A stretch of DNA of 64,000 nucleotides from a virus (IMGVR_UViG_3300025121_000014:128001-192000); one strand, 5' to 3'; positions 1 through 64,000 are shown, numbered from the stretch's first letter. Made by a program: numbers and translations. The notes: generated by a model not told the origin, from the sequence alone.

Positions 1-627
1 TTAAAAGTAGATTATATTATTGATTCATCATTTAATAAAAAAATACAAGACGATATTATATCTTATTCTAAAGATAATAATATTAAAAAAATTATTTTAT
101 TAAATCATTGGAAAAGAGATATTGAAAAAATAGATGGATTAATTCTAATTCAGGCAATAGTTCCAGATGTATATGGTAATGAACATATGAGTTTTTATCG
201 ACCAGGTTTTGGTAATTGTGATGATTCTGAAATAAATTATTGTACATTAATATGTGAGGGAATAAGAAGAATTCACGAATCAAAAATAGGATTTATTCCT
301 ATTACACATATATCATATGGACATGATAAATTAAAATTTATTTTTATTGAAAATTTATATAACCCATTAGAATATATTTTAAAAGAAATTAATATAACAT
401 CAGAATACGAAATATATGATGATGAAAAAAATTCTAATTATGTTCTAAATGTTATAAGAGATATTATAGAATATAGAGGAACAATTTCGTTTGATAATAC
501 TCATTCTATTTACAATAAACCAATAAAAAGATTAGATTTTTATCAAGATAATAAATCACTTTATTATTATATTCGAAAAATTTATAATAATTTAATTCGT
601 AATAACGAAAGATTCATTAGTAATTAA
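1..627 (+). CDS. Hypothetical protein, 5'-truncated by window edge
   Basis: The frame of ORF 187..627 is open from base 1 (LKVDYIIDSSFNKK...), so the gene starts upstream of the window. Confidence 0.75.
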   Translation, partial: LKVDYIIDSSFNKKIQDDIISYSKDNNIKKIILLNHWKRDIEKIDGLILIQAIVPDVYGNEHMSFYRPGFGNCDDSEINYCTLICEGIRRIHESKIGFIPITHISYGHDKLKFIFIENLYNPLEYILKEINITSEYEIYDDEKNSNYVLNVIRDIIEYRGTISFDNTHSIYNKPIKRLDFYQDNKSLYYYIRKIYNNLIRNNERFISN

Positions 628-659
628 TTTTTATATATAATTAAAAAACCAAATAAATT

Positions 660-968
660 ATGAGACATTTAAAAACACCACATGAGTTTAATGATTTATC
701 AGAAAGTTTTAATGTATCTGATGATAATGAAAGTAAAATTTTATATAAAGTTGAAATAAATGGTGATATATATCAATTGTTAGAAGTAAAAGAAACAGAA
801 TTTACTGATGGTGAATTAATTATGGTAGTATATAAAAATGATGAAGAAATTGATATTGATGAAGAATTAGATAATCTTTTAAAACAATTCAGAACATTAA
901 AATTAACAGATGAAAATATGTGTAAATATATACTTTTCTATAATAGATTTAATGAATTATGTTATTAA
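660..968 (+). CDS. Hypothetical acidic protein with N-terminal MRHLKTPHEF leader (T4 capsid-targeting-like)
   Basis: ORF track; preceded by TTTTTATATATAA motif; leader resembles MKHIKKFENF of 26102..26578. Confidence 0.7.
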   Translation: MRHLKTPHEFNDLSESFNVSDDNESKILYKVEINGDIYQLLEVKETEFTDGELIMVVYKNDEEIDIDEELDNLLKQFRTLKLTDENMCKYILFYNRFNELCY

Positions 969-970
969 AA

Positions 971-1002
971 TTTGTATATTAGAAATAAAAGTAGTATCTT
1001 TG
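971..1002 (+). promoter_or_regulatory. Bacteroidota sigma-A-type promoter
   Basis: TTTG (971-974) - 20 nt - TATCTTTG (995-1002), matching the -33 TTTG / -7 TAnnTTTG consensus. Confidence 0.7.
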
Positions 1003-1058
1003 ACATATATTTATAAAGCAAAACGATTATAAGATGATTCATACTATATAACATTTAA

Positions 1059-1457
1059 ATGAATAAAAACAAAAAACTTATAAATTGGCAAGAACTTAGC
1101 AACGCTTTATTACATATTGTTAGTGAATATTTTATTTGTCACATTTCAGAAGATGATGGGTTTGGTTATGTTCTTGTTATGGAAAAAAGTGGGAAAGCGT
1201 TTGCAAGAACATACTGGTTTGTTGACCATACTGATACTATTTATTTTGACTGGTTAAGTGTTGATGAAAAATATCGAGGAAAAGGTATTGCTACAGAACT
1301 ACTGAACTATCATATAAAAATAGCAAAAATGTTTGGAGTTGAAACAATGCTTTGGGTAAAAAAAGATACTTGGATACACGAATGGTATAAACGTAAAGGA
1401 TATAAAGATTATAAAGATTACGATAAAGAAAACATTTGGATGCAAATGCTATCTTAA
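1059..1457 (+). CDS. GNAT family N-acetyltransferase
   Basis: Motif A LSVDEKYRGKGIATELL and motif B WYKRKGY. Confidence 0.85.
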   Translation: MNKNKKLINWQELSNALLHIVSEYFICHISEDDGFGYVLVMEKSGKAFARTYWFVDHTDTIYFDWLSVDEKYRGKGIATELLNYHIKIAKMFGVETMLWVKKDTWIHEWYKRKGYKDYKDYDKENIWMQMLS

Positions 1458-1493
1458 TAATTATATATGCACATAATCAAAAATTAAAATAAA

Positions 1494-1769
1494 ATGAAAA
1501 AATTTAAAATTATAACATTAGTAACTATTGTAATATTAATAGTTGGGCTTTCTTCTTGTAATGAAAAACAAGAAAAATTAAAATATCCAACAACACCTAC
1601 TAAGTGGGTAGTTGATCGTATTCGACAAAATACAAATGAGATAAGTTTTTATCATGTTTGTTCAATTGAAAAAGAAGATATTAATTTTAGAACAAACTCT
1701 ACTTGGTTTGTGGATAGTGTTGGTAAATTTACTGTCGGTGATACAGTATCTTTCTATACTTGTCATTAA
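1494..1769 (+). CDS. Putative lipoprotein
   Basis: Basic N-terminus, hydrophobic core, LSSC lipobox followed by charged NEKQEK. Confidence 0.65.
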   Translation: MKKFKIITLVTIVILIVGLSSCNEKQEKLKYPTTPTKWVVDRIRQNTNEISFYHVCSIEKEDINFRTNSTWFVDSVGKFTVGDTVSFYTCH

Positions 1770-1798
1770 CATTTATTAAAATTAAAAAATATAATTAT

Positions 1799-2068
1799 AT
1801 GGAAAATAAAGAATTAAAAACTATTATTTATAGTAGAATTGATTTAAAAGAAAATGAAAATAAAAGAATTGAAGATATTCATATTAAAGATTTTAGAATA
1901 ATTAGTGATATTTTTTCAGAAGATTTATATATTTTTGTTGATGATGATTTTACAACAAAGATATTAAAAAGTAGATTTACTGATAGTGAAATAATTAAAA
2001 ACTATGATTTTAAAATAATTAAAAAATATGATTTTAAAAAAAGATTTTTTAATTTTTTTCGGTTTTAA
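1799..2068 (+). CDS. Hypothetical protein
   Basis: ORF track 1760..2068; ATG at 1799 (MENKELK) preferred to avoid overlap with the upstream gene. Confidence 0.6.
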   Translation: MENKELKTIIYSRIDLKENENKRIEDIHIKDFRIISDIFSEDLYIFVDDDFTTKILKSRFTDSEIIKNYDFKIIKKYDFKKRFFNFFRF

Positions 2069-2131
2069 TTTTTAAATATAAAGGTTTGTATAATACCTGT
2101 AAAGAAATTTGAAATACTTAATTGTTGATAT

Positions 2132-2458
2132 ATGAAAATGTTAAATATAATTACAAACACATTTAACTCTTTAACGACTTTCATATATAGTATGTTAGAT
2201 TGGATTGTTTATTTATTTTGGGAAATAGGGTGGATGACTATTCAATTACTAAAAGGCAACATAAACGGTACAATAGAAATGTTATATTGGATAAGGATAC
2301 ATTTGACATATGATGGGAAATATATAAGTAAAACAAAATTATCATTAACACAAATAATTAAAAATATTTGCATTGAGATAGTGGGACTTATAGTGACATT
2401 AGGAATTTTATTTTTAACTATTATGTTCATTTTATTGATTATGACTATGAACTACTAA
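2132..2458 (+). CDS. Hypothetical membrane protein
   Basis: Hydrophobic C-terminal segment IVGLIVTLGILFLTIMFILLIM. Confidence 0.6.
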   Translation: MKMLNIITNTFNSLTTFIYSMLDWIVYLFWEIGWMTIQLLKGNINGTIEMLYWIRIHLTYDGKYISKTKLSLTQIIKNICIEIVGLIVTLGILFLTIMFILLIMTMNY

Positions 2459-2517
2459 AATTAAAATTTAATATTTAATTATAAATATTTTATATATAAA
2501 ATAAAATATTTATTAAT

Positions 2518-2943
2518 ATGGAACACGACAAAAAACTAAAAAATTTCATTAAAACTAATATTAAAGATTTTTTGAATGAACAAGTTGTGATGAAAAAACC
2601 TATCATAATTAAATCAAAAAAGAATGATTTGATGTATATTAAAATTAGCTTTGATGAAAAAGGTAGAGTTGATAAAATTGAGAATAAATGGGATGTTAAA
2701 ATACCCGAATATTATGGTTTTGATATTAATGAAATTGAAATAAATAATTGGATTAGAAGAAAAGAACCAGATTTATACATTGAAAAAGAAATAAACGAAA
2801 ATACATATAAAATAGCGTTTGATGATGAAATTAAATATGAACTTAAACGTTATTTACAGAATACAATATGGAATAAAGTTGGTGGAATTGACGAAAGAGC
2901 TGATAAACTAATGGAATTACATAATGAACTACACATCAAATAA
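2518..2943 (+). CDS. Hypothetical protein; last codons supplied by inserted mini-element
   Basis: ORF track; ORF reads into the element right end at 2924. Confidence 0.7.
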   Translation: MEHDKKLKNFIKTNIKDFLNEQVVMKKPIIIKSKKNDLMYIKISFDEKGRVDKIENKWDVKIPEYYGFDINEIEINNWIRRKEPDLYIEKEINENTYKIAFDDEIKYELKRYLQNTIWNKVGGIDERADKLMELHNELHIK

Positions 2944-3276
2944 ATATTAATGTGTTTCAACGTTTCATAGACTTGACTATTGTCAACGCCTCACCGTCTT
3001 TTTGTTTATACTACGAAATCAGTCCCTGACCCACAGTTTAAAAATATTTTTAAACATTTTTAATGACACTTAACTTGGTTTTCGTTAAATGTTTGACTAT
3101 CAAGTATTTACATACTTGAACCTCAATGATTTTACTTGATCTAGGTTTGTAGATCAAAACCATTAAATCATTTCAAAGAACTTTTATTTAATTATTATAT
3201 ATATTAAATAATGAAAGCCAAAAAAGTCAAATTCATCACATAACTAAAGGTTTATGTGTTTTCTTTGATGGCTCAT
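2924..3276 (-). mobile_element. ORF-less IS200/IS605 mini-element A (left end + promoter + structured RNA + right end)
   Basis: On the minus strand: TTTAT then LE hairpin (atgagccatcaaag...gaatttgac); ends in hairpin + GTAGTTCAT; ends homologous to the intact tnpB element at 14510..15969. Confidence 0.85.
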
Positions 3277-3295
3277 ATAAAAAAAAGTTTTTAAA

Positions 3296-3976
3296 ATGTG
3301 GAGTTATTACGGAAGAAAAAGTAAAGTAGTTAAATATTACCCTAATCCAATACACGACAAAATAATAGAACCTTTTGCAGGAACCGCCGTTTATTCGTTA
3401 TATGAAAATAATTGGGAAAAAGAAGTATTGTTAGTTGATAAATATAATGTTATTGTTGAATTATGGCATTATTTACAACAAGCAACAGCAAAAGATATAT
3501 TATCATTACCTGATATGGAATATCATGATAATGTTGATCAACATACACAATTATCAAAAGAAGAAAAATGGTTAATAGGTTTTAATATAAACGGTGGTTC
3601 ATCTCAACCAAAAAAAACTACTATGAAATATAATGTTTGGAATAATATTAAACCTGTTATTGCAGAAAATCTTTATAAAATTAAACATTGGAAAATTATA
3701 GAAGGTGATTATAGAGATATTAAAAATGAAAAAGCAACCTGGTTTATAGATCCACCTTATCAAACTGGTGGAATTTATTATAGACACAATAATTCTAAAA
3801 TTAATTTTCCAGAATTATCAGATTGGTGTAAAAGTAGAAATGGTCAAATTATTGTTTGTGAAAATACTAAAGCTGATTGGATGGATTTTAAAGCATTAAA
3901 AAAAATGAGAGGTTCTTTACATACAACAACTGAAGCAATTTGGTATCGCGAAAATAATGAAATACTTATTAACTAA
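3296..3976 (+). CDS. dam: DNA adenine methyltransferase (Dam/D12 class)
   Basis: YYGRKSK start, EPFAG SAM-binding motif, DPPY catalytic motif. Confidence 0.85.
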   Translation: MWSYYGRKSKVVKYYPNPIHDKIIEPFAGTAVYSLYENNWEKEVLLVDKYNVIVELWHYLQQATAKDILSLPDMEYHDNVDQHTQLSKEEKWLIGFNINGGSSQPKKTTMKYNVWNNIKPVIAENLYKIKHWKIIEGDYRDIKNEKATWFIDPPYQTGGIYYRHNNSKINFPELSDWCKSRNGQIIVCENTKADWMDFKALKKMRGSLHTTTEAIWYRENNEILIN

Positions 3977-4000
3977 AACACGTTATTGTAAAGAAAATAT

Positions 4001-4033
4001 AAAACCAAATATTTCTATTAAATATTTGGTTTT
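4001..4033 (+). terminator. Inverted repeat, probable intrinsic terminator
   Basis: aaaaccaaatattt-ctatt-aaatatttggtttt directly after the methyltransferase gene. Confidence 0.6.
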
Positions 4034-4096
4034 GTTGTTTATTATGCTTATATTAGATTTAAAATATAATAATTTGAAACATTAAACAAAATTAAT

Positions 4097-4456
4097 ATGG
4101 AAAAATTTATAATTATAACAGCAGATACAAACGATGGTGATTATATTACTGAAAGATACAAAATTACTGATGAACAAATTGCAAAAATAATTCCAGTTGT
4201 AGAAGCAATAAAAAAAATTAAATTTGAACCTTATATCGTAACAAAACCTGGATATTGGTCACATAAACAAAACAGTAATTACCCTACTGGTGAAATGCAT
4301 AGAAGTGATTTAGGTGAAAAATCTGCAAAAGATTTATACGGGCATCTTGAAGGATTTGAATTATTTAATAGTTTTTGTCCTTTGGGAGAATATGGTATTC
4401 ATACTATAGTATCAGTTGAAATTATTCAAGTTGCAGAAACAATTAATTTATTATAA
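4097..4456 (+). CDS. Hypothetical protein
   Basis: ORF track, phage-like codon usage. Confidence 0.7.
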   Translation: MEKFIIITADTNDGDYITERYKITDEQIAKIIPVVEAIKKIKFEPYIVTKPGYWSHKQNSNYPTGEMHRSDLGEKSAKDLYGHLEGFELFNSFCPLGEYGIHTIVSVEIIQVAETINLL

Positions 4457-4457
4457 A

Positions 4458-4874
4458 ATGAAAAATTTAAAAGAAATATTAAGAGAAAAAACAATTAAAT
4501 ATTACAATAGTAAATCTTGTAATAGAAATATGGAAAATTTTCATATGGGTGATTTATTTTATATATTATTTAATGATGTAAATAATTGGCCAGACGTATC
4601 ATATTGTTGTGGTTGTGAAGATTGTAATTGTGATGATAGTGAAAAGATAAAAGAAGAATTAGATATGGAAAATAATGAAATATTAGAAATAAATGATAAT
4701 TTCATAACTATTGCTTGTGGTGGTGATTGGCAAAATCCTTTAACTTTAACAATTAAAGCTATTGATGATAAATTAACAGTAGTCAATATCAAAAATGGTT
4801 ATGATGATGGAAAATATTGGAATAAATCGGAACTTTTTTTAAAAGATATTGGATTAGATATAACAACAATTTAA
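4458..4874 (+). CDS. Hypothetical protein with small Cys cluster (CCGCEDCNC)
   Basis: ORF track 4416..4874; ATG at 4458 (MKNLKEIL) abuts the upstream stop. Confidence 0.7.
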   Translation: MKNLKEILREKTIKYYNSKSCNRNMENFHMGDLFYILFNDVNNWPDVSYCCGCEDCNCDDSEKIKEELDMENNEILEINDNFITIACGGDWQNPLTLTIKAIDDKLTVVNIKNGYDDGKYWNKSELFLKDIGLDITTI

Positions 4875-4891
4875 AATTAAAAATTAAAAAA

Positions 4892-5170
4892 ATGAAAAAA
4901 AATTTAACATTAAAAAAACTCTTGAAACTAGGTTTTAAAGAGAATGTAGTTACAAAAGAAGAATCTGGAGATAATGAATATAGATATTATTCATTAGAAT
5001 TAAATGATGAAAACGATGATTGTCTTATTAGTGATTCAGATGATGAAATAAAAGATGGTTTATACACAGTTAATCTATTTAATTCGGAAATGGGTTATTG
5101 TTACAATACAAAACAAATAAAAAAGTTATATAAAGCATTAAAAGGTGTAAAATTAAAAAAAAATAAATAG
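4892..5170 (+). CDS. Hypothetical protein
   Basis: ORF track. Confidence 0.7.
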   Translation: MKKNLTLKKLLKLGFKENVVTKEESGDNEYRYYSLELNDENDDCLISDSDDEIKDGLYTVNLFNSEMGYCYNTKQIKKLYKALKGVKLKKNK

Positions 5171-5176
5171 TTAATT

Positions 5177-5416
5177 GTGATGCAATTTTATATAATAAAA
5201 ACAGAAACTATACAAGTTGGGTATGAAAATGCATCTAATATTAGTTTTATTGCTTGGGATGATAATAAAAAACCAATAAAAGTAAATGCTGCAACTGCAT
5301 ATAGATACTACACAGAAGAAGGTGTAAAACAAGCAATAAAAAATGGGAATATAAATAATGAAAATTGGATACCTCATTTATTAGTTATGGATACCTACGA
5401 TGTAAAATTTAATTAA
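5177..5416 (+). CDS. Hypothetical protein
   Basis: ORF track. Confidence 0.65.
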   Translation: MMQFYIIKTETIQVGYENASNISFIAWDDNKKPIKVNAATAYRYYTEEGVKQAIKNGNINNENWIPHLLVMDTYDVKFN

Positions 5417-5457
5417 ACCTAAAAAAATTATTTATAATATGAAACACATTAAAAAAT

Positions 5458-5742
5458 ATGATTTGGTTATTTAGAGTTGACAATGTATTTTGGGACAACA
5501 AACCAAAAGTTAATGAACATTATTTATTTGATAGTAATGATACGGAGTTTGATATAACTCAATATGACATTTCTTTATATTTTAGCACGTCTGATTATTA
5601 TTTGTTGGAAGAATCTAATGATACGGAAATATATAGTTTACTATTTGTAGGATTAAATCATAATCCAAAGAGATTATCTGTATCAGATGGTTCTGAAATT
5701 CATAATATCATTAGATACTTTTATATGGAAAAATCAAAATAA
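5458..5742 (+). CDS. Hypothetical protein (out-of-frame MKHIKKY leader at 5439)
   Basis: ORF track; ATG AAA CAC ATT AAA AAA TAT begins 19 nt upstream in another frame. Confidence 0.55.
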   Translation: MIWLFRVDNVFWDNKPKVNEHYLFDSNDTEFDITQYDISLYFSTSDYYLLEESNDTEIYSLLFVGLNHNPKRLSVSDGSEIHNIIRYFYMEKSK

Positions 5743-5895
5743 AAATAAACTTGAATATAACGTCTGGAAATATCGTTTTAATACAATATGTTTGTTATTT
5801 TTAAAAATTATGTTTAAATTTGTATATTAAAAATTAATTAACAGCACGGATTATTAATACAAAAGTTTAAAATATGAATAGTTAAATTTACAAAG

Positions 5896-6207
5896 ATGAT
5901 TAATAAAATAATTGAAGATAGTATTAAAATTGGTATTCCAGTAAAATGTGAATATGTTCCAAATATCGGTTTTGTATATGAAATTGATGATTTTTATAAG
6001 AGTGGAACAATATCAATTAAAGAAGAAAATGGAAAATTAATTGCAACAGCAAGATATAATGAAAAAACTGAAATAGAAGAACCGATAGATATTGTGAATT
6101 TGAATTACCGATGGTGGGTATATTCTAAAGATATGTATGAAGATTGGAAGTACCCATCTGAAATTTGGAAAAAGTTATTTGATATATACAAACTTAATTA
6201 TGCATAA
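5896..6207 (+). CDS. Hypothetical protein
   Basis: ORF track. Confidence 0.7.
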   Translation: MINKIIEDSIKIGIPVKCEYVPNIGFVYEIDDFYKSGTISIKEENGKLIATARYNEKTEIEEPIDIVNLNYRWWVYSKDMYEDWKYPSEIWKKLFDIYKLNYA

Positions 6208-6439
6208 TATAATATATTTACAAATTAAAAAAATTTATAGTGGTTTGAAAGACTCTGTTCTTAACGATGTTGCGAAAAGGAAAGAAGATTTTAATGATAG
6301 TTGGATGGGATATATTGAATATGAACAACAATCTTTTATTGAAGATTGTGTTGATAATTTTGAAGATAGTGAATTTACAGAAGATGAAGTTAGGAAGGTC
6401 GCTAATCAAGTTATAAAAGATTTACCTCTTGATATTTAA
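6200..6439 (+). CDS. Hypothetical protein
   Basis: ORF track 6137..6439; ATG at 6200 gives only a short overlap with the upstream gene. Confidence 0.55.
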   Translation: MHNIIYLQIKKIYSGLKDSVLNDVAKRKEDFNDSWMGYIEYEQQSFIEDCVDNFEDSEFTEDEVRKVANQVIKDLPLDI

Positions 6440-6484
6440 AATGTTGTCTAATGGTTGGGTATTATTTAATTAAAAGAAATAAAG

Positions 6485-6772
6485 ATGAATAACTTACAAA
6501 ATAATGAAAAAAGTGATGCACCACCAATAGGGTATGACACACTGTTAGTCGCTATTAAAAATAGACGGTTAAAAGAATGGTTCTATTATTTTAAAAACGG
6601 ACACGAATTTCTTTTAAATGAAGAGGTGGATATTATTTGCAATACCAGATATGAAGAAAAATATAAATGGATGAATGATGGACAAATACAAAAACTTATA
6701 CGTGTTAGGGTAAAAGAAATGTACAAAAAGAAATTCCCTAATGCAAAACGATGGTCATTAGCTTGTTTTTAA
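6485..6772 (+). CDS. Hypothetical protein
   Basis: ORF track. Confidence 0.65.
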   Translation: MNNLQNNEKSDAPPIGYDTLLVAIKNRRLKEWFYYFKNGHEFLLNEEVDIICNTRYEEKYKWMNDGQIQKLIRVRVKEMYKKKFPNAKRWSLACF

Positions 6773-6814
6773 TTGTAGTTAACAATTACCGATGAATTAA
6801 AACAAAGTTAGATA

Positions 6815-7155
6815 ATGAACTACCATTAATTTAAAAATTTAATGGTTTCTTTGTATATTTATTTACAAAAACTCCGTAGAGGCTCGTCCATTGAAGCAAA
6901 AGTAGATGTTTTTTAAAAACATATTTAAACTACAAAAAACTTGTTCGTCAAACAAGTTATCTGGTTGAAACTGAACCAGTTCAGTAATATGACGAAAACT
7001 ACTTTATTGATTTTACATCACTTAAGATTTAAAGTGATAACCAAATATATCAAAGAACTTTTATTTAATTATTATATATATTAAATAATTAAAGACTGTT
7101 TTTGTCAAATTCATCCTTTAAACTAAAGATTTAACGGTTTTCTTTGACTGGTCAT
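6815..7155 (-). mobile_element. ORF-less IS200/IS605 mini-element B
   Basis: Minus strand: TTTAT then atgaccagtcaaagaaaaccgttaaatctttagtttaaaggatgaatttgac LE; RE gaaaccattaa...ttaatggtagttcat. Confidence 0.85.
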
Positions 7156-7177
7156 ATAAAAAAAAATAAAAATAAAA

Positions 7178-7765
7178 ATGAAAACTAAAGATTTTATAAA
7201 AATGTTACAAAAAACTGATCCAAGTGGAGAAGCATATATTAGAATTGGTGGTGCAATTATAGGTGCAGAATTAAAACCGGGGTATTGGGATGGTCCTTAC
7301 GAATATATGGATGAAAATGGTATTTTTGTTAGTAGTATAAAAGGACAAAAAGTAGATATTCATACAGAAAATATGGAAGATATAGTTTATGAATTAGATG
7401 GAGATATGGATAAAGTAAAAGAAAAGATACGATTTGAATATGATGGGTATGTAAATAATGGAAAAGATAGAATAGAAAATATATGGAAAAATCTTGAAAA
7501 AGTAGCTGAAAATGCAAGAGAATTTCATAAAAAATCGTTAATAAATTTTACTAAAAAAATAAAAGAACGTTATAAAAAAGGTGAATTTATAATTGAAAAA
7601 ATAAATAATGAACATCCATTACATATGACTAATTTTTATTGGAAAAATAAATTAAGTAAAAAAGGAGGAATATGTGGTGGAGAACATGATGTAATATTTA
7701 AAACAGATTTATTTGAAAAAATAAAATATGAAGAAGGTTATAATAAATTAATAATTAAAAAATAA
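7178..7765 (+). CDS. Hypothetical protein
   Basis: ORF track; GYWDGPYEY motif, function unknown. Confidence 0.75.
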   Translation: MKTKDFIKMLQKTDPSGEAYIRIGGAIIGAELKPGYWDGPYEYMDENGIFVSSIKGQKVDIHTENMEDIVYELDGDMDKVKEKIRFEYDGYVNNGKDRIENIWKNLEKVAENAREFHKKSLINFTKKIKERYKKGEFIIEKINNEHPLHMTNFYWKNKLSKKGGICGGEHDVIFKTDLFEKIKYEEGYNKLIIKK

Positions 7766-7881
7766 AAAAAGGAGGGAATCATGACATAGATTAAACAACC
7801 ACCATAACATAATTATTAAAAATGTTCTACATAGAATGAAAAATTAAAAATTAGTATAAATAAAATAAATAAAAAATAATT

Positions 7882-8331
7882 ATGAAAACAATGGAAATAA
7901 TAAAAACAGAAAAAATAGAATCTAATAATGTAAATGAATTAGTTAAAGCATTCAACAATTTTGTTGAAGAATTAAAAGAAACGATGGAAAGTAAAACATA
8001 TCAAGGAGAACCAATATATCGTTTTACAACAGAACCAAAAGAAATAAATATTTCTAATTTAAAAGAATTGGGTATTAGAGATATTAAAAGATTTAAAAGA
8101 TATTTAAATAAAGCAATTTTATATAAATCAGAAAAATCAATAAATCGTTTATTTAACTTAGTATATAAAAGATTTTTAAAATTAGAAAATATACCAAGAT
8201 TTGTTTGTGATAAGCATGAAATAATACAAAAATTAAGAAAAGAATGGAAGATTCAACAAAAAATTGCTAATCAAATGTTAAAACAATACAAATTAGAAAA
8301 AGGTAATTTTTATAAAACAATAAAAGTATAA
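7882..8331 (+). CDS. Hypothetical basic protein
   Basis: ORF track. Confidence 0.7.
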   Translation: MKTMEIIKTEKIESNNVNELVKAFNNFVEELKETMESKTYQGEPIYRFTTEPKEINISNLKELGIRDIKRFKRYLNKAILYKSEKSINRLFNLVYKRFLKLENIPRFVCDKHEIIQKLRKEWKIQQKIANQMLKQYKLEKGNFYKTIKV

Positions 8332-8334
8332 TAT

Positions 8335-8374
8335 TTAAAATGCAAGGATATTTAAAAATATCCTTGCATTTTAA
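8335..8374 (+). terminator. Perfect 19-bp-arm inverted repeat overlapping the tRNA promoter
   Basis: ttaaaatgcaaggatattt-aa-aaatatccttgcattttaa. Confidence 0.65.
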
Positions 8375-8393
8375 AAAATTTTATTTATCTTTG
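8364..8393 (+). promoter_or_regulatory. Bacteroidota-type promoter for tRNA
   Basis: TTGC at 8364 and TATCTTTG at 8386-8393, 12 nt upstream of the tRNA 5' end. Confidence 0.6.
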
Positions 8394-8405
8394 TAAATGA
8401 AAAAT

Positions 8406-8480
8406 GGCCTCATAGTTCTAATTGTGCAGAATAGCGGGTTCTAACCCCGAAGGTTGTAGGTTCGAATCCTACTGAGGTCA
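8406..8480 (+). tRNA. tRNA with CTA anticodon (amber suppressor-like, tRNA-Arg(TCT)-like scaffold)
   Basis: Acceptor GGCCTCA/TGAGGTC, D stem GTTC/GAAT, anticodon stem CGGG/CCCG with loop TT-CTA-AC, variable loop AGGTT, T arm GTAGG-TTCGAAT-CCTAC; followed by CAA, not CCA. Confidence 0.75.
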
Positions 8481-8568
8481 CAAATTATAATTTAAATCGA
8501 CTAATAAAATACAAAAATTTGAATATCATCATCCGTATCGTTATATTAATTTTTAAATATTTAAATAA

Positions 8569-9459
8569 ATGACAGCATCAAAATTATTATTTGATTTTAC
8601 AAATAAATTTCAAAATAAATATCGATTTAATCCGGTTTTTAATACTTTTGTAGATTTTATGTATAGATTAGACGATTATAATTATTTAAAATTGAATTTT
8701 CCTAACGTATATAAAAATTTCTTTAAAAATAATAAAAATTGTGAAATTAAAAACGGAGATAATGGTTATTTATTATTTGATAATGAAAAACAAAAAATTA
8801 AATTAGGTAAATTTTTATCAAGTTTACGACAAGATTCAACTAAACGCAAACTTGATAAAAGTGAAATATATTCAATAGAAAATATAGTAAATTCGTATAA
8901 ATCTTGGGCAAATATAAATAATAAATTTAAATTTGTAGAATTAAAAGGTCGTGAAATTGTTACCAAAGGATATAATACACGATATTATTATATAAAAATG
9001 GGAACATTGCTTAGATCTTGTATGAATAATAAAAAATTATTTATAGGTTTATATAAACGAAATAAGAAAAAAATATCTTTATTGACATTGCAAGATAATA
9101 ACGGCAAAATTCACACAAGAGCATTAGTATGGAAATTAGATAGACCATTTAATACAATATTAATGGATCGTGTTTATTATATAAGTGATTATATGATAGA
9201 TATGTTTCAAGAATATGCTAAAGAAAACGGTTGGTTATATAGATCAAATTATAATACAGGAATTACTAATAAAGAATATACTAATTATAATAATAAAGAG
9301 TTATTACAAGTACAATTAAATACTTGGGGAAATATTTTTCATCCATATATGGATACTATGATTTATAGAACTGGTTTAGATGGCATTTTTACAAATAAGA
9401 AAATATTTAATACTAAATGGAAAATGACACGCACAGATGGTTTAATGACACGAATATGA
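8569..9459 (+). CDS. Conserved-looking phage protein (SCM...RALxW...MDRxY...PYMDT motifs), function unknown
   Basis: ORF track; recognisable motif series typical of large-phage hypothetical proteins. Confidence 0.6.
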   Translation: MTASKLLFDFTNKFQNKYRFNPVFNTFVDFMYRLDDYNYLKLNFPNVYKNFFKNNKNCEIKNGDNGYLLFDNEKQKIKLGKFLSSLRQDSTKRKLDKSEIYSIENIVNSYKSWANINNKFKFVELKGREIVTKGYNTRYYYIKMGTLLRSCMNNKKLFIGLYKRNKKKISLLTLQDNNGKIHTRALVWKLDRPFNTILMDRVYYISDYMIDMFQEYAKENGWLYRSNYNTGITNKEYTNYNNKELLQVQLNTWGNIFHPYMDTMIYRTGLDGIFTNKKIFNTKWKMTRTDGLMTRI

Positions 9460-9530
9460 AAGGTACATTAAATGAACATTAAGAACTTAAACAATTTTTT
9501 TCTATTTCAACTTTTCATAAACTATACCTT

Positions 9531-10121
9531 TTAATTCATTTGTAACTGAGCTGATTTAATAGATTGTGTATATTCATTTTCAATATATTCTATTATATCT
9601 TTTATAATAATATCTAAATTTTTTCTATTTGTATTTAAAGTTTCCATTTTTCTAAAAATATCATTTATTACTTCACCTTTATTAAAATCTTTTATATATT
9701 TAGATAATTTATTAGTATTAAAATATATTCTACTTAATATAAGTATATCGTCATCATATTGTGTATTTATTACATTTCTTATTTTAGAATATATAATTGA
9801 TTTTCTATAAGTATCTGATATATCATCATTAATAATAATATCTTTAATTTGAATCATCACTATAAATTTAGATTTTTTTAGTGCAATATCTATAACATCC
9901 ATACTACTTTGTAAATCAAGAACATTTTTAAACCTATTAATTTCTTCAATTTTTGTCAATAATTTGGTATTTTGTTCATCAAATTGTTTTATTAATTCAC
10001 TATGTTGTTTTTTACGACTTCTATGATTTACTACAAATGGTACTATATAAACAATTGAAGCTATAAAGAATGCAATTAATGTATAAATGTTTGTAACATA
10101 TTTTACTATTTCACCGTCCAT
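9531..10121 (-). CDS. Hypothetical protein with single N-terminal transmembrane helix
   Basis: IYTLIAFFIASIVYIVPFVV followed by a basic stop-transfer segment and helical soluble domain. Confidence 0.65.
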   Translation of the reverse strand: MDGEIVKYVTNIYTLIAFFIASIVYIVPFVVNHRSRKKQHSELIKQFDEQNTKLLTKIEEINRFKNVLDLQSSMDVIDIALKKSKFIVMIQIKDIIINDDISDTYRKSIIYSKIRNVINTQYDDDILILSRIYFNTNKLSKYIKDFNKGEVINDIFRKMETLNTNRKNLDIIIKDIIEYIENEYTQSIKSAQLQMN

Positions 10122-10206
10122 AAAAATAAGATACTTTTATATCTATATATTCTTATTCTTAATCTTATTTTTTAATATATAATATAAGAAAAAATTATTT
10201 TTTTAA

Positions 10207-12657
10207 ATGTATTATTTATTAGATAAAAGTTATGATGAAACATTAACCATTAATTTTATAGGATCAGAACAATTCACATATTCTGGAAATACTTTAATTT
10301 TGGTAACACCTTGTATAAGTGGAGTTACAGATATAACATCATATTCTGATACTATATCTGGTGAAACATCTAATGTATATTTAGAAAAATATTTCAGATA
10401 TAAAAATTGCATTAATCAAGTATGGTCTGATGTTATGCCTATGTCAGCAATAACAAGTCTAGAATTTTGTTCTGATAAACCACTATTATTAGAATTAAGA
10501 TATTATAGAGTAGATAATACTGGAATTAATTCAGGAGTAACTATAACTTTATCAAATGTTTCCATTAGTGGAACTTATGATTTAACAATGTCTGATAGTG
10601 AAATTATTTTAGTAACAGGAGATCCTGCACAAATTTTAGAAGTAGGAGATATTTTAAAAATATTTTCAATAACCGATTTTACTGTTATATCTACTGATCC
10701 AACAAATGAATCTTTTACTATTAAATATAGATATTCACAAAATGATAAATTAACTTGGACAGAATGGGAACCTTTAACAAAACCTAACATTACAACTGTT
10801 CGTTGGGATAAATTACGTTTTGTTGATTTACAATATTTATTTATTTTAAATCCTGGATATACAACACCAGTTAAAATTTATGAAGTTCTTTTATACGGTG
10901 ATTTTCAAAACGTTACATTAAATTCTACTAAATTAAACATGTTTGGTTTAAAAGAAAATTGTATTAATATCGCATTTCCGCCTGCTAATATAACAGATAT
11001 TACAAGTGGAATAAATGAAAATGAAACATTAAGTGCTAAAACGCCAGATTCAAATACATTAAGTTTAATTACAGAATCATCTGAATATCAATTAAGAATG
11101 AATTTTTTAACACAAGGTTTGAATTGTTATTCTGATCCAGAAGGAATATCACAAATTGATTTACTTAAAGCTGAAAATGAATCTAATAAAGCTAATTTTT
11201 GGAATCCTTATGATTTTAATAAAATAATTGATTTTCATAATATGTTATCTACACAAATATCAGAAATGTTAGGCATGGTTGTTGATTATCATTTAGCTGA
11301 TGTAGATGGAAATGGTATTGATAAAATATTAAATGAAATACAATTGTTTAATATTGTTGCATATAAAACAATTAAAGTTGTAGTTCCAGAAAATCAATTT
11401 CCAGATAATCAAATAGTAATAAATCAATTTAATTTAGATTTATTTGACACATTTAAAGTACATATAGTTAAAGAAGATTTTAAAAAAGCATTCGGTATTA
11501 ATAAAAGACCTGGACAAGAAGATATATTATATTTTTGTCAAACTAATAGAATGTATATTGTTAAACATGCGCAAATTCATAAAGATGTTATGAATGCAGG
11601 TGTTTATTATAATGTTATTCTTGAAAAATACGAACAAAGATCAAATGTTCTTAATAGAATTGAAGAATCAAGAAATAAAATTGAAGAACTTACACGTAAT
11701 ACTACAATAGATGAATTATTTGGAATAGAACAAGAAGATGATTTCAAACAAATAGCTAATAAAGAACAAATGAAACCTCATTCATTCGATTTTAATAGAT
11801 TAATTATAAACTCAAATACTGTAATAATTAAAGAAGCTGTTTATAATGGTGATATTAAAATTATTGAAAGTGTTTATGATTTAGCTAATGTACCTGGAAC
11901 AACAAAAGCAATAGAATATACAAAACTTGATAATGTATTATTAGAATCGGATAATAGATCATTTATTGTATGGTTTAATATTCCTAGTAATTTTGATGAA
12001 AATAACGCTATAACTAAAAGAGTTATTGCTAATTATGATATAGACGATAGTAAATATTATTTTATAAATAATAGAACTGAAGATGGTTTAGGATATGATA
12101 TTTGGTATCAACAAGATAAAATATGGTTGATGATTAATGATACAATTCATAGTATGAACGCTGATGTTATGAAAGATGTTTGGTTTGCAGTATTAATTAA
12201 TATTGACCAAAGACAACGTACAGTTGAAATGTCATTATTAAGAAGAAATTCTACAGTATATGTAACTCTATTCCATCCAACTACTTATGAAAAAATGGTA
12301 TTAGATTTAGAAACAGATATATCTGATATAGAATATGAAATGGAAGTAAATGGATTTAGAGCTGTTCATAACGAAGAAATTGTTTCAACACAATCTAATC
12401 CTTCTTTTAAAGAAATGAATACGTATTTCGCATCAGGAACAACACCATTAACATTTGAACACAATATGAATTTATCTGTTAATGGTTCTAAAATGTATTT
12501 AACCAATATTAGAATATTAAATGATTTAGTCAGATCTGACATAAAACAAGTAGTTCTTAACGAATTAATTATAAAAAATGCACAACATTTAATATTAGCA
12601 GATAATGCAATTAAAAAATTACAAACTACAAATTATCCTAATAAACAATGGAGATGA
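10207..12657 (+). CDS. Virion structural protein with T4 gp14-like neck (head-closure) domain plus N- and C-terminal beta-rich extensions
   Basis: Central RPGQEDILYFCQTNRMYIVKH...YYNVILEKYE resembles the gp14 RPxEGDLIYFP motif; C-terminal segment looks LamG/ConA-like; TATATA motif upstream. Confidence 0.6.
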   Translation: MYYLLDKSYDETLTINFIGSEQFTYSGNTLILVTPCISGVTDITSYSDTISGETSNVYLEKYFRYKNCINQVWSDVMPMSAITSLEFCSDKPLLLELRYYRVDNTGINSGVTITLSNVSISGTYDLTMSDSEIILVTGDPAQILEVGDILKIFSITDFTVISTDPTNESFTIKYRYSQNDKLTWTEWEPLTKPNITTVRWDKLRFVDLQYLFILNPGYTTPVKIYEVLLYGDFQNVTLNSTKLNMFGLKENCINIAFPPANITDITSGINENETLSAKTPDSNTLSLITESSEYQLRMNFLTQGLNCYSDPEGISQIDLLKAENESNKANFWNPYDFNKIIDFHNMLSTQISEMLGMVVDYHLADVDGNGIDKILNEIQLFNIVAYKTIKVVVPENQFPDNQIVINQFNLDLFDTFKVHIVKEDFKKAFGINKRPGQEDILYFCQTNRMYIVKHAQIHKDVMNAGVYYNVILEKYEQRSNVLNRIEESRNKIEELTRNTTIDELFGIEQEDDFKQIANKEQMKPHSFDFNRLIINSNTVIIKEAVYNGDIKIIESVYDLANVPGTTKAIEYTKLDNVLLESDNRSFIVWFNIPSNFDENNAITKRVIANYDIDDSKYYFINNRTEDGLGYDIWYQQDKIWLMINDTIHSMNADVMKDVWFAVLINIDQRQRTVEMSLLRRNSTVYVTLFHPTTYEKMVLDLETDISDIEYEMEVNGFRAVHNEEIVSTQSNPSFKEMNTYFASGTTPLTFEHNMNLSVNGSKMYLTNIRILNDLVRSDIKQVVLNELIIKNAQHLILADNAIKKLQTTNYPNKQWR

Positions 12658-12742
12658 AACATTTAAACAATTTATAAAATAAAAAATGATAAATAATGAA
12701 TTAAAATTTTCTATTTTAATTTATTTTACTTATCTTTGTGTT

Positions 12743-13165
12743 ATGTATACAAAAGTAATATTTGAATTTTATATAAAAGATACACCTAATAATAAAATAT
12801 TTACGTGTCGTAGATGGTTTAATGATTGTCGTAATCTTATTAATCTTAGAAGTACATTTAGTCGAGATATGAATTATAAAATGTATTATTATGAAATATT
12901 TGGATTTAATATATTAAAATTTACTTATCATAATAATATTGATGATGGTGATATCATAAATTCAACTAAAATAATAAACAAAAGAGATTATGACCTCCAT
13001 ATTACTAAAGAAGAAAAACCTAAACATATTCCTGAATATGTAGAAAAATATATTGATGATTGTAATATGCCTAAAAAAATAGATACTAATAGTATCGATG
13101 ATATTAAAGAAAAGAAAAATAAAATAAGAGAAAAATTATTCTCAAATAAAACAAAAACAATATGA
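12743..13165 (+). CDS. Hypothetical protein, paralog family TKVxxxFYxKxxP (copy 1)
   Basis: ATG at 12743 follows TATCTTTG (12731-12738); shares motifs with the two downstream ORFs. Confidence 0.65.
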   Translation: MYTKVIFEFYIKDTPNNKIFTCRRWFNDCRNLINLRSTFSRDMNYKMYYYEIFGFNILKFTYHNNIDDGDIINSTKIINKRDYDLHITKEEKPKHIPEYVEKYIDDCNMPKKIDTNSIDDIKEKKNKIREKLFSNKTKTI

Positions 13166-13518
13166 AATACACAAAAGTAGAACTTGATTTTTATATAAAA
13201 GAATTTCCTATTGGACAAATTTTGAGATGTATAATATGGTATGATGATAGTTTATTAGAATATGAAATAAAAGAAAATTTAGATAATTATCAAAAAAATA
13301 ATCATAAAAAAATTTCTAAATATGTTATAGCAGGATTTAAAATAATAAATTGGTCATATCATAATGAAAAAGAAGAAAAATATATGTCTAATAGTGCATA
13401 TATTCAAAATAAAAAATATTACGATATTAAAAAAGACAATATAACAAATTTTATAAATGATAATTTATTAGATGATTTAAGTTTTAGAAAAATGAATATA
13501 AGAAATAGACTATCTTAA
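13162..13518 (+). CDS. Hypothetical protein, paralog family copy 2
   Basis: YTKVELDFYIKEFPIGQILRCIIWY...IAGFKIINWSYHN. Confidence 0.7.
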   Translation: MKYTKVELDFYIKEFPIGQILRCIIWYDDSLLEYEIKENLDNYQKNNHKKISKYVIAGFKIINWSYHNEKEEKYMSNSAYIQNKKYYDIKKDNITNFINDNLLDDLSFRKMNIRNRLS

Positions 13519-13519
13519 T

Positions 13520-13550
13520 TTTGTAATTTAAAATATATTAATTATTTTTG
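13520..13550 (+). promoter_or_regulatory. Bacteroidota-type promoter
   Basis: TTTG (13520-13523) - 19 nt - TATTTTTG (13543-13550). Confidence 0.55.
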
Positions 13551-13569
13551 TATGACAAATTAAAATTTT

Positions 13570-14538
13570 ATGACACAAACTAAAGCATTTATTGATATTT
13601 ATACAAAAGACTATCCAGTAGGAAAAGTTTTGAAATGTAATATGTGGTTAGAAGGAGAATATACTGATAATATGGTATGTGAATTATTATCTAATGGATT
13701 AAGTGATTATGTGAATGGTATAAAAAAATTCAGAAATAAATATATTGTAGCTGGTTTTAAAGTTAATTTTACTATGTATTTTAAAAATAAAGATGAAAAT
13801 AATAGTTTTAATGAAATTATAATAATGGACGAAAGAGATTATAAACAGAACAATACTATATTATTAAATAATAATCGATTAAATAATAATCGATTAAATA
13901 ACATATCAATTACTAAAGTTGATGGTCGTGTTATAGTTGAAGGATCTGAAAATTCACAAAAAGTAGAACTTACATCCGATTTAAAAATAGCTACTGATGG
14001 TGGTTCGACCATAAATATTAATGATAAAACAACTGAAAAAAAGAAATTTGTAAAAGCTAATTTAAAAAATCTTAGACTATATTTATACAATAATGAAGAA
14101 TTAACCGAATTAAAACATAAATTAGAAATTGAATTTTTTAAAAGAAAATATAAATTAAGTGATGATGAATTTACATATTATTTAGAAAATAGAAATATTA
14201 TAAAACCCGAAAATATTAAAAAATCATTTAAAAGAAATGGTGGAGATGCATTTAAAATTAAAAAAAATAGAATTAGAAAAAAATTATTCCCACTTGATAA
14301 AAATGATAAAATAATTGATACTACTATAAAAAATGATAGTGAAAATATTGTTGAAAAAAAAAGTCCAATAATCCCTGAATTATCTCCTGATGCGATTAAA
14401 ATTGCATCTGAAATTAAACCAAAATCAAGAATTAAAATTATTAAACCTAAAACAACAAAATATAAAAAAATGAATGGAAAAACAACACCAGTATCAAAAA
14501 CAACAATTAATGAACTACCAACTACACTAAAGATGTAG
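13570..14538 (+). CDS. Hypothetical protein, paralog family copy 3 with C-terminal extension; 3' end supplied by IS right end
   Basis: TQTKAFIDIYTKDYPVGKVLKCNMWL...VAGFKVNF; reads into the IS at 14510. Confidence 0.7.
   Translation: MTQTKAFIDIYTKDYPVGKVLKCNMWLEGEYTDNMVCELLSNGLSDYVNGIKKFRNKYIVAGFKVNFTMYFKNKDENNSFNEIIIMDERDYKQNNTILLNNNRLNNNRLNNISITKVDGRVIVEGSENSQKVELTSDLKIATDGGSTININDKTTEKKKFVKANLKNLRLYLYNNEELTELKHKLEIEFFKRKYKLSDDEFTYYLENRNIIKPENIKKSFKRNGGDAFKIKKNRIRKKLFPLDKNDKIIDTTIKNDSENIVEKKSPIIPELSPDAIKIASEIKPKSRIKIIKPKTTKYKKMNGKTTPVSKTTINELPTTLKM
13864..13901 (+). repeat. In-frame 15-bp tandem repeat (about 2.5 copies; LNNNR)
   Basis: ttaaataataatcga x2 + ttaaataa. Confidence 0.85.
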
Positions 14539-15969
14539 TGGTTTCTGAATCGAACTGATTCATCTCTTTAAGCACTTCATTGCCGTTGCCTAATTTCTTA
14601 GGTCTTATTTTTGCTCCATGCTCGTAATCAGACGTTCCATCTGATATATTTTTTCTATATCCTTCATTGAGGATATTGATTGCTGCATTTACATCTCTGT
14701 CTTGTTTTTCACCACACTTACAATCCCAAGTTCGGTCTTTTAATGTTAAACCATTATTGATCCACCCGCACTTACTACAAGTCTTACTTGAAGGAAAAAA
14801 TCTATCTATGTGTATGACTTGTTTATCATTCCATTCAGCCTTGTATTCAAGGATATTAATGAAAGTTGACCAAGCAACATCTAAAATTGATTTGTTTAAT
14901 CCTGATTTAGCAGACTGACCATTTGGAAGATATTTACCATTTTCATCTTGTTTTGATTTACACCTATGAGACATACCTTTAACATTTAAGTCTTCAAGGT
15001 AAATCACATCAAATTGTTTTATTAAATCTAAAGCGGTTTTATGTATTAAATCCATTCTTGAATTACTTATCTTTTCATGTATCCTTGCAACTTTAATTCT
15101 TTGCTTTTCATAACGAATTGATTGTTTTACTTTTCTTGATAGAGATTGTTGATTTAATTTTAATTGATGTTGATAGTGTTTTAAAAATCTATGGTTCTTG
15201 ATTTTCGTTCCATTAGATAACACTAAAAAATCTTTTAATCCTAAATCTATTCCTACTGATAATCCACTTTTATTCATTGATATGTATTCCATTTCAGTTA
15301 AAATAGAAACAAAATACTTACCAGTAGGTGTTTTTGATATAACACAGTGTTTTATAACACCATTTATTTTACGTTCCATAATCATTTCAATACCATCTTT
15401 TCTAAACTTTGGTATGTAAAGTTTATTTTTCTTTACAGATACAAATTGTGGTATGGTAAATGAATTTTTTGATTTTCTTGACTTAAATTTTGGAAATTTT
15501 GTCCTCTTTTTAAAAAATCCATCATATGCAGTATCTAAACAATTTAAAGAAAATTGAAGTGTCTGACTATTAATTTCTTTCAACCATTTTTTATCTTCAA
15601 GTTTTTTAATTTGAGTTAATTCTTTTGATTGGTCATAATAATTTAAAGTTTTCTTATTGTTTAAATATTCATTTTTTCTTTGATTTAAAAAATAATTATA
15701 CACAAACCTCACTGAACCAAAATGTTTATTCAATAACACTTGTTGTTGTTCTGTTGGTTCTAATCTAAACTTATATGTATATCTAATTATTTTCATTTTT
15801 TATGTCAAAGTTTTTTCTTAACATAAGTATATATTAAAAGAAAAATGTCTGTTTTTCCATTTTTGAATTATTTATTAAAACTTTTAACTATTTTCAAAAT
15901 AATTAAAACCCGTTTTGGTCAAATTCATCCATTAAACTAAAGATTTAACGGTTTTCTTTGACGGTCAGT
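14510..15969 (-). mobile_element. IS200/IS605-family element, tnpB only (IS1341-like), no tnpA
   Basis: TTTAT target motif, LE hairpin at about 15917-15969, intact tnpB, RE hairpin ending GGTAGTTCAT at 14510. Confidence 0.9.
14522..15796 (-). CDS. tnpB: RNA-guided endonuclease TnpB
   Basis: N-terminal YKFRLEPT HTH; RuvC I GIDLG, RuvC II LED, Zn finger CSKCG...CKCG, RuvC III DRDVNAAINI all intact. Confidence 0.95.
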   Translation of the reverse strand: MKIIRYTYKFRLEPTEQQQVLLNKHFGSVRFVYNYFLNQRKNEYLNNKKTLNYYDQSKELTQIKKLEDKKWLKEINSQTLQFSLNCLDTAYDGFFKKRTKFPKFKSRKSKNSFTIPQFVSVKKNKLYIPKFRKDGIEMIMERKINGVIKHCVISKTPTGKYFVSILTEMEYISMNKSGLSVGIDLGLKDFLVLSNGTKIKNHRFLKHYQHQLKLNQQSLSRKVKQSIRYEKQRIKVARIHEKISNSRMDLIHKTALDLIKQFDVIYLEDLNVKGMSHRCKSKQDENGKYLPNGQSAKSGLNKSILDVAWSTFINILEYKAEWNDKQVIHIDRFFPSSKTCSKCGWINNGLTLKDRTWDCKCGEKQDRDVNAAINILNEGYRKNISDGTSDYEHGAKIRPKKLGNGNEVLKEMNQFDSETTTSLV

Positions 15970-15987
15970 ATAAAACAATAAAAATCG

Positions 15988-16018
15988 AAAACCCCCTTAA
16001 AAATTAAGGGGGTTTTTT
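15988..16018 (+). terminator. Intrinsic (likely bidirectional) terminator
   Basis: aaaacccccttaa-aaa-ttaagggggtttttt between convergent genes. Confidence 0.8.
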
Positions 16019-16021
16019 GTT

Positions 16022-16507
16022 TTACAATGTTAAACATTTTTTGATATCTTTAGATTTAAAATAAATAAATATTTTTTCTCGTTGTTTAACATTAGTCGTT
16101 TCAATATTATTTAATTTTTTCTCTATGTTTTTAATATAAATAATTAAATCATCTATACCTTGTCTATAATTAAATGGTGCTTTATAATATTCTGGAAATT
16201 TATTCATATAAGTTGTTACATCTTTTAGAATAGTATTTTTATTTATATAAAGTTCATCTTTTATTACATTACTTTTTATTTGTAATGAATCTAATACATT
16301 TTCATTAAATCTATGAATTAAATTATCAGTCTCTATAACTTTCAATAAACCAATTGCAAATGCATCTTCTTCTGACAAAGATATAGGCTTATTATCTTCT
16401 ACTATTTTTTTAATTTCTTCTTCATCATTATTATATAAACAGAATTTTTTGTATTTATCCCATAAACATCTTTGTATAATATCATTTGGTGTTATGATTA
16501 TTTGCAT
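16022..16507 (-). CDS. Hypothetical protein
   Basis: ORF track. Confidence 0.75.
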   Translation of the reverse strand: MQIIITPNDIIQRCLWDKYKKFCLYNNDEEEIKKIVEDNKPISLSEEDAFAIGLLKVIETDNLIHRFNENVLDSLQIKSNVIKDELYINKNTILKDVTTYMNKFPEYYKAPFNYRQGIDDLIIYIKNIEKKLNNIETTNVKQREKIFIYFKSKDIKKCLTL

Positions 16508-16830
16508 ATTTTTTCATTATTTTTTGCTAAATTTTCCTGTATCATTTCATATTTTTCGCATAATTTATTAAAATTGAATTCATCTGTTGAAGATAATTCA
16601 AACCATTCCCCCCAGGTGTGTTTATGTGAAAACATGTTATGTAAAGTTTTTTCAATTTTTCTACTATGTTTTGATGAATATGTATCTGCTATTTTTATTT
16701 CATACGGACATCCGGTTTGTAATTCTTTAATTCTTTTTTGAACCGAAACACCAGTATATCCAATTTTATATAGCGTTTTATCATCATTAACAATTTTTAA
16801 AAGATAAATAGTAGGACCAATTTTGACCAA
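16498..16830 (-). CDS. T5orf172/MUG113 GIY-YIG-like nuclease
   Basis: IYLL...YKIGYT...RIKELQTGCP...IEKTLH...GEWF. Confidence 0.85.
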   Translation of the reverse strand: MVKIGPTIYLLKIVNDDKTLYKIGYTGVSVQKRIKELQTGCPYEIKIADTYSSKHSRKIEKTLHNMFSHKHTWGEWFELSSTDEFNFNKLCEKYEMIQENLAKNNEKICK

Positions 16831-16878
16831 AATATATAAATTTTTATTTTTATATATTTAAAAAATTGATCCTAAATC

Positions 16879-17199
16879 TTATTTTTCTTCTTTTTCTTCT
16901 TTTTCTTCTTTAATTTCTTCTACATCAGTATAATTTTCTAGCATAGACTCTATATCTGGATCAACATCAACATCTTCGTTAATTTCGATATTCAAATCAT
17001 CATAATCAATATCAACATCAATATCAGAATTCGTAATTATTTCACCAATATCTTGCCTTTTTAAATCTTGATTTGCTCTCATTTTTTCATTGAAATCGTT
17101 TATTAATTTTTCTCGTGTTAAACGATTTGCTATTTTAACGTTCTGTTTATAAGCATTTACTTTTTGCTTATGATTTTTTCTATTTTTTGATTTTGGCAT
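16879..17199 (-). CDS. Hypothetical protein (basic N-terminus, acidic C-terminus)
   Basis: ORF track. Confidence 0.7.
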   Translation of the reverse strand: MPKSKNRKNHKQKVNAYKQNVKIANRLTREKLINDFNEKMRANQDLKRQDIGEIITNSDIDVDIDYDDLNIEINEDVDVDPDIESMLENYTDVEEIKEEKEEKEEK

Positions 17200-17203
17200 A
17201 ATT

Positions 17204-17848
17204 TTAAATATTTTTTTTTATTTTTTTTATTTTTTTTAATCTTTCAAATAAAATATTAGGATTTTCATATAGTTCAAAAACTTCTTTAAGTTGATTTTCA
17301 TCTTTAATATCATATGTATGTTGCCACACAAGACCTTCTAAATGTATATCTGTTTTATCCCTTTCAGTTTGAACTACATCAATATAAAATGATTTAGGTG
17401 TAAATGGAAAATTCCTAATATATTGACGACTTGATAATGTTTTTCCATTTTTTAACTTAATACCACCACCTTGGCTATTAGAACATATACCATTATTATC
17501 TTTAAATATAATAGCATTTATATAATAAGCTTTACCATCTTTACCTTCTTTAAATACAGCACTATTTCTATTATTTTGATATACATGTGTTTTATGTACT
17601 GTATAATTAATATCCCATTCATCATCTTCGCCTGTTAATGGTGACAATGTATTTTGTAAACATAATGTTTTTACTGCTTGGGATATTATAGAAGCCGTAT
17701 AAGGAGTTGAACCACCACTTTGTCCACTATTACCAAACTTATCTATTAATGCTAAAATTTCGTCTTTAAACGGTAAAATAATTGAATCTTGTTCTGTATT
17801 TTCAATAATTTCGAATTCCCTTATTGCTTTATTTTTTGTATAGTTCAT
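17204..17848 (-). CDS. Conserved-looking hypothetical phage protein
   Basis: SGQSGGS...LSPLTGEDDEW...YQNNRNSAVFK motifs. Confidence 0.7.
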   Translation of the reverse strand: MNYTKNKAIREFEIIENTEQDSIILPFKDEILALIDKFGNSGQSGGSTPYTASIISQAVKTLCLQNTLSPLTGEDDEWDINYTVHKTHVYQNNRNSAVFKEGKDGKAYYINAIIFKDNNGICSNSQGGGIKLKNGKTLSSRQYIRNFPFTPKSFYIDVVQTERDKTDIHLEGLVWQHTYDIKDENQLKEVFELYENPNILFERLKKIKKIKKNI

Positions 17849-17886
17849 ATTTTTTTTAAAAACCTTTTTTATTTATATAAAAAATA

Positions 17887-18183
17887 CTATTTTTTGTTTA
17901 AAAATTCTTTTAATATCTTATCAGTATCAGGCAAACTATTATGAATAAAATGAATCAATTCATTTATTTTATCATATTTATAGATATCATCTATATTTAA
18001 TTTTTCTAATAATCGTTCTTCTGGAACAATTTTTATATGTCCTTCTTCATTAAACCAATATGCTATTTCATATGTAGTTTCATCTGCAACCATATTTAAC
18101 AAAATTCCCACACCATTTCCAATTTGCCCTAGATAATCAATTACAGATATACTTAACAATGTTGAATCTATGAATTCTTTCAT
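17887..18183 (-). CDS. Hypothetical protein
   Basis: ORF track. Confidence 0.7.
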   Translation of the reverse strand: MKEFIDSTLLSISVIDYLGQIGNGVGILLNMVADETTYEIAYWFNEEGHIKIVPEERLLEKLNIDDIYKYDKINELIHFIHNSLPDTDKILKEFLNKK

Positions 18184-18299
18184 TTTTATTTGATTCTTTT
18201 TATTTAATATATATTGAAAATATGATTTTGTCTAATCAAAGAAGAATTGATTTTAAAAGATAAATATATTTTATATATAATAAAAAGATATAGTTATTC

Positions 18300-18671
18300 A
18301 TGCCTAATGCAGATATAAGAGATTACAATATTAGATATGTAGGACATCCTAAATATAACAGTAAAAGAGTTATAGAAGATCGTACTATTGAATTTGTTGT
18401 ACAAAAATTAGAAAATTTATTATTTACAAATAAAGGAGATGATTTAAGCGATCCAGAATTTGGCGCTAATATCGAATATTATTTATGGTCTACAAAAGTG
18501 CCAGTTGAAAAAATTAAAAAAGAAATTGAAAATCAAATAAATAAATATATATCAGAGCTAAATATAATGGGATATTCATTAAATCTCGAATTATATAAAG
18601 GTACTATTAGGGATATACTTTATATTAATATTAATATTAAAGATACTATTGTAAATTTTGTAATAAAATAA
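18300..18671 (+). CDS. Baseplate wedge gp25/GPW-like protein
   Basis: LENLLFTNKGD...DPEFGANIEYYLW motif of the gp25 family. Confidence 0.75.
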   Translation: MPNADIRDYNIRYVGHPKYNSKRVIEDRTIEFVVQKLENLLFTNKGDDLSDPEFGANIEYYLWSTKVPVEKIKKEIENQINKYISELNIMGYSLNLELYKGTIRDILYININIKDTIVNFVIK

Positions 18672-18682
18672 TAAAATAAACA

Positions 18683-19207
18683 ATGAAGTTAACAGATAAG
18701 CAAATAAAGGAAACATATATAAATGTATTAACTAGTACAAAAGTTAATGATATAATTAAGAAAAATAGCCAGGGACTTAAACTTGCGCTAAATGAACATA
18801 TATGGTTTGAAAAACAATTTGGTGTGAGAAAAGCAAATCTTAATTTTGCTATGACAACAGGTGAAATAGATGAATATGCCAAATGTAAAATGGATGTTCA
18901 TTACTTTGCAAATAAATATTGCCACATTAAAAGAGAAGACGGTACAATTGGACCAATGCAACTAAGAGATTACCAGAGAGATATTATAGATTTATATGTT
19001 AATAATAGATATTCTATATTAATGACTAGTAGACAATTAGGTAAGTGCAACTCCTTGGTAACCAGATTGTTAGTAAAATTTGACAATGGTGATGAATATG
19101 AAATTACTATGGGAGAATTATATTATACTTACATTCAACAAGAAAGAAAACTAACAATCATAGAAAAAATTAAACTTTTTCTATATAAAGCACTATCTAA
19201 ACTATAA
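18683..19207 (+). CDS. terL: Terminase large subunit N-extein (121 aa) + short split-intein N fragment (53 aa, 19046..19204)
   Basis: T4 gp17-like LRDYQ...MTSRQLGK, followed by Cys-initiated intein block A CNSLVTRLLV. Confidence 0.9.
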   Translation: MKLTDKQIKETYINVLTSTKVNDIIKKNSQGLKLALNEHIWFEKQFGVRKANLNFAMTTGEIDEYAKCKMDVHYFANKYCHIKREDGTIGPMQLRDYQRDIIDLYVNNRYSILMTSRQLGKCNSLVTRLLVKFDNGDEYEITMGELYYTYIQQERKLTIIEKIKLFLYKALSKL

Positions 19208-20827
19208 TATTTGATTATAAATATATTTTAAATTACCAGAATTATATATTCTATAAATTTTTCTTTCTAACATAATTTGATGTTCAGTTTTGTTAACATC
19301 ATAACCTTCTTTAATTAATTTATCTTTTCTGAAATTAAATCTATGGTGTCTAATTTGGTCAATAATATAATAATAATTAGGTGATGTTTTATGTATAAAA
19401 TCAAATCCTAAAACTTCATATAATTTTCCATTAGAATGACTTCTATCTGCATATGTAGTTATATTATCAAATTTATAATTTCTAATAAAATACTTAAATA
19501 ATTTACTAGCACATCCTATTACATTTGTATTAAGTTTATTACAAAACCTTAACATTTCATATTGTCCTTCGGTTTTTGAAGATGAATTCATAGATTTTCT
19601 TAATTTTCCAAAAGTCATTAATGAAATTAATTCATTTTCATAAAATAAACCTAATTTAATTTTACTTCCTACAAAACCTTGAATATGATTTTCATCTAGA
19701 AATTTTCTAACTAATTTATTATCAATTATTTCTTTAACTTCTGTTTTTCTAGCGTATATTTTGTTTGGTGTTCTACCTAACTTATTCAATATCATTGATT
19801 TAACTATATCTTGTTTATATACCCAATCATCTTCATATATATGAATTAATTGAATATTTTTTTTATCACATAATTCAGTTTTATCTAAATGATAATTATT
19901 CGGTCTATATAATTCATTATGCCAATAAACACCATTAAATTCAAATGCTAATTTTAAATCAGGGATATAAATATCTAATTCTTTTCCATCTAATATTTTT
20001 CTATCATTTGTTATTATTAAATTATTATAATTTTCTTTTATAAAATCTAATAATTTATTTTCTTTGTCAGAACCAGGATCATTAATAGGATTACATATTG
20101 TACATAATGTAGTATTAGTTTCTAATCTATTATAAAAAATTGTTTTAGGTATTTTACTTATATGATTATTACATTGATATATATAAGTATAATCTTCATA
20201 ATCAATATCAATAATATTGTTATTTTTATATTTTTGGATTAATTTATTTTTTTTATTAATTGTTTTTTTTTCTTGGGTAGATTTTAATTTTGATATATTA
20301 TCAACACCATATAATTTTAAATTAGTTTCTCTATATTTTTCTAAATTATTATAATTTTCATCACCATATTTTTCTTTTTTAGTAACTAACGATTGTTTAT
20401 GATTATTATAATTTTCATCACCATGTTTTTCTTTTTTAGTTTTTTTAATTTTTTCAATATGTTTTGTTGTTTTTGATGGGTGAGTCGTACCATATTTATC
20501 TAAACATGTTTTTATATATTTTTTACTATTTGTATAATTTTCATCACCATATCGTTCTTTTTTAGTTTTTTTCATTTTAATATATTTACATTTATTACAA
20601 TAATATAAGCCATCATCATATGTATTATTAATATATGTTCTATACTCCATATTTTTAATATCTCCACATATATCACATTTAACATCAATTTTAATTGGAC
20701 TGCCTTTAATTAAATCTTTTATATTTATATTTATAGTATCTCCTTTTTTGGCATCATAATTTTTATTTTTATAAAATGTAATATTTCTAGTACTTATATT
20801 CATTTTTACTTGTTCAGTTATAATCAT
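19202..20827 (-). CDS. Free-standing homing-type endonuclease (KYGxEN repeats + Vsr-like/PD-(D/E)xK nuclease + GNAT-like C-terminal domain)
   Basis: ELDIYIPDLKLAFEFNGVYWH; start set at MIITEQVK (20827) by comparison with paralog 27660..29276 and the upstream TATATA motif. Confidence 0.8.
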   Translation of the reverse strand: MIITEQVKMNISTRNITFYKNKNYDAKKGDTININIKDLIKGSPIKIDVKCDICGDIKNMEYRTYINNTYDDGLYYCNKCKYIKMKKTKKERYGDENYTNSKKYIKTCLDKYGTTHPSKTTKHIEKIKKTKKEKHGDENYNNHKQSLVTKKEKYGDENYNNLEKYRETNLKLYGVDNISKLKSTQEKKTINKKNKLIQKYKNNNIIDIDYEDYTYIYQCNNHISKIPKTIFYNRLETNTTLCTICNPINDPGSDKENKLLDFIKENYNNLIITNDRKILDGKELDIYIPDLKLAFEFNGVYWHNELYRPNNYHLDKTELCDKKNIQLIHIYEDDWVYKQDIVKSMILNKLGRTPNKIYARKTEVKEIIDNKLVRKFLDENHIQGFVGSKIKLGLFYENELISLMTFGKLRKSMNSSSKTEGQYEMLRFCNKLNTNVIGCASKLFKYFIRNYKFDNITTYADRSHSNGKLYEVLGFDFIHKTSPNYYYIIDQIRHHRFNFRKDKLIKEGYDVNKTEHQIMLERKIYRIYNSGNLKYIYNQIL

Positions 20828-20884
20828 ATTATTAGTTTTTATTTTATATATAAAAAGGTCAAAGTGTAAAATATCATTATTTAT

Positions 20885-21736
20885 ATGACCCGTCAAAGAA
20901 AATCGTTAAATCTTTAGTTTAAAGGATGAATTTGACATACCAAAATTAAAATTTACTGATATAGATTTACACAGAGAATTTAAAGGTGATATAAAAACTA
21001 TAACTATTTCAAAAACAACAACAAATAAATATTATATAAGTATTTTAGTCGATAACAAAAAAGAATTGCCTGAAAAACAACCAATTAAATTAGAAACAAC
21101 CGTTGGTGTCGATTTGGGAATTAAAGATTTTGTTATCACTTCAGATGGAAAGAAATTCAAGAACCAAGATTTCTTTAAATCTGCTTTAAAGAAACTAAGA
21201 GTTGAACAGCGTTCCCTTAGTAGAAAACAAAAAGGATCAAACCATTATTTAAATCAAAAATTAAAGGTTTCATTATTTCACGAACACATTAAAAACCAAA
21301 GAGAAGATTACTTACATAAAATAACTAAATACCTTGTAGATAATTATGATACAATTTGTATAGAAAATCTTGGTGTTTCTAATATGATGAAAAACAATAA
21401 GTTAAGTCGTGCTATAAGTGATATGGGTTGGTTTAAATTTAAATCATTTCTTGAATATAAATGTGAATGGTATGGAAAGAATTTAAGTGTGATTGGTAGA
21501 TTTGATCCTTCATCAAAAACATGTTCTGTTTGTGGAAAAATAAATAAAGAATTAACATTAAAAGACAGAAACTGGAAATGTAATTACTGTGGAACAGAAC
21601 ATGATAGAGATATAAATGCTGCAATTAATATAAGAAATTTTGGGTTGAGGAACCAACCTAGCGTTACACAAAGTGAATGGTTGCATTGTGCTTGTAGCGT
21701 AGAAACACACAAATCTTCAGTTTGTGCGTAGTTCAT
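20885..21736 (+). mobile_element. Internally deleted IS200/IS605 element
   Basis: TTTAT then LE atgacccgtcaaag...gaatttgac fused directly to mid-tnpB; RE ends GTAGTTCAT at 21736. Confidence 0.9.
20937..21731 (+). pseudogene. tnpB: 5'-truncated tnpB (RuvC and Zn finger retained, N-terminal lobe and start codon lost)
   Basis: Frame IPKLKFTD...VGVDLG...IEN...CSVCG...CNYCG...DRDINAAINI; in-frame TAA at 20907 and no in-frame ATG ahead of RuvC I. Confidence 0.85.
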
Positions 21737-21776
21737 ATATTTTTAATTTGAATTAGTTTATTTAATATATAATGTT

Positions 21777-24026
21777 ATGATTAAATTATTTATAAAACAG
21801 ATAATATATTTAATAATAGAATTATTAGAAAAAATGGAATATAAAAATAATTCATTTGATGAAAATAATCCATTAAAAAAAATTATTAATACTATTCCTA
21901 TTGATAATGTTTCTATTGAAACCGATTATGGGTTTGTTCCTATAACTGAAATGAATTTAACTGCGCCATTATCATTATATAGATTAGAATTAGATAATGG
22001 AGATTGGTTAGAATGTGCAGATGATCATATAGTATTCACAGAAGGACATCAACAAAAATTTGTTAAAAATTTAACAACAGATGATAAAGTATTATGTAGA
22101 GAAAATTATATTGAAGGTATAAAAGTTAAATCAGTTAAAAATCTTAAAAGAAAAGTTAGTTTAATGGATATTACAGTAGATACTAATGAAAAAAGTTATT
22201 TTGCTAATAATATCTTAAATCATAATACAGTTTCAGCCGCAATTGTAATATTGCATTTTTGTTTATTTAAAGAAAATAAAGGTGTTATGGTTGTAGCAAA
22301 TAAAGGAAAAACAACAATAGAAATTATAGAAAAAATAAAAAGTATTTATAAATTATTACCATTCTTTTTAAAAGCGGGTATTATTAATTGGAATCAATCA
22401 AGTATTACTTTTGACAATGGTTGCCAAATTAAAACGGAAAAAAGAACTAAGGAACCTGCAATCGGTTTTACAATAGATCTCCTTTATCTTGATGAATTTG
22501 CTCATATACCTGAGAATTATATTGTACCGTATTATACTGCGGTTGTACCAGTTGTATCTAGTATTGAAAATTCAAAAATTATTATCACATCTACGCCAAA
22601 AGGATTAAACTTATTTCATAAATTATTAATAGAATCTGAATTACCAGAAGATGATCCTAATTGGAATGGTTATCGTTCTTTAAGAGTATACTGGTGGCAG
22701 GTAAAACATAGTAGAGATACAAAAATATTCTTTAACGAAAAGAAATTAAGAAAATATAAATTAAATAAAACTGAATTAAAACAATTCTTAATTGAAAATA
22801 AATATAACATTTATGAAAAAAACGAAAATAATTTAAATGGTATATTTATAAATTATGAACCAAATGAAGAAAGTACTCAGATTGATTATATAAGAAACTT
22901 AAGATATAACGAATTACCTTTATCTGAATTAGGTATGATTACTAATTGGGAGGAACAACAAACTAAATTGATTGGCGGAGAAGATGGTTTTAAACAAGAA
23001 TATGATCTTCATTTCTTAACAGGTAATAAAATGTTATTTGATAGTGTTCTTCTAGAAAAAATGATGGAAGACAAATTACCATTTGAATATTATAGTATTC
23101 CTATATTTAATGAAAAATTAAAAATACCTTATAATAATTTAACATTTGTTAAAGGACAACCAGAATTATTTGATATGAAAAAAGTAAAAGATTATCATAT
23201 TTTTATATCAATTGATTTAGGTGAAGGATTAGGTCAAGATTATAGTGTTATTAATATATTTAGAGTAATGCCAAAAACATCAGAAGAATTAAATTATTTT
23301 AAAAAACGAATTGATGGATTGTATGATTATTTTAAACTTGAGCAAATCGGTATGTTTAAATCAAATATTTATTCAGTTAAAGAAGTATCATTAATATTAT
23401 ATATGATTACTTTCGAATTATTTAATGATAATAAAGTAAGAATAGCACTTGAAAGAAATGTATATGGTGATGAACTTATTGCTCATATGCCACATGTTTT
23501 TGACGATAACAATAATTATTCTAGTCACGTATTTTTAAGATATAAACATAATTTAGAACAAAAAACATCTAGAATGGGAATAAAAGTTAATAGGAATAAA
23601 TTATCATTAATAAAAGATTATCAAATACAAACGAAAAAGGGAAATATTGTTATTCGTCATTTAAATACTATTACCGAATTAAGTACATTTACTAAAAAAG
23701 AAACTCCTAGTGGTGGAATTACATATCAAGGAGAAAGTGGTCACGATGACCAGGCAATGACGGTTATTGTTTTAGCAACAATATTTAATCATGTAGGATG
23801 GAAAAATTGTATTGAAGAATTTATGAAAGAAAATAAAGATAATAGAAATCTAATACATAATGATTTTAACAAAATTGTTGATGAATATCAAGCAGATATT
23901 GGTGATATTAAAACGTTTCAAATTTCATATAAAAAGATTTATAATAAAAATTACAATCCTAAAAATCAAAAACAAGTTGGATATGGTGGTAAAATAGCAC
24001 CTCCCATTTTTCCAACAAGAAGATAA
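21777..24026 (+). CDS. terL: Long split-intein C fragment (150 aa, 21777..22226) + terminase large subunit C-extein
   Basis: Block B LECADDHIVF, block G YFANNILNHN/T; then Walker B LLYLDEFAH, TSTP coupling motif, nuclease SIDLGEG...HDDQAM. Confidence 0.92.
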   Translation: MIKLFIKQIIYLIIELLEKMEYKNNSFDENNPLKKIINTIPIDNVSIETDYGFVPITEMNLTAPLSLYRLELDNGDWLECADDHIVFTEGHQQKFVKNLTTDDKVLCRENYIEGIKVKSVKNLKRKVSLMDITVDTNEKSYFANNILNHNTVSAAIVILHFCLFKENKGVMVVANKGKTTIEIIEKIKSIYKLLPFFLKAGIINWNQSSITFDNGCQIKTEKRTKEPAIGFTIDLLYLDEFAHIPENYIVPYYTAVVPVVSSIENSKIIITSTPKGLNLFHKLLIESELPEDDPNWNGYRSLRVYWWQVKHSRDTKIFFNEKKLRKYKLNKTELKQFLIENKYNIYEKNENNLNGIFINYEPNEESTQIDYIRNLRYNELPLSELGMITNWEEQQTKLIGGEDGFKQEYDLHFLTGNKMLFDSVLLEKMMEDKLPFEYYSIPIFNEKLKIPYNNLTFVKGQPELFDMKKVKDYHIFISIDLGEGLGQDYSVINIFRVMPKTSEELNYFKKRIDGLYDYFKLEQIGMFKSNIYSVKEVSLILYMITFELFNDNKVRIALERNVYGDELIAHMPHVFDDNNNYSSHVFLRYKHNLEQKTSRMGIKVNRNKLSLIKDYQIQTKKGNIVIRHLNTITELSTFTKKETPSGGITYQGESGHDDQAMTVIVLATIFNHVGWKNCIEEFMKENKDNRNLIHNDFNKIVDEYQADIGDIKTFQISYKKIYNKNYNPKNQKQVGYGGKIAPPIFPTRR

Positions 24027-24041
24027 TGTAGTTCATTAAAC

Positions 24042-24160
24042 AAAAAATATCTATTTTTTCATTTTTGAAAAACTTATAATTATTTTCGAAATATAAGGTA
24101 TAATTGAAATAAATCCACCTAAATTAAAGATTTACTGGTTTTCTTTCAAAAAATTTATAA
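24042..24160 (-). mobile_element. Decayed IS200/IS605 left-end relic
   Basis: aaaaaatatctattttttcatttttgaa...aaatccacctaaattaaagatttactggttttctttc aligns by eye with 15841-15960 (tnpB upstream region + LE). Confidence 0.6.
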
Positions 24161-24175
24161 ATAAATTTAAAAAAA

Positions 24176-24958
24176 ATGGGAGAAATTAAATATAAAATTA
24201 CAAGTGATAATTTAACAAAAATAATAGATACAGTCAGAGATTTAAGCGTAATAGATAAAAAAGGTGTTATACGATTTAATAAAAAATATGTACTTATTTA
24301 TTCCTTAATAGGAGAAGGTGATGTTATAAATGTGTTTAAAAGTTTTGTATTTAAAACAGAAGAACTTTTTACAAATATAGATGAATTTGATGAAACAATA
24401 AATTTTGTCGTAAAGGATATGAAGAATCTTTATAGAACACTTAAAATAATGGCAGATTTAGGTGATAATGTAGACGGAAAAATATTTTTTGATGAAATAG
24501 GTAAACTATTTTTTTCAGATCGTTTATATTTTAAATCTACTAATAAATTAAAATTGAATTTTTATGGTAATGATCCTACTAAAACAAATACAAGAATAAC
24601 ATTAGATCAAATTAAAAAAATTGCTAATGTAGATAATTCGTCTTTTAATTTTAATTTAAAAAGTGAAGATTTTGTCAATATTAAAAAATTAGCATTACCA
24701 GATGATGAAATGGATATTTTTTATATGAATACATTTGAAAAAGATGGTGATTATTTTGTATCTATTGGGGAAACTAATTGGAACTTAACATTAGATCAAA
24801 TAGATCTAAAAGAAGAAAGAACACTAGCATTTCCAAAAAAGTATTTTAAAACTATTAATATAGATAAAGAAAATGTAAAAGTATATGTATTTGATACGTT
24901 TTTATTAGTATCTTCTGATAATTCTAATTTAATCATATCAATAGAAATAACTGTTTAA
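24176..24958 (+). CDS. Putative DNA sliding clamp (gp45/PCNA-like)
   Basis: 260 aa, two-domain alpha/beta pattern; FNLKSEDFVNIKKL and FPKKYF...VKVYVFDTFLLVSS resemble clamp domain 2. Confidence 0.5.
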   Translation: MGEIKYKITSDNLTKIIDTVRDLSVIDKKGVIRFNKKYVLIYSLIGEGDVINVFKSFVFKTEELFTNIDEFDETINFVVKDMKNLYRTLKIMADLGDNVDGKIFFDEIGKLFFSDRLYFKSTNKLKLNFYGNDPTKTNTRITLDQIKKIANVDNSSFNFNLKSEDFVNIKKLALPDDEMDIFYMNTFEKDGDYFVSIGETNWNLTLDQIDLKEERTLAFPKKYFKTINIDKENVKVYVFDTFLLVSSDNSNLIISIEITV

Positions 24959-25104
24959 CCATTAATATGAATATTCAAAAAAGTGGATATTAGTAGACGA
25001 ATATAATAACAATATAGAATTTAATAGTTTGTGTATAGTTCATCTAACAATGATTTTATATTAAAAGAACGATTTAAAAAAATTAAAAAAATACAAAATA
25101 AAAT

Positions 25105-26062
25105 ATGAATAGAAAACTAAATGTATTTTCCGCATTTGATGGAATAGGAACTGGATACCAAGTCTTAAAAGAATTAGGTTATGATTGCAATTATTATGCA
25201 TCAGAAATAGAACCAAATTCTATTGCCATTGCTATGAAAAATCATCCTGATATAATACAATTAGGCGATATAGAAGAAATTACAAAAGAAAGTTTTAATC
25301 ATGATATAGATTTAGTTATTGGTGGAAGTCCTTGCCAAGATTTATCAACTCTAATGCGAGAAGGCGAAGGTTTAAAAGGTAGTAAATCAAGATTATTTTT
25401 TAAATATTATGAATTATTACAAAAATTAAAACCTAAATATTTCCTATTAGAAAATGTTAAAATGAAAAAGGAATATGAAGAACAAATTACAAATTTATTA
25501 GGTATTCAACCATTGAATATAAATTCTAATTTGGTTTCGGCACAAAATAGAAATAGATTATATTGGACCAATATTCCAGTTGCATCTATTCCGGAAGATA
25601 AAGGAATTTTATTAAAAGATATTATAGAAGATGGTTATGTGAATAGATATAAATCAAATTGTATAACTGAAAGCACATGTAGAGCTTGTAATACTCCATC
25701 TGGTTTTCGAAGATATATTGCAAAAAAATATGGCACAATTTGTATTTAAAGATAAAGACGAATATCAAAAAATAGTCGGTATAACTGATGAAGATAGGAT
25801 TAAATATTCTAAATGGATATGGAAACAAAAAGCATCTGATTTAGTAGATGGTATTGATACACCACGAATTAGGAAAATGACTCCTAATGAAGTAGAAGCA
25901 TTACAAACTATGCCCAAAGATTATACTTATATAGAAAAATTATATTTAAATTCAAAAGGAATATATAATCAAAATAGTGGTGATTATATTAGAATATCAG
26001 TATTAGGAAATGGATGGACTAAAGATGTAATTAAACACCTTATGAAAAATATGAAATTTTAA
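25105..26062 (+). CDS. dcm: C5 cytosine DNA methyltransferase in two overlapping ORFs (25105..25749 and 25718/25730..26062)
   Basis: Motif I FDGIG, IV GGSPCQ, VI LENV, VIII QNRNRLYW in ORF1; IX RKMTPNEVEALQ and X LGNGW in ORF2; frames join at A7 run 25722-25728. Confidence 0.85.
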
Positions 26063-26101
26063 ATATTATTTTTAATATATATTATTAAAAAAATATTTAA
26101 A

Positions 26102-26578
26102 ATGAAACATATTAAAAAATTTGAAAATTTTAACAATAATATAAAAGAAGAACTCGATATTTCAACTTATACACGAGCGGCTGAAAAATTAAGAGGAAAA
26201 GGACACAATAGTAGAGCCGATGTATTAGATGCACACGCTAAAGAAAATATACAACCAGCAGAAGTAACCATTGATAATCAAATAGAACTAGTATTTCCAG
26301 AAAATATTAAATTATATAGTATTGAAAAAGATTGGTTAGGAATTTGGATTACTATTAAAGAAGAAGATATAGATGACGAAATAGGTATTAATATAGATTT
26401 TATTAAAAAAGGAGACGATTGGGAAATTGAGGTATCTGGTTTGATATTACGAGATAGAAAAAATGCTCGAAGTATTCATAGATTAATAACACAATGGGCA
26501 AAAATACAAAATAATGAAATTTTAAAAGATAATATACACAAATTGACAGTAAATGATTTATATGAATCTTTAATTTAG
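26102..26578 (+). CDS. Hypothetical protein with MKHIKKFENF capsid-targeting-like leader
   Basis: ORF track; TATATA motif upstream. Confidence 0.7.
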   Translation: MKHIKKFENFNNNIKEELDISTYTRAAEKLRGKGHNSRADVLDAHAKENIQPAEVTIDNQIELVFPENIKLYSIEKDWLGIWITIKEEDIDDEIGINIDFIKKGDDWEIEVSGLILRDRKNARSIHRLITQWAKIQNNEILKDNIHKLTVNDLYESLI

Positions 26579-26600
26579 TGGTTTTTTAAAAATATTAAAA

Positions 26601-27215
26601 TTACTTAATGAATTTTACTTCTGATTTTGGTTCCCATGTTTTAACATAAACGTTTCTTTCTTCATCAATTAGATGAGATAAATCTTCATTTTCGAAACTT
26701 TCGCCCCAACCATCTGAACACTGATTATCTAAATATTTTCTAATTAATTCTATTTGTTCATCTGTTATTTTATCATAAGTTTCAATTTCAACAATAAATT
26801 GACTATTTTTATCATCAACATCTATCATTTTAATATTAGATATTAAAGAATTATTCCATTTTTCTATAGAATTAAAATTATTACTAGTAGCTTCATAAAT
26901 TTTTAAAATATCATCTTGATTAATTTCGTCTAATTTTACATTTACCTTAAATGATTCTGATATTTCATTCCACAAATCTTCAATTACACTATCAAAAACC
27001 TCAATACTATTTAAAGCGATATAATCATCATCTTCGTCTTCTAATTCGTGTTCCGTTTCCATTTTATATTCATACTCATCTATAACATATTGTAAATCTA
27101 TACTATATTTTTTCTGTAATTTTTTTAAATCTTTTATACTTTCTAATGATACATTTGATTCGTCTATACAAAATGTTATGTAAGCTGGTATTGCAAATTT
27201 ATATTTATAACTCAT
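26601..27215 (-). CDS. Hypothetical acidic protein
   Basis: ORF track; QCSDGWGESFE motif. Confidence 0.7.
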   Translation of the reverse strand: MSYKYKFAIPAYITFCIDESNVSLESIKDLKKLQKKYSIDLQYVIDEYEYKMETEHELEDEDDDYIALNSIEVFDSVIEDLWNEISESFKVNVKLDEINQDDILKIYEATSNNFNSIEKWNNSLISNIKMIDVDDKNSQFIVEIETYDKITDEQIELIRKYLDNQCSDGWGESFENEDLSHLIDEERNVYVKTWEPKSEVKFIK

Positions 27216-27238
27216 AATTTATATTTTTTGAATATATA

Positions 27239-27652
27239 TTATACTTTATTTCCTAAAAGTTTAATATTTTTTTGAATATTATTTATTTTTTTTATTCTTT
27301 TTATATTTAATGGAGTTAACGATTCAACTAACCATAGATAAAATTTAACAAAATCGTTATTTTTAATAGTTAATTGAATTTCAGGTGAATTATGTTTAAT
27401 ATTCATATATCTTTTATTAGCATCAATATAAACACTATCTACATCAATAAATTCATCGCTTATTGAGTATATACTATTTGTTAATAATTTTAACATATGT
27501 AATCTTCCAAAACTACTATTAGCAATTATTTTATTATTTAAAAATAATATAACTTGTTGGAATATACCCTCGTCATCAAATCTACTACTTTCAAAACCGA
27601 TTACTAATTCGAATTTATATTCATCATAAATCCAATAATATTTTTCTACCAT
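27239..27652 (-). CDS. Hypothetical protein
   Basis: ORF track. Confidence 0.65.
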   Translation of the reverse strand: MVEKYYWIYDEYKFELVIGFESSRFDDEGIFQQVILFLNNKIIANSSFGRLHMLKLLTNSIYSISDEFIDVDSVYIDANKRYMNIKHNSPEIQLTIKNNDFVKFYLWLVESLTPLNIKRIKKINNIQKNIKLLGNKV

Positions 27653-27659
27653 TATATTT

Positions 27660-29276
27660 TTATTTTAAATTCTTTAAATATTTAAATTTTAAATTACCAG
27701 AATTATAAATTCTATAAATTTTTCTTTCTAACATAATTTGATGTTCTGATTTATTAGCATCATAACCTTCTTTAATTAAAACATCTTTTCTAAATCCAAA
27801 CCTGTGATATCTAATACCATCAACGACATAATAATAATTTGGTTTAGATGTATGTGAATATATGAATCCTAAATATTCATATAATTTTCCAGTTGAATGG
27901 CTTCTATCTGCATACGTAGTTATTTCTTTAAATTCATAATTTCTTATAAAATATTTAAATAATTTTGAAGCACCACCTATTACATTAGTATTTAATTTAT
28001 TACAAAATCTTAACATTTCGAACTGCTTTTCTTTTGAAACTGAATTCATCATTTTTCTTAATCCACCAAAAGTCATTAAACTAACTAATTCATCTTTATA
28101 AAATAATCCTATTTTAATAGATGATCCCATAAATCCTTGAATATGATTTTCAGCCAAAAAGTTTCTGACTAATTTATTATCTGTTATTTCTTTTACTTCT
28201 GTTTTTCTTGCATATATTTTATTTGATGTTTTACCTAACTTATTTAAAATCATTGATTTAACTATATCTTGTTTATAAATCCAATCATCTTCATAAATGT
28301 GTATTAATTGAATTTTTTTTTCATCACATAAATCAGATTTTATTTTATGATAATCGTTTGATTTATATAATTCATTATGCCAATAAACTCCATTAAATTC
28401 AAATGCTAATTTTAAATCAGGTAAATAAATATCTAATTCATAAGGATTTATTATATTCCTATCATTTGTAATAATTTCTTCTTTATAGTTTTCTTTTATA
28501 AAATCTGATATTTTTATTTCAGAATCAGATTTAAAATTGAAACCTATTGAATTACACTTAGTACATAACGTAGAATTTAAAATTAATCGATTTTTTAATA
28601 ATCCTTTATTTATTTTAAAAATTTGGTTACAATTATTACATTTAATAAAATAATCCGGATTATTATAATTTATAACTATAATATTATATTTATCTTTATA
28701 GTATTTGATGGAATTTTTATTTTTAATATTTTGTATTTTTTTATATAATTCTTGTTGTATTTCTTTAGATTTTAATCTATATTCAACTCCATATTTTTCT
28801 AAATTTGTTATTTTAATTTTATCCCATACTTCTTCTGTTTCTAAACCATATTTCTTTCCGTATTTACTTAAATTAGTATTTTGAAGTTTTTTAATTATTG
28901 TATTTGAATGCATAGGGTGATCAACACCATATTTTTTTAATAATGTATTTTTAGATTTTTCTTTTATTTTATCTAATTGAAAAATATTTTCAACATTATA
29001 TTTATCATTTAATCTTCTAATACATTTATCATTAGAACATTTTTTAGAGCAACAATATTCTTCTGTTAAATTATTAGTATTTTTGATATATTGGAAATAT
29101 TTTAATTTTTTTTCTAATCCACATATATCACATTTTACTTTAATTTCAACATGACTATTTTTTGATAAATCTGTTGGTTTTACCAATGAATATTTTAATA
29201 AAACATCATACCCTAATTGTTCATAATGTTTTTTTAATTTTCTATTATTAATTTTTACTTCTTTTGTAATAATCAT
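27660..29276 (-). CDS. Free-standing homing-type endonuclease, paralog of 19202..20827
   Basis: Same architecture: CDICG, KYGVE repeats, ELDIYLPDLKLAFEFNGVYWH, near-identical C-terminal ~290 aa. Confidence 0.8.
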   Translation of the reverse strand: MIITKEVKINNRKLKKHYEQLGYDVLLKYSLVKPTDLSKNSHVEIKVKCDICGLEKKLKYFQYIKNTNNLTEEYCCSKKCSNDKCIRRLNDKYNVENIFQLDKIKEKSKNTLLKKYGVDHPMHSNTIIKKLQNTNLSKYGKKYGLETEEVWDKIKITNLEKYGVEYRLKSKEIQQELYKKIQNIKNKNSIKYYKDKYNIIVINYNNPDYFIKCNNCNQIFKINKGLLKNRLILNSTLCTKCNSIGFNFKSDSEIKISDFIKENYKEEIITNDRNIINPYELDIYLPDLKLAFEFNGVYWHNELYKSNDYHKIKSDLCDEKKIQLIHIYEDDWIYKQDIVKSMILNKLGKTSNKIYARKTEVKEITDNKLVRNFLAENHIQGFMGSSIKIGLFYKDELVSLMTFGGLRKMMNSVSKEKQFEMLRFCNKLNTNVIGGASKLFKYFIRNYEFKEITTYADRSHSTGKLYEYLGFIYSHTSKPNYYYVVDGIRYHRFGFRKDVLIKEGYDANKSEHQIMLERKIYRIYNSGNLKFKYLKNLK

Positions 29277-29280
29277 AATA

Positions 29281-30213
29281 TTATATTTTTATTTTAAATT
29301 CTGTTAATGGAAATTCTTGTGGTTTATAAATTTTTTCTCTTCTTGATATATATTGATTATATATAATATTTTTATAAGATGGATGATATTGATCAACTAT
29401 ATCAAACACAACTAACTTTTCTTTATCTGCATGTAATCTTAATCCACGACCAATTGATTGTCTAATTATTTGATCTGATTTAAAACTGTCAGCAAAAACA
29501 ACATTCATTAAATTTTTAACATTTATACCTGTTGAAAATGTTCCAAATGACGCAATTAATATTTTTGGTTTATTATCCGATATCTCCATTATTTTTTTAA
29601 TTTTTTCTCTTTTATCTTTATTAGTACCACCGTCAATATAATAAAAGAATTTATCTGTAATATTATCTCTAAGATATTCATATAATTCTGTACCATATAT
29701 TATATTATGAAATAATATTAATGAATTGCTTGTAAACTTATCTACTAATTTTTTGAAGAACATTTTCCTTCTTAATGATTTTTGAGCAAATTCTTTTTCT
29801 AATAAATATGCTTCTTTTCCTTGACCTCTTTTTTTAATAGCATACATTTTTTGTGAGAAATCTTCTTCATCATGATTTAATATCATAGCATTAATTTTTA
29901 CCTTAGATACTAGACCTTTATCCATTAATTCTTTAGCTTTAACAGTCATTAATTTAGGTCCCATTAAAGATTGAATAGTAAGAATTTCGGCTGAACTATT
30001 CGGTGGATATGTTCCAGATAACCCCAATCTATAAATAGCATTACCAAATGTTTTAGATAGTATTGTATCTAAACTTTTTGCTTTTGCTACGTGGCAATTA
30101 CTAACACATATTCCATTAGCAAAATAATTATTATTTATATCATTTCCTTCTTTTATTCTTATATTATAAACGTCACCAGTATAATCTATTTTTTTAATTG
30201 ATTTAATTTTCAT
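29281..30213 (-). CDS. uvsW: Split-intein C fragment (39 aa, 30097..30213) + UvsW helicase C-extein
   Basis: MKIKSIKK...VYNI...YFANGICVSN/C, then CH (completes DECH), LSGT motif III, ASFGTFSTGINV motif V, QSIGRGLR motif VI. Confidence 0.9.
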   Translation of the reverse strand: MKIKSIKKIDYTGDVYNIRIKEGNDINNNYFANGICVSNCHVAKAKSLDTILSKTFGNAIYRLGLSGTYPPNSSAEILTIQSLMGPKLMTVKAKELMDKGLVSKVKINAMILNHDEEDFSQKMYAIKKRGQGKEAYLLEKEFAQKSLRRKMFFKKLVDKFTSNSLILFHNIIYGTELYEYLRDNITDKFFYYIDGGTNKDKREKIKKIMEISDNKPKILIASFGTFSTGINVKNLMNVVFADSFKSDQIIRQSIGRGLRLHADKEKLVVFDIVDQYHPSYKNIIYNQYISRREKIYKPQEFPLTEFKIKI

Positions 30214-30237
30214 TATAATTTTTTATCATTTTTATTT

Positions 30238-31293
30238 TTACATATTAAAATCTATAATATCATCATTTTCTAATAAATTGTCTACTCTTTTCCATATACC
30301 ATTTTTTAATAAAACTTTATGATTTCCTGTAATATAGATAAATTCACCATTTTCTAATTCTAATTCATACATATTTTCAAATTTAGATAAGTTTTTGTAA
30401 ACATAATCAACCTGTTTTATTTCTTTTTCTTTTGTTAATTCATTAAATGTCCATACTTCATCTCCTATATTAATATTTTTTATCATTTCTTTATTACCAG
30501 ATCCCATTTCTATTAAAGTATTAGGGTGTAAACATTCATCTGTGACAACAATATCAAATTTTTTGAAATAATTGATATCATATTTATCCGATGATAAACT
30601 TTGATAAGTTCCAATATAAATATTAGGTTCTTCACCATCTCTTACTTTTCTTGGCTTATCAGAAAATACTTCTTCTATTTTCAAATTAAATGGATTTGTT
30701 TGTTCTTTATTAAATCCTAAATTATAATCTAATATTTCATCGTAAAATTGAGTTACTAAACTCATTCTAGGTACAATTAATAGAACTTTAATATCAGGAT
30801 TGATAAACTTCATTATGTAAAATATAAACGTTGAAAATATAAGAGATTTTCCACCAGCAGTTGCTACTTCAATTAAACCAAATTTATATTTCAACATTTG
30901 AAATACAGCATCTATTTGATGTTCATAAGGCATAAATAATCCTAATGGATTATCTTTAGTTGGAGGAACTCTATAATTTTTAAAAAATTCTTCAACAAAT
31001 TCTTTAACATCTTCTAATTTGATATTTAAATCAAATGGAAATGATGTCTTATCGACATCAAATTTATAATCATGATTCCGACAACATTTATATACTTCTT
31101 TCCAAAGACCGTATCTTATAATACCATTATGAAAATGATCAATAGAACCATCCCAAACTCCTAATTTATGTCGTTTTTTAAAATGATATCCTTCTACTTT
31201 TCTAGTAAGATGTAATTTTAATTGATGATATTCTTCATGAGTAGATTCTTTAATTATTATCTTATTTTTGTCGTCTGTTATTACTAATTTCAT
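30238..31293 (-). CDS. uvsW: UvsW helicase N-extein + split-intein N fragment (98 aa, 30241..30534)
   Basis: PYEHQ Q-motif, ATAGGKS Walker A, IVVTDE then intein CLHPNTLI...ITGNHKV (TxxH block B). Confidence 0.9.
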   Translation of the reverse strand: MKLVITDDKNKIIIKESTHEEYHQLKLHLTRKVEGYHFKKRHKLGVWDGSIDHFHNGIIRYGLWKEVYKCCRNHDYKFDVDKTSFPFDLNIKLEDVKEFVEEFFKNYRVPPTKDNPLGLFMPYEHQIDAVFQMLKYKFGLIEVATAGGKSLIFSTFIFYIMKFINPDIKVLLIVPRMSLVTQFYDEILDYNLGFNKEQTNPFNLKIEEVFSDKPRKVRDGEEPNIYIGTYQSLSSDKYDINYFKKFDIVVTDECLHPNTLIEMGSGNKEMIKNINIGDEVWTFNELTKEKEIKQVDYVYKNLSKFENMYELELENGEFIYITGNHKVLLKNGIWKRVDNLLENDDIIDFNM

Positions 31294-31294
31294 A

Positions 31295-31771
31295 TTAATT
31301 CGTTCCTAAAATATCCATTAATTGAATTCTGTTTTTAACAGCATAATTCATTGTAATAAAATTACTTGATGTATCTCTTAAAAATTTTATATGATTATCT
31401 AATAAATCTATTCTATATTGAAATTTTGCTATATCTGCTTCAATTAATCCGTTTTTATCTGATCCACTAGTTACCTTTATCTGGTATTTTGTTGAGTAGA
31501 ATTCAAATCTTTTCTTTTTTGCTTGTTTAATAGATGGCATATTTTTATACAAAATCAAAGAATATTTTCTAACCTGTTCAAGAACAATCTGTTGATAACT
31601 AATTATATCGGCTTGTACTTCTACAAGTTTTTTTACATCACCTTTAAGTGTAAATGAAATAGTTTTAACTAAATTATTCCAATAATTAACTTCCTTTTCT
31701 AAATCTATTTCAATTTTTTGAGTTTCGTTATCATATAATTTTGCTTTATCTAGTTCTTGTTCATCTGCCAT
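31295..31771 (-). CDS. uvsY: UvsY-like recombination mediator
   Basis: Helical 158 aa, C-terminal YAVKNRIQ motif, adjacent to uvsW as in T4-like phages. Confidence 0.6.
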   Translation of the reverse strand: MADEQELDKAKLYDNETQKIEIDLEKEVNYWNNLVKTISFTLKGDVKKLVEVQADIISYQQIVLEQVRKYSLILYKNMPSIKQAKKKRFEFYSTKYQIKVTSGSDKNGLIEADIAKFQYRIDLLDNHIKFLRDTSSNFITMNYAVKNRIQLMDILGTN

Positions 31772-31969
31772 ATTATTAAATCTTTTTTCTTTATATATTA
31801 ATAAGATATATTTGTTTATCTAAAAATAATTTTTAATATATTTTTACAAGTTTCATATGAATATTCAAAAAAAACATTGAAAGCTTTAGGTTTAAATTAT
31901 TGAGTTATCTTTCCAAAAATTATATATTTCAAATATTTATATATAATATAAAAATAAAGAATTGTTAAA

Positions 31970-32563
31970 ATGGTACAAAAATTTTCTAATATTCAAAAAA
32001 ATGAACAAAAACCTGAAGAAAAAAGTGAAATAATTTTTACTGGTAATCATCTTAAAATTGTTGATTATAAAAATCAAGAATTTGTTCTTGAACCTCATAT
32101 GGTTATAATGTTACCTTATTTACGTGACGAAAGTCATATTTTATTAAGACATGAATATATTCCTACTTATCAATATTTTTATAAAAATATTGATGATTTT
32201 AAAGGAGTTACACATTTTTTAACAGCTATATCAGGTACAGTTGAAAAAGGAGAATCATTAAATAATGCTATTAGAAGAGAATTGTATGAAGAAACAGGAA
32301 TAATTTTATCAAGTGGATATAATATTGACGTTCAAAAAAGTTTATTTTTAAATAAAGGAAATGTATCACAATATCATATATGCATCCTAGAATTAAAATA
32401 TAATGACTTTAAATTAACTACACCAAAAGGAGATGGAACTTATAATGAAACTGTATCTAAAACAATAAAAGTTAGTTTAGGGGATTTAAATAATTTAAGA
32501 ACACATGATTTAATAACAGAATATATCTTGACAAAATTCAAATTAGATTACGATTTAAAATAA
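31970..32563 (+). CDS. Nudix hydrolase
   Basis: Complete Nudix box GTVEKGESLNNAIRRELYEETGI. Confidence 0.9.
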   Translation: MVQKFSNIQKNEQKPEEKSEIIFTGNHLKIVDYKNQEFVLEPHMVIMLPYLRDESHILLRHEYIPTYQYFYKNIDDFKGVTHFLTAISGTVEKGESLNNAIRRELYEETGIILSSGYNIDVQKSLFLNKGNVSQYHICILELKYNDFKLTTPKGDGTYNETVSKTIKVSLGDLNNLRTHDLITEYILTKFKLDYDLK

Positions 32564-32652
32564 CGAAAAGAGTTAAAAAATTTATTAAAAGCCTATTAAA
32601 TTTTTAAACATTTCTATATTAATTTCATATATAAAGAAAAAATAAATTAATA

Positions 32653-33174
32653 ATGCCATTTTCTATTATTTCTGCTATGGATTCCAAACGAGGCATAGGC
32701 AAAAACAATTCTATTCCCTGGCATATTCCAGAAGATTTTCAATGGTTTAAAAAACAAACTACAAATAAAATAGTTATAATGGGTGATACTACATATTATT
32801 CATTGCCTGAAAAAACAAGACCGTTACCAAATAGAATAAATATTGTTTTAACTCTTGATGACGAGAAAGTAAAACCATTAGAAGACGAAGGTTGCATTGT
32901 TATGCGTTCAGTTAAAGAAGTTTATGATAAATATAAAAATGAAGATTGTTTTATAATTGGAGGTGGAAAAATATATTTAGAATTTTTAAGTTTATCTGAT
33001 AAAATGTATTTAACTTTTATAAAAGGAAATTTTGAATGTGATACATTTTTCCCTTTATTTGATAAAAAAATTTGGAAAATTATTTATAGAACACAATATG
33101 GTGTTAGCAAAAAAGGATATAAATATTCTTTTAATATAATAGAAAGAATGAACTACACATTAGCTAAAGACTAA
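32653..33174 (+). CDS. folA: Dihydrofolate reductase; last 8 residues supplied by mini-element C
   Basis: GIGKNNSIPWHIPEDFQWFK, IVIMG, RPLPNRINIVL, IIGGG, CDTFFP. Confidence 0.95.
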   Translation: MPFSIISAMDSKRGIGKNNSIPWHIPEDFQWFKKQTTNKIVIMGDTTYYSLPEKTRPLPNRINIVLTLDDEKVKPLEDEGCIVMRSVKEVYDKYKNEDCFIIGGGKIYLEFLSLSDKMYLTFIKGNFECDTFFPLFDKKIWKIIYRTQYGVSKKGYKYSFNIIERMNYTLAKD

Positions 33175-33496
33175 ATATGTTTCTTTCAAAATAATTTGAA
33201 AAACTCTTTTTACAGAGGCTCGTTCATAAAAGCAAGTGTTAGATGTTAAAAAACATATTTAAACTAACAAGACTTGTTAAAAACAAGTCACTAGTCAAAA
33301 ACGGACTAGATCGTTTTTAAAAACTTAACGTGTTTAACCTCAATGATTTTACTTGATCTAGGTTTGTAGATCAAAACTATTAAATCATTTCAAAGAACTT
33401 TTATCTAATTACTATATATATTAAATAATTAAAGACTGTTTTTGTCAAATTCATCCACTAAACTGAAGATTTGGTGGTTTTCTTTGACGGGATCAT
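33148..33496 (-). mobile_element. ORF-less IS200/IS605 mini-element C
   Basis: TTTAT then LE atgatcccgtcaaag...; RE gaaacatatttag...ctaatgtgtagttcat; mosaic of elements A and B. Confidence 0.85.
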
Positions 33497-33554
33497 ATAA
33501 AATTAGAAGATATATGAAACTATATGTTTCATAAAAAAAATAATAAAATAAAAA

Positions 33555-34088
33555 ATGAATGTAACAAAATTAAATGCAGACCAACTTATACATAAATGGA
33601 AATCTATTTTAATTACCAAAAATATTCCAGAAAAATATCATTTAAATGTAGCGTTTTATGTAGAAATTTTAAGTATTATGGAAACTGTAAATACATTATC
33701 ATCAATAAACAATAGATATACTACATTAGTTCCATTGAATATTGAAATTATTTCTAAAATAATAGATTTATCTAAAGTTTATTTTATGGATAAACCAGCA
33801 CAAGAAATATTAGGAAAATATATTCAAGTTTCAGAAGTTATGTTTAAATGTGATTTAACTTTAAATGATTTACAGTATTTAGAATTAACTGATGATATTG
33901 TTAAATATAATGTATTTTCTGATAGGATTGTAGAAAAAATAACTAATCGTATAAATAAAGAAATCGAAGAAGGTAAAAATATATACATTTATAATCTTTG
34001 CCAAACTCTGAATATATTGAAGGATAATTCTAATTCTGATTTACCTATACCTATATTAACCATTGTTTCAAGATTTGCTGCAATATAA
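33555..34088 (+). CDS. Hypothetical protein, N-terminus weakly reminiscent of T4-like major capsid N-terminus
   Basis: LIHKWKSIL...TLVPLNIEIISKI. Confidence 0.55.
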   Translation: MNVTKLNADQLIHKWKSILITKNIPEKYHLNVAFYVEILSIMETVNTLSSINNRYTTLVPLNIEIISKIIDLSKVYFMDKPAQEILGKYIQVSEVMFKCDLTLNDLQYLELTDDIVKYNVFSDRIVEKITNRINKEIEEGKNIYIYNLCQTLNILKDNSNSDLPIPILTIVSRFAAI

Positions 34089-34164
34089 TAACAATTAGTA
34101 ATATTATTAATAATATAAACTTTTATTAATTATATAAATAAACAATAAAAATAATTAAATTAAA

Positions 34165-34473
34165 ATGAGCCAAATAAAAAAAATTGATATTAAAGAGTTT
34201 CGTGAAAAAGGATATTTACAAGAATTAAATAGACAATTTTTACATCCACTTGGATTAGCATTAGAAATAGTTCAAGAAAACGATGGTGAAGAAAAATTAG
34301 GTGGTATATGGGATTATCGTGATGACGAAGAAGGAATATACTATGATATTAAAAACTCTGATGATGACCGTATAAATAGGTTTAAAACTAATAAAGATTT
34401 TATTGATAATGAATTAAATAAACGTTTTAAAAAACGTAAAAAAACATTAGGTTTTGATATAGAACCAATATAA
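34165..34473 (+). CDS. Conserved-looking hypothetical phage protein
   Basis: EFREKGYLQELNRQFLHPLGLAL. Confidence 0.7.
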   Translation: MSQIKKIDIKEFREKGYLQELNRQFLHPLGLALEIVQENDGEEKLGGIWDYRDDEEGIYYDIKNSDDDRINRFKTNKDFIDNELNKRFKKRKKTLGFDIEPI

Positions 34474-34490
34474 AAATAATAAATTGAATA

Positions 34491-35477
34491 TTGAGAACAA
34501 ATTTAATAATTGATGGGAATTACTTATTACACAAAGATGTCTTTATTTTATATGATACAAAGACATTATATTCTGACCTACCAGTTTTAATGAGAAACGA
34601 TTTAGATCGTTTAACTAAAATGTATGCATACGATAATATCTATTTTGTATCCGATTCTAAAATGCGTTGGAGACAAGATTATTTTGAAGAATATAAACAA
34701 AATAGAAAACATGATGAAAATATAGATTGGGGTTTTGTTTATAATGAATATGATAAACTAAAAGAAGAAATAAAAAGTAGACCAAATTTTTTTTCTTATG
34801 AAATAGATTGGGCAGAAGGTGATGACGTAATTGCTTATATTGTAAAAGAAACTAATAAATTAGGATCAAGTAATGTCATAATGGCAGCAGATAGTGATTT
34901 ACATCAATTATTAAAATTCGATTTAAGTCAAGAATATATTAATATTATTTATAATTATAAATTAAGTGATGAAAAAACTTACTTCCCTAAAAATTATCAA
35001 ATATTTTTAAGTGAAATGTCTAAAGTATCAACAGCTAATTTATTTGATATGAATGAAGATGATGATTTATTAGAATTTTTAGAATATTTAGATACTAGAA
35101 CTAAAACAGTAGAAGTAATAAGTGAAAAATCGTTATTTTGTAAATTAATATCAGGTGATAAAAAAGATAATGTACCATCAGTTTATATAACACAAACTAA
35201 AAATGGAAAAGAACGAGGTATAGGAATTACTGGTGGAGAATCTATATATAACTTATATAAAGAAACTAATGCTGATGAAATTAATTTTGATGCTGATGAT
35301 TTTATTGAAAAAACCGCTGATGTAGTTTATTACAGTCGAAAAATTACAGATAAATCACATTTAGATATTATCAAAGAAAATATTAAAAGAAATATGATAT
35401 TATTAACATTAGATGAAAAATATTTACCTAAAAATATATCAGATAATATGAAAAATACTGTAAAAATAAGATATTAA
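34491..35477 (+). CDS. rnh: T4-type RNase H / 5'-3' flap exonuclease
   Basis: LIIDGN, WRQDYFEEYKQNRK, EGDDVIA, AADSDLHQL, GDKKDNVP; TTG start. Confidence 0.85.
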   Translation: MRTNLIIDGNYLLHKDVFILYDTKTLYSDLPVLMRNDLDRLTKMYAYDNIYFVSDSKMRWRQDYFEEYKQNRKHDENIDWGFVYNEYDKLKEEIKSRPNFFSYEIDWAEGDDVIAYIVKETNKLGSSNVIMAADSDLHQLLKFDLSQEYINIIYNYKLSDEKTYFPKNYQIFLSEMSKVSTANLFDMNEDDDLLEFLEYLDTRTKTVEVISEKSLFCKLISGDKKDNVPSVYITQTKNGKERGIGITGGESIYNLYKETNADEINFDADDFIEKTADVVYYSRKITDKSHLDIIKENIKRNMILLTLDEKYLPKNISDNMKNTVKIRY

Positions 35478-35480
35478 TAT

Positions 35481-35693
35481 ATGATTTGGTCAAGAAAAGA
35501 CAAAAATAATAAAATATATTTTTGCACGGCTGATAGTATGAAATTTAACACGATTTCAGAAGCTACACACTATTTAATTATTTTTTCAAATTATCAAAGA
35601 TGTATACAACTATATGCACATTTCCAAAAAACCTTAGATAGAAAAGATAAATTAGAAGATTTAATAGAAAAAATCAACCAACGATGTAACTAA
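35481..35693 (+). CDS. Hypothetical protein
   Basis: ORF track. Confidence 0.5.
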   Translation: MIWSRKDKNNKIYFCTADSMKFNTISEATHYLIIFSNYQRCIQLYAHFQKTLDRKDKLEDLIEKINQRCN

Positions 35694-35958
35694 GTTTTCC
35701 AATTCCTGGAACATTTGTACCATTATCATAAGTATAAAGAATATGAATTTTCTTTAATCCTTCTAATTTTTCCTCATCACCTGTATCTTCATTTAACATA
35801 TAATCAACACCATATTCAAAATCTATACCTGGTGTTTCACCACCTAAAATAGTTTTAAGACCTTCAGAAATAACATCTACTGTTACGTCATTTAAATTAT
35901 CAAATTGTGCCATAAAATTATTTATTTGTTGTGTTCTTAATTGTTGAATTTCGTTCAT
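35674..35958 (-). CDS. Hypothetical acidic protein
   Basis: ORF track; TATATA motif upstream. Confidence 0.7.
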   Translation of the reverse strand: MNEIQQLRTQQINNFMAQFDNLNDVTVDVISEGLKTILGGETPGIDFEYGVDYMLNEDTGDEEKLEGLKKIHILYTYDNGTNVPGIGKLSYIVG

Positions 35959-35985
35959 TTTTTATTATTGTTTTTTATTTATATA

Positions 35986-36447
35986 TTAAATTGTTATAGT
36001 TGTATAGCAATTATTAGGATCTGTTGATGTTGAATAATTATTTTTTCTAATTGCTAAATTGTATTTCCTTCTTGTTAATCCGGCTGGATAACCAATTGAT
36101 ACACCATAATTCCCTGTTGTTGTTGAATAACCAGCATAATATCCTATAAAAACATTACCACTAAATGTACCATACATTCCACTATTTTTCCAATAGTAGT
36201 TATATAATACTTTGCCCTGATATTTTTTATCAATAAATTTCTTATTCATTAATTTAAATATTTTTAATTCTCTTAAAAATATATGAATTGCTCTAATTTC
36301 TTGTAATCCTAGTTCTTTATAGTATTCATTTTCGATTTCTTTTATATTTAAATATCTATATTCAAGAATATTGTTTTTTTTATCGATATATTTATAATCA
36401 CCAACTTTAAATTTGTAATCTTTATAATATGTAATTGTATCTATCAT
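35986..36447 (-). CDS. Hypothetical protein with one NVFIGYxAG (adhesin/fiber-like) repeat pair
   Basis: GNVFIGYYAGYSTTTGNYGVSIGYPAG. Confidence 0.55.
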   Translation of the reverse strand: MIDTITYYKDYKFKVGDYKYIDKKNNILEYRYLNIKEIENEYYKELGLQEIRAIHIFLRELKIFKLMNKKFIDKKYQGKVLYNYYWKNSGMYGTFSGNVFIGYYAGYSTTTGNYGVSIGYPAGLTRRKYNLAIRKNNYSTSTDPNNCYTTITI

Positions 36448-36453
36448 TATGTT

Positions 36454-36759
36454 TTATTTTTTATCAATCATTGTTGTACCTAAACTTAAACTAAACAAAT
36501 CAAACCATTCGTCATTTATGTCATCTCTAATTTCTTCTTTATAAACTAAATCATCATAATAAATAGCATCATCAAAATTTTTATCTTTTAATTTTTGTAT
36601 TTTTATTTTTCTTAAATATGTATTTATCCAATGTAAATAAGTACTTGTACTACCATAAGTAAGTTCAAATGTATCTATATTAAAAATTATTTCTTTATTA
36701 TCATATATGACTTTAAAAAATCCTTTTTTATAATATCGTATTTCTTTTAATTTATCCAT
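36454..36759 (-). CDS. Hypothetical protein
   Basis: ORF track. Confidence 0.6.
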   Translation of the reverse strand: MDKLKEIRYYKKGFFKVIYDNKEIIFNIDTFELTYGSTSTYLHWINTYLRKIKIQKLKDKNFDDAIYYDDLVYKEEIRDDINDEWFDLFSLSLGTTMIDKK

Positions 36760-36865
36760 TTTTTTAATATTAATATATAATATATATTATACATTAAATT
36801 TAATAAAGTTTATTTTTAATGATTTTTAAATTTTTATATATAAAGAAAAAAAATAATTCACAAAA

Positions 36866-37924
36866 ATGAAAAAATTCTCTGAACTAAACAAAGAAAATAC
36901 TAAAGTAGAAGAATCTACAAATAAAGCAGATTTCATAAAAAATCTTATAAATGAAACATTAAGTATCGAAGAAGGAAAAATTAAAGGAATTGATATTTTA
37001 GCTAAAACATTAAATTCTATTATGGATTTAAATGAATCTAAAACAAAAGTTCAAGTTTTAGAAAATGTTAAAGCAATGTCTGCTCATTCATTTAATTTTT
37101 TAAAAATAAACGAAGCAATAGAATTAGAAAAAACTATAATTAAAAATTATGCTTTATTTATAAATGAAGATGGTTCAGAAGGTACAATTGCTGTAGCTAA
37201 TATAGAAGAAGTTGGTGCATTAGTTTCTGAATCAGTACATTCAAAATGTAAATGTGGTGATGATTGTAAATGTGATGACGAATGTGATTGTGAAAAAATA
37301 AATGAATCAGAAAAAACTATAATTAAAAATTATGTTTTATTTAAGTCAGATGATAAAAATGTTCAGGATGGTATAGCACTTGCATCTGTTGAAGATGTTG
37401 ACCAAGCTATTATTGATGGTTCAGTTGAAGAAACATTTAAAGAAATTAAAGAATCAGTTGAAGAAAGAAATGAAGTAATTAAAAAAAGAAATGAAGAAAT
37501 TAGAAAAAGAAATGAATTAAATCCTGATGAAGAACAAGAAGAATTAGAAGAATTAGAAAACGAAGATGAAGAAAAAGGAGAAGATGCAAAAGATATAGAA
37601 GAACAAGAAGTTTTTGAATCATTTGTAACAAAAGTTCAATTTCTACAAGATCCTAGTAAATTAGAAATTGACGAATTATATAAATTAATGGAAAATATTA
37701 ATACCGAAGAAGTATTGAATGAAGATCATTTAACTTCAAAAGATGATAGAATTAAATATATTCTAGATTGTGTTGATAAAAAAGAATGTAAAAAAACAAT
37801 TATAGATTTTATTAGCAAATTACCAAGTTATGTAAAAGATGGTAGTATTAATAAAACAGTTAAACAACTTTCTGATAAAGAAGTTGAGAAATTGTACAAA
37901 AAATGTGAAGAATGTTGTAAGTAG
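36866..37924 (+). CDS. Putative prohead core/internal head protein
   Basis: Very Glu-rich; many (I/L/V)xE sites (LINE, LNES, INEA, INED, VSES, INES, IKES, LNED); TATATA motif upstream. Confidence 0.55.
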   Translation: MKKFSELNKENTKVEESTNKADFIKNLINETLSIEEGKIKGIDILAKTLNSIMDLNESKTKVQVLENVKAMSAHSFNFLKINEAIELEKTIIKNYALFINEDGSEGTIAVANIEEVGALVSESVHSKCKCGDDCKCDDECDCEKINESEKTIIKNYVLFKSDDKNVQDGIALASVEDVDQAIIDGSVEETFKEIKESVEERNEVIKKRNEEIRKRNELNPDEEQEELEELENEDEEKGEDAKDIEEQEVFESFVTKVQFLQDPSKLEIDELYKLMENINTEEVLNEDHLTSKDDRIKYILDCVDKKECKKTIIDFISKLPSYVKDGSINKTVKQLSDKEVEKLYKKCEECCK

Positions 37925-37945
37925 GATAATTTAGTGGATTAAGGG

Positions 37946-37976
37946 AAGGGTTAATAGAAAATATTAACCCTTTTTT
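37946..37976 (+). terminator. Intrinsic terminator
   Basis: aagggttaata-gaaaa-tattaaccctt followed by T-run, between convergent genes. Confidence 0.8.
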
Positions 37977-37985
37977 GTTTTTTAA

Positions 37986-38183
37986 TTAATTTTGTATGAA
38001 TAAGTATTGTTTCCATTTTTGAAAGACTCCACTATTTTCAATTAACTCTATTTCGTCTTTAGCATCATAATCTAATCCCCAACCACTATCCAACATAATA
38101 GGTGCATCTTCATCAAAATTATCTTGTAGATATTTAATCAAATGTTTAACTGTTGGTTCTAATTCTTTTTTCGTGTTTGCCAT
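37986..38183 (-). CDS. Hypothetical protein
   Basis: ORF track. Confidence 0.6.
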   Translation of the reverse strand: MANTKKELEPTVKHLIKYLQDNFDEDAPIMLDSGWGLDYDAKDEIELIENSGVFQKWKQYLFIQN

Positions 38184-38186
38184 AAT

Positions 38187-38738
38187 TTATTTATTAAATT
38201 TATTTTGTAATTTTGTTTCTGTTTCTAAACTTTTCCCTTTAATTTCTTCAACTATTTCAGGTGTAAGTTTATTTTTTATAAGAAAATCATTTACTGTTTC
38301 GTCTGATAATGAATCAGATAATGAATGTAAAACTATCGATTTATTTTCATTTGCTAAAATATGTAATTTACCTTCAACTTTGTGCCAATCAAGAACTCTA
38401 TGCCAACCTTTTATTGGTTTTAAAAATATATCATTTTCTGCTATTTTTTTAATCTTATTTTTAATTTTATTTCCTTTATAAAATTCAATTGTTGGCCAAC
38501 CTACATTACCACTAATAGAAGCAATTAACTTATCATCGTTATAAACTTCTGAATATATGGTATATTTACTACGTGCAAAAGTTTTTCTTTCTGTTCTATA
38601 TCCAGCATCTTCACAAATTTTTTCTAATTTAGATATATTTATAACATCAATAATTAAAAAATATAGAAATGCACCAAGCCTATCACAAACCCTTGTTGAT
38701 ATTTCATCATGTCTTGTTTTTAATTCTTCTATTGTCAT
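38187..38738 (-). CDS. Hypothetical protein
   Basis: ORF track. Confidence 0.65.
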   Translation of the reverse strand: MTIEELKTRHDEISTRVCDRLGAFLYFLIIDVINISKLEKICEDAGYRTERKTFARSKYTIYSEVYNDDKLIASISGNVGWPTIEFYKGNKIKNKIKKIAENDIFLKPIKGWHRVLDWHKVEGKLHILANENKSIVLHSLSDSLSDETVNDFLIKNKLTPEIVEEIKGKSLETETKLQNKFNK

Positions 38739-38752
38739 AATTTATTTATTAA

Positions 38753-39004
38753 TTATTTATAATGTATCGGGTTTTTACAATTTCCTTTATGTGTTAAATA
38801 ATCTTCTCTGTATCCAGTTATATTTCCTATATATTCACAAGAATCTATAATATAAACAGGCAATTTCATCATATAATCATCGGTGTTAAGAACTTCTATA
38901 TAATATGCTACTTTAGCATTATCATTTGTTTTTTTCCCATCTTCAATTATTTTTTCACAGGAACTAAATAATGCTATAATCAATATCAATAATAATTTTT
39001 GCAT
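38753..39004 (-). CDS. Putative lipoprotein
   Basis: MQKLLLILIIALFSSC-EKIIEDGKK lipobox and charged downstream residues. Confidence 0.7.
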   Translation of the reverse strand: MQKLLLILIIALFSSCEKIIEDGKKTNDNAKVAYYIEVLNTDDYMMKLPVYIIDSCEYIGNITGYREDYLTHKGNCKNPIHYK

Positions 39005-39114
39005 AATTTTAATTTTTAAGATTGGTAAGTTGCTAATTCAATTCTTTTTTGTCTAATTTGTTTCTTTTTAAAAGGGATTCTTCGTATTAGAAAATCAGAT
39101 AATTCCATAGCCTT

Positions 39115-39627
39115 TTATTTATTTGTTTGGTAAATTCTTTGATGATTGTAAATTATAACAGGGTTAGTATCACTATTATAAGCTTCCTTAACTAATGTTG
39201 CAATATCTTCACTATCAATAACATCTTTAACAATTCTAGGAAGTAATTCATTTGAGTATAACAAATCTTCATCTGATATTTCAATATTTTCCATCCAAGC
39301 TTCCCCCTGTTCTGAAATAATCATTCCTGTATAAAATCCTTTTAATCCGTATTTTTCAACAAATTGATCAGAATTACACCATATACAAAAACAAACTTTA
39401 TCACGTAATAAATATACGTGTTCAGAATTAATGACAAATCTACCGTATCCAATAAGACCTGAAGGTGTGCCGTGACCTAACATAACAATTCGATCATGTG
39501 CTTTTATTTGTTCTTTTAATTCTTTATTAGATGGATTATGGTTAATTACAGTCCAATCCCTACCAACATAAATTTCTGTTAAAAAACGAGTTGAATAATC
39601 AGTTGGATGTATTACTAATGTTTTCAT
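39115..39627 (-). CDS. Hypothetical protein, possible caspase/gingipain-fold His-Cys hydrolase
   Basis: IVMLGHG and FCIWCN motifs; start set at ATG 39627 (MKTLVIHP) because the track's TTG start lies inside the promoter. Confidence 0.5.
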   Translation of the reverse strand: MKTLVIHPTDYSTRFLTEIYVGRDWTVINHNPSNKELKEQIKAHDRIVMLGHGTPSGLIGYGRFVINSEHVYLLRDKVCFCIWCNSDQFVEKYGLKGFYTGMIISEQGEAWMENIEISDEDLLYSNELLPRIVKDVIDSEDIATLVKEAYNSDTNPVIIYNHQRIYQTNK

Positions 39628-39648
39628 AAACTGAGTTTTAATTAACCA

Positions 39649-39680
39649 CAAAGGTAAACATAATTTCTTAAACTACCAAA
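39649..39680 (-). promoter_or_regulatory. Bacteroidota-type promoter
   Basis: Minus strand TTTG (39680-39677) - 20 nt - TACCTTTG (39656-39649). Confidence 0.7.
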
Positions 39681-39909
39681 TATAAGGATCGTGGAGATAT
39701 GCATTTGGAAATTCTTTAATAAAGATTTTTCTTAATTTAATATAAGAAAACTTAACCAATTTATTTTTATTATATTTTTCCAATTGTTCTAATTGTTGAA
39801 TATGATGCATCCTAATCAACATCTTATGAAAAGATATTTCTCTATTCTTAACTAAGTACCTTAATATTTTCCACTTGCATTTAATTAGTATTTTTTTAAT
39901 TAAAAACAT
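39673..39909 (-). CDS. Hypothetical basic protein
   Basis: ORF track. Confidence 0.55.
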   Translation of the reverse strand: MFLIKKILIKCKWKILRYLVKNREISFHKMLIRMHHIQQLEQLEKYNKNKLVKFSYIKLRKIFIKEFPNAYLHDPYIW

Positions 39910-39923
39910 ATAATTTATTTTTG

Positions 39924-40937
39924 TTATTTTATAATATATTTTTTAGATAGTTCTATATCAAATTTTGCTAAATTTCTAATTGCAGATGAACTAATATGTT
40001 CAAATTGTTTGTCACAAGTAAAATAAACTATTTGTGTATTCGGTCTTAAATCTTGTATAAATTGTGATTGGACTAATTCATAATTTAAATCATTCCCATT
40101 TCTTAATCCTCTAATTAAACTAACATCAGCACCATAATTTTTTATTTTATCTAAATATGTGGTAATCAACACATTGTAAGTATCAGTTTCTCTAAATCTT
40201 AAACCTTCAATTGATTCTACTTTTCTTTCTAATTTATCAGGATTATTTCCATATGCAATAATTACTTTATCAAATAACTTTTCAGCCTGTTGCAAAATAT
40301 TCATATGTCCTATATGGAAAGGGTTAAAACTACCTGCATATACACCAATTTTTGGTTTAAAATTTTCAACATAGTTTATTAAAAATTCTATTCTTTCTTT
40401 AGGAAATACATCGATATTTAATCTTGTTTTTAAAAATTCAATTCTTCCACTTTTATATAATTCATAACTAGCATATTGATATTCTTTAAAGATTGCTTTT
40501 TCATAATTTATTAAATCAATATAACTTCCTTTAAAAAATATATTATTATCTAATGTCCAAAATAATTCAGATAATTTATCTCGTGGATGGACATTAAGTT
40601 TTGTTCCTTTAATTATTTCAATAATTGTTTTTATAAGTGTTCCAGGTAATGTATTAGGTTGTTTTAAAAGAAAATAAACAGATTCTTCTTCATTATCATT
40701 TTTATCTGGAAAATAAATTACATCGTGAAAATAAGCAGCAATTAAAAGTGCTTCATATCGATCATTAGTTAAATAATATTGATGTTCTTCTATATTTTTA
40801 AGTAAAAAATTTAAATGTGATATACTATGCCAGTATCTATGTGATTCTGTCCACATATTATATAAAACATCACTTAAATCAGGATTTTTAAAATATTTTT
40901 CAATAATATCTAAATGTTTAAAGAAATATTTTGCCAT
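39924..40937 (-). CDS. coaD: HD-domain / phosphopantetheine adenylyltransferase fusion
   Basis: N-terminal HRYWH...AAYFHDVIY; C-terminal YAGSFNPFHIGH, LIRGLR, ISSSAIR. Confidence 0.85.
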   Translation of the reverse strand: MAKYFFKHLDIIEKYFKNPDLSDVLYNMWTESHRYWHSISHLNFLLKNIEEHQYYLTNDRYEALLIAAYFHDVIYFPDKNDNEEESVYFLLKQPNTLPGTLIKTIIEIIKGTKLNVHPRDKLSELFWTLDNNIFFKGSYIDLINYEKAIFKEYQYASYELYKSGRIEFLKTRLNIDVFPKERIEFLINYVENFKPKIGVYAGSFNPFHIGHMNILQQAEKLFDKVIIAYGNNPDKLERKVESIEGLRFRETDTYNVLITTYLDKIKNYGADVSLIRGLRNGNDLNYELVQSQFIQDLRPNTQIVYFTCDKQFEHISSSAIRNLAKFDIELSKKYIIK

Positions 40938-40941
40938 TTAA

Positions 40942-41424
40942 TTAAATTTTAAAAGTTTTATTAATTGCTATAAATGTATTTTTATATTCTTTTTTATTTG
41001 TAATTTCTTCAGTAAACCATTTTTCTATTGGTAGCGTATCAATTAATACTTCTGTTTCTGCTTCATATTCACAAACAATTAATTCAGTATCGTAATAAAC
41101 AATAACATTCATAATTCGTTCAGGATCAATAGAATTAGGTACAGTATATATTTTTCTATTTAATACTTTTCTACCTGCCAATACTATTGATAAATTAAAT
41201 TCATCTTCTGATATTTTATAAATAACTTCTTTTTTAAATTTACTATTTTCGTCTACTAATATTAGTTGAAAATCCATATCATTAGTAGATTTAACTAAAA
41301 CAGATAAACTATCGTGCAATTGACTAAGATAACCTATTGTAGTTTCTACAAAATTGTAATTTTGTAAATCAGGTAATTTTGATTTATCAACTAAATATTT
41401 TTTATTTATTGATTTTTTAAACAT
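40942..41424 (-). CDS. Hypothetical protein
   Basis: ORF track. Confidence 0.7.
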   Translation of the reverse strand: MFKKSINKKYLVDKSKLPDLQNYNFVETTIGYLSQLHDSLSVLVKSTNDMDFQLILVDENSKFKKEVIYKISEDEFNLSIVLAGRKVLNRKIYTVPNSIDPERIMNVIVYYDTELIVCEYEAETEVLIDTLPIEKWFTEEITNKKEYKNTFIAINKTFKI

Positions 41425-41433
41425 TGGTTTAAA

Positions 41434-41613
41434 TTATTTTTTTTCTAATATTATCCACAATATGACATATATAAAAAATATTGGAAATATAATAGTGTTG
41501 ATAACACCAAAAAGTATTCTCCATATAATAGGATCTATATCTGTATATTCACCTATACCTTCACATACACCACCTATCCAACTATTTTTTTCTATTCTAT
41601 ATAATTTTTTCAT
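41434..41613 (-). CDS. pspC: PspC-domain membrane protein (59 aa; not in ORF track)
   Basis: Hand translation MKKLYRIEKNSWIGGVCEGIGEYTDIDPIIWRILF...YVILWIILEKK. Confidence 0.85.
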   Translation of the reverse strand: MKKLYRIEKNSWIGGVCEGIGEYTDIDPIIWRILFGVINTIIFPIFFIYVILWIILEKK

Positions 41614-41617
41614 TTTA

Positions 41618-41648
41618 CAAATATAATAAAAAATAGTAATATAACAAA
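41618..41648 (-). promoter_or_regulatory. Bacteroidota-type promoter
   Basis: Minus strand TTTG (41648-41645) - 19 nt - TATATTTG (41625-41618). Confidence 0.65.
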
Positions 41649-41649
41649 A

Positions 41650-41862
41650 TTATTTAGTAGGTAAAATAGCCCAAAGAATTATATAAGTTAATGCAAAAGG
41701 AATCCAAGTAAATATAGTTCCTAATATGAATATCAATCTCCACATCATAGGATCTGTATTTGTATATTCACCTATACCTTCACACACACCACCTAATATT
41801 CCTGGGGTTATTCTTCTTAATTTTCTTATCATTTTAAAATAATTATTTTTTAAATTTATCAT
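41650..41862 (-). CDS. pspC: PspC-domain membrane protein
   Basis: LGGVCEGIGEYTNTDPMMWRLIF...YIILWAILP. Confidence 0.85.
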   Translation of the reverse strand: MINLKNNYFKMIRKLRRITPGILGGVCEGIGEYTNTDPMMWRLIFILGTIFTWIPFALTYIILWAILPTK

Positions 41863-41878
41863 AATTTTTCATATCAAA

Positions 41879-42742
41879 TTAGTTAGAAAGCTTATCATAG
41901 AAATCTTTCATCTCTTGAATTTGAATACTTAATTCTGGAATAGTTAAATCTATATCAGTTTCATTAAGAGTACTTAATGTTCTATTACACATAGATGACG
42001 CTTCTTTAGGTTCTACTTCTATGTTTAGTTCATAAATATTCGATATCATATTAACTAATTCTTCTTTTGTTACACTATTAGGTGAATATACGTGTTTAAC
42101 ACCTTCCCAATATAAATCATTTTTGATAATATATTCACATACTTTTGCAAATTGTAGACAAGTAATACCATTCCATGAATGATTAGTATAACCAAATACT
42201 TTTTTATCTTTATTCGATTTTATCCATTCAACTAATGATCTAGCTTGATTAACTTCTTCACCTATAATAGAAGTTCTAACAACAGTCGTATTTGCTGGTT
42301 CTCCTAATGATTTAGTTCTACCATAAATATCTGTTACATCATGTTCAGCATCTTCTTTATAATTACCGTTATTACCACTATATACACAATCCGTAGTTAT
42401 ATGAATTAATTTATAACCTAAAAAATCACAAGCATCTTTTAAATCGTATGGGAATAATGAATTGATTTTAATTGCATTTTTCACACCTAATTTATCTACT
42501 TGTGGTTTTATAGTACCTATACAATTTATAACAATAACTTCATCTGTGTTTATTAATTTCATATTATCTAATTTTATCTTTAAGTCGTTTAGAGCGTCTT
42601 TTGATGCATCTAATATTGTTCTATCTGTTCCAATAACATCTATACCTTTATTTAAAAAATATTTATAAACATATCTTCCTAACATTCCATTCTTACCTAA
42701 TACTATAATTCTTTTTTTCATTTTATTTGTTTTATTTTTCAT
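41879..42742 (-). CDS. rmlD: dTDP-4-dehydrorhamnose reductase-like SDR
   Basis: GKNGMLG, IHITTDCVY, YGRTK, RTSIIG. Confidence 0.85.
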   Translation of the reverse strand: MKNKTNKMKKRIIVLGKNGMLGRYVYKYFLNKGIDVIGTDRTILDASKDALNDLKIKLDNMKLINTDEVIVINCIGTIKPQVDKLGVKNAIKINSLFPYDLKDACDFLGYKLIHITTDCVYSGNNGNYKEDAEHDVTDIYGRTKSLGEPANTTVVRTSIIGEEVNQARSLVEWIKSNKDKKVFGYTNHSWNGITCLQFAKVCEYIIKNDLYWEGVKHVYSPNSVTKEELVNMISNIYELNIEVEPKEASSMCNRTLSTLNETDIDLTIPELSIQIQEMKDFYDKLSN

Positions 42743-43149
42743 CTATATTCAATATCCCATATATCCCATTTATTATATGATTCTCTAAAATCATCGCCTT
42801 TACCTTCTTCCATAGTAACAGTTGAAAAGAATATTACAATTGTATCTTCTTCTAATGTTTTAAATCCGTTATAATTTCCAGGTGGAATCCATAATATTTT
42901 AGGTGATGTATCACTTAAAACGAATTTATTAATTTCTTCTGTTTCCATATTAACTATACCTAATGATATAGAACCTTTTGGAACATAAACATATTTTCCT
43001 TCTTTTTTATGACCGTGCCAAGCTCTTATAAATCCTTTTTCATGATTTTCTACTTGATAAAATCTTTTAACTCCTTCGAAGTTAAAATCATTTACAAATC
43101 TTAATGTTCCTCTATCATCCGTAAATAATGCGCCTTTTATTTCTTTCAT
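42739..43149 (-). CDS. RmlC/WxcM-like cupin (sugar epimerase/isomerase)
   Basis: FTDDRG, IRAWHGH, LWIPPGNYNGFKTL. Confidence 0.8.
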   Translation of the reverse strand: MKEIKGALFTDDRGTLRFVNDFNFEGVKRFYQVENHEKGFIRAWHGHKKEGKYVYVPKGSISLGIVNMETEEINKFVLSDTSPKILWIPPGNYNGFKTLEEDTIVIFFSTVTMEEGKGDDFRESYNKWDIWDIEYR

Positions 43150-44114
43150 ATTTTCTTTAAATTGTTTTTATATTTTAGTTTATTTTTAATAAATTGTCCA
43201 TTATAATATGTATTTTCTTTTACATCACTTATTCTTTTTTCTTTAAAAATTTTAATCATATTTTTTACTTCTGATTCAATAGTATATAATGGTCGATATT
43301 CAAAATTATCCAATAATTTTTTATTACTAACTTTATAATTTCTTGCATCTTCAAAAGATATTTCAGTATAATTTATTTTAGTTTCAGGAATTACTTTAAC
43401 TACTCTTTCACCTAATGATTTCATAGTTGTATTTTCTTGAGATAATATAAATGTTCCTCTAATATCTTTTCTTACTGCTTCTTCTATATATCCAGCTATA
43501 TCTTTTATACAAATTAATGGTCTCCATTGTTCTCCACCAAATATATTTATTTCACCATCAAATATAGATTTCATAGTAATCACATTAACTACCAAATCTA
43601 ATCTAATTCTAGAATAAGTATCTCCAATTCCATAAACAGTTCCTAATCTAAATATTGTTCCATTTTTATCGGTAATATATTGTTCAGCTTTTAATTTAGT
43701 TGAAGCATAAGCTGATAATGGATTTGTAGGACTATTTTCATCTAACATATTATTTTGAGCACCATAAACAGAACAAGTACTCAAAAATATTAAATGTTTA
43801 TCATCAGATATATTATCACATATATTTCTGACAGCTTCATGGTTTATTTCATTTGTCAGTTCTAAATCAATAGAACAAGCTGGATCACCAACTAATGCGG
43901 CCATTATTATTATTACTTCAAAATTTTCTGATAATTCTACTATTTTGTTAGTATCTCTAATATCACCATATATAAAATTTACATTTTTTAAATATCTAGT
44001 TTCATAGACTAATTTATCAAAAATTGTAACATCATAATCTTTATCTGTTAGGTAATCGGTAGTATATCCTCCAATATAACCTGCCCCACCTAAAATTAGT
44101 ATTTTTTTATTCAT
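43146..44114 (-). CDS. NAD-dependent epimerase/dehydratase
   Basis: GGAGYIG, STCSVYG, YASTK, RLGTVYG. Confidence 0.9.
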   Translation of the reverse strand: MNKKILILGGAGYIGGYTTDYLTDKDYDVTIFDKLVYETRYLKNVNFIYGDIRDTNKIVELSENFEVIIIMAALVGDPACSIDLELTNEINHEAVRNICDNISDDKHLIFLSTCSVYGAQNNMLDENSPTNPLSAYASTKLKAEQYITDKNGTIFRLGTVYGIGDTYSRIRLDLVVNVITMKSIFDGEINIFGGEQWRPLICIKDIAGYIEEAVRKDIRGTFILSQENTTMKSLGERVVKVIPETKINYTEISFEDARNYKVSNKKLLDNFEYRPLYTIESEVKNMIKIFKEKRISDVKENTYYNGQFIKNKLKYKNNLKKI

Positions 44115-45205
44115 TATAAAAGTTGATTTAATTTTTCTATAATTAAGTCTGATGTATTACCATTACCTAACCAATCAGAATTAATTTTTATTTTACCATT
44201 TAGTATATCAATTATATACATTGTAGCTTGTGGCCAACTATCATCATATTTATTAACATTTAACATTACTGAACAATTATTTTCAACTGATTCTGGTCTT
44301 TCAGTAAAATCCCTTGGTACGATAACAGGGGTGTTAAATAACGAAGGTTCTTCTTGTGCAGTTCCACTATCGGATATAATGAATAAACTATGGTAAACAG
44401 CTTCTAAATAGGTTTTAAAAGACATTAAAGGAACAAGTTCTATATTTTTTTTATCTAAATCGATATTAAATTTTTTTAGCATTTGTTCAGTTCTACCAAA
44501 ATTTAACATTTTAATAGGTAAATTAAAAAATGTTTTTGACATATCATTAGCATAATTAATAATATTAATTAATCTATGTGGATATTTGAAATTTTCTGGC
44601 CTATGAATATCTAATATAATTTGATTATTGCGTTTAGGTGTTTTAAATATTTCTTCTTGATATTGTTTTGCTACTTCCACAATTGTATTACCGACAACGA
44701 ATATTTGTTCTTCTTTTATATTTTCTTGTAATGCTTTCTGTTTGTAATTTTCGTGATATACAAATAAATAATCTGAACAATGATCACAAACAACTCTATT
44801 TATTTCTTCTAACATTCTTTTATCATAACTTCTCATACCAGCTTCAATATGACCGATAGTATATCCTTCTTTTTTCAAAGATACAGCACAAGCTGCCGAA
44901 TTAGAATCACCTAAAAATAATATCATATCAGGTTTTAAATTTTCATTTCTAATTAATTCTATTATTTTAATTGATAAATCACCTAATTGATGGAAATGTT
45001 CTTTTCCTTTACCACCTATTTCTAAATTATAATCAGGTTTTCTAATTTTTAGTTCATCAAAGAATACATCAGATAATAATTTATCATAATGCTGTCCACT
45101 ATGAATTAAAATATGATTAAAATTATCATCTAATTTTTTAAAGATTGTAGACATTCTAATAAAGTCTGGTCTTATTCCTGTTATTGTTATTATAGTTTTT
45201 TTCAT
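44114..45205 (-). CDS. wecB: UDP-N-acetylglucosamine 2-epimerase (non-hydrolysing)
   Basis: GIRPDFIR, HSGQHYD, GDSNS, HIEAGMRS, ISDSGTAQEE, ERPE. Confidence 0.9.
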   Translation of the reverse strand: MKKTIITITGIRPDFIRMSTIFKKLDDNFNHILIHSGQHYDKLLSDVFFDELKIRKPDYNLEIGGKGKEHFHQLGDLSIKIIELIRNENLKPDMILFLGDSNSAACAVSLKKEGYTIGHIEAGMRSYDKRMLEEINRVVCDHCSDYLFVYHENYKQKALQENIKEEQIFVVGNTIVEVAKQYQEEIFKTPKRNNQIILDIHRPENFKYPHRLINIINYANDMSKTFFNLPIKMLNFGRTEQMLKKFNIDLDKKNIELVPLMSFKTYLEAVYHSLFIISDSGTAQEEPSLFNTPVIVPRDFTERPESVENNCSVMLNVNKYDDSWPQATMYIIDILNGKIKINSDWLGNGNTSDLIIEKLNQLL

Positions 45206-45227
45206 ATTGTTTATATATGAAAAATCA

Positions 45228-46271
45228 TTAAAAGTTATTTTTTAAATCAAATTTCATTATAATTTCAACTAATTCTTTAAATTTAACTTTTGGTTCCCAT
45301 CCTAATATATTTTTAGCTTTTGAATAATCACCGATTAAAATATCTACTTCTGCTGGTCTAAAATATTTAGGGTCAATTTCTATAATAATTTTACCTGTTT
45401 TTTTATCTATTCCTTTTTCATCTAATCCTTCCCCGAACCATTCAATATTAAACATTGTATATTTATCTGTTTCTTTTATAAATTCTCTTATAGAATGTGT
45501 TTCGTTAGTTGCTAAAATAAAATCGTCAGGTTTATCTTGTTGTAACATTAGCCACATACCTTCTACATAATCCGGTGCATAACCCCAATCTCTTTTTGAA
45601 TCCAAATTACCTAATTTTAATGTATTATATTCTTCATTATTTTGAATAGATTTTTGTATATTTGATAATGTAGTAGTAATTTTTCTAGTTACAAATGTTT
45701 CACCTCTACGTTTTGATTCGTGGTTGAATAATATTCCATTAGATATAAATAAATTATAACTTTCTTTATAGTTTTTACAAATCCAATATGAATATAATTT
45801 AGCTACACCGTAAGGACTTCTTGGATAAAACGGAGTAGTTTCTTTTTGTGGAATTTCTTGTACTAAACCAAATAATTCTGAAGTCGTAGCATTATAAAAT
45901 TTACAATTAGGTGTGTGTTTTTTCATTGCTTCTAATAATTTCAATGTTCCTAAAGCATCTACTTGACCAGTGTATTCAGGTATTGAAAAAGATACATGAA
46001 CGTGTGATTGTGCTGCAAGATTATAAATTTCATCTGGTTTAGTTTTAAATATAATATTATCTAATGATAACGAATCGCTCATATCACCGTAATGTAATTT
46101 TAAATTTGGATTATTGTAAATATGATTTATCCTACCTGTATTAAATGAACTAGAACGTCTTATTATACCGTGTACTTCATATCCTTTATTAAGAAGTAAT
46201 TCTGCTAAATAACTTCCATCTTGACCTGTCACACCCGTAATCAACGCTATTTTTTTTCTTTTATTTTTCAT
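45228..46271 (-). CDS. gmd: GDP-mannose 4,6-dehydratase
   Basis: [43 protein letters not shown]. Confidence 0.97.
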
Positions 46272-46300
46272 TTATATATTTTATTTTTTTGATATATAGT

Positions 46301-47161
46301 TCATAAGTTAAATTTATCACCAATCATCATTTTAAGATTATCTTCATACCACATTTCATGATTTGTTTTTTCAAATTTATGGTTAGCTATTTTTTCTGGT
46401 ATTTCGTTTGGATTATTAAAATAAATACAATCTTCAAATTGCAATTCTTCATAATATCTTTCCATTCCTGGTTTTATTTGTTGAATTGGTATCGAACCTA
46501 CAAATAAAATTTCCCAAAATCTAGGAGGAATAGATATTGCTGTACTAATAGGGGCAACTACATATTTGTACTGGCTTATTAAATTAATATAATCTTCTGT
46601 ACTTCTTTTATTATCATCTCTTTTAAAAACATCTACTTCAATAACTTTACTAACTTTTTCTAAAATATCTTTCCTTTCCTTATGCCATGAAGCTTCATAT
46701 TGTCCAACAAAAACCGCTTTATTTATTTTTGTTTCTGATATATTAAATTTATTTTTAAAATTTTTAGAAATTAAACATTTATTTAAATATTTATGATTAT
46801 ATCTTGCTGCATCTTCAATATCAATAAAAAACTGTGTAACATTTTTCATATTATCAATAGTTCTTTGATAATCTTCATTCCAAGGAAATGCAGAATTCCA
46901 AACTTTTTCGACATTTAAAATAACTACTTGAATATCACTATTATCTAATCTTTTAATAAAATCTGAATAATTCCATTGTTCATTATTAGGAATAAAATGT
47001 TCATCTAATATAAATAATATATCAACTTTATCTAATGTAGATATATTTTTGTCATATATAAATACATTATCATTTGGAAACAAATTTATAATTGCATAAT
47101 ACCAATTTTGTATTATCATACAATAGGTATAATTACTACTTATTATGCATATATTTCTCAT
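46301..47161 (-). CDS. Putative GT-B glycosyltransferase (CgeB/exostosin-like C-terminus)
   Basis: AVFVG...ERKDIL...YKYVVAP...RFWEILFVGSIPI; paralog of 49419..50264. Confidence 0.55.
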   Translation of the reverse strand: MRNICIISSNYTYCMIIQNWYYAIINLFPNDNVFIYDKNISTLDKVDILFILDEHFIPNNEQWNYSDFIKRLDNSDIQVVILNVEKVWNSAFPWNEDYQRTIDNMKNVTQFFIDIEDAARYNHKYLNKCLISKNFKNKFNISETKINKAVFVGQYEASWHKERKDILEKVSKVIEVDVFKRDDNKRSTEDYINLISQYKYVVAPISTAISIPPRFWEILFVGSIPIQQIKPGMERYYEELQFEDCIYFNNPNEIPEKIANHKFEKTNHEMWYEDNLKMMIGDKFNL

Positions 47162-47164
47162 ATT

Positions 47165-48334
47165 TTAATTTATTTTTTTATTTACAATATCACATATAAA
47201 TAATATTTCATCTTTTGTTATTTGATGATTATTAGGTAAATACAATCCATATTTATCTACGTTATCAGCAAAATCAAATGATTGTTTTCCGTACATATCT
47301 ATCCAAAATGGTTGATTTCCTATATTGCCACATATTAAAGGTCTATTATCAATATTATTATTATTTAATTCTTTTACAATATCATCAATTTTAGGTGATA
47401 TAATTGGATAAGCAAAATTAGAAATATAATTATAATCATAATCAGTTATTTTCCAATAATCATTTTTTATATTTTTTTGATATAATTTATAATTTTTATT
47501 TCTAATTTTATTATGTTTATCTATTTTATTTAATTGATTAATTCCTATGAAAGCCTGTAAATCTGTTGACCTAAGATTAAAACCAGGTACAAAAAAAGAA
47601 TACAACGATTTAAAATCAGTAATATTATAATTGTTTTTTAATTTAGTTTGTTCATTTTCTTCTAAATCTCTAGACCAACCATGACTTCTTATAGATAATA
47701 GAATATTATATAATTCTTCATTATTTGTAGATACCATACCACCTTCTATAGTTGACATATGATGTCCAAAATAAAAAGAAAAAGAACTCATTAAACCAAA
47801 TGTTCCTGTTTTATTTCCTTTATATTCTGTTCCAATACTTTCACAAGAATCTTCTAATAATTGTACATCATATTTATTACAAATTTCTAATATTTCATCC
47901 ATTTTATTAGGAAAGGCTAATGCATGAACAATTATTAACGATGATGGATTTTCTGTTTTACATAAATATTCTAAATGTTCTAAATCTATACCTAGTGTAT
48001 CTTTATCACATTCACATAAGATCGGGGTTAATCCTAAATGTATAGTCGGGGAAACCGTTGTTACCCAAGATACACTAGGAACTACGATTTTATTATTTTT
48101 TAATCGTTTTGATAAAATCAAAGAATATACCATTGCTAAATTAGCTGATGATCCCGAATTTAAATATACAGAATATTTAACTCCTAACCATTTTGACCAT
48201 TTTTTTTCAAATTCTATTGTTAAACTTCCTTTCGTCAATTTAGGATTTGTTTTTAACCACTTTCTTAATAATTTTATATCTTTCTTATCTATTGTATCTT
48301 TAACTAGCGGAATATTTAAATTTTTTAATGTCAT
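47165..48334 (-). CDS. DegT/DnrJ-family PLP enzyme, ColD-like GDP-4-keto-6-deoxymannose 3-dehydratase
   Basis: NSGSSANL, EDSCES; SFYFGHHMSTIEGG has His at the usual PLP-lysine position. Confidence 0.8.
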   Translation of the reverse strand: MTLKNLNIPLVKDTIDKKDIKLLRKWLKTNPKLTKGSLTIEFEKKWSKWLGVKYSVYLNSGSSANLAMVYSLILSKRLKNNKIVVPSVSWVTTVSPTIHLGLTPILCECDKDTLGIDLEHLEYLCKTENPSSLIIVHALAFPNKMDEILEICNKYDVQLLEDSCESIGTEYKGNKTGTFGLMSSFSFYFGHHMSTIEGGMVSTNNEELYNILLSIRSHGWSRDLEENEQTKLKNNYNITDFKSLYSFFVPGFNLRSTDLQAFIGINQLNKIDKHNKIRNKNYKLYQKNIKNDYWKITDYDYNYISNFAYPIISPKIDDIVKELNNNNIDNRPLICGNIGNQPFWIDMYGKQSFDFADNVDKYGLYLPNNHQITKDEILFICDIVNKKIN

Positions 48335-49085
48335 CTATTGTATCATCCATTATTTTTTGATATTTATATTTAGTACTATTTAAATAAAATATTTTTCTTT
48401 TTAATAATAAATTATGATCAAAATTTTCTGTAACTAATTCATTATAATTTAAATCGAATTTATTATATAATTCTCTAATAAAATCATTAATATATATTAA
48501 TCTACCTGAGCCTACAATTTCATCATCTAATGCTATTATTGATTTTTCTATAATATATTTTGGATGAATTATATCTCTATAAAAATACGTATTGCCTATT
48601 TCTATTGAACTTTCATTAATTATAGAATCAAAAATTTTACTAAATAAAAATCCTTTTTTTCTATATGGACTATTGAAATTAAACGGATAAATTATAATGA
48701 CATTATTATAATTTTCTTTTATATAATTACTAATCATTTCTTTTGATTTTATATAAGGTGAATAATTATAACTATAATTTAGACTTAAATCAATAGGACC
48801 TTCACAATTATTCCATAATTCACACGTAGAATAATAAACTATCTTATTACATCTATCTTTAAAAAAATCAATCACTTTAATAGTATAATAAAAATTTATA
48901 TTAATAAATAATTGATCGTCATTTTCTATAAATGTTCTTTGCTCTGCAAAAGTGATATATACTCTGTCAAATTTATCATTTTTATATTTATCAAAATCTA
49001 TATTACGTGATGATATTTTTATATAATCATCTGGAAAATAATATGATAATTGTGATGTATTACCTATTACTAAGTTATTCTTCAT
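48300..49085 (-). CDS. Divergent NAD-dependent epimerase/SDR-like protein
   Basis: GNTSQLS, STCELW, YIKSK, FNFNSP, RDIIHP. Confidence 0.6.
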   Translation of the reverse strand: MKNNLVIGNTSQLSYYFPDDYIKISSRNIDFDKYKNDKFDRVYITFAEQRTFIENDDQLFININFYYTIKVIDFFKDRCNKIVYYSTCELWNNCEGPIDLSLNYSYNYSPYIKSKEMISNYIKENYNNVIIIYPFNFNSPYRKKGFLFSKIFDSIINESSIEIGNTYFYRDIIHPKYIIEKSIIALDDEIVGSGRLIYINDFIRELYNKFDLNYNELVTENFDHNLLLKRKIFYLNSTKYKYQKIMDDTIDDIKKFKYSAS

Positions 49086-49422
49086 GTCCTTTATATAATT
49101 TTACTGAATCTTCAATTAAAGATTTATTTTGTTTTATTGATTTATCAATCATTCTATTTATAGCTTCTACATATTTAGGTCTTTTTTGTTTAAAACAAAT
49201 ATCTATTTTCTTTTTATATTTAGCTATATCTTCATCATTTGTTGATTCACCTATAACATCTTCTAGATACCACATTCTACAATGAAGTATAGATAATTTT
49301 TCTATTACTTCTCCTATATTATCAGTTTCTATTAAATCGTTTGGTAAATCAACTTCTTTACTATTATTCAATGTTTCATGAACTATATTTTTTATTACTT
49401 CTTCTATTTTTTCTCCTATCAT
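49075..49422 (-). CDS. Small helical protein (DUF4254-like)
   Basis: IGEVIEKLSILHCRMWYLED. Confidence 0.55.
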   Translation of the reverse strand: MIGEKIEEVIKNIVHETLNNSKEVDLPNDLIETDNIGEVIEKLSILHCRMWYLEDVIGESTNDEDIAKYKKKIDICFKQKRPKYVEAINRMIDKSIKQNKSLIEDSVKLYKGHEE

Positions 49423-50264
49423 AACAAATTATCATTTTTTAATAATTTACCTATTGTATCTTCTAGCCATATCATATTATAACTATTATTTAATTTGCAA
49501 TTATTTATTTTGTTTTTTAATTCAGATATATTTTCAAAAAATATACAATCATCAAATTGTGATTCTATATCATAATATTTTAATGTATTATTTTTTACTT
49601 CTTGTATAGGTATTGATTTAGCTAATAATATTTCATAAAATCTCATTGGAAAAAAATGTGCATTACCAAAAGGTGAAATAACAAATTTATATTTTGCTAA
49701 TTTATGAATATATTCTATCCAAGTCATATTATTACTTTCAATTATATCTATTGGTATAATATTACTTATATGATTTAAAAGATTACGTCTTTTTTCATAA
49801 CCTACACTACCTATAAATATTGCTTTATTTAATTTATCTTGTTCTTGAATTTGCCCCAAAAAACTTTGAACATACTTTGATGGTGGCATTCTATTAAATC
49901 TTTTATTTAATTTTATGACATCATCTACATCAGACACATATTGATAAACATTATTAAATTTATTTACATATTCTTGATTTTCAACATTCCAAAAATAATC
50001 TGAATCCATAATACGTTCATTATTAAATATAATAACAATTATGTTGTTATTATTACATTCATTTATAAATTCTATATTCTTCCATATTTCTTTATTTTGT
50101 ATATGGTGTTCATCTCCTATACACAATATTTCTATATCATTTAAATCATTTATATTTTTAACTATTGTTAAATTTTTATAATGATACAGTATCGAATGAT
50201 AATAACTTTGAAATAATGGATGTTTTTGGAAATTTAAATCACATATTATACCTACATTTTTCAT
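49419..50264 (-). CDS. Putative GT-B glycosyltransferase, paralog of 46301..47161
   Basis: AIFIGS...EKRRNLL...YKFVISPFG...RFYEILLAKSIPI. Confidence 0.55.
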   Translation of the reverse strand: MKNVGIICDLNFQKHPLFQSYYHSILYHYKNLTIVKNINDLNDIEILCIGDEHHIQNKEIWKNIEFINECNNNNIIVIIFNNERIMDSDYFWNVENQEYVNKFNNVYQYVSDVDDVIKLNKRFNRMPPSKYVQSFLGQIQEQDKLNKAIFIGSVGYEKRRNLLNHISNIIPIDIIESNNMTWIEYIHKLAKYKFVISPFGNAHFFPMRFYEILLAKSIPIQEVKNNTLKYYDIESQFDDCIFFENISELKNKINNCKLNNSYNMIWLEDTIGKLLKNDNLL

Positions 50265-50272
50265 TTAATTTA

Positions 50273-50953
50273 TTATTTTTTAGCTAATATCCAAGTTATT
50301 ATTGGACAATCTATTTCATTAAATCCTGGTCTACTACTATAATTATAATCTGACCAACCACTTGTAAATAAAGTATTTAAATATTGTCTATTTCCCCATT
50401 GACCAATTTCTAATATTTCAAAACCAGCTAATTTTGTCATAACTCCTAATCCTGATGGTGTTATACCAGTATAATAATGTTCGGGTGTACTATGTGGAAT
50501 ATTATTAGCTGGAACATTAGCATAAAAAATACCACCATCACATAAATGGTTATAAATATTTTTTAAACATAATATGGGATTATATAAATGTTCTATTGTT
50601 TGATTTATCATCAAAAAATCAAAATCTTTTTTATCTAAATTTAAAGTATGTAAATCATTATTAATAATATCTTCCGAATAATTATAATTAGTTATATTTT
50701 CGTAATTCATATACTCATATTCTGGATCAGAAGAACCATTAAATGATAAAACATTTTTGAAAAAAAATCCATATTTTATCATATATCGTTCAAATTCTAA
50801 AAGTGATATAACTCTTGGAAAATCTTTACCTTCCCATTTCCATTTTTTAGTTGGTTTTTGTGGTGGTAAAGGAACATATCTATTTTTATATTCTTCTGTC
50901 TCATTTATTTTGATATATTTATTATAAATATCATAAATTTCATTTTGATTCAT
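50273..50953 (-). CDS. Class I SAM-dependent methyltransferase
   Basis: FDFLMINQTIEHLYNP...LCDGG. Confidence 0.7.
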   Translation of the reverse strand: MNQNEIYDIYNKYIKINETEEYKNRYVPLPPQKPTKKWKWEGKDFPRVISLLEFERYMIKYGFFFKNVLSFNGSSDPEYEYMNYENITNYNYSEDIINNDLHTLNLDKKDFDFLMINQTIEHLYNPILCLKNIYNHLCDGGIFYANVPANNIPHSTPEHYYTGITPSGLGVMTKLAGFEILEIGQWGNRQYLNTLFTSGWSDYNYSSRPGFNEIDCPIITWILAKK

Positions 50954-50969
50954 AATTTATTGTTATTTT

Positions 50970-51743
50970 TTAACTATCACCCCATTCTACTTCCCAATAG
51001 TGTATAGCATATGAACAATTTTTAATATATTTTGATATATCTTTTTCTTTTCTAGAATCTGGTGGTAATGGATAAAAATAATCCACAGGAAAACATACAA
51101 CACCATTTGTTTTATCATTTACATTTTCAAAAAATTTTTTAGTATAAAAATATGTACCAGTAGTATCAAAAACATCTTTCCAATAACTATATGCAACTCT
51201 ATTCATTTTGTGTATACAATCATGTAATATTGGATGATTTGGAACACTTGCTATTATACCAATATTTAACTCTATCCATTTACTATTATACCCTATACCT
51301 GTAAAAAAATCTAAATATATTAAATCATCAAATGATTTTAAACATTCAAAATCAGTATCTATATATAATCCACCATATTTATATAGTAATTCATATCTTA
51401 ATATATCAGATTTTTGTCCAAAATGATTTGTTTGTTCATATAAGTTTCTATTAATCATATCTAATTTATCTACATCATCATTTGTCCATAATTTATATTC
51501 CCAACCTGGATTATATTTTAACCAGGATTCTTTTAATCTATTATGATATTTAGGTACAGGTTTAGTACCTACCCAAATTTGGTGTATTATTTTAGGTATT
51601 TTATCTACCTTATCTTTATTAATAATATTATAATAATTATTATCATATAATGTTTCTAATATTTTCCAATTAGGATATCTATTAAAATAATTTGTCCAAT
51701 TATCTGAATTAGATTTTTCTAATAATTCTTTGAAATCACTCAT
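50970..51743 (-). CDS. GT32-family (DXD) glycosyltransferase
   Basis: IPKIIHQIW, SDILRYELLYKYGGLYIDTD, YAIHYW. Confidence 0.9.
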   Translation of the reverse strand: MSDFKELLEKSNSDNWTNYFNRYPNWKILETLYDNNYYNIINKDKVDKIPKIIHQIWVGTKPVPKYHNRLKESWLKYNPGWEYKLWTNDDVDKLDMINRNLYEQTNHFGQKSDILRYELLYKYGGLYIDTDFECLKSFDDLIYLDFFTGIGYNSKWIELNIGIIASVPNHPILHDCIHKMNRVAYSYWKDVFDTTGTYFYTKKFFENVNDKTNGVVCFPVDYFYPLPPDSRKEKDISKYIKNCSYAIHYWEVEWGDS

Positions 51744-52549
51744 CTAATTTTTAACTTTTTTTCCCAATAATTAAATAACAATTTATCCATATTCCAGTTA
51801 TTATTATTATTAATTCTTATGTATTCTTTTTCAAGAAAATCTTGTGTAATATCTTCCCATTCATTAACAAAACAAATTGGTAAATCTGTATAAAATTGAT
51901 TATTTATGTTAATTTTTTCAATAGGTATTGTATTAAGATATAAACATTCCCATGTTCTATGTGTATCTATTCCATTTCCTTCTGGACATATTACAAATTT
52001 ATGATTGTAAATATTATCTAAATAATTTTCAAAATTAGTACCATTTGCACCATATTCTAAATTAACCCAACTTAAATTTTTAAAAATTTCATATGGTTTT
52101 AATCTTTCTTTCCTATTGGTATCAATATGGTGATTAATATATAATAAATTTTTATGATTTTTATTTTCATTTAATTTATTAATCATTTTACTTTTTTTAT
52201 CTATATCCTTAAACCATCTATTATTTTCTAAACCGATAGGAATAGATTCTATTCTATCACTTTTAAATTTTACATTTTGTGAATACCATTTAATAACATT
52301 TTTATGTGGTTCGTCACATATATTATAATCACTATTATGTGATATTAATATTATTTTTTTATTTGTATTATTTAATTCATTAAATAAATATTCTACATGA
52401 TGTGTATGAGCATATATTAAATCATTATCTTGTAATTTATCTATATTAAAAGTATTTGTATATATATTAAATTCTGTACCTTTACGATTGTAAAAATATA
52501 TGTAATCTGCTAACTGTACAAATTTTTCACCTTGTATAAAATCTATCAT
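51740..52549 (-). CDS. Exostosin-like (GT47-type) glycosyltransferase
   Basis: HKFVICPEGNGIDTHRTWECLYLNTIPI. Confidence 0.75.
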   Translation of the reverse strand: MIDFIQGEKFVQLADYIYFYNRKGTEFNIYTNTFNIDKLQDNDLIYAHTHHVEYLFNELNNTNKKIILISHNSDYNICDEPHKNVIKWYSQNVKFKSDRIESIPIGLENNRWFKDIDKKSKMINKLNENKNHKNLLYINHHIDTNRKERLKPYEIFKNLSWVNLEYGANGTNFENYLDNIYNHKFVICPEGNGIDTHRTWECLYLNTIPIEKININNQFYTDLPICFVNEWEDITQDFLEKEYIRINNNNNWNMDKLLFNYWEKKLKIR

Positions 52550-52550
52550 A

Positions 52551-53264
52551 TTATTTTACTAAATTTCTTTTTAAATAACAACTATTAGGTAAACCGTGAT
52601 CATCATTAATTGGACATAATAATTCTTTTTTTGGTAGTAATAATGTATATTCAAAAAAATCACTATAATGTATTAATTCAAATTTATGAGGAGAATAAAC
52701 ATTTAGATTTCTACCCCAGTATTTATATGCATATTGCTTATTAAATATACAATTTGTCCCTAGATAATATCTTATCCATTTTTTATTAATTAATCTAAAA
52801 TTATTAGATGTCATTCTCATTATTTTACAATTATTATCTTCATAAATAGATGGTACAGTCGAATGATCACTTTTTTCTATTTCAAAAAATGATGTTTTTA
52901 TTATATCAACACCATATTGTTCACATTTATTTATTAAATATTTTATATAATTTATATCATTACATATAGATATATGATCTTCCTCAAAATGTTGAAAATA
53001 ATTCTTTTCTGATTTATTTATAAATTCAATATAAATTTCATTAAAAAAGTTTATTTCGTTTGTTAATTCAAAATCAAAATTATGTTCTGTTAATTTTGAT
53101 TTAATAATATCTATATATTCGGTATTTTCTACATTTAAATAAAATTTAGATATTTCTGATAAATATGAATAACTATCTATTGTCAATAATAAATATTTTA
53201 ACCTATCATCTATACTTTCATTTATTGTTGATTTTAATTTAATATTTCCTATTATATCTATCAT
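52551..53264 (-). CDS. Hypothetical protein, possible GT-A glycosyltransferase
   Basis: QHFEEDH acidic motif; operon context. Confidence 0.45.
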   Translation of the reverse strand: MIDIIGNIKLKSTINESIDDRLKYLLLTIDSYSYLSEISKFYLNVENTEYIDIIKSKLTEHNFDFELTNEINFFNEIYIEFINKSEKNYFQHFEEDHISICNDINYIKYLINKCEQYGVDIIKTSFFEIEKSDHSTVPSIYEDNNCKIMRMTSNNFRLINKKWIRYYLGTNCIFNKQYAYKYWGRNLNVYSPHKFELIHYSDFFEYTLLLPKKELLCPINDDHGLPNSCYLKRNLVK

Positions 53265-53650
53265 TATTTATTTTTTATTTTAATAAATTCGTCTATATCA
53301 AATATATAATCATTTGGATCATAATTTGTATTTGACATGACAAAAAGAATAGCATCATCAGTAATAAATTTTTGAGAATCCCATATTAAATTATCCACAT
53401 AAACATATTCGTTTTTATTTAATATTTGTTTTTCTTCATTTATCCCATCAAATAATATAACTTCGATTTGTCCACTTATACAACAAAGTATTTGTTTAGT
53501 TTTATAGTGTGCATGATTACCTCTTATTGTATTAATTGGTACATCTTTTACAAAAAAAACTCGTTTTATATAATATTGAAAATCAGTTAGTTCAAAAGGA
53601 ATTAAACTTCCTAATTTACCATCAAATGATTTAAATTTGTTCACATTCAT
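53264..53650 (-). CDS. dTDP-4-keto-6-deoxyglucose 3,4-ketoisomerase (FdtA/QdtA/WxcM cupin)
   Basis: RVFF...RGNHAHYKTKQ...ISG...W...Q. Confidence 0.85.
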   Translation of the reverse strand: MNVNKFKSFDGKLGSLIPFELTDFQYYIKRVFFVKDVPINTIRGNHAHYKTKQILCCISGQIEVILFDGINEEKQILNKNEYVYVDNLIWDSQKFITDDAILFVMSNTNYDPNDYIFDIDEFIKIKNK

Positions 53651-54677
53651 AATTACTATATTTTTTTAAAAATTCTTCTATTTTTCTTATATCTTCTTCT
53701 TTAAGAAAAGGATGAATAGGTATAGATATTATTTTATCATTAACTCTAAAATCAACTTTATTATATATTCCTTTTAAAGAATCCATTTCACTCACATGAT
53801 ATGGATAATGTATCATATATGGAATATTATTTTCTTTCATTTTTTCTATTATAAAATCCCTATTATTAAACATTATAACAAATTGATGATAAACAGAATA
53901 TGAATTTATTTTTATTCCTTTTACTATTTTTTTATATCTATTTGCTATTTTAATTCTTATATCATTAAATTTATAAAATTGATTAAATTTTATATTTAAA
54001 ATAGATGATTGTATTTCATCCATTCTACTATTAACACCTATAAATTCTATATTATTATTATATTGACCATAAAATCTTAACTTTTTAAAGTATTCATAAT
54101 CATCAATATTATTACAACATATCATCCCCCCATCTCCCATACTTGCTAATGGTTTTGTTGGATAAAAACTAAATACAGAATATTGACTATATATTCCTGA
54201 ACCTGATCCAGTAGATTGAGCACAATCCTCAATAATAATATGATTATTCTTAAGTGCATATTCATTTATAGCTTCCATATCACAATTATTACCAAATAAA
54301 TGAACTGGTATTATAATACCGTTTTTAATGTTTTCTGGTAATTTCTTTGGATTAATAGTCATACTATAATCAACATCAATATAATATAATTTGTCTGTTA
54401 TATTTTTACAAGCAACCGCTGTTGGATATGCACCAAAATTTGGTAATATTATTGTCATACCATTTTTATAAACTCTTTTTAAAACTAACATTATAGCATC
54501 AGTACAATTTTTAACAGATATAGCATATTTTTTACTAGTCAATTTAGTAAAATTTTCTTCTAATTTACTAGTTTCATTTCCAAATAAAAACCACCCTTTA
54601 TTTCCTATATTATTTAATGAATTTACTATATCATCTTTATAATATTCATATTCTTTACTTAAATCTAAAAATTTCAT
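53631..54677 (-). CDS. DegT/DnrJ sugar aminotransferase (FdtB/QdtB-like)
   Basis: VHLFG, EDCAQS, SFYPTKPLASMGDGG (PLP Lys present), NSRMDEIQ. Confidence 0.85.
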   Translation of the reverse strand: MKFLDLSKEYEYYKDDIVNSLNNIGNKGWFLFGNETSKLEENFTKLTSKKYAISVKNCTDAIMLVLKRVYKNGMTIILPNFGAYPTAVACKNITDKLYYIDVDYSMTINPKKLPENIKNGIIIPVHLFGNNCDMEAINEYALKNNHIIIEDCAQSTGSGSGIYSQYSVFSFYPTKPLASMGDGGMICCNNIDDYEYFKKLRFYGQYNNNIEFIGVNSRMDEIQSSILNIKFNQFYKFNDIRIKIANRYKKIVKGIKINSYSVYHQFVIMFNNRDFIIEKMKENNIPYMIHYPYHVSEMDSLKGIYNKVDFRVNDKIISIPIHPFLKEEDIRKIEEFLKKYSNYECEQI

Positions 54678-54687
54678 TTTCTTTTAA

Positions 54688-55422
54688 TTATTTTAATTCA
54701 ATATAACATAACCAAGTATATCCTTTACTTTCATTGAAAAATAAAGGATATTTATCTTTTTGGTCAATTTCCAATAATGGTGATACTGTCGGATATTTTT
54801 CATCCCATAAAGTATTCCATCTAGTTTTTTCATCTTTAAAAATAGGTGGCATTTCCTGATATATATCTATAATATTATTTAAATAATCAAAATTTTCTTG
54901 AATAGGTTCATATATCATTTTACCATAATAATATTTTTCATTTGATAATATTATTTTTGGTGAATAACATCCACAATTAGGATTTGGATAATTATCTTCT
55001 ATTATTATTTTTTTAAATCCTAAATTATAACAATGTTTAATTCTTTCTAATGAATCTTGATGGTCATCTAAAAAAATTAACGTATCATTTTTTGGCAAAT
55101 CTGACCAATTACTTTCCAAAAAATCTTCTGTTTGATAAATAACTTTTTCACTTTTATATTTTAAATTACTCATATCTGGATCTATAGATATTATCTTAGA
55201 ATAATGATGAGCTTGTTCAAAAAACCAAGTACCTAAACCATACCATACTCCACTTTCTATAATATATTTAGGTTTAAGTTTTTTTATAATATACCATACT
55301 GGAAATAAATGAGATGATGTCATTCCTCCATTATTATTTTTAATAGGTCTTTTTGAATATAATGTGTTAAATTCATCTATATAATTTAAAATATCTTTTC
55401 TATCCCATTTAATGTATTTCAT
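54688..55422 (-). CDS. Putative SAM-dependent methyltransferase
   Basis: IIESGVWYGLGT, LIFLDDHQ. Confidence 0.6.
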   Translation of the reverse strand: MKYIKWDRKDILNYIDEFNTLYSKRPIKNNNGGMTSSHLFPVWYIIKKLKPKYIIESGVWYGLGTWFFEQAHHYSKIISIDPDMSNLKYKSEKVIYQTEDFLESNWSDLPKNDTLIFLDDHQDSLERIKHCYNLGFKKIIIEDNYPNPNCGCYSPKIILSNEKYYYGKMIYEPIQENFDYLNNIIDIYQEMPPIFKDEKTRWNTLWDEKYPTVSPLLEIDQKDKYPLFFNESKGYTWLCYIELK

Positions 55423-55423
55423 A

Positions 55424-56044
55424 TTAATTTAATGTTTTTTTTAAAATTAAACTTCTCCATTTTATATCATTTAATCCTGCATCTACATTTTCTATTAAAT
55501 CAAATCCTGTTTTATCTAAAATTATTTTTAAATCATTTATATTTATTATAGAATGATAAGTCCAACCACCATAAGATGGATTTAATATAACAGATGTATT
55601 ATCAGTTGTAATATCTTGTCTATGTATAATAATATAATTATTAGCATAACTTAATATTTTTTCTAATATTATTAATGGGTATTGCATAATATCAATAAAT
55701 GCATTCATAATTATAATATCATAATTACTAATAAATGATAAATCTTCATCATTTATAACATCAGATATGACATAAGTTAAATCACTAAAACATACTTTAG
55801 ATACATACTTAATTATATGTTCCATATCAGAACCAGTATATTCACCTTTAATTATGGTATTTATTAATGCTCCTCCACACCCTAAATCTAATACCCTACT
55901 ATATTCTGTTTGTATTTTATCAAGTAAATTAATTAATACTTTACCATGTTGAACTTCATTTAATGGTAAATGTTTTTTAATAGAATTTATCATTTCATCA
56001 TAAACTTTTGGGATATACCAACAAGTTGTAGTATCTATTTCCAT
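55424..56044 (-). CDS. Class I SAM-dependent methyltransferase
   Basis: VLDLGCGG motif I. Confidence 0.75.
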   Translation of the reverse strand: MEIDTTTCWYIPKVYDEMINSIKKHLPLNEVQHGKVLINLLDKIQTEYSRVLDLGCGGALINTIIKGEYTGSDMEHIIKYVSKVCFSDLTYVISDVINDEDLSFISNYDIIIMNAFIDIMQYPLIILEKILSYANNYIIIHRQDITTDNTSVILNPSYGGWTYHSIININDLKIILDKTGFDLIENVDAGLNDIKWRSLILKKTLN

Positions 56045-56045
56045 T

Positions 56046-56939
56046 TTAAATATATTTTTTTAATTGGTTATCAAATTTTAATTTAAGATTATTCATATTT
56101 TCTAATATTATATTTGGGTGAATACCATTAAATTTCCTAGTAAATGTTGGTGTTCTTTTATGTGGTTTAAATTCATGAACTCCTGCATATTGCTGTTCTA
56201 TTTTTAATTTATCTTCGTTTGTTTTTGCTAAAACCCAAGGTAAATATATAGTATCAAAATAATTATCTATACAAATATCTTTACTAACCGCTCCTTTATA
56301 ATATTTTATTTTTTGATATACTTGATCTGGAAATACATATGAATAATGATACATTCTTATACCATAAGTATGTGCTAATGTATTAAAATCTAATAATTTT
56401 TCAGGAAATATATGTGCGCCAACTCTAGGATTATGTGCAATTATAGGTGGTCTATGTCTTTCCCAATACGACCCTGGATATATTTTTCTAATTCTTATAA
56501 ATGGTGCATTTTCTTCAAACCCACTTATAACATCATCAAATCCACCATAAAATGATAAACTTTTAAAAGCAACGGTTGTATATCTATGTGTTTCTAATAA
56601 TTCTAATATTTTTTGAATATCTTCTGGTTTAAATACTTCATCACTATCTAAATTCCATATATAATCATTATCATCTTTTAAATATTGCATATATGCTTGA
56701 CATTGTTCATCTTTCTCTTTGTATATAGAATGTACAATTGATATCTTATTTTCTGGATCAGGAAAATTATCAAGAATTTCATTTGTTCCATCATCTGATG
56801 TTGTCATACCTTGTTCTTGCCACCAAGTAACAGGTCCTTCTGCTATTAATATTTGATTAGCAAATGGATAAATATTTTTTAATGTTTCTTCTAAAACATA
56901 ATTTCCATTTAAAACTATTATACCAAATGCTATTTTCAT
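56046..56939 (-). CDS. GT-A (GT2-like) glycosyltransferase
   Basis: ILIAEG...SDDGT, IWNLDSDE, HYSYV. Confidence 0.7.
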   Translation of the reverse strand: MKIAFGIIVLNGNYVLEETLKNIYPFANQILIAEGPVTWWQEQGMTTSDDGTNEILDNFPDPENKISIVHSIYKEKDEQCQAYMQYLKDDNDYIWNLDSDEVFKPEDIQKILELLETHRYTTVAFKSLSFYGGFDDVISGFEENAPFIRIRKIYPGSYWERHRPPIIAHNPRVGAHIFPEKLLDFNTLAHTYGIRMYHYSYVFPDQVYQKIKYYKGAVSKDICIDNYFDTIYLPWVLAKTNEDKLKIEQQYAGVHEFKPHKRTPTFTRKFNGIHPNIILENMNNLKLKFDNQLKKYI

Positions 56940-57847
56940 ATCTTATATTTATCTTTTATTTGTTTAAGATGATTAAAATAATCATCATAATATTTTTGTA
57001 TTTCACCTTTAAAAAATGGACGTAAACAACTACCCCATTCTCCTTCTTTATCTATTTTATAAGTATCATTTTCATAATTTTCATCGAAATGAGAAAAATG
57101 ATTAAATAATAAATTTTGTTGTTTATTTTTCCATATAATTTTATTATCTCCTAAATATTGATATAATCCTAAATTCCAAGGAGCACCATGACCTATATCA
57201 TCATCAAATATTTTTATATTTTCATCACCAAATAACAACCCAAATGCTTCTAAATATTTTTGATCACCACAAGTACCATATTCTTTTGCCCATTGATTAT
57301 CTTTATCAATCATACAATCTCTCCACCATTTTAAACAATTTATACCAGGAACATCATTTCTAAAATATATTATACCCACGTTATATGCTCCTACATAACA
57401 ACCAAAATTATTATGTCTATGTAATATTAATCCTATACTTTTACCAATCATAATATCAAATAAAATATTAAAATCGCCATAAAATTTAATATCTGAATCT
57501 ATATAAATTAATTCTGGTAAATCAAATTTTTTCATTAAATGATAAGTTATATAAGGCGCAGATGCATAATGATAAGTAGAAACATAATCTGGTCTACCTT
57601 TCATATTATCATCAATAGATTTACTACTTTTCATTAAAATTTTAAATTCATCGTCTTCAATAATATTATTAGCATGATATGGTATTAATTTAGGATTATT
57701 TATATTTTGTATTATATTATATGTTTTATCATCTAAACATAAATAATATAATTTAAAATCTATATTTGATGTACTTTCTAAACTATCAAACAAAACTAAT
57801 CCTTTATCAATATATTTTATATCTGATAATGTAACTAAATATTTCAT
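56936..57847 (-). CDS. GT-A glycosyltransferase
   Basis: LIYIDSDI, YNVGIIYF, GDQKYLE, FNHFS. Confidence 0.7.
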   Translation of the reverse strand: MKYLVTLSDIKYIDKGLVLFDSLESTSNIDFKLYYLCLDDKTYNIIQNINNPKLIPYHANNIIEDDEFKILMKSSKSIDDNMKGRPDYVSTYHYASAPYITYHLMKKFDLPELIYIDSDIKFYGDFNILFDIMIGKSIGLILHRHNNFGCYVGAYNVGIIYFRNDVPGINCLKWWRDCMIDKDNQWAKEYGTCGDQKYLEAFGLLFGDENIKIFDDDIGHGAPWNLGLYQYLGDNKIIWKNKQQNLLFNHFSHFDENYENDTYKIDKEGEWGSCLRPFFKGEIQKYYDDYFNHLKQIKDKYKI

Positions 57848-58507
57848 TTATTTTATTTTATTTTTTATATACAATGCATCACCCCAAGTATAATCACTAT
57901 GCCAAAATGTATCATATCTATTAAAACCAAAACTATATAAAAAGCTATCTAATTCTTCAATAATTACACAATTTTTATATAATTCTACTTTATTAACTTC
58001 ACTCATTATATAATCAATATTTTCTAACGTATCAACAGAACCTTTAAATACTTCTAATTCATATCCTTGAACATCAATATTTATAAAATTATAATTATTT
58101 TTTTCAAATTTGATATTATCTAATTTTTGAATATCAATTTCTATTTTATCATTAAAAACAATAAATGGATATTGTGTTGCATGTAACAATGGTTCTAGTA
58201 AAGAACTAGATTGACTTTCATTATCATATTCAACATACATTTCTGCTTTTCCTATTTTATTACCTAATGCCATATTATATAGATTAACATTATCATCATT
58301 GATATTTATTTTTAATTTTTCAAAAGTATGTGGTAATGGTTCAAAAAACATTAAATTATTTATATTTAAATTTTTATAAACTGAATATTCACTACCTATA
58401 TGCGCACCAATATGAATAACACCTTTAATATTCATATTATATTTATTTTTTAATTGTGCTAAATTCATTTTCATTTTATTATTTTTATTTTTTAGTATTC
58501 TATCCAA
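57848..58507 (-). CDS. FkbM-family methyltransferase
   Basis: HIGAHIG, FEPLP, INIDVQGYELEVFKG, WGDALY; true start probably slightly downstream (MKMNL). Confidence 0.9.
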   Translation of the reverse strand: MDRILKNKNNKMKMNLAQLKNKYNMNIKGVIHIGAHIGSEYSVYKNLNINNLMFFEPLPHTFEKLKININDDNVNLYNMALGNKIGKAEMYVEYDNESQSSSLLEPLLHATQYPFIVFNDKIEIDIQKLDNIKFEKNNYNFINIDVQGYELEVFKGSVDTLENIDYIMSEVNKVELYKNCVIIEELDSFLYSFGFNRYDTFWHSDYTWGDALYIKNKIK

Positions 58508-59181
58508 TTATATTTTGAACTAACTCTTATATTTTTAGGATAATTTCTTACATATGTATGATAATATAAATTATTTGTTTTTAAATTTAAATGTTCTACT
58601 AAACATTTATAAGACGATTCCATTAAATGTATTTCTTTAGCATTTTCTATTATATAGGAATAATCAAATAAACCATATGTTTTTAACGGTCTAATTATTT
58701 TAATATTTTTAGGCAATAAATCTTCTTTTATTTTAAACCCTCTATCTATATCATCATGTACAAAAACATATTCATTTTCATTTAATCCTAATTCATTAAA
58801 AACAAATTTTTCTTTATCTATATTTCTTTCCATATAAAAATTATCCCATTTTTTATTAAAAACTATTCCTGCTAATTTATAGAATTGCATATCAAAATTA
58901 TCAGCATTTACATCACTTAATTGTAAATCACCAAATCCTATTTTTTTAAAATTTTTAATTTTATTATTTCTTATAAATGGTTCTATTACATATTCACCAT
59001 CTAAATCTATTGGGAATAATTCTACATTTATATCTAAATACATTTGTTTAACATTTTCTAAATATACTTTAAAACAAAATATATGAATTTTATCATAACT
59101 TTTATATAATTCTCTTACCATTCCGTTACATATGATATTATCACCTAATCCCATATGATGATATAAGTATAATTCTTCCAT
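58492..59181 (-). CDS. Putative GT-B glycosyltransferase
   Basis: HHMGLGDNIICNG, AKEIHLMESSY. Confidence 0.55.
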   Translation of the reverse strand: MEELYLYHHMGLGDNIICNGMVRELYKSYDKIHIFCFKVYLENVKQMYLDINVELFPIDLDGEYVIEPFIRNNKIKNFKKIGFGDLQLSDVNADNFDMQFYKLAGIVFNKKWDNFYMERNIDKEKFVFNELGLNENEYVFVHDDIDRGFKIKEDLLPKNIKIIRPLKTYGLFDYSYIIENAKEIHLMESSYKCLVEHLNLKTNNLYYHTYVRNYPKNIRVSSKYNWIEY

Positions 59182-59993
59182 TATTTATAATATTGATTAT
59201 ATTTTTTAACATCATATTCATTAGTTCTTTTAGTAACCTGATTATATAATCTGTAATTTACTTGTGTTATTTCATATGGTACTGTTTTATCAATATATGC
59301 ATCAACATGACATTGATGTATAACTGATGGATTATCAATTATTTTTATATTCATTCCTTTTTTATGAATACGTTCTAAAAATTCATTATCATCCCAAGCT
59401 AAACCATTAGCATATCTTTCGTCAAATCCACCTAAATCATATAAATCTGATCTTGTTATAGCTGAACAAAAATGTAACATACTACGTCTATAAATTGAAT
59501 GGTTATACCAACCATTAGTTCTATTATCACATGATATATTATTATAAGGTTCTATAACATTTTTAATATTTTCTACGTAATTTTCTTCTTTATCAACATT
59601 ATTTATTAATTCAGTTAAATTTTTATCTACTGAATAACAAGCATAAGTTAAATATGTATTACCTTCTATATTTTTTTTAACAGATTCTATAATATTACCC
59701 ATATGAATACATTCTGGATTCTGTATTATAATTACATCATTTGTAATTTGATTAAATCCTATATTATATGGTATACATGGATTCATCCAATGTTTTTTAT
59801 CTTTATCTATTTTAATAATTTTAATATTCAAATCAAAAATATCTTTAAACTCAGTTATATCTTCATAACTCGCATCATCAATAATTAAAATTTCTATATC
59901 TTCATCATATTTCATATATGATGACATAGATTTTAATGTATTAAATAATATACTTTTCCTATTATAATATGACATTATTATTGTTATGCTCAT
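59181..59993 (-). CDS. GT2-family glycosyltransferase
   Basis: IIMSYYNR, IIDDAS, YNIG, GGFDERY...WDDNEF. Confidence 0.85.
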   Translation of the reverse strand: MSITIIMSYYNRKSILFNTLKSMSSYMKYDEDIEILIIDDASYEDITEFKDIFDLNIKIIKIDKDKKHWMNPCIPYNIGFNQITNDVIIIQNPECIHMGNIIESVKKNIEGNTYLTYACYSVDKNLTELINNVDKEENYVENIKNVIEPYNNISCDNRTNGWYNHSIYRRSMLHFCSAITRSDLYDLGGFDERYANGLAWDDNEFLERIHKKGMNIKIIDNPSVIHQCHVDAYIDKTVPYEITQVNYRLYNQVTKRTNEYDVKKYNQYYK

Positions 59994-60002
59994 AATCTAT
60001 TT

Positions 60003-60695
60003 TTATTTTTTATAATATTTTTCAATTATAGGTGAACGCTGATCACCTAACGGTAAATCATTTTCAGCAATTGCTTCTCCAATAAAAGCAAAATTATCTA
60101 TTTTTCTATCTCTTTTTATGGGTATACCTATATTTTCATAATTATAATATTCATCATGTATTAGACAATCATTTTTAATAATCGGATATAAAATATCTCT
60201 TAGAAACATTTGATCAGTCGTTCTATTTCTATTATAATTAGCCGAATTTTTAATATAATTGTCCATTAATTCCTTTATATTAGTAATAATTCTGCCTTTT
60301 CCTCCCCACATACCAGCATTTATTACCCAACTATGACCAACTGGATGATCCCTTATTATATGAAAAGATTTATTAGATTCTATCCATTCACTAACAGCAA
60401 TTTCATCTCTTTCACTTATTCTAGAATCACAATCCCTTGATATAAAATAATCTACATTTTCACTTAAAGGAAAAAATCGCCAAGTTGAATTAATAAATCC
60501 TCTATCTTCATTAGTATTTATCAAATTAACACCATTATCTTTTAATTCATTTAAAATATTTATAGAAGTGGTATTATTATGATAAACTCTCATTTCCCAA
60601 TCAGTAAAAAGTTTTTTATGAAGCTTTGAATTATTTATAGCACCTATTGTATATTTTGATTCATTTCCATATAAAGAAAAACTTATTACTTTCAT
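60003..60695 (-). CDS. Putative GT-A glycosyltransferase-like protein
   Basis: ISFSLYG, WRFFPL, FISRDCDSR, FHIIRDHP, DQMFL. Confidence 0.55.
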   Translation of the reverse strand: MKVISFSLYGNESKYTIGAINNSKLHKKLFTDWEMRVYHNNTTSINILNELKDNGVNLINTNEDRGFINSTWRFFPLSENVDYFISRDCDSRISERDEIAVSEWIESNKSFHIIRDHPVGHSWVINAGMWGGKGRIITNIKELMDNYIKNSANYNRNRTTDQMFLRDILYPIIKNDCLIHDEYYNYENIGIPIKRDRKIDNFAFIGEAIAENDLPLGDQRSPIIEKYYKK

Positions 60696-60696
60696 T

Positions 60697-61506
60697 TTAT
60701 ATAATTTGTAATTTTTTTAAAGTATTATAAATATTATCTTCTGATATTAAATATTTTTTGGCTTTTTCAAAATTTATTTTAACATATTCAAACACTTCAT
60801 TATATTTATTTTCATTTAATGTATTTATAATATTATTTAAGTCTAAATAAGAATCAATTTGAATTATACCTCTATTATCAAAAAAATCATTAATACTTGG
60901 ACAACCGTAATATATAGGTATAGTCCCCGTCATAAAACAGTCAATTAATTTTTCTGTAAAATAATAATCTTTTTTAGTATTTTCTATTGCAACAGAAAAT
61001 CTATAATCTTTTAACCCATCTAACTTATATTCTATGTTATTAAACCCTCTTCCATATATTTCTAAACCTTTACAATTTTTAATTACATCATGTCTTAATT
61101 TATGACCAATTGTAAAATTTTTATCTGATGATATAATTGATATATTTTTTGTTTTATCATAAATTAAATGATCTTCTGGTTTTATCCAACAACCACCTAC
61201 AGGATTTAATTTAAATTTATCATTTAAATCTAATAAATCTTTATCGAATGTTAAAATTAAATCAAATTTATCATAATTATTAGCTATCCATTCGTATGAA
61301 CTTTTAGTAATAACAGGTGATTCTAATAACCAAGCTATTTTAGTTTTTATATTTAAATTAACACTTTTAAGATTATTATCAGTAAATATAACTATATCAT
61401 CAATAGAATATGGTGTTCTGTCCCATTTCATTTTTGATGATTTATTGAATAATGTGCTATATTCTACATGATTAAATATACTATCTTGTATCTTTATATT
61501 TACCAT
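60697..61506 (-). CDS. GT10-family (alpha-1,3/4-fucosyltransferase-like) glycosyltransferase
   Basis: YRFSVAIEN...YFTEKLIDCFMTGTIPIYYG. Confidence 0.85.
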   Translation of the reverse strand: MVNIKIQDSIFNHVEYSTLFNKSSKMKWDRTPYSIDDIVIFTDNNLKSVNLNIKTKIAWLLESPVITKSSYEWIANNYDKFDLILTFDKDLLDLNDKFKLNPVGGCWIKPEDHLIYDKTKNISIISSDKNFTIGHKLRHDVIKNCKGLEIYGRGFNNIEYKLDGLKDYRFSVAIENTKKDYYFTEKLIDCFMTGTIPIYYGCPSINDFFDNRGIIQIDSYLDLNNIINTLNENKYNEVFEYVKINFEKAKKYLISEDNIYNTLKKLQII

Positions 61507-62255
61507 ATTAAAATTGAATTATTTTTATGTGTTTTTGGTTCTTCTTCTTTCATTGATATATTATTATTAATTAAATTAATTAATTCGTCTAAATTATAAG
61601 AATTTATATTAAATTTATCACTTATAAAATTGGCTGTTATATATCCATTTTTACAATTATTCAATATTTTATTTATATAAATATCTTGAATATTTTTATC
61701 ACACTCTGTAAATGCATAATTAGATATAACCAAATCATAATTTTCAATATCTTTTAATTGTGTTATGTCTTTAAAAAAAACATTATTTATATTGTTTAAA
61801 CTTAAATATTTTTTTGATAAATCTAATGATTCTTCTAAATCAATTAAAGTATATGAATTAAATTTAAAATATTTAGAAAAAATTAAACATTGTCCACCAT
61901 ATCCACCACCAATTTCAACTATATTTTTATTATTAAAATCCCCTAATATTATTAAATCAGATAAAACTTTAACATATCTTAATGTACTTGGTGATATATA
62001 TCCTATATTTTCAAATAATATTTTATTTGGTGTACCAAATTCATCATTAACTTTAAATTTATTAATATCATTAATCAATTGATTATTATCACGTTCTATT
62101 ACTTTTAAATATTCTTTTGCTTGACTTTCAGATGTATGTTCTAATATTTCTGTATAATCTGGCAATTGTTTAAATTTATTAAATAAAGATTGATTAATTA
62201 AAATTTGTTTAATAATATTTTTATATTTATCTGTATCACTTATACTACTTTTCAT
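61500..62255 (-). CDS. Putative sugar O-methyltransferase
   Basis: SPSTLRYV, VEIGGGYGG, DLVISNYAFTEC. Confidence 0.75.
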   Translation of the reverse strand: MKSSISDTDKYKNIIKQILINQSLFNKFKQLPDYTEILEHTSESQAKEYLKVIERDNNQLINDINKFKVNDEFGTPNKILFENIGYISPSTLRYVKVLSDLIILGDFNNKNIVEIGGGYGGQCLIFSKYFKFNSYTLIDLEESLDLSKKYLSLNNINNVFFKDITQLKDIENYDLVISNYAFTECDKNIQDIYINKILNNCKNGYITANFISDKFNINSYNLDELINLINNNISMKEEEPKTHKNNSILIW

Positions 62256-63042
62256 TCAATTTTAAATTTATTTTTATTTCTTGATGACAAGATATATTAT
62301 TAATATTATCAAAATCTTTCATATCTATAATATAATCATCTAAATATTTATCATTTAATTCGTCAATATTTTCATTGCCATGTTTATTTGGATTATTATT
62401 TTGAACTATATTACAAGGATTATTAATTATAATTGATTTTTGATAACATATCATTTTTGGTAAATTTATTGGTTTAACTGCCATATTTCCTTCAAACGAA
62501 TTAGGATTTGTATAATTCATATATAATATATATGGTAATATTTCATTAGTTCTAAATATATTACCATCTACTGACATAGGATAACCATAATCTCCTTTTT
62601 GATTTCTCCAATAAAATATATTATCATTATCAAAATCTGGATTAGAAATAGGAATAGATGCAGCATAACAATAAGTTAATCCAGGTTGTAATCTTAAACT
62701 TCTACATAATATTTCTTTATCATTTTTAAAAATATTCATTTGATTATCAAAGAAATCAAAATCATTTTTAAAAACAATATCATCAACAAAAAATGTAGTA
62801 AATTCATTTGATTGATTAACTAAATTAATTAAATCTAATTTAAAATACTTTTCTATTACAAAATTAATATGATGGAATTTATTAATTAATTTATCATATC
62901 CATTCTTAAAAGAATCATTTGAATATGTATATAATACATTAATAATATATTTATCATAATCTTTAACATATTTAATAAAACTTCTAATAAATAAATCTAA
63001 TTGCAATGCTCTATCTTTACTGAATACTATTATATTTATCAT
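62245..63042 (-). CDS. Putative GT-A glycosyltransferase-like protein
   Basis: IVFSKDRALQL, FFVDDIVF, YPMSVDG, NPNSFEG. Confidence 0.55.
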   Translation of the reverse strand: MINIIVFSKDRALQLDLFIRSFIKYVKDYDKYIINVLYTYSNDSFKNGYDKLINKFHHINFVIEKYFKLDLINLVNQSNEFTTFFVDDIVFKNDFDFFDNQMNIFKNDKEILCRSLRLQPGLTYCYAASIPISNPDFDNDNIFYWRNQKGDYGYPMSVDGNIFRTNEILPYILYMNYTNPNSFEGNMAVKPINLPKMICYQKSIIINNPCNIVQNNNPNKHGNENIDELNDKYLDDYIIDMKDFDNINNISCHQEIKINLKLNEK

Positions 63043-63968
63043 TTTATATTTTCTTCATAAATTTTTATAGTCTGTTTAATTCCATCATCTAAATTAATTT
63101 TAGGTTTCCAACCTAAATTATTTATTTTAGAAGTATCTAATTGTTTTCTAAATGTACCATTTGGTTTACTATCATCCCATATTATATTACCTTTAAAATC
63201 ATAAGCTAATGCTATTTTTGTAGCTAATTCTTTTATTGTTAAATCTATACCAGTACCAACATTTAACGGAATAACACCATCATAATTTAACATTAAAAAT
63301 AACATAGCATCAGATAAATCATCAACATGTAAAAATTCTCTATAAACAGAACCATCACCCCATAATGTTACATCACTTTTATTTATTTTTGCTTCATAAA
63401 ATTTTCTAATTAATGCAGCAAATACGTGTGATTTATTTAAATCATAATTATCTTTTATTGATCCATATAAATTAGTTGGCATAACTGATATGAAATTACA
63501 CCCATATTGTTTTTTATAACTTTCTGCCATTTTTAAACCAGCAATTTTTGCAATAGCATATGGTTCATTTGTTTGCTCTAATTCACTAGTTAATAAATAT
63601 TCTTCTTTTATTGGTTGTGGGCAATTTTTAGGATATATACAAGAACTTCCTAATAATAATAATTTTTTAACTCCAAATTCTTTTGAATTATGAATAATAT
63701 TAGATTGCATCATAATATTATTATAAATGTAATCAGCTCTACGAATATTATTATCATAAATTCCACCTACTAAACCAGCACACATAAAAATATATTCAGG
63801 CATCATACTATTAAAAAACATTTTTGTTTTATATTGATCAGTTAAATCTAATTCATTACTAGATAGTGTTATTAAATTACTATAACCTTCTTGTTTTAAT
63901 TTATTGACCATTGCAGATCCAACTAAACCATTATGCCCTGCAATATAAATTCTACTATCTTTATTCAT
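63039..63968 (-). CDS. fcl: GDP-L-fucose synthase (Fcl/WcaG; could also act as ColC)
   Basis: GHNGLVGSA, AGLVGGI, GSSCIYPK, YAIAKIAG, MPTNLYG, REFLHVDDL. Confidence 0.95.
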   Translation of the reverse strand: MNKDSRIYIAGHNGLVGSAMVNKLKQEGYSNLITLSSNELDLTDQYKTKMFFNSMMPEYIFMCAGLVGGIYDNNIRRADYIYNNIMMQSNIIHNSKEFGVKKLLLLGSSCIYPKNCPQPIKEEYLLTSELEQTNEPYAIAKIAGLKMAESYKKQYGCNFISVMPTNLYGSIKDNYDLNKSHVFAALIRKFYEAKINKSDVTLWGDGSVYREFLHVDDLSDAMLFLMLNYDGVIPLNVGTGIDLTIKELATKIALAYDFKGNIIWDDSKPNGTFRKQLDTSKINNLGWKPKINLDDGIKQTIKIYEENIK

Positions 63969-64000
63969 TATTATATTTTATTTTTTAATTCATCATATAA

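Follow-up and report, generated by a model that had tools for sequence, protein, structure and literature searches.

Genes for nucleotide sugars, glycosyltransferases (GTs) and methyltransferases, gathered in one block in the genome of a huge groundwater phage, raise the question of which glycan the phage makes and on what acceptor it is placed. The window analysed here comprises 64,000 nucleotides (IMGVR_UViG_3300025121_000014:128001-192000). Its terminase large subunit gene (TerL, 21777-24026) encodes a protein 49.6% identical to that of the 735-kb uncultured phage LR756501; the carrier is a Mahaphage-type huge phage with a GC content of 22% and probably a Bacteroidota host. Relatives of this type share 50% identity in TerL and 57% in the major capsid protein (MCP).

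The contiguous minus-strand island of 28 genes that had been proposed at 41879-63968 was recovered by ORF calling as 28 back-to-back ORFs of 115-389 aa, with junctions between -35 and +29 nt and frequent ATGA-type overlaps. The island also runs off the window edge, as had been claimed: in two independent assemblies (L001 and L002) four more GT genes and then a topoisomerase II module follow, and with these 3.2 kb the whole island reaches ~25.3 kb and ~32 genes. L002 matches the window at 100% identity over 10,962 bp, the window end is 100% identical to L002 and 99.9% identical to L001, and L001 and L002 agree at 99.96% over 2,576 bp. The same island is found in a separate 26-kb groundwater contig and is therefore not an assembly artefact; an apparent sibling variant in which GT-C membrane enzymes are encoded probably arose by chimeric assembly. 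The phage start motif TAATATATA stands 4 nt before the first island gene and before no internal one, and the island is one co-directional operon. Its genes, in order of transcription, are as follows.

Upstream, beyond the window and listed outward from its end: genes for a GT32-like protein (286 aa), GT2 (259 aa) and GT2-like protein (280 aa), then TAATATATA and topoisomerase II (L001/L002 gene calls and Pfam)
63971-64000 (-): 3' end of a GT2 gene (246 aa), running past the window (L001/L002 gene calls and Pfam)
63039-63968 (-): Fcl/GMER-like SDR, GDP-L-fucose synthase (NF047922 405 bits, full length; Epimerase 197 bits)
62245-63042 (-): GT-A fold GT of a virus-dominated family (Atlas feature score 0.99, structure TM 0.9; no significant Pfam match)
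61500-62255 (-): class I SAM methyltransferase (Methyltransf_12/MTS/Spermine_synth matches)
60697-61506 (-): GT10-like, fucosyltransferase C-terminal domain (PF00852 E=2.8e-9)
60003-60695 (-): small GT-A GT (Atlas score 0.98, TM 0.91; no Pfam match above threshold)
59181-59993 (-): GT2 (Glyco_tranf_2_2 E=3.9e-10; Glycos_transf_2 E=6.5e-9)
58492-59181 (-): compact GT-B, GT9 (heptosyltransferase)-like (Foldseek 3tov, 1psw E=7e-5 to 2e-4; no Pfam match)
57848-58507 (-): FkbM-family methyltransferase (PF05050 E=1.4e-19)
56936-57847 (-): GT8-like nucleotide-diphospho-sugar transferase (Atlas score 0.98, TM 0.87-0.91; PF01501 E=0.047, sub-threshold)
56046-56939 (-): GT2 (PF00535 E=1.2e-8)
55424-56044 (-): class I SAM methyltransferase, MetW/Methyltransf_23-like (PF07021 E=1.5e-6)
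54688-55422 (-): possibly a fifth methyltransferase (weak: RMNT_CmcI E=0.08; PDB 3c3p, a methyltransferase, E=0.07)
53631-54677 (-): PLP sugar C3-aminotransferase, FdtB/QdtB/WbpE-like (DegT E=2.8e-58; PDB WbpE E=2.5e-40, QdtB E=1.2e-37)
53264-53650 (-): FdtA-type 3,4-ketoisomerase, a cupin (PF05523 E=1.1e-28, 100 bits, full length)
52551-53264 (-): GT-A GT (Foldseek TarP, SpsA, TarS, GnT-I E=3e-6 to 5e-5; no Pfam match)
51740-52549 (-): probable GT47/RXYLT1-like GT, weak (PF03016 E=0.0037; PF24785 E=0.006)
50970-51743 (-): GT32-type (DXD) GT (Gly_transf_sug E=3.2e-16; Caps_synth E=3.9e-9)
50273-50953 (-): class I SAM methyltransferase (Methyltransf_11 E=8.8e-6)
49419-50264 (-): ORF with a faint GT61-like hint (PF04577 E=0.051; no PDB sequence match)
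49075-49422 (-): small conserved protein, colitose-type module (DUF4254 E=8e-5, below cut-off)
48300-49085 (-): divergent SDR, degenerate Rossmann motif (Epimerase E=6.8e-7, from profile position 60)
47165-48334 (-): ColD-type PMP-dependent GDP-4-keto-6-deoxymannose 3-dehydratase (PDB ColD 2gms/3gr9 E=7.5e-66; RfbH model 205 bits)
46301-47161 (-): ORF with a faint GT-B (Glyco_trans_1_2) hint (E=0.0031, below cut-off; no PDB match)
45228-46271 (-): GDP-mannose 4,6-dehydratase, Gmd (TIGR01472 527.7 bits, cut-off 415; PF16363 474 bits)
44114-45205 (-): WecB-like non-hydrolysing UDP-HexNAc 2-epimerase (PF02350 225 bits; TIGR00236 199 bits, just below cut-off 210)
43146-44114 (-): extended SDR nucleotide-sugar epimerase/dehydratase (Epimerase E=9.7e-33; no equivalog reached)
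42739-43149 (-): RmlC/FdtA-like cupin, 3,5-epimerase or ketoisomerase (PF00908 E=6e-10; PF05523 E=8.5e-7)
41879-42742 (-): RmlD-like 4-ketoreductase, the last enzyme gene of the island (PF04321 E=1.3e-18; TIGR01214 51 bits)
41434-41862 (-): two small single-pass PspC-domain membrane proteins of 70 and 59 aa (PF04024 E=1.2e-17)

The nucleotide-sugar set named in the original prediction (Gmd, Fcl, ColD-type, FdtA with the C3-aminotransferase, WecB-like and RmlC/RmlD-like enzymes) is firm by Pfam, NCBIfam and PDB matches. The Fcl protein, 100% identical on 7 contigs, contains the GxxGxxG and YxxxK motifs, the ColD-type protein has E. coli ColD as its best PDB match over the full length with His in place of the PLP lysine (GHH at 190), and the C3-aminotransferase retains the PLP lysine motif SFYPTK; Pfam/NCBIfam profile search finds two DegT enzymes in the island. 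The SDR at 48300-49085, in which the GxxGxxG motif is absent and for which the PDB sequence search gave no match, is a candidate for the 4-reductase/epimerase in the role of ColC. Its relatives always adjoin a ColD-like gene (L009, L013, L016), and homologues of the small protein at 49075-49422 (68-71%) sit beside SDR261/ColD genes in L013 and L016. Judged by enzyme families, the pathway would draw on host GDP-mannose, UDP-GlcNAc and an NDP-4-keto-6-deoxyhexose. Gmd and Fcl would yield GDP-L-fucose, Gmd with ColD and a reductase a colitose-type GDP-3,6-dideoxyhexose, FdtA with the C3-aminotransferase a 3-amino-3,6-dideoxyhexose, the WecB-like enzyme a ManNAc-type sugar, and the RmlC/RmlD-like enzymes a 6-deoxy-L-hexose.

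The GT assignments stood in part: two GT2 proteins, the GT32 and the GT10 C-terminal domain hold, while the calls "GT47-like", "GT1-like" and GT61-like are sub-threshold. The island has 10-12 firm GTs, four of them (62245-63042, 60003-60695, 58492-59181 and 52551-53264) placed by fold without a significant Pfam match, and the full ~32-gene operon is predicted to encode 14-16 candidates. The protein at 62245-63042 matches GT clusters that are 78-89% viral, and its homologues (49-54% identity) head the islands of L006 and L008, where homologues of the GT47-like protein (51740-52549) are also found at 52-54%. Clusters matching 60003-60695 are 91-100% viral, Nucleocytoviricota clusters among them (homologues: 63% in L009, 38% in L023), and 56936-57847 matches viral clusters carrying Glyco_transf_8/Nucleotid_trans. 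In 13 IMG/VR contigs the GT10-like protein has relatives at 42-57% identity, and LR756501 has one at 54%. The fold calls for 58492-59181 and 52551-53264 rest on AF2 models (pLDDT 94.7 and 86.6); TarP is the best fold match of the latter, whose EDH and DDHG motifs are invariant in 10 homologues. Four of the five methyltransferases originally counted are firm (FkbM and three of class I), the fifth (54688-55422) resting on a match of E=0.08. Homologues of FkbM (55-57%) adjoin GT10 in L009-L014. Together, 14-16 soluble GTs and 4-5 methyltransferases would assemble, in the cytoplasm, a large hetero-oligosaccharide that is non-repeating and partly methylated.

The claim that no multi-pass membrane protein is present was borne out by a Kyte-Doolittle scan with windows of 19 residues and a threshold of 1.6, which is cruder than TMHMM; no island protein had more than one hydrophobic segment and none in the whole window more than two. 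Two complete relatives with homologous islands (genomes of 735 kb and 242 kb) gave no match to Bac_transf, Glycos_transf_4, Polysacc_synt (Wzx), Wzy_C or PMT_2, thus none to an initiating-transferase (PGT or WecA-type), Wzx, Wzy/ligase or GT-C family. Proteins with at least 5 TM segments lie within the island in 0 of 15 related phage loci, versus 12 of 16 cellular loci, the latter being those with a homologue of one island gene. One 5-TM ORF was seen in L023, ~14 kb upstream of its island. The island is without an initiating transferase, flippase, polymerase, ligase, chain-length regulator or Gtr/Oac membrane protein, and on gene content its pathway is entirely soluble and cytoplasmic, as originally predicted and as both complete relatives and the 15 phage loci agree. 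The PspC pair, with one hydrophobic segment each, starts 16 nt downstream and is probably co-transcribed with the island; its second copy is called as PspC in L020.

The original prediction also considered DNA hypermodification, with the GTs glycosylating modified phage bases (hydroxymethylated or other) against restriction, and this is very improbable. Phages do glycosylate their DNA, sometimes with several sugars (Pyle 2024, as cited in PMC12619734; PMC13326640), nucleotide-kinase genes lie near (thymidylate kinase in L001, thymidine kinase in L028), and L006 has a Mom-domain gene ahead of its island. However, profile search matched no island protein to the T4 alpha/beta-glucosyltransferase families or to any DNA-binding domain, and no base hydroxymethylase was seen within the window. 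The DNA glycans known so far are built from UDP-glucose or arabinose by 1-3 GTs; GDP/dTDP deoxy, dideoxy and amino sugars, combined with ~14 GTs and O-methylation, fit no known DNA modification.

The absence of membrane genes had further been taken as an argument against remodelling of the host envelope, and this step is unsupported, because non-initiating GTs are soluble or peripheral in any case and MsbA and host exporters can serve. To our knowledge every non-initiating GT in the pathways to O-antigen, LOS, CPS and teichoic acid is soluble or peripheral. LOS cores are assembled on lipid A in the cytoplasm and then flipped by host MsbA, a route established to require no phage membrane protein, and TarP, the best fold match of 52551-53264, is a phage-encoded soluble GT modifying a host polymer exported by host transporters. 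A serious, if tentative, alternative, nearly as probable as the reading ranked first below, has the soluble GTs add sugars to a lipid-linked acceptor of the host on the cytoplasmic side of the inner membrane. This acceptor would be Und-PP-sugar, with priming by host WecA/WbaP, or else nascent lipid A-core (LOS), and export would fall to host MsbA, Wzx/WaaL or an ABC transporter and then to Lpt. The infected cell would acquire a new surface glycan that blocks superinfection or keeps progeny from re-adsorbing. Both the sugars and the GT families are those typically met in O-antigen/LOS, and they are shared with bacterial Wzx/Wzy- or ABC-dependent O-antigen/CPS loci, GtrABC, Oac and TarP. In a Bacteroidetes MAG a 45% homologue of 58492-59181 is found next to FkbM inside a Wza-Wzx-FkbM-GT...Wzi capsule locus, an arrangement that parallels the gene order of the phage, and the PspC membrane proteins follow in the same direction of transcription. 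Envelope modification is also the prevailing hypothesis on the homologous "LPS clusters" of cyanophages (PMC1079782, PMC3037559, PMC12801897), which have GT10-like, methyltransferase and ColD homologues in common with the island. Against it, initiation, flippase, polymerase and ligase genes are never retained in the 15 phage loci and two complete genomes, a structure-specific Wzy, and often Wzx, would need to accept a foreign glycan of ~14 sugars, and many of the GT families are virus-resident and not recently host-derived. Moreover, a lytic phage that halts host growth can replace just a fraction of the surface LPS, and known seroconverting modules (Gtr, Oac, Wzy-type) do include membrane proteins; the island is, unlike such prophage modules, not a 1-3 gene unit.

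Another cytoplasmic product (a free or lipid-bound methylated oligosaccharide, small-molecule or host-protein glycosylation) or no current function, as largely neutral "stuffer DNA" from cellular glycan loci, is unlikely. The stuffer option was raised for such clusters in PMC3037559, content is highly mosaic among relatives, and 4-6 island ORFs have no family assignment; nevertheless, none of the 28 ORFs is disrupted and the coupling between them is tight, samples and studies independent of one another gave an identical sequence, catalytic motifs are conserved, and the order SDR261-ColD-Gmd-Fcl is kept across distant phages, which together point to purifying selection on a working pathway.

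Ranked narrowly first, with a probability of about 0.4, is that the glycan may be attached in the cytoplasm to proteins made by the phage (virion surface, fibres or capsid decoration), with no need of a lipid carrier or export. This reading is modelled on giant viruses and glycosylated actinophages and is favoured by the soluble-only content. Several island GT families are 78-100% viral, with some clusters from Nucleocytoviricota, and such virus-resident families speak for an acceptor specific to the virus and against repeated adaptation to host cores; in Nucleocytoviricota virion glycosylation is the sole role established for genes of this kind (PMC9614988, PMC10117803). Relatives encode triple-domain GT fusions (GT47+GT77+GT25, 1100-1122 aa) that recall chlorovirus multi-domain GTs, and in the Mahaphage relative L006 the gp23-type major capsid gene is followed at a distance of 2 kb by the start of the island. 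The fibre-like giant proteins encoded 9-34 kb upstream contain, all except the 421-aa one, 17-25% Ser+Thr, and [ST]GxT occurs in them 46 times versus 15.5 expected (island proteins: 2 versus 1.5), an enrichment that could merely reflect fibre repeats. Against placement on virion proteins stands the position of the island, next to topoisomerase genes and at ~50 kb distance from the fibre genes (the LR756501 island lies 260 kb from the capsid gene there), and neither an acceptor protein nor an initiating protein-GT of the OGT, NGT or TibC type was identified. Colitose, fucose and 3-amino-dideoxyhexose, like the GT8, GT9-like, GT10, GT32 and TarP-like families, belong to classical LPS/CPS/teichoic chemistry, and the cellular homologue is located in a Wzx-type capsule locus. 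We know of no phage of a Gram-negative host for which a virion glycan has been shown.

As to the models, the fibril clusters of Mimivirus/Megavirinae and the capsid N-glycans of chloroviruses likewise depend on virus-encoded rare-sugar pathways, with aminotransferases, dehydratases, epimerase/reductases, soluble GTs and methyltransferases in mosaic, clade-specific clusters acting in the cytoplasm without host secretory machinery (PMC10117803, PMC9614988); these clusters are smaller (6-12 genes) or scattered, and their acceptors are fibril protein and MCP. In the actinophages Che8 and Corndog, according to PMC12619734 (citing Freeman 2023), capsid and tail-tube proteins are glycosylated in the cytoplasm by phage-encoded soluble GTs, in some phages with a methyltransferase; the 1-4 GTs are encoded beside structural genes and use host nucleotide sugars. 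The island is ~10 times larger, has its own sugar synthesis and lies outside the structural module.

Co-directional strings of soluble genes of ~20 kb also occur in other Mahaphage-type huge phages (LR756501 at ~337 kb, LR756504, IMG/VR UViG 3300044712_000815) and in freshwater IMG/VR phages, with GT10-like, u265-, u230-, u229- and GT47-like genes shared at 38-57% identity; content is mosaic, only 3-6 genes being common per pair, and position differs, the L006 island following a capsid gene and the present one topoisomerase. No description of these islands was found in the searchable literature, and PMC7162821 does not mention them. The island belongs to the phage "LPS cluster" class described since 2005 (P-SSM2, S-SSM7). 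The T4-like cyanomyovirus clusters of P-SSM2 (24 genes), S-SSM7, S-SM2, S-SRM01 and S-SCSM2R (13 GTs, the highest number reported in a marine phage genome, PMC12801897, against 14-16 candidates here) also stand in large lytic phages and combine, in a contiguous arrangement, genes for nucleotide-sugar enzymes, methyltransferases and many soluble GTs without wzx, wzy or an initiating transferase. Homology extends to the GT10-like protein (32-45% to S-SRM01, S-SM2 and S-SSM7), the methyltransferase at 61500-62255 (37% to the one adjoining the GT10-like gene of S-SSM7) and the ColD-like protein (36%). In contrast to those clusters, the present one is an uninterrupted ~32-gene operon in a 22% GC groundwater Mahaphage-type carrier, with a complete ColD-type 3,6-dideoxyhexose module and an FdtA/aminotransferase module. 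What is new is a very large member of this class with a colitose module.

At window 41879-63968 the run of glycan-synthesis genes comprises 28 minus-strand ORFs that encode 115-389 aa each, with junctions of -35 to +29 nt and frequent ATGA-type overlaps. Counted together with the three ORFs just downstream, the genes end in TAA (23), TGA (7) or TAG (1). The ORF layout and the Pfam and NCBIfam assignments bear out the 28-gene minus-strand island of the original prediction, and the claim that it runs off the window edge is confirmed by the sequence of two further contigs, L001 and L002. The latter (L002/L020, an independent 26-kb groundwater contig), which spans the entire island, matches 10,962 bp of the window at 100% identity; L001 and L002 share 99.96% identity over 2,576 bp. 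Past base 64000 they carry four more glycosyltransferase (GT) genes, in this order:

first, GT2, 246 aa
second, GT32-like, 286 aa
third, GT2, 259 aa
fourth, GT2-like, 280 aa

Beyond these lie a split topoisomerase II and a thymidylate kinase, and the whole island amounts to about 25.3 kb and 32 genes. An apparent frameshift in the 62245-63042 gene of L003, another contig with a matching locus, proved to be a scaffold gap of Ns.

The phage motif TAATATATA is located 4 nt upstream of the first island gene, and the same spacing is noticed at the terminase gene 21777. Many genes of the window have it about 5-30 nt ahead of their start; of the 28 island genes not one does. Its exact sites are:

10173, 21763, 26073 and 36771 of the window, plus strand
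35988, 31800, 27241 and 15836 of the window, minus strand
6763 of contig L001

Its ending 4-5 nt before the ATG (TerL-C, first island gene) suggests leaderless or very short-leader transcripts. From the sequence we infer that the island is one long transcription unit, and its transcription probably extends to the genes of two small membrane proteins with a PspC domain, which lie 16 nt further downstream:

41434-41862, minus strand: tandem mini-proteins of 70 and 59 aa, little besides a PspC domain, one transmembrane segment each

Membrane stress or holin-like activity are candidate roles of these mini-proteins. Scanning for sigma-70 promoters and terminators was uninformative in DNA of 22% GC, with 243 sites against 246 expected.

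Pfam and NCBIfam assign most of the 28 ORFs, and the gene list put forward from sequence alone was essentially correct. Gmd (TIGR01472, 527.7 bits, cut-off 415) and Fcl (NF047922, 405 bits) are accompanied by two DegT enzymes, FdtA, an RmlC-like cupin, an RmlD-like reductase, two further SDRs and a WecB-like 2-epimerase, the last scoring 199 bits, under the cut-off of 210. Gmd and Fcl would together yield GDP-L-fucose. The DegT enzyme at 47165-48334 finds its best PDB matches in E. coli ColD (2gms/3gr9, E=7.5e-66, full length) and has His at the PLP-lysine position, its GHH aligning with the SHH motif of ColD; replacement of the PLP lysine by histidine is the mark of 3-dehydratases. With Gmd and a reductase this enzyme may lead to a colitose-type GDP-3,6-dideoxyhexose, the ColC candidates being a divergent SDR at 48300-49085 (beside ColD in all related phages bearing it) or Fcl, neither of them diagnostic. 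This appears to be the first ColD-type 3,6-dideoxyhexose module of a phage, as a literature search on phage-encoded colitose found no report of one. The aminotransferase at 53631-54677 keeps its lysine and is best matched in the PDB by the C3-aminotransferases WbpE and QdtB, and together with FdtA it would form a 3-amino-3,6-dideoxyhexose. The genes for the WecB-like, SDR, cupin and RmlD-like proteins are consistent with a branch that leads to a ManNAc-type sugar or a 6-deoxy-L-hexose. Profile searches found no ManB/ManC in the island (no nucleotidyltransferase or phosphomannomutase) and no RmlB; lacking a nucleotidyltransferase and RmlB of its own, the pathway must take its precursors, GDP-mannose included, from the host.

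The transferases with clear Pfam matches in the window are two GT2, one GT32 and a GT10 C-terminal domain, and the clear methyltransferases are FkbM and three class-I enzymes. The fifth methyltransferase and the "GT47/GT1/GT61-like" proteins that had been proposed correspond to sub-threshold matches only. Further transferases were recognised from their relatives and predicted folds:

62245-63042, minus strand: GT-A fold GT, family 78-89% viral
56936-57847, minus strand: GT8-like, clusters mostly viral
60003-60695, minus strand: small GT-A, nearest clusters 91-100% viral, some Nucleocytoviricota
58492-59181, minus strand: compact GT-B resembling GT9 heptosyltransferases (predicted fold, pLDDT 94.7)
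52551-53264, minus strand: GT-A closest to TarP, SpsA and TarS (predicted fold, pLDDT 86.6)

The tally is 10 solid and two weak GTs in the window and four more past its end. NCBIfam, Pfam and PDB sequence searches gave no assignment for 49419-50264, 46301-47161, 54688-55422 and 49075-49422.

The absence of multi-pass membrane proteins, noted at first reading, holds: in a hydropathy scan no protein of the island or of the window had more than two hydrophobic segments. No Pfam match to an initiating phosphoglycosyltransferase (Bac_transf, Glycos_transf_4) was found among the island proteins. Homologous islands are carried by the complete 735-kb LR756501, an uncultured huge phage, and by an IMG/VR genome of 242 kb (completeness rating 100%), and profile searches in which the positive controls scored detected in neither of them Bac_transf, Glycos_transf_4, Polysacc_synt (Wzx), Wzy_C or PMT_2. 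A protein with at least five transmembrane (TM) segments lies within 10 kb of the 58492-59181 homologue at 12 of 16 cellular loci (three of the other four are contigs shorter than 6 kb) and inside the island at none of 15 phage loci. In a Bacteroidetes MAG this homologue sits in a capsule locus, Wza-Wzx-FkbM-GT-[homologue]-GT4...Wzi. The sole protein of this kind near the phage loci (5 TM, 305 aa) is found in L023, a contig with a related locus, where its gene is some 14 kb upstream of the island. Among the 15 phage loci examined, the loss of every initiation and export gene is systematic. The island differs from a Wzx/Wzy O-antigen or capsule locus, whose initiating transferase, Wzx and Wzy/ligase are not found in it, and from seroconverting GtrABC/Oac modules, as it is without membrane proteins and has no GtrA, membrane-anchored GtrB, GT-C GtrC or acyltransferase_3.

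A sibling strain with GT-C membrane enzymes was considered because L001 (ERZ4902915 NODE_484, 4.4x) follows the window to 62338 and from there reads in frame into a PTPS_related (GT-C-like) domain with 9 TM segments, after which comes a PMT_2 gene. Such a fusion, if real, would point to periplasmic, lipid-linked glycosylation. The joint (within L001:11608-14614; window 62338) is a 22-nt identical stretch encoding ELNDKYL, and GC rises there from 0.208 to 0.255. Apart from this contig, the membrane part was seen only as a stand-alone gene (517 aa) adjoining B12-radical-SAM genes, and among 5.8 billion proteins no other spans over 70% of the fusion. These features (microhomology, GC jump, stand-alone gene context and uniqueness) speak against the sibling strain, and the joint is probably an assembly chimera. 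In four runs with partial matches over 60500-64000, all the sequences were low-coverage fragments of the window type, and no alternative joint was present. The presence of one 22-mer in two unrelated genes is itself without explanation. Contigs L025 (2230-7890) and L026 (280-4928) carry a low-GC locus in which the GT-C pair (PTPS_related, PMT_2) stands among B12-binding radical SAM enzymes, a GT2 and a polysaccharide deacetylase, and this is an unusual glycan-modification cassette.

The window belongs to a tailed phage: besides a large terminase (TerL) it encodes an exonuclease, a transposase and a helicase whose gene is interrupted by homing endonucleases. TerL shares 49.6% identity with that of LR756501 and 43-45% with those of 634-642 kb genomes; the 735-kb and 634-642 kb genomes belong to the Mahaphage clade, for which Bacteroidetes are the predicted hosts (PMC7162821). 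GC is 22% across the whole window. The leaders of the island genes are A/T-rich and without a Shine-Dalgarno sequence, which is consistent with a Bacteroidota-type host. Other features of the window are:

8406-8481, plus strand: tRNA with anticodon CUA (amber suppressor; ARAGORN label tRNA-Pyl)
27660-31293, minus strand: helicase in two ORFs (351 and 310 aa), then a 538-aa homing endonuclease
19202-20896, minus strand: second endonuclease, 564 aa, of the same PHROG, adjoining the terminase
39924-40937, minus strand: 337-aa protein, C-terminal half a CoaD-like (phosphopantetheine) adenylyltransferase (90.6 bits, cut-off 103.3)

Recoding of TAG was considered in view of the tRNA(CUA), but TAG terminates only one island gene, where read-through halts after two codons. 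It is the stop of 7 of the 72 long ORFs in the window, and wholesale recoding there is not evident. Three copies of the same endonuclease families in L008, a contig with a related locus, suggest heavy homing-endonuclease traffic in this phage group. The N-terminal 195 residues of the CoaD-like protein are without assignment, and its tie to the glycan pathway is not obvious.

Gene clusters of this kind have been described as "LPS gene clusters" in P-SSM2 in 2005, with 24 genes (PMC1079782), and in S-SSM7 and S-SM2 in 2010 (PMC3037559). In those studies their host-surface role was a hypothesis only, and "stuffer DNA" was considered as well (PMC3037559). The island resembles these cyanomyovirus clusters in its tailed-phage setting and in its contiguous nucleotide-sugar enzymes and multiple GTs without wzx, wzy or an initiating transferase, and its genes are homologous to theirs in sequence. 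The GT10-like gene is 32-45% identical to counterparts in cyanomyoviruses S-SRM01, S-SM2, S-SSM7 and S-SCSM2R, an island methyltransferase is 37% identical to the one adjoining the GT10-like gene of S-SSM7, and the ColD-like protein is 36% identical to that of ACG-2014f, with ColD-like genes present in many Synechococcus phages. Closer relatives of the GT10-like gene are found in 13 IMG/VR contigs (42-57% identity), LR756501 (54%) and LR756504 (40%). Synteny is a mosaic, in which modules such as SDR261-ColD-Gmd-Fcl and FkbM-GT10 recur among relatives and the remainder varies. The kind is already known, and the island is a large new member in a phage clade new to it.

The acceptor of the glycan has to be weighed among several readings. 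DNA hypermodification, one option of the original prediction, is very improbable because neither a DNA glucosyl- or arabinosyl-transferase Pfam family among the island proteins nor a base hydroxymethylase among the window proteins scanned was seen, and the sugar chemistry is ill-suited to it. The other proposal, a cytoplasmic pathway for virion proteins and not for host O-antigen, stands in part: the soluble-only pathway is supported, but the missing membrane genes are compatible with a host route as well. Remodelling of the host envelope by the island GTs is indeed a serious competitor, although it too falls short of an even chance. The sugar chemistry is that of classical LPS/CPS, capsule loci are where the cellular homologues work, and the island is succeeded by PspC genes. 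That a soluble GT of a phage can act on a polymer of its host is proven by TarP, and the extension of LOS needs no phage membrane protein. Some other product, or neutral cargo, is rather improbable.

Attachment of the glycan to virion or other phage proteins is the preferred reading, with a probability of roughly 0.4. It is favoured by the systematic stripping of export genes and by several GT families that are virus-resident and common to giant viruses, in which virion glycosylation is the sole established use of such genes (PMC9614988, PMC10117803). Related phages also bear triple-domain GT fusions, which speak for the same reading; these proteins of 1100-1122 aa (GT47 + Nucleotid_trans/GT77 + GT25) lie within the islands of L007 (16279-19581) and L023 (24113-27481), and their architecture is reminiscent of chlorovirus multi-domain GTs. 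An indirect hint is that in the Mahaphage relative L006 (1771-8973 of a 159-kb fragment, CheckV completeness 22%) the island directly follows a gp21-like prohead protease, a gp23-type major capsid gene and a DUF7487-Mom fusion. Capsid adjacency as a general rule was rejected, as it is seen in L006 only; the major capsid gene of LR756501 is 260 kb from the island, and in the present phage the island follows topoisomerase II. The other indirect hint comes from giant fibre-like proteins of at least 1504, 1297, 755, 620 and 611 aa, several of which have lectin-like Laminin_G_3 domains; their genes lie upstream of the window, some 9-34 kb from its start (L036:2-19055 and L034:10775-19932, the outermost gene incomplete). 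Most contain 17-25% Ser+Thr, and [ST]GxT occurs 46 times against 15.5 expected from composition, an approximately 3-fold excess that may hint at glycosylation of virion proteins. The virion glycosylation systems of giant viruses and actinophages likewise combine soluble sugar-nucleotide enzymes and GTs without membrane export; in the actinophage type the GT genes lie inside the structural module, which is not so here, adjacency being seen only in L006.

If glycosylation of virion proteins is correct, the huge phage would run a fully cytoplasmic, giant-virus-style pathway, in which it would itself produce fucose as well as colitose-type, amino-dideoxy and methylated sugars, and about 15 GTs of virus lineage would coat its virion proteins with a complex non-repeating glycan. 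Less likely than not is the broader proposal that this is a cytoplasmic virion-coating pathway and that the long-unexplained "LPS clusters" of cyanophages and other large aquatic phages are virion glycosylation systems and not host-surface modifiers.

It can be said that the island is a real, well-delimited phage glycan operon, ordinary in kind and unusually large; its roughly 32 genes, 14-16 of them GT candidates, place it among the largest single operons of its kind. Large soluble glycan clusters of big lytic phages have been known for twenty years and, to our knowledge, without a functional test. The class now takes in the Mahaphage clade as well as groundwater, and the systematic loss of export genes together with virus-resident GTs sharpens the question whether the sugars are placed on virion proteins or on the LPS of the infected cell. 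If the virion reading is true, glycan coats would be a general trait of large aquatic phages, with effects on adsorption, grazing and decay, and tallies of "auxiliary metabolic genes" would be affected too.
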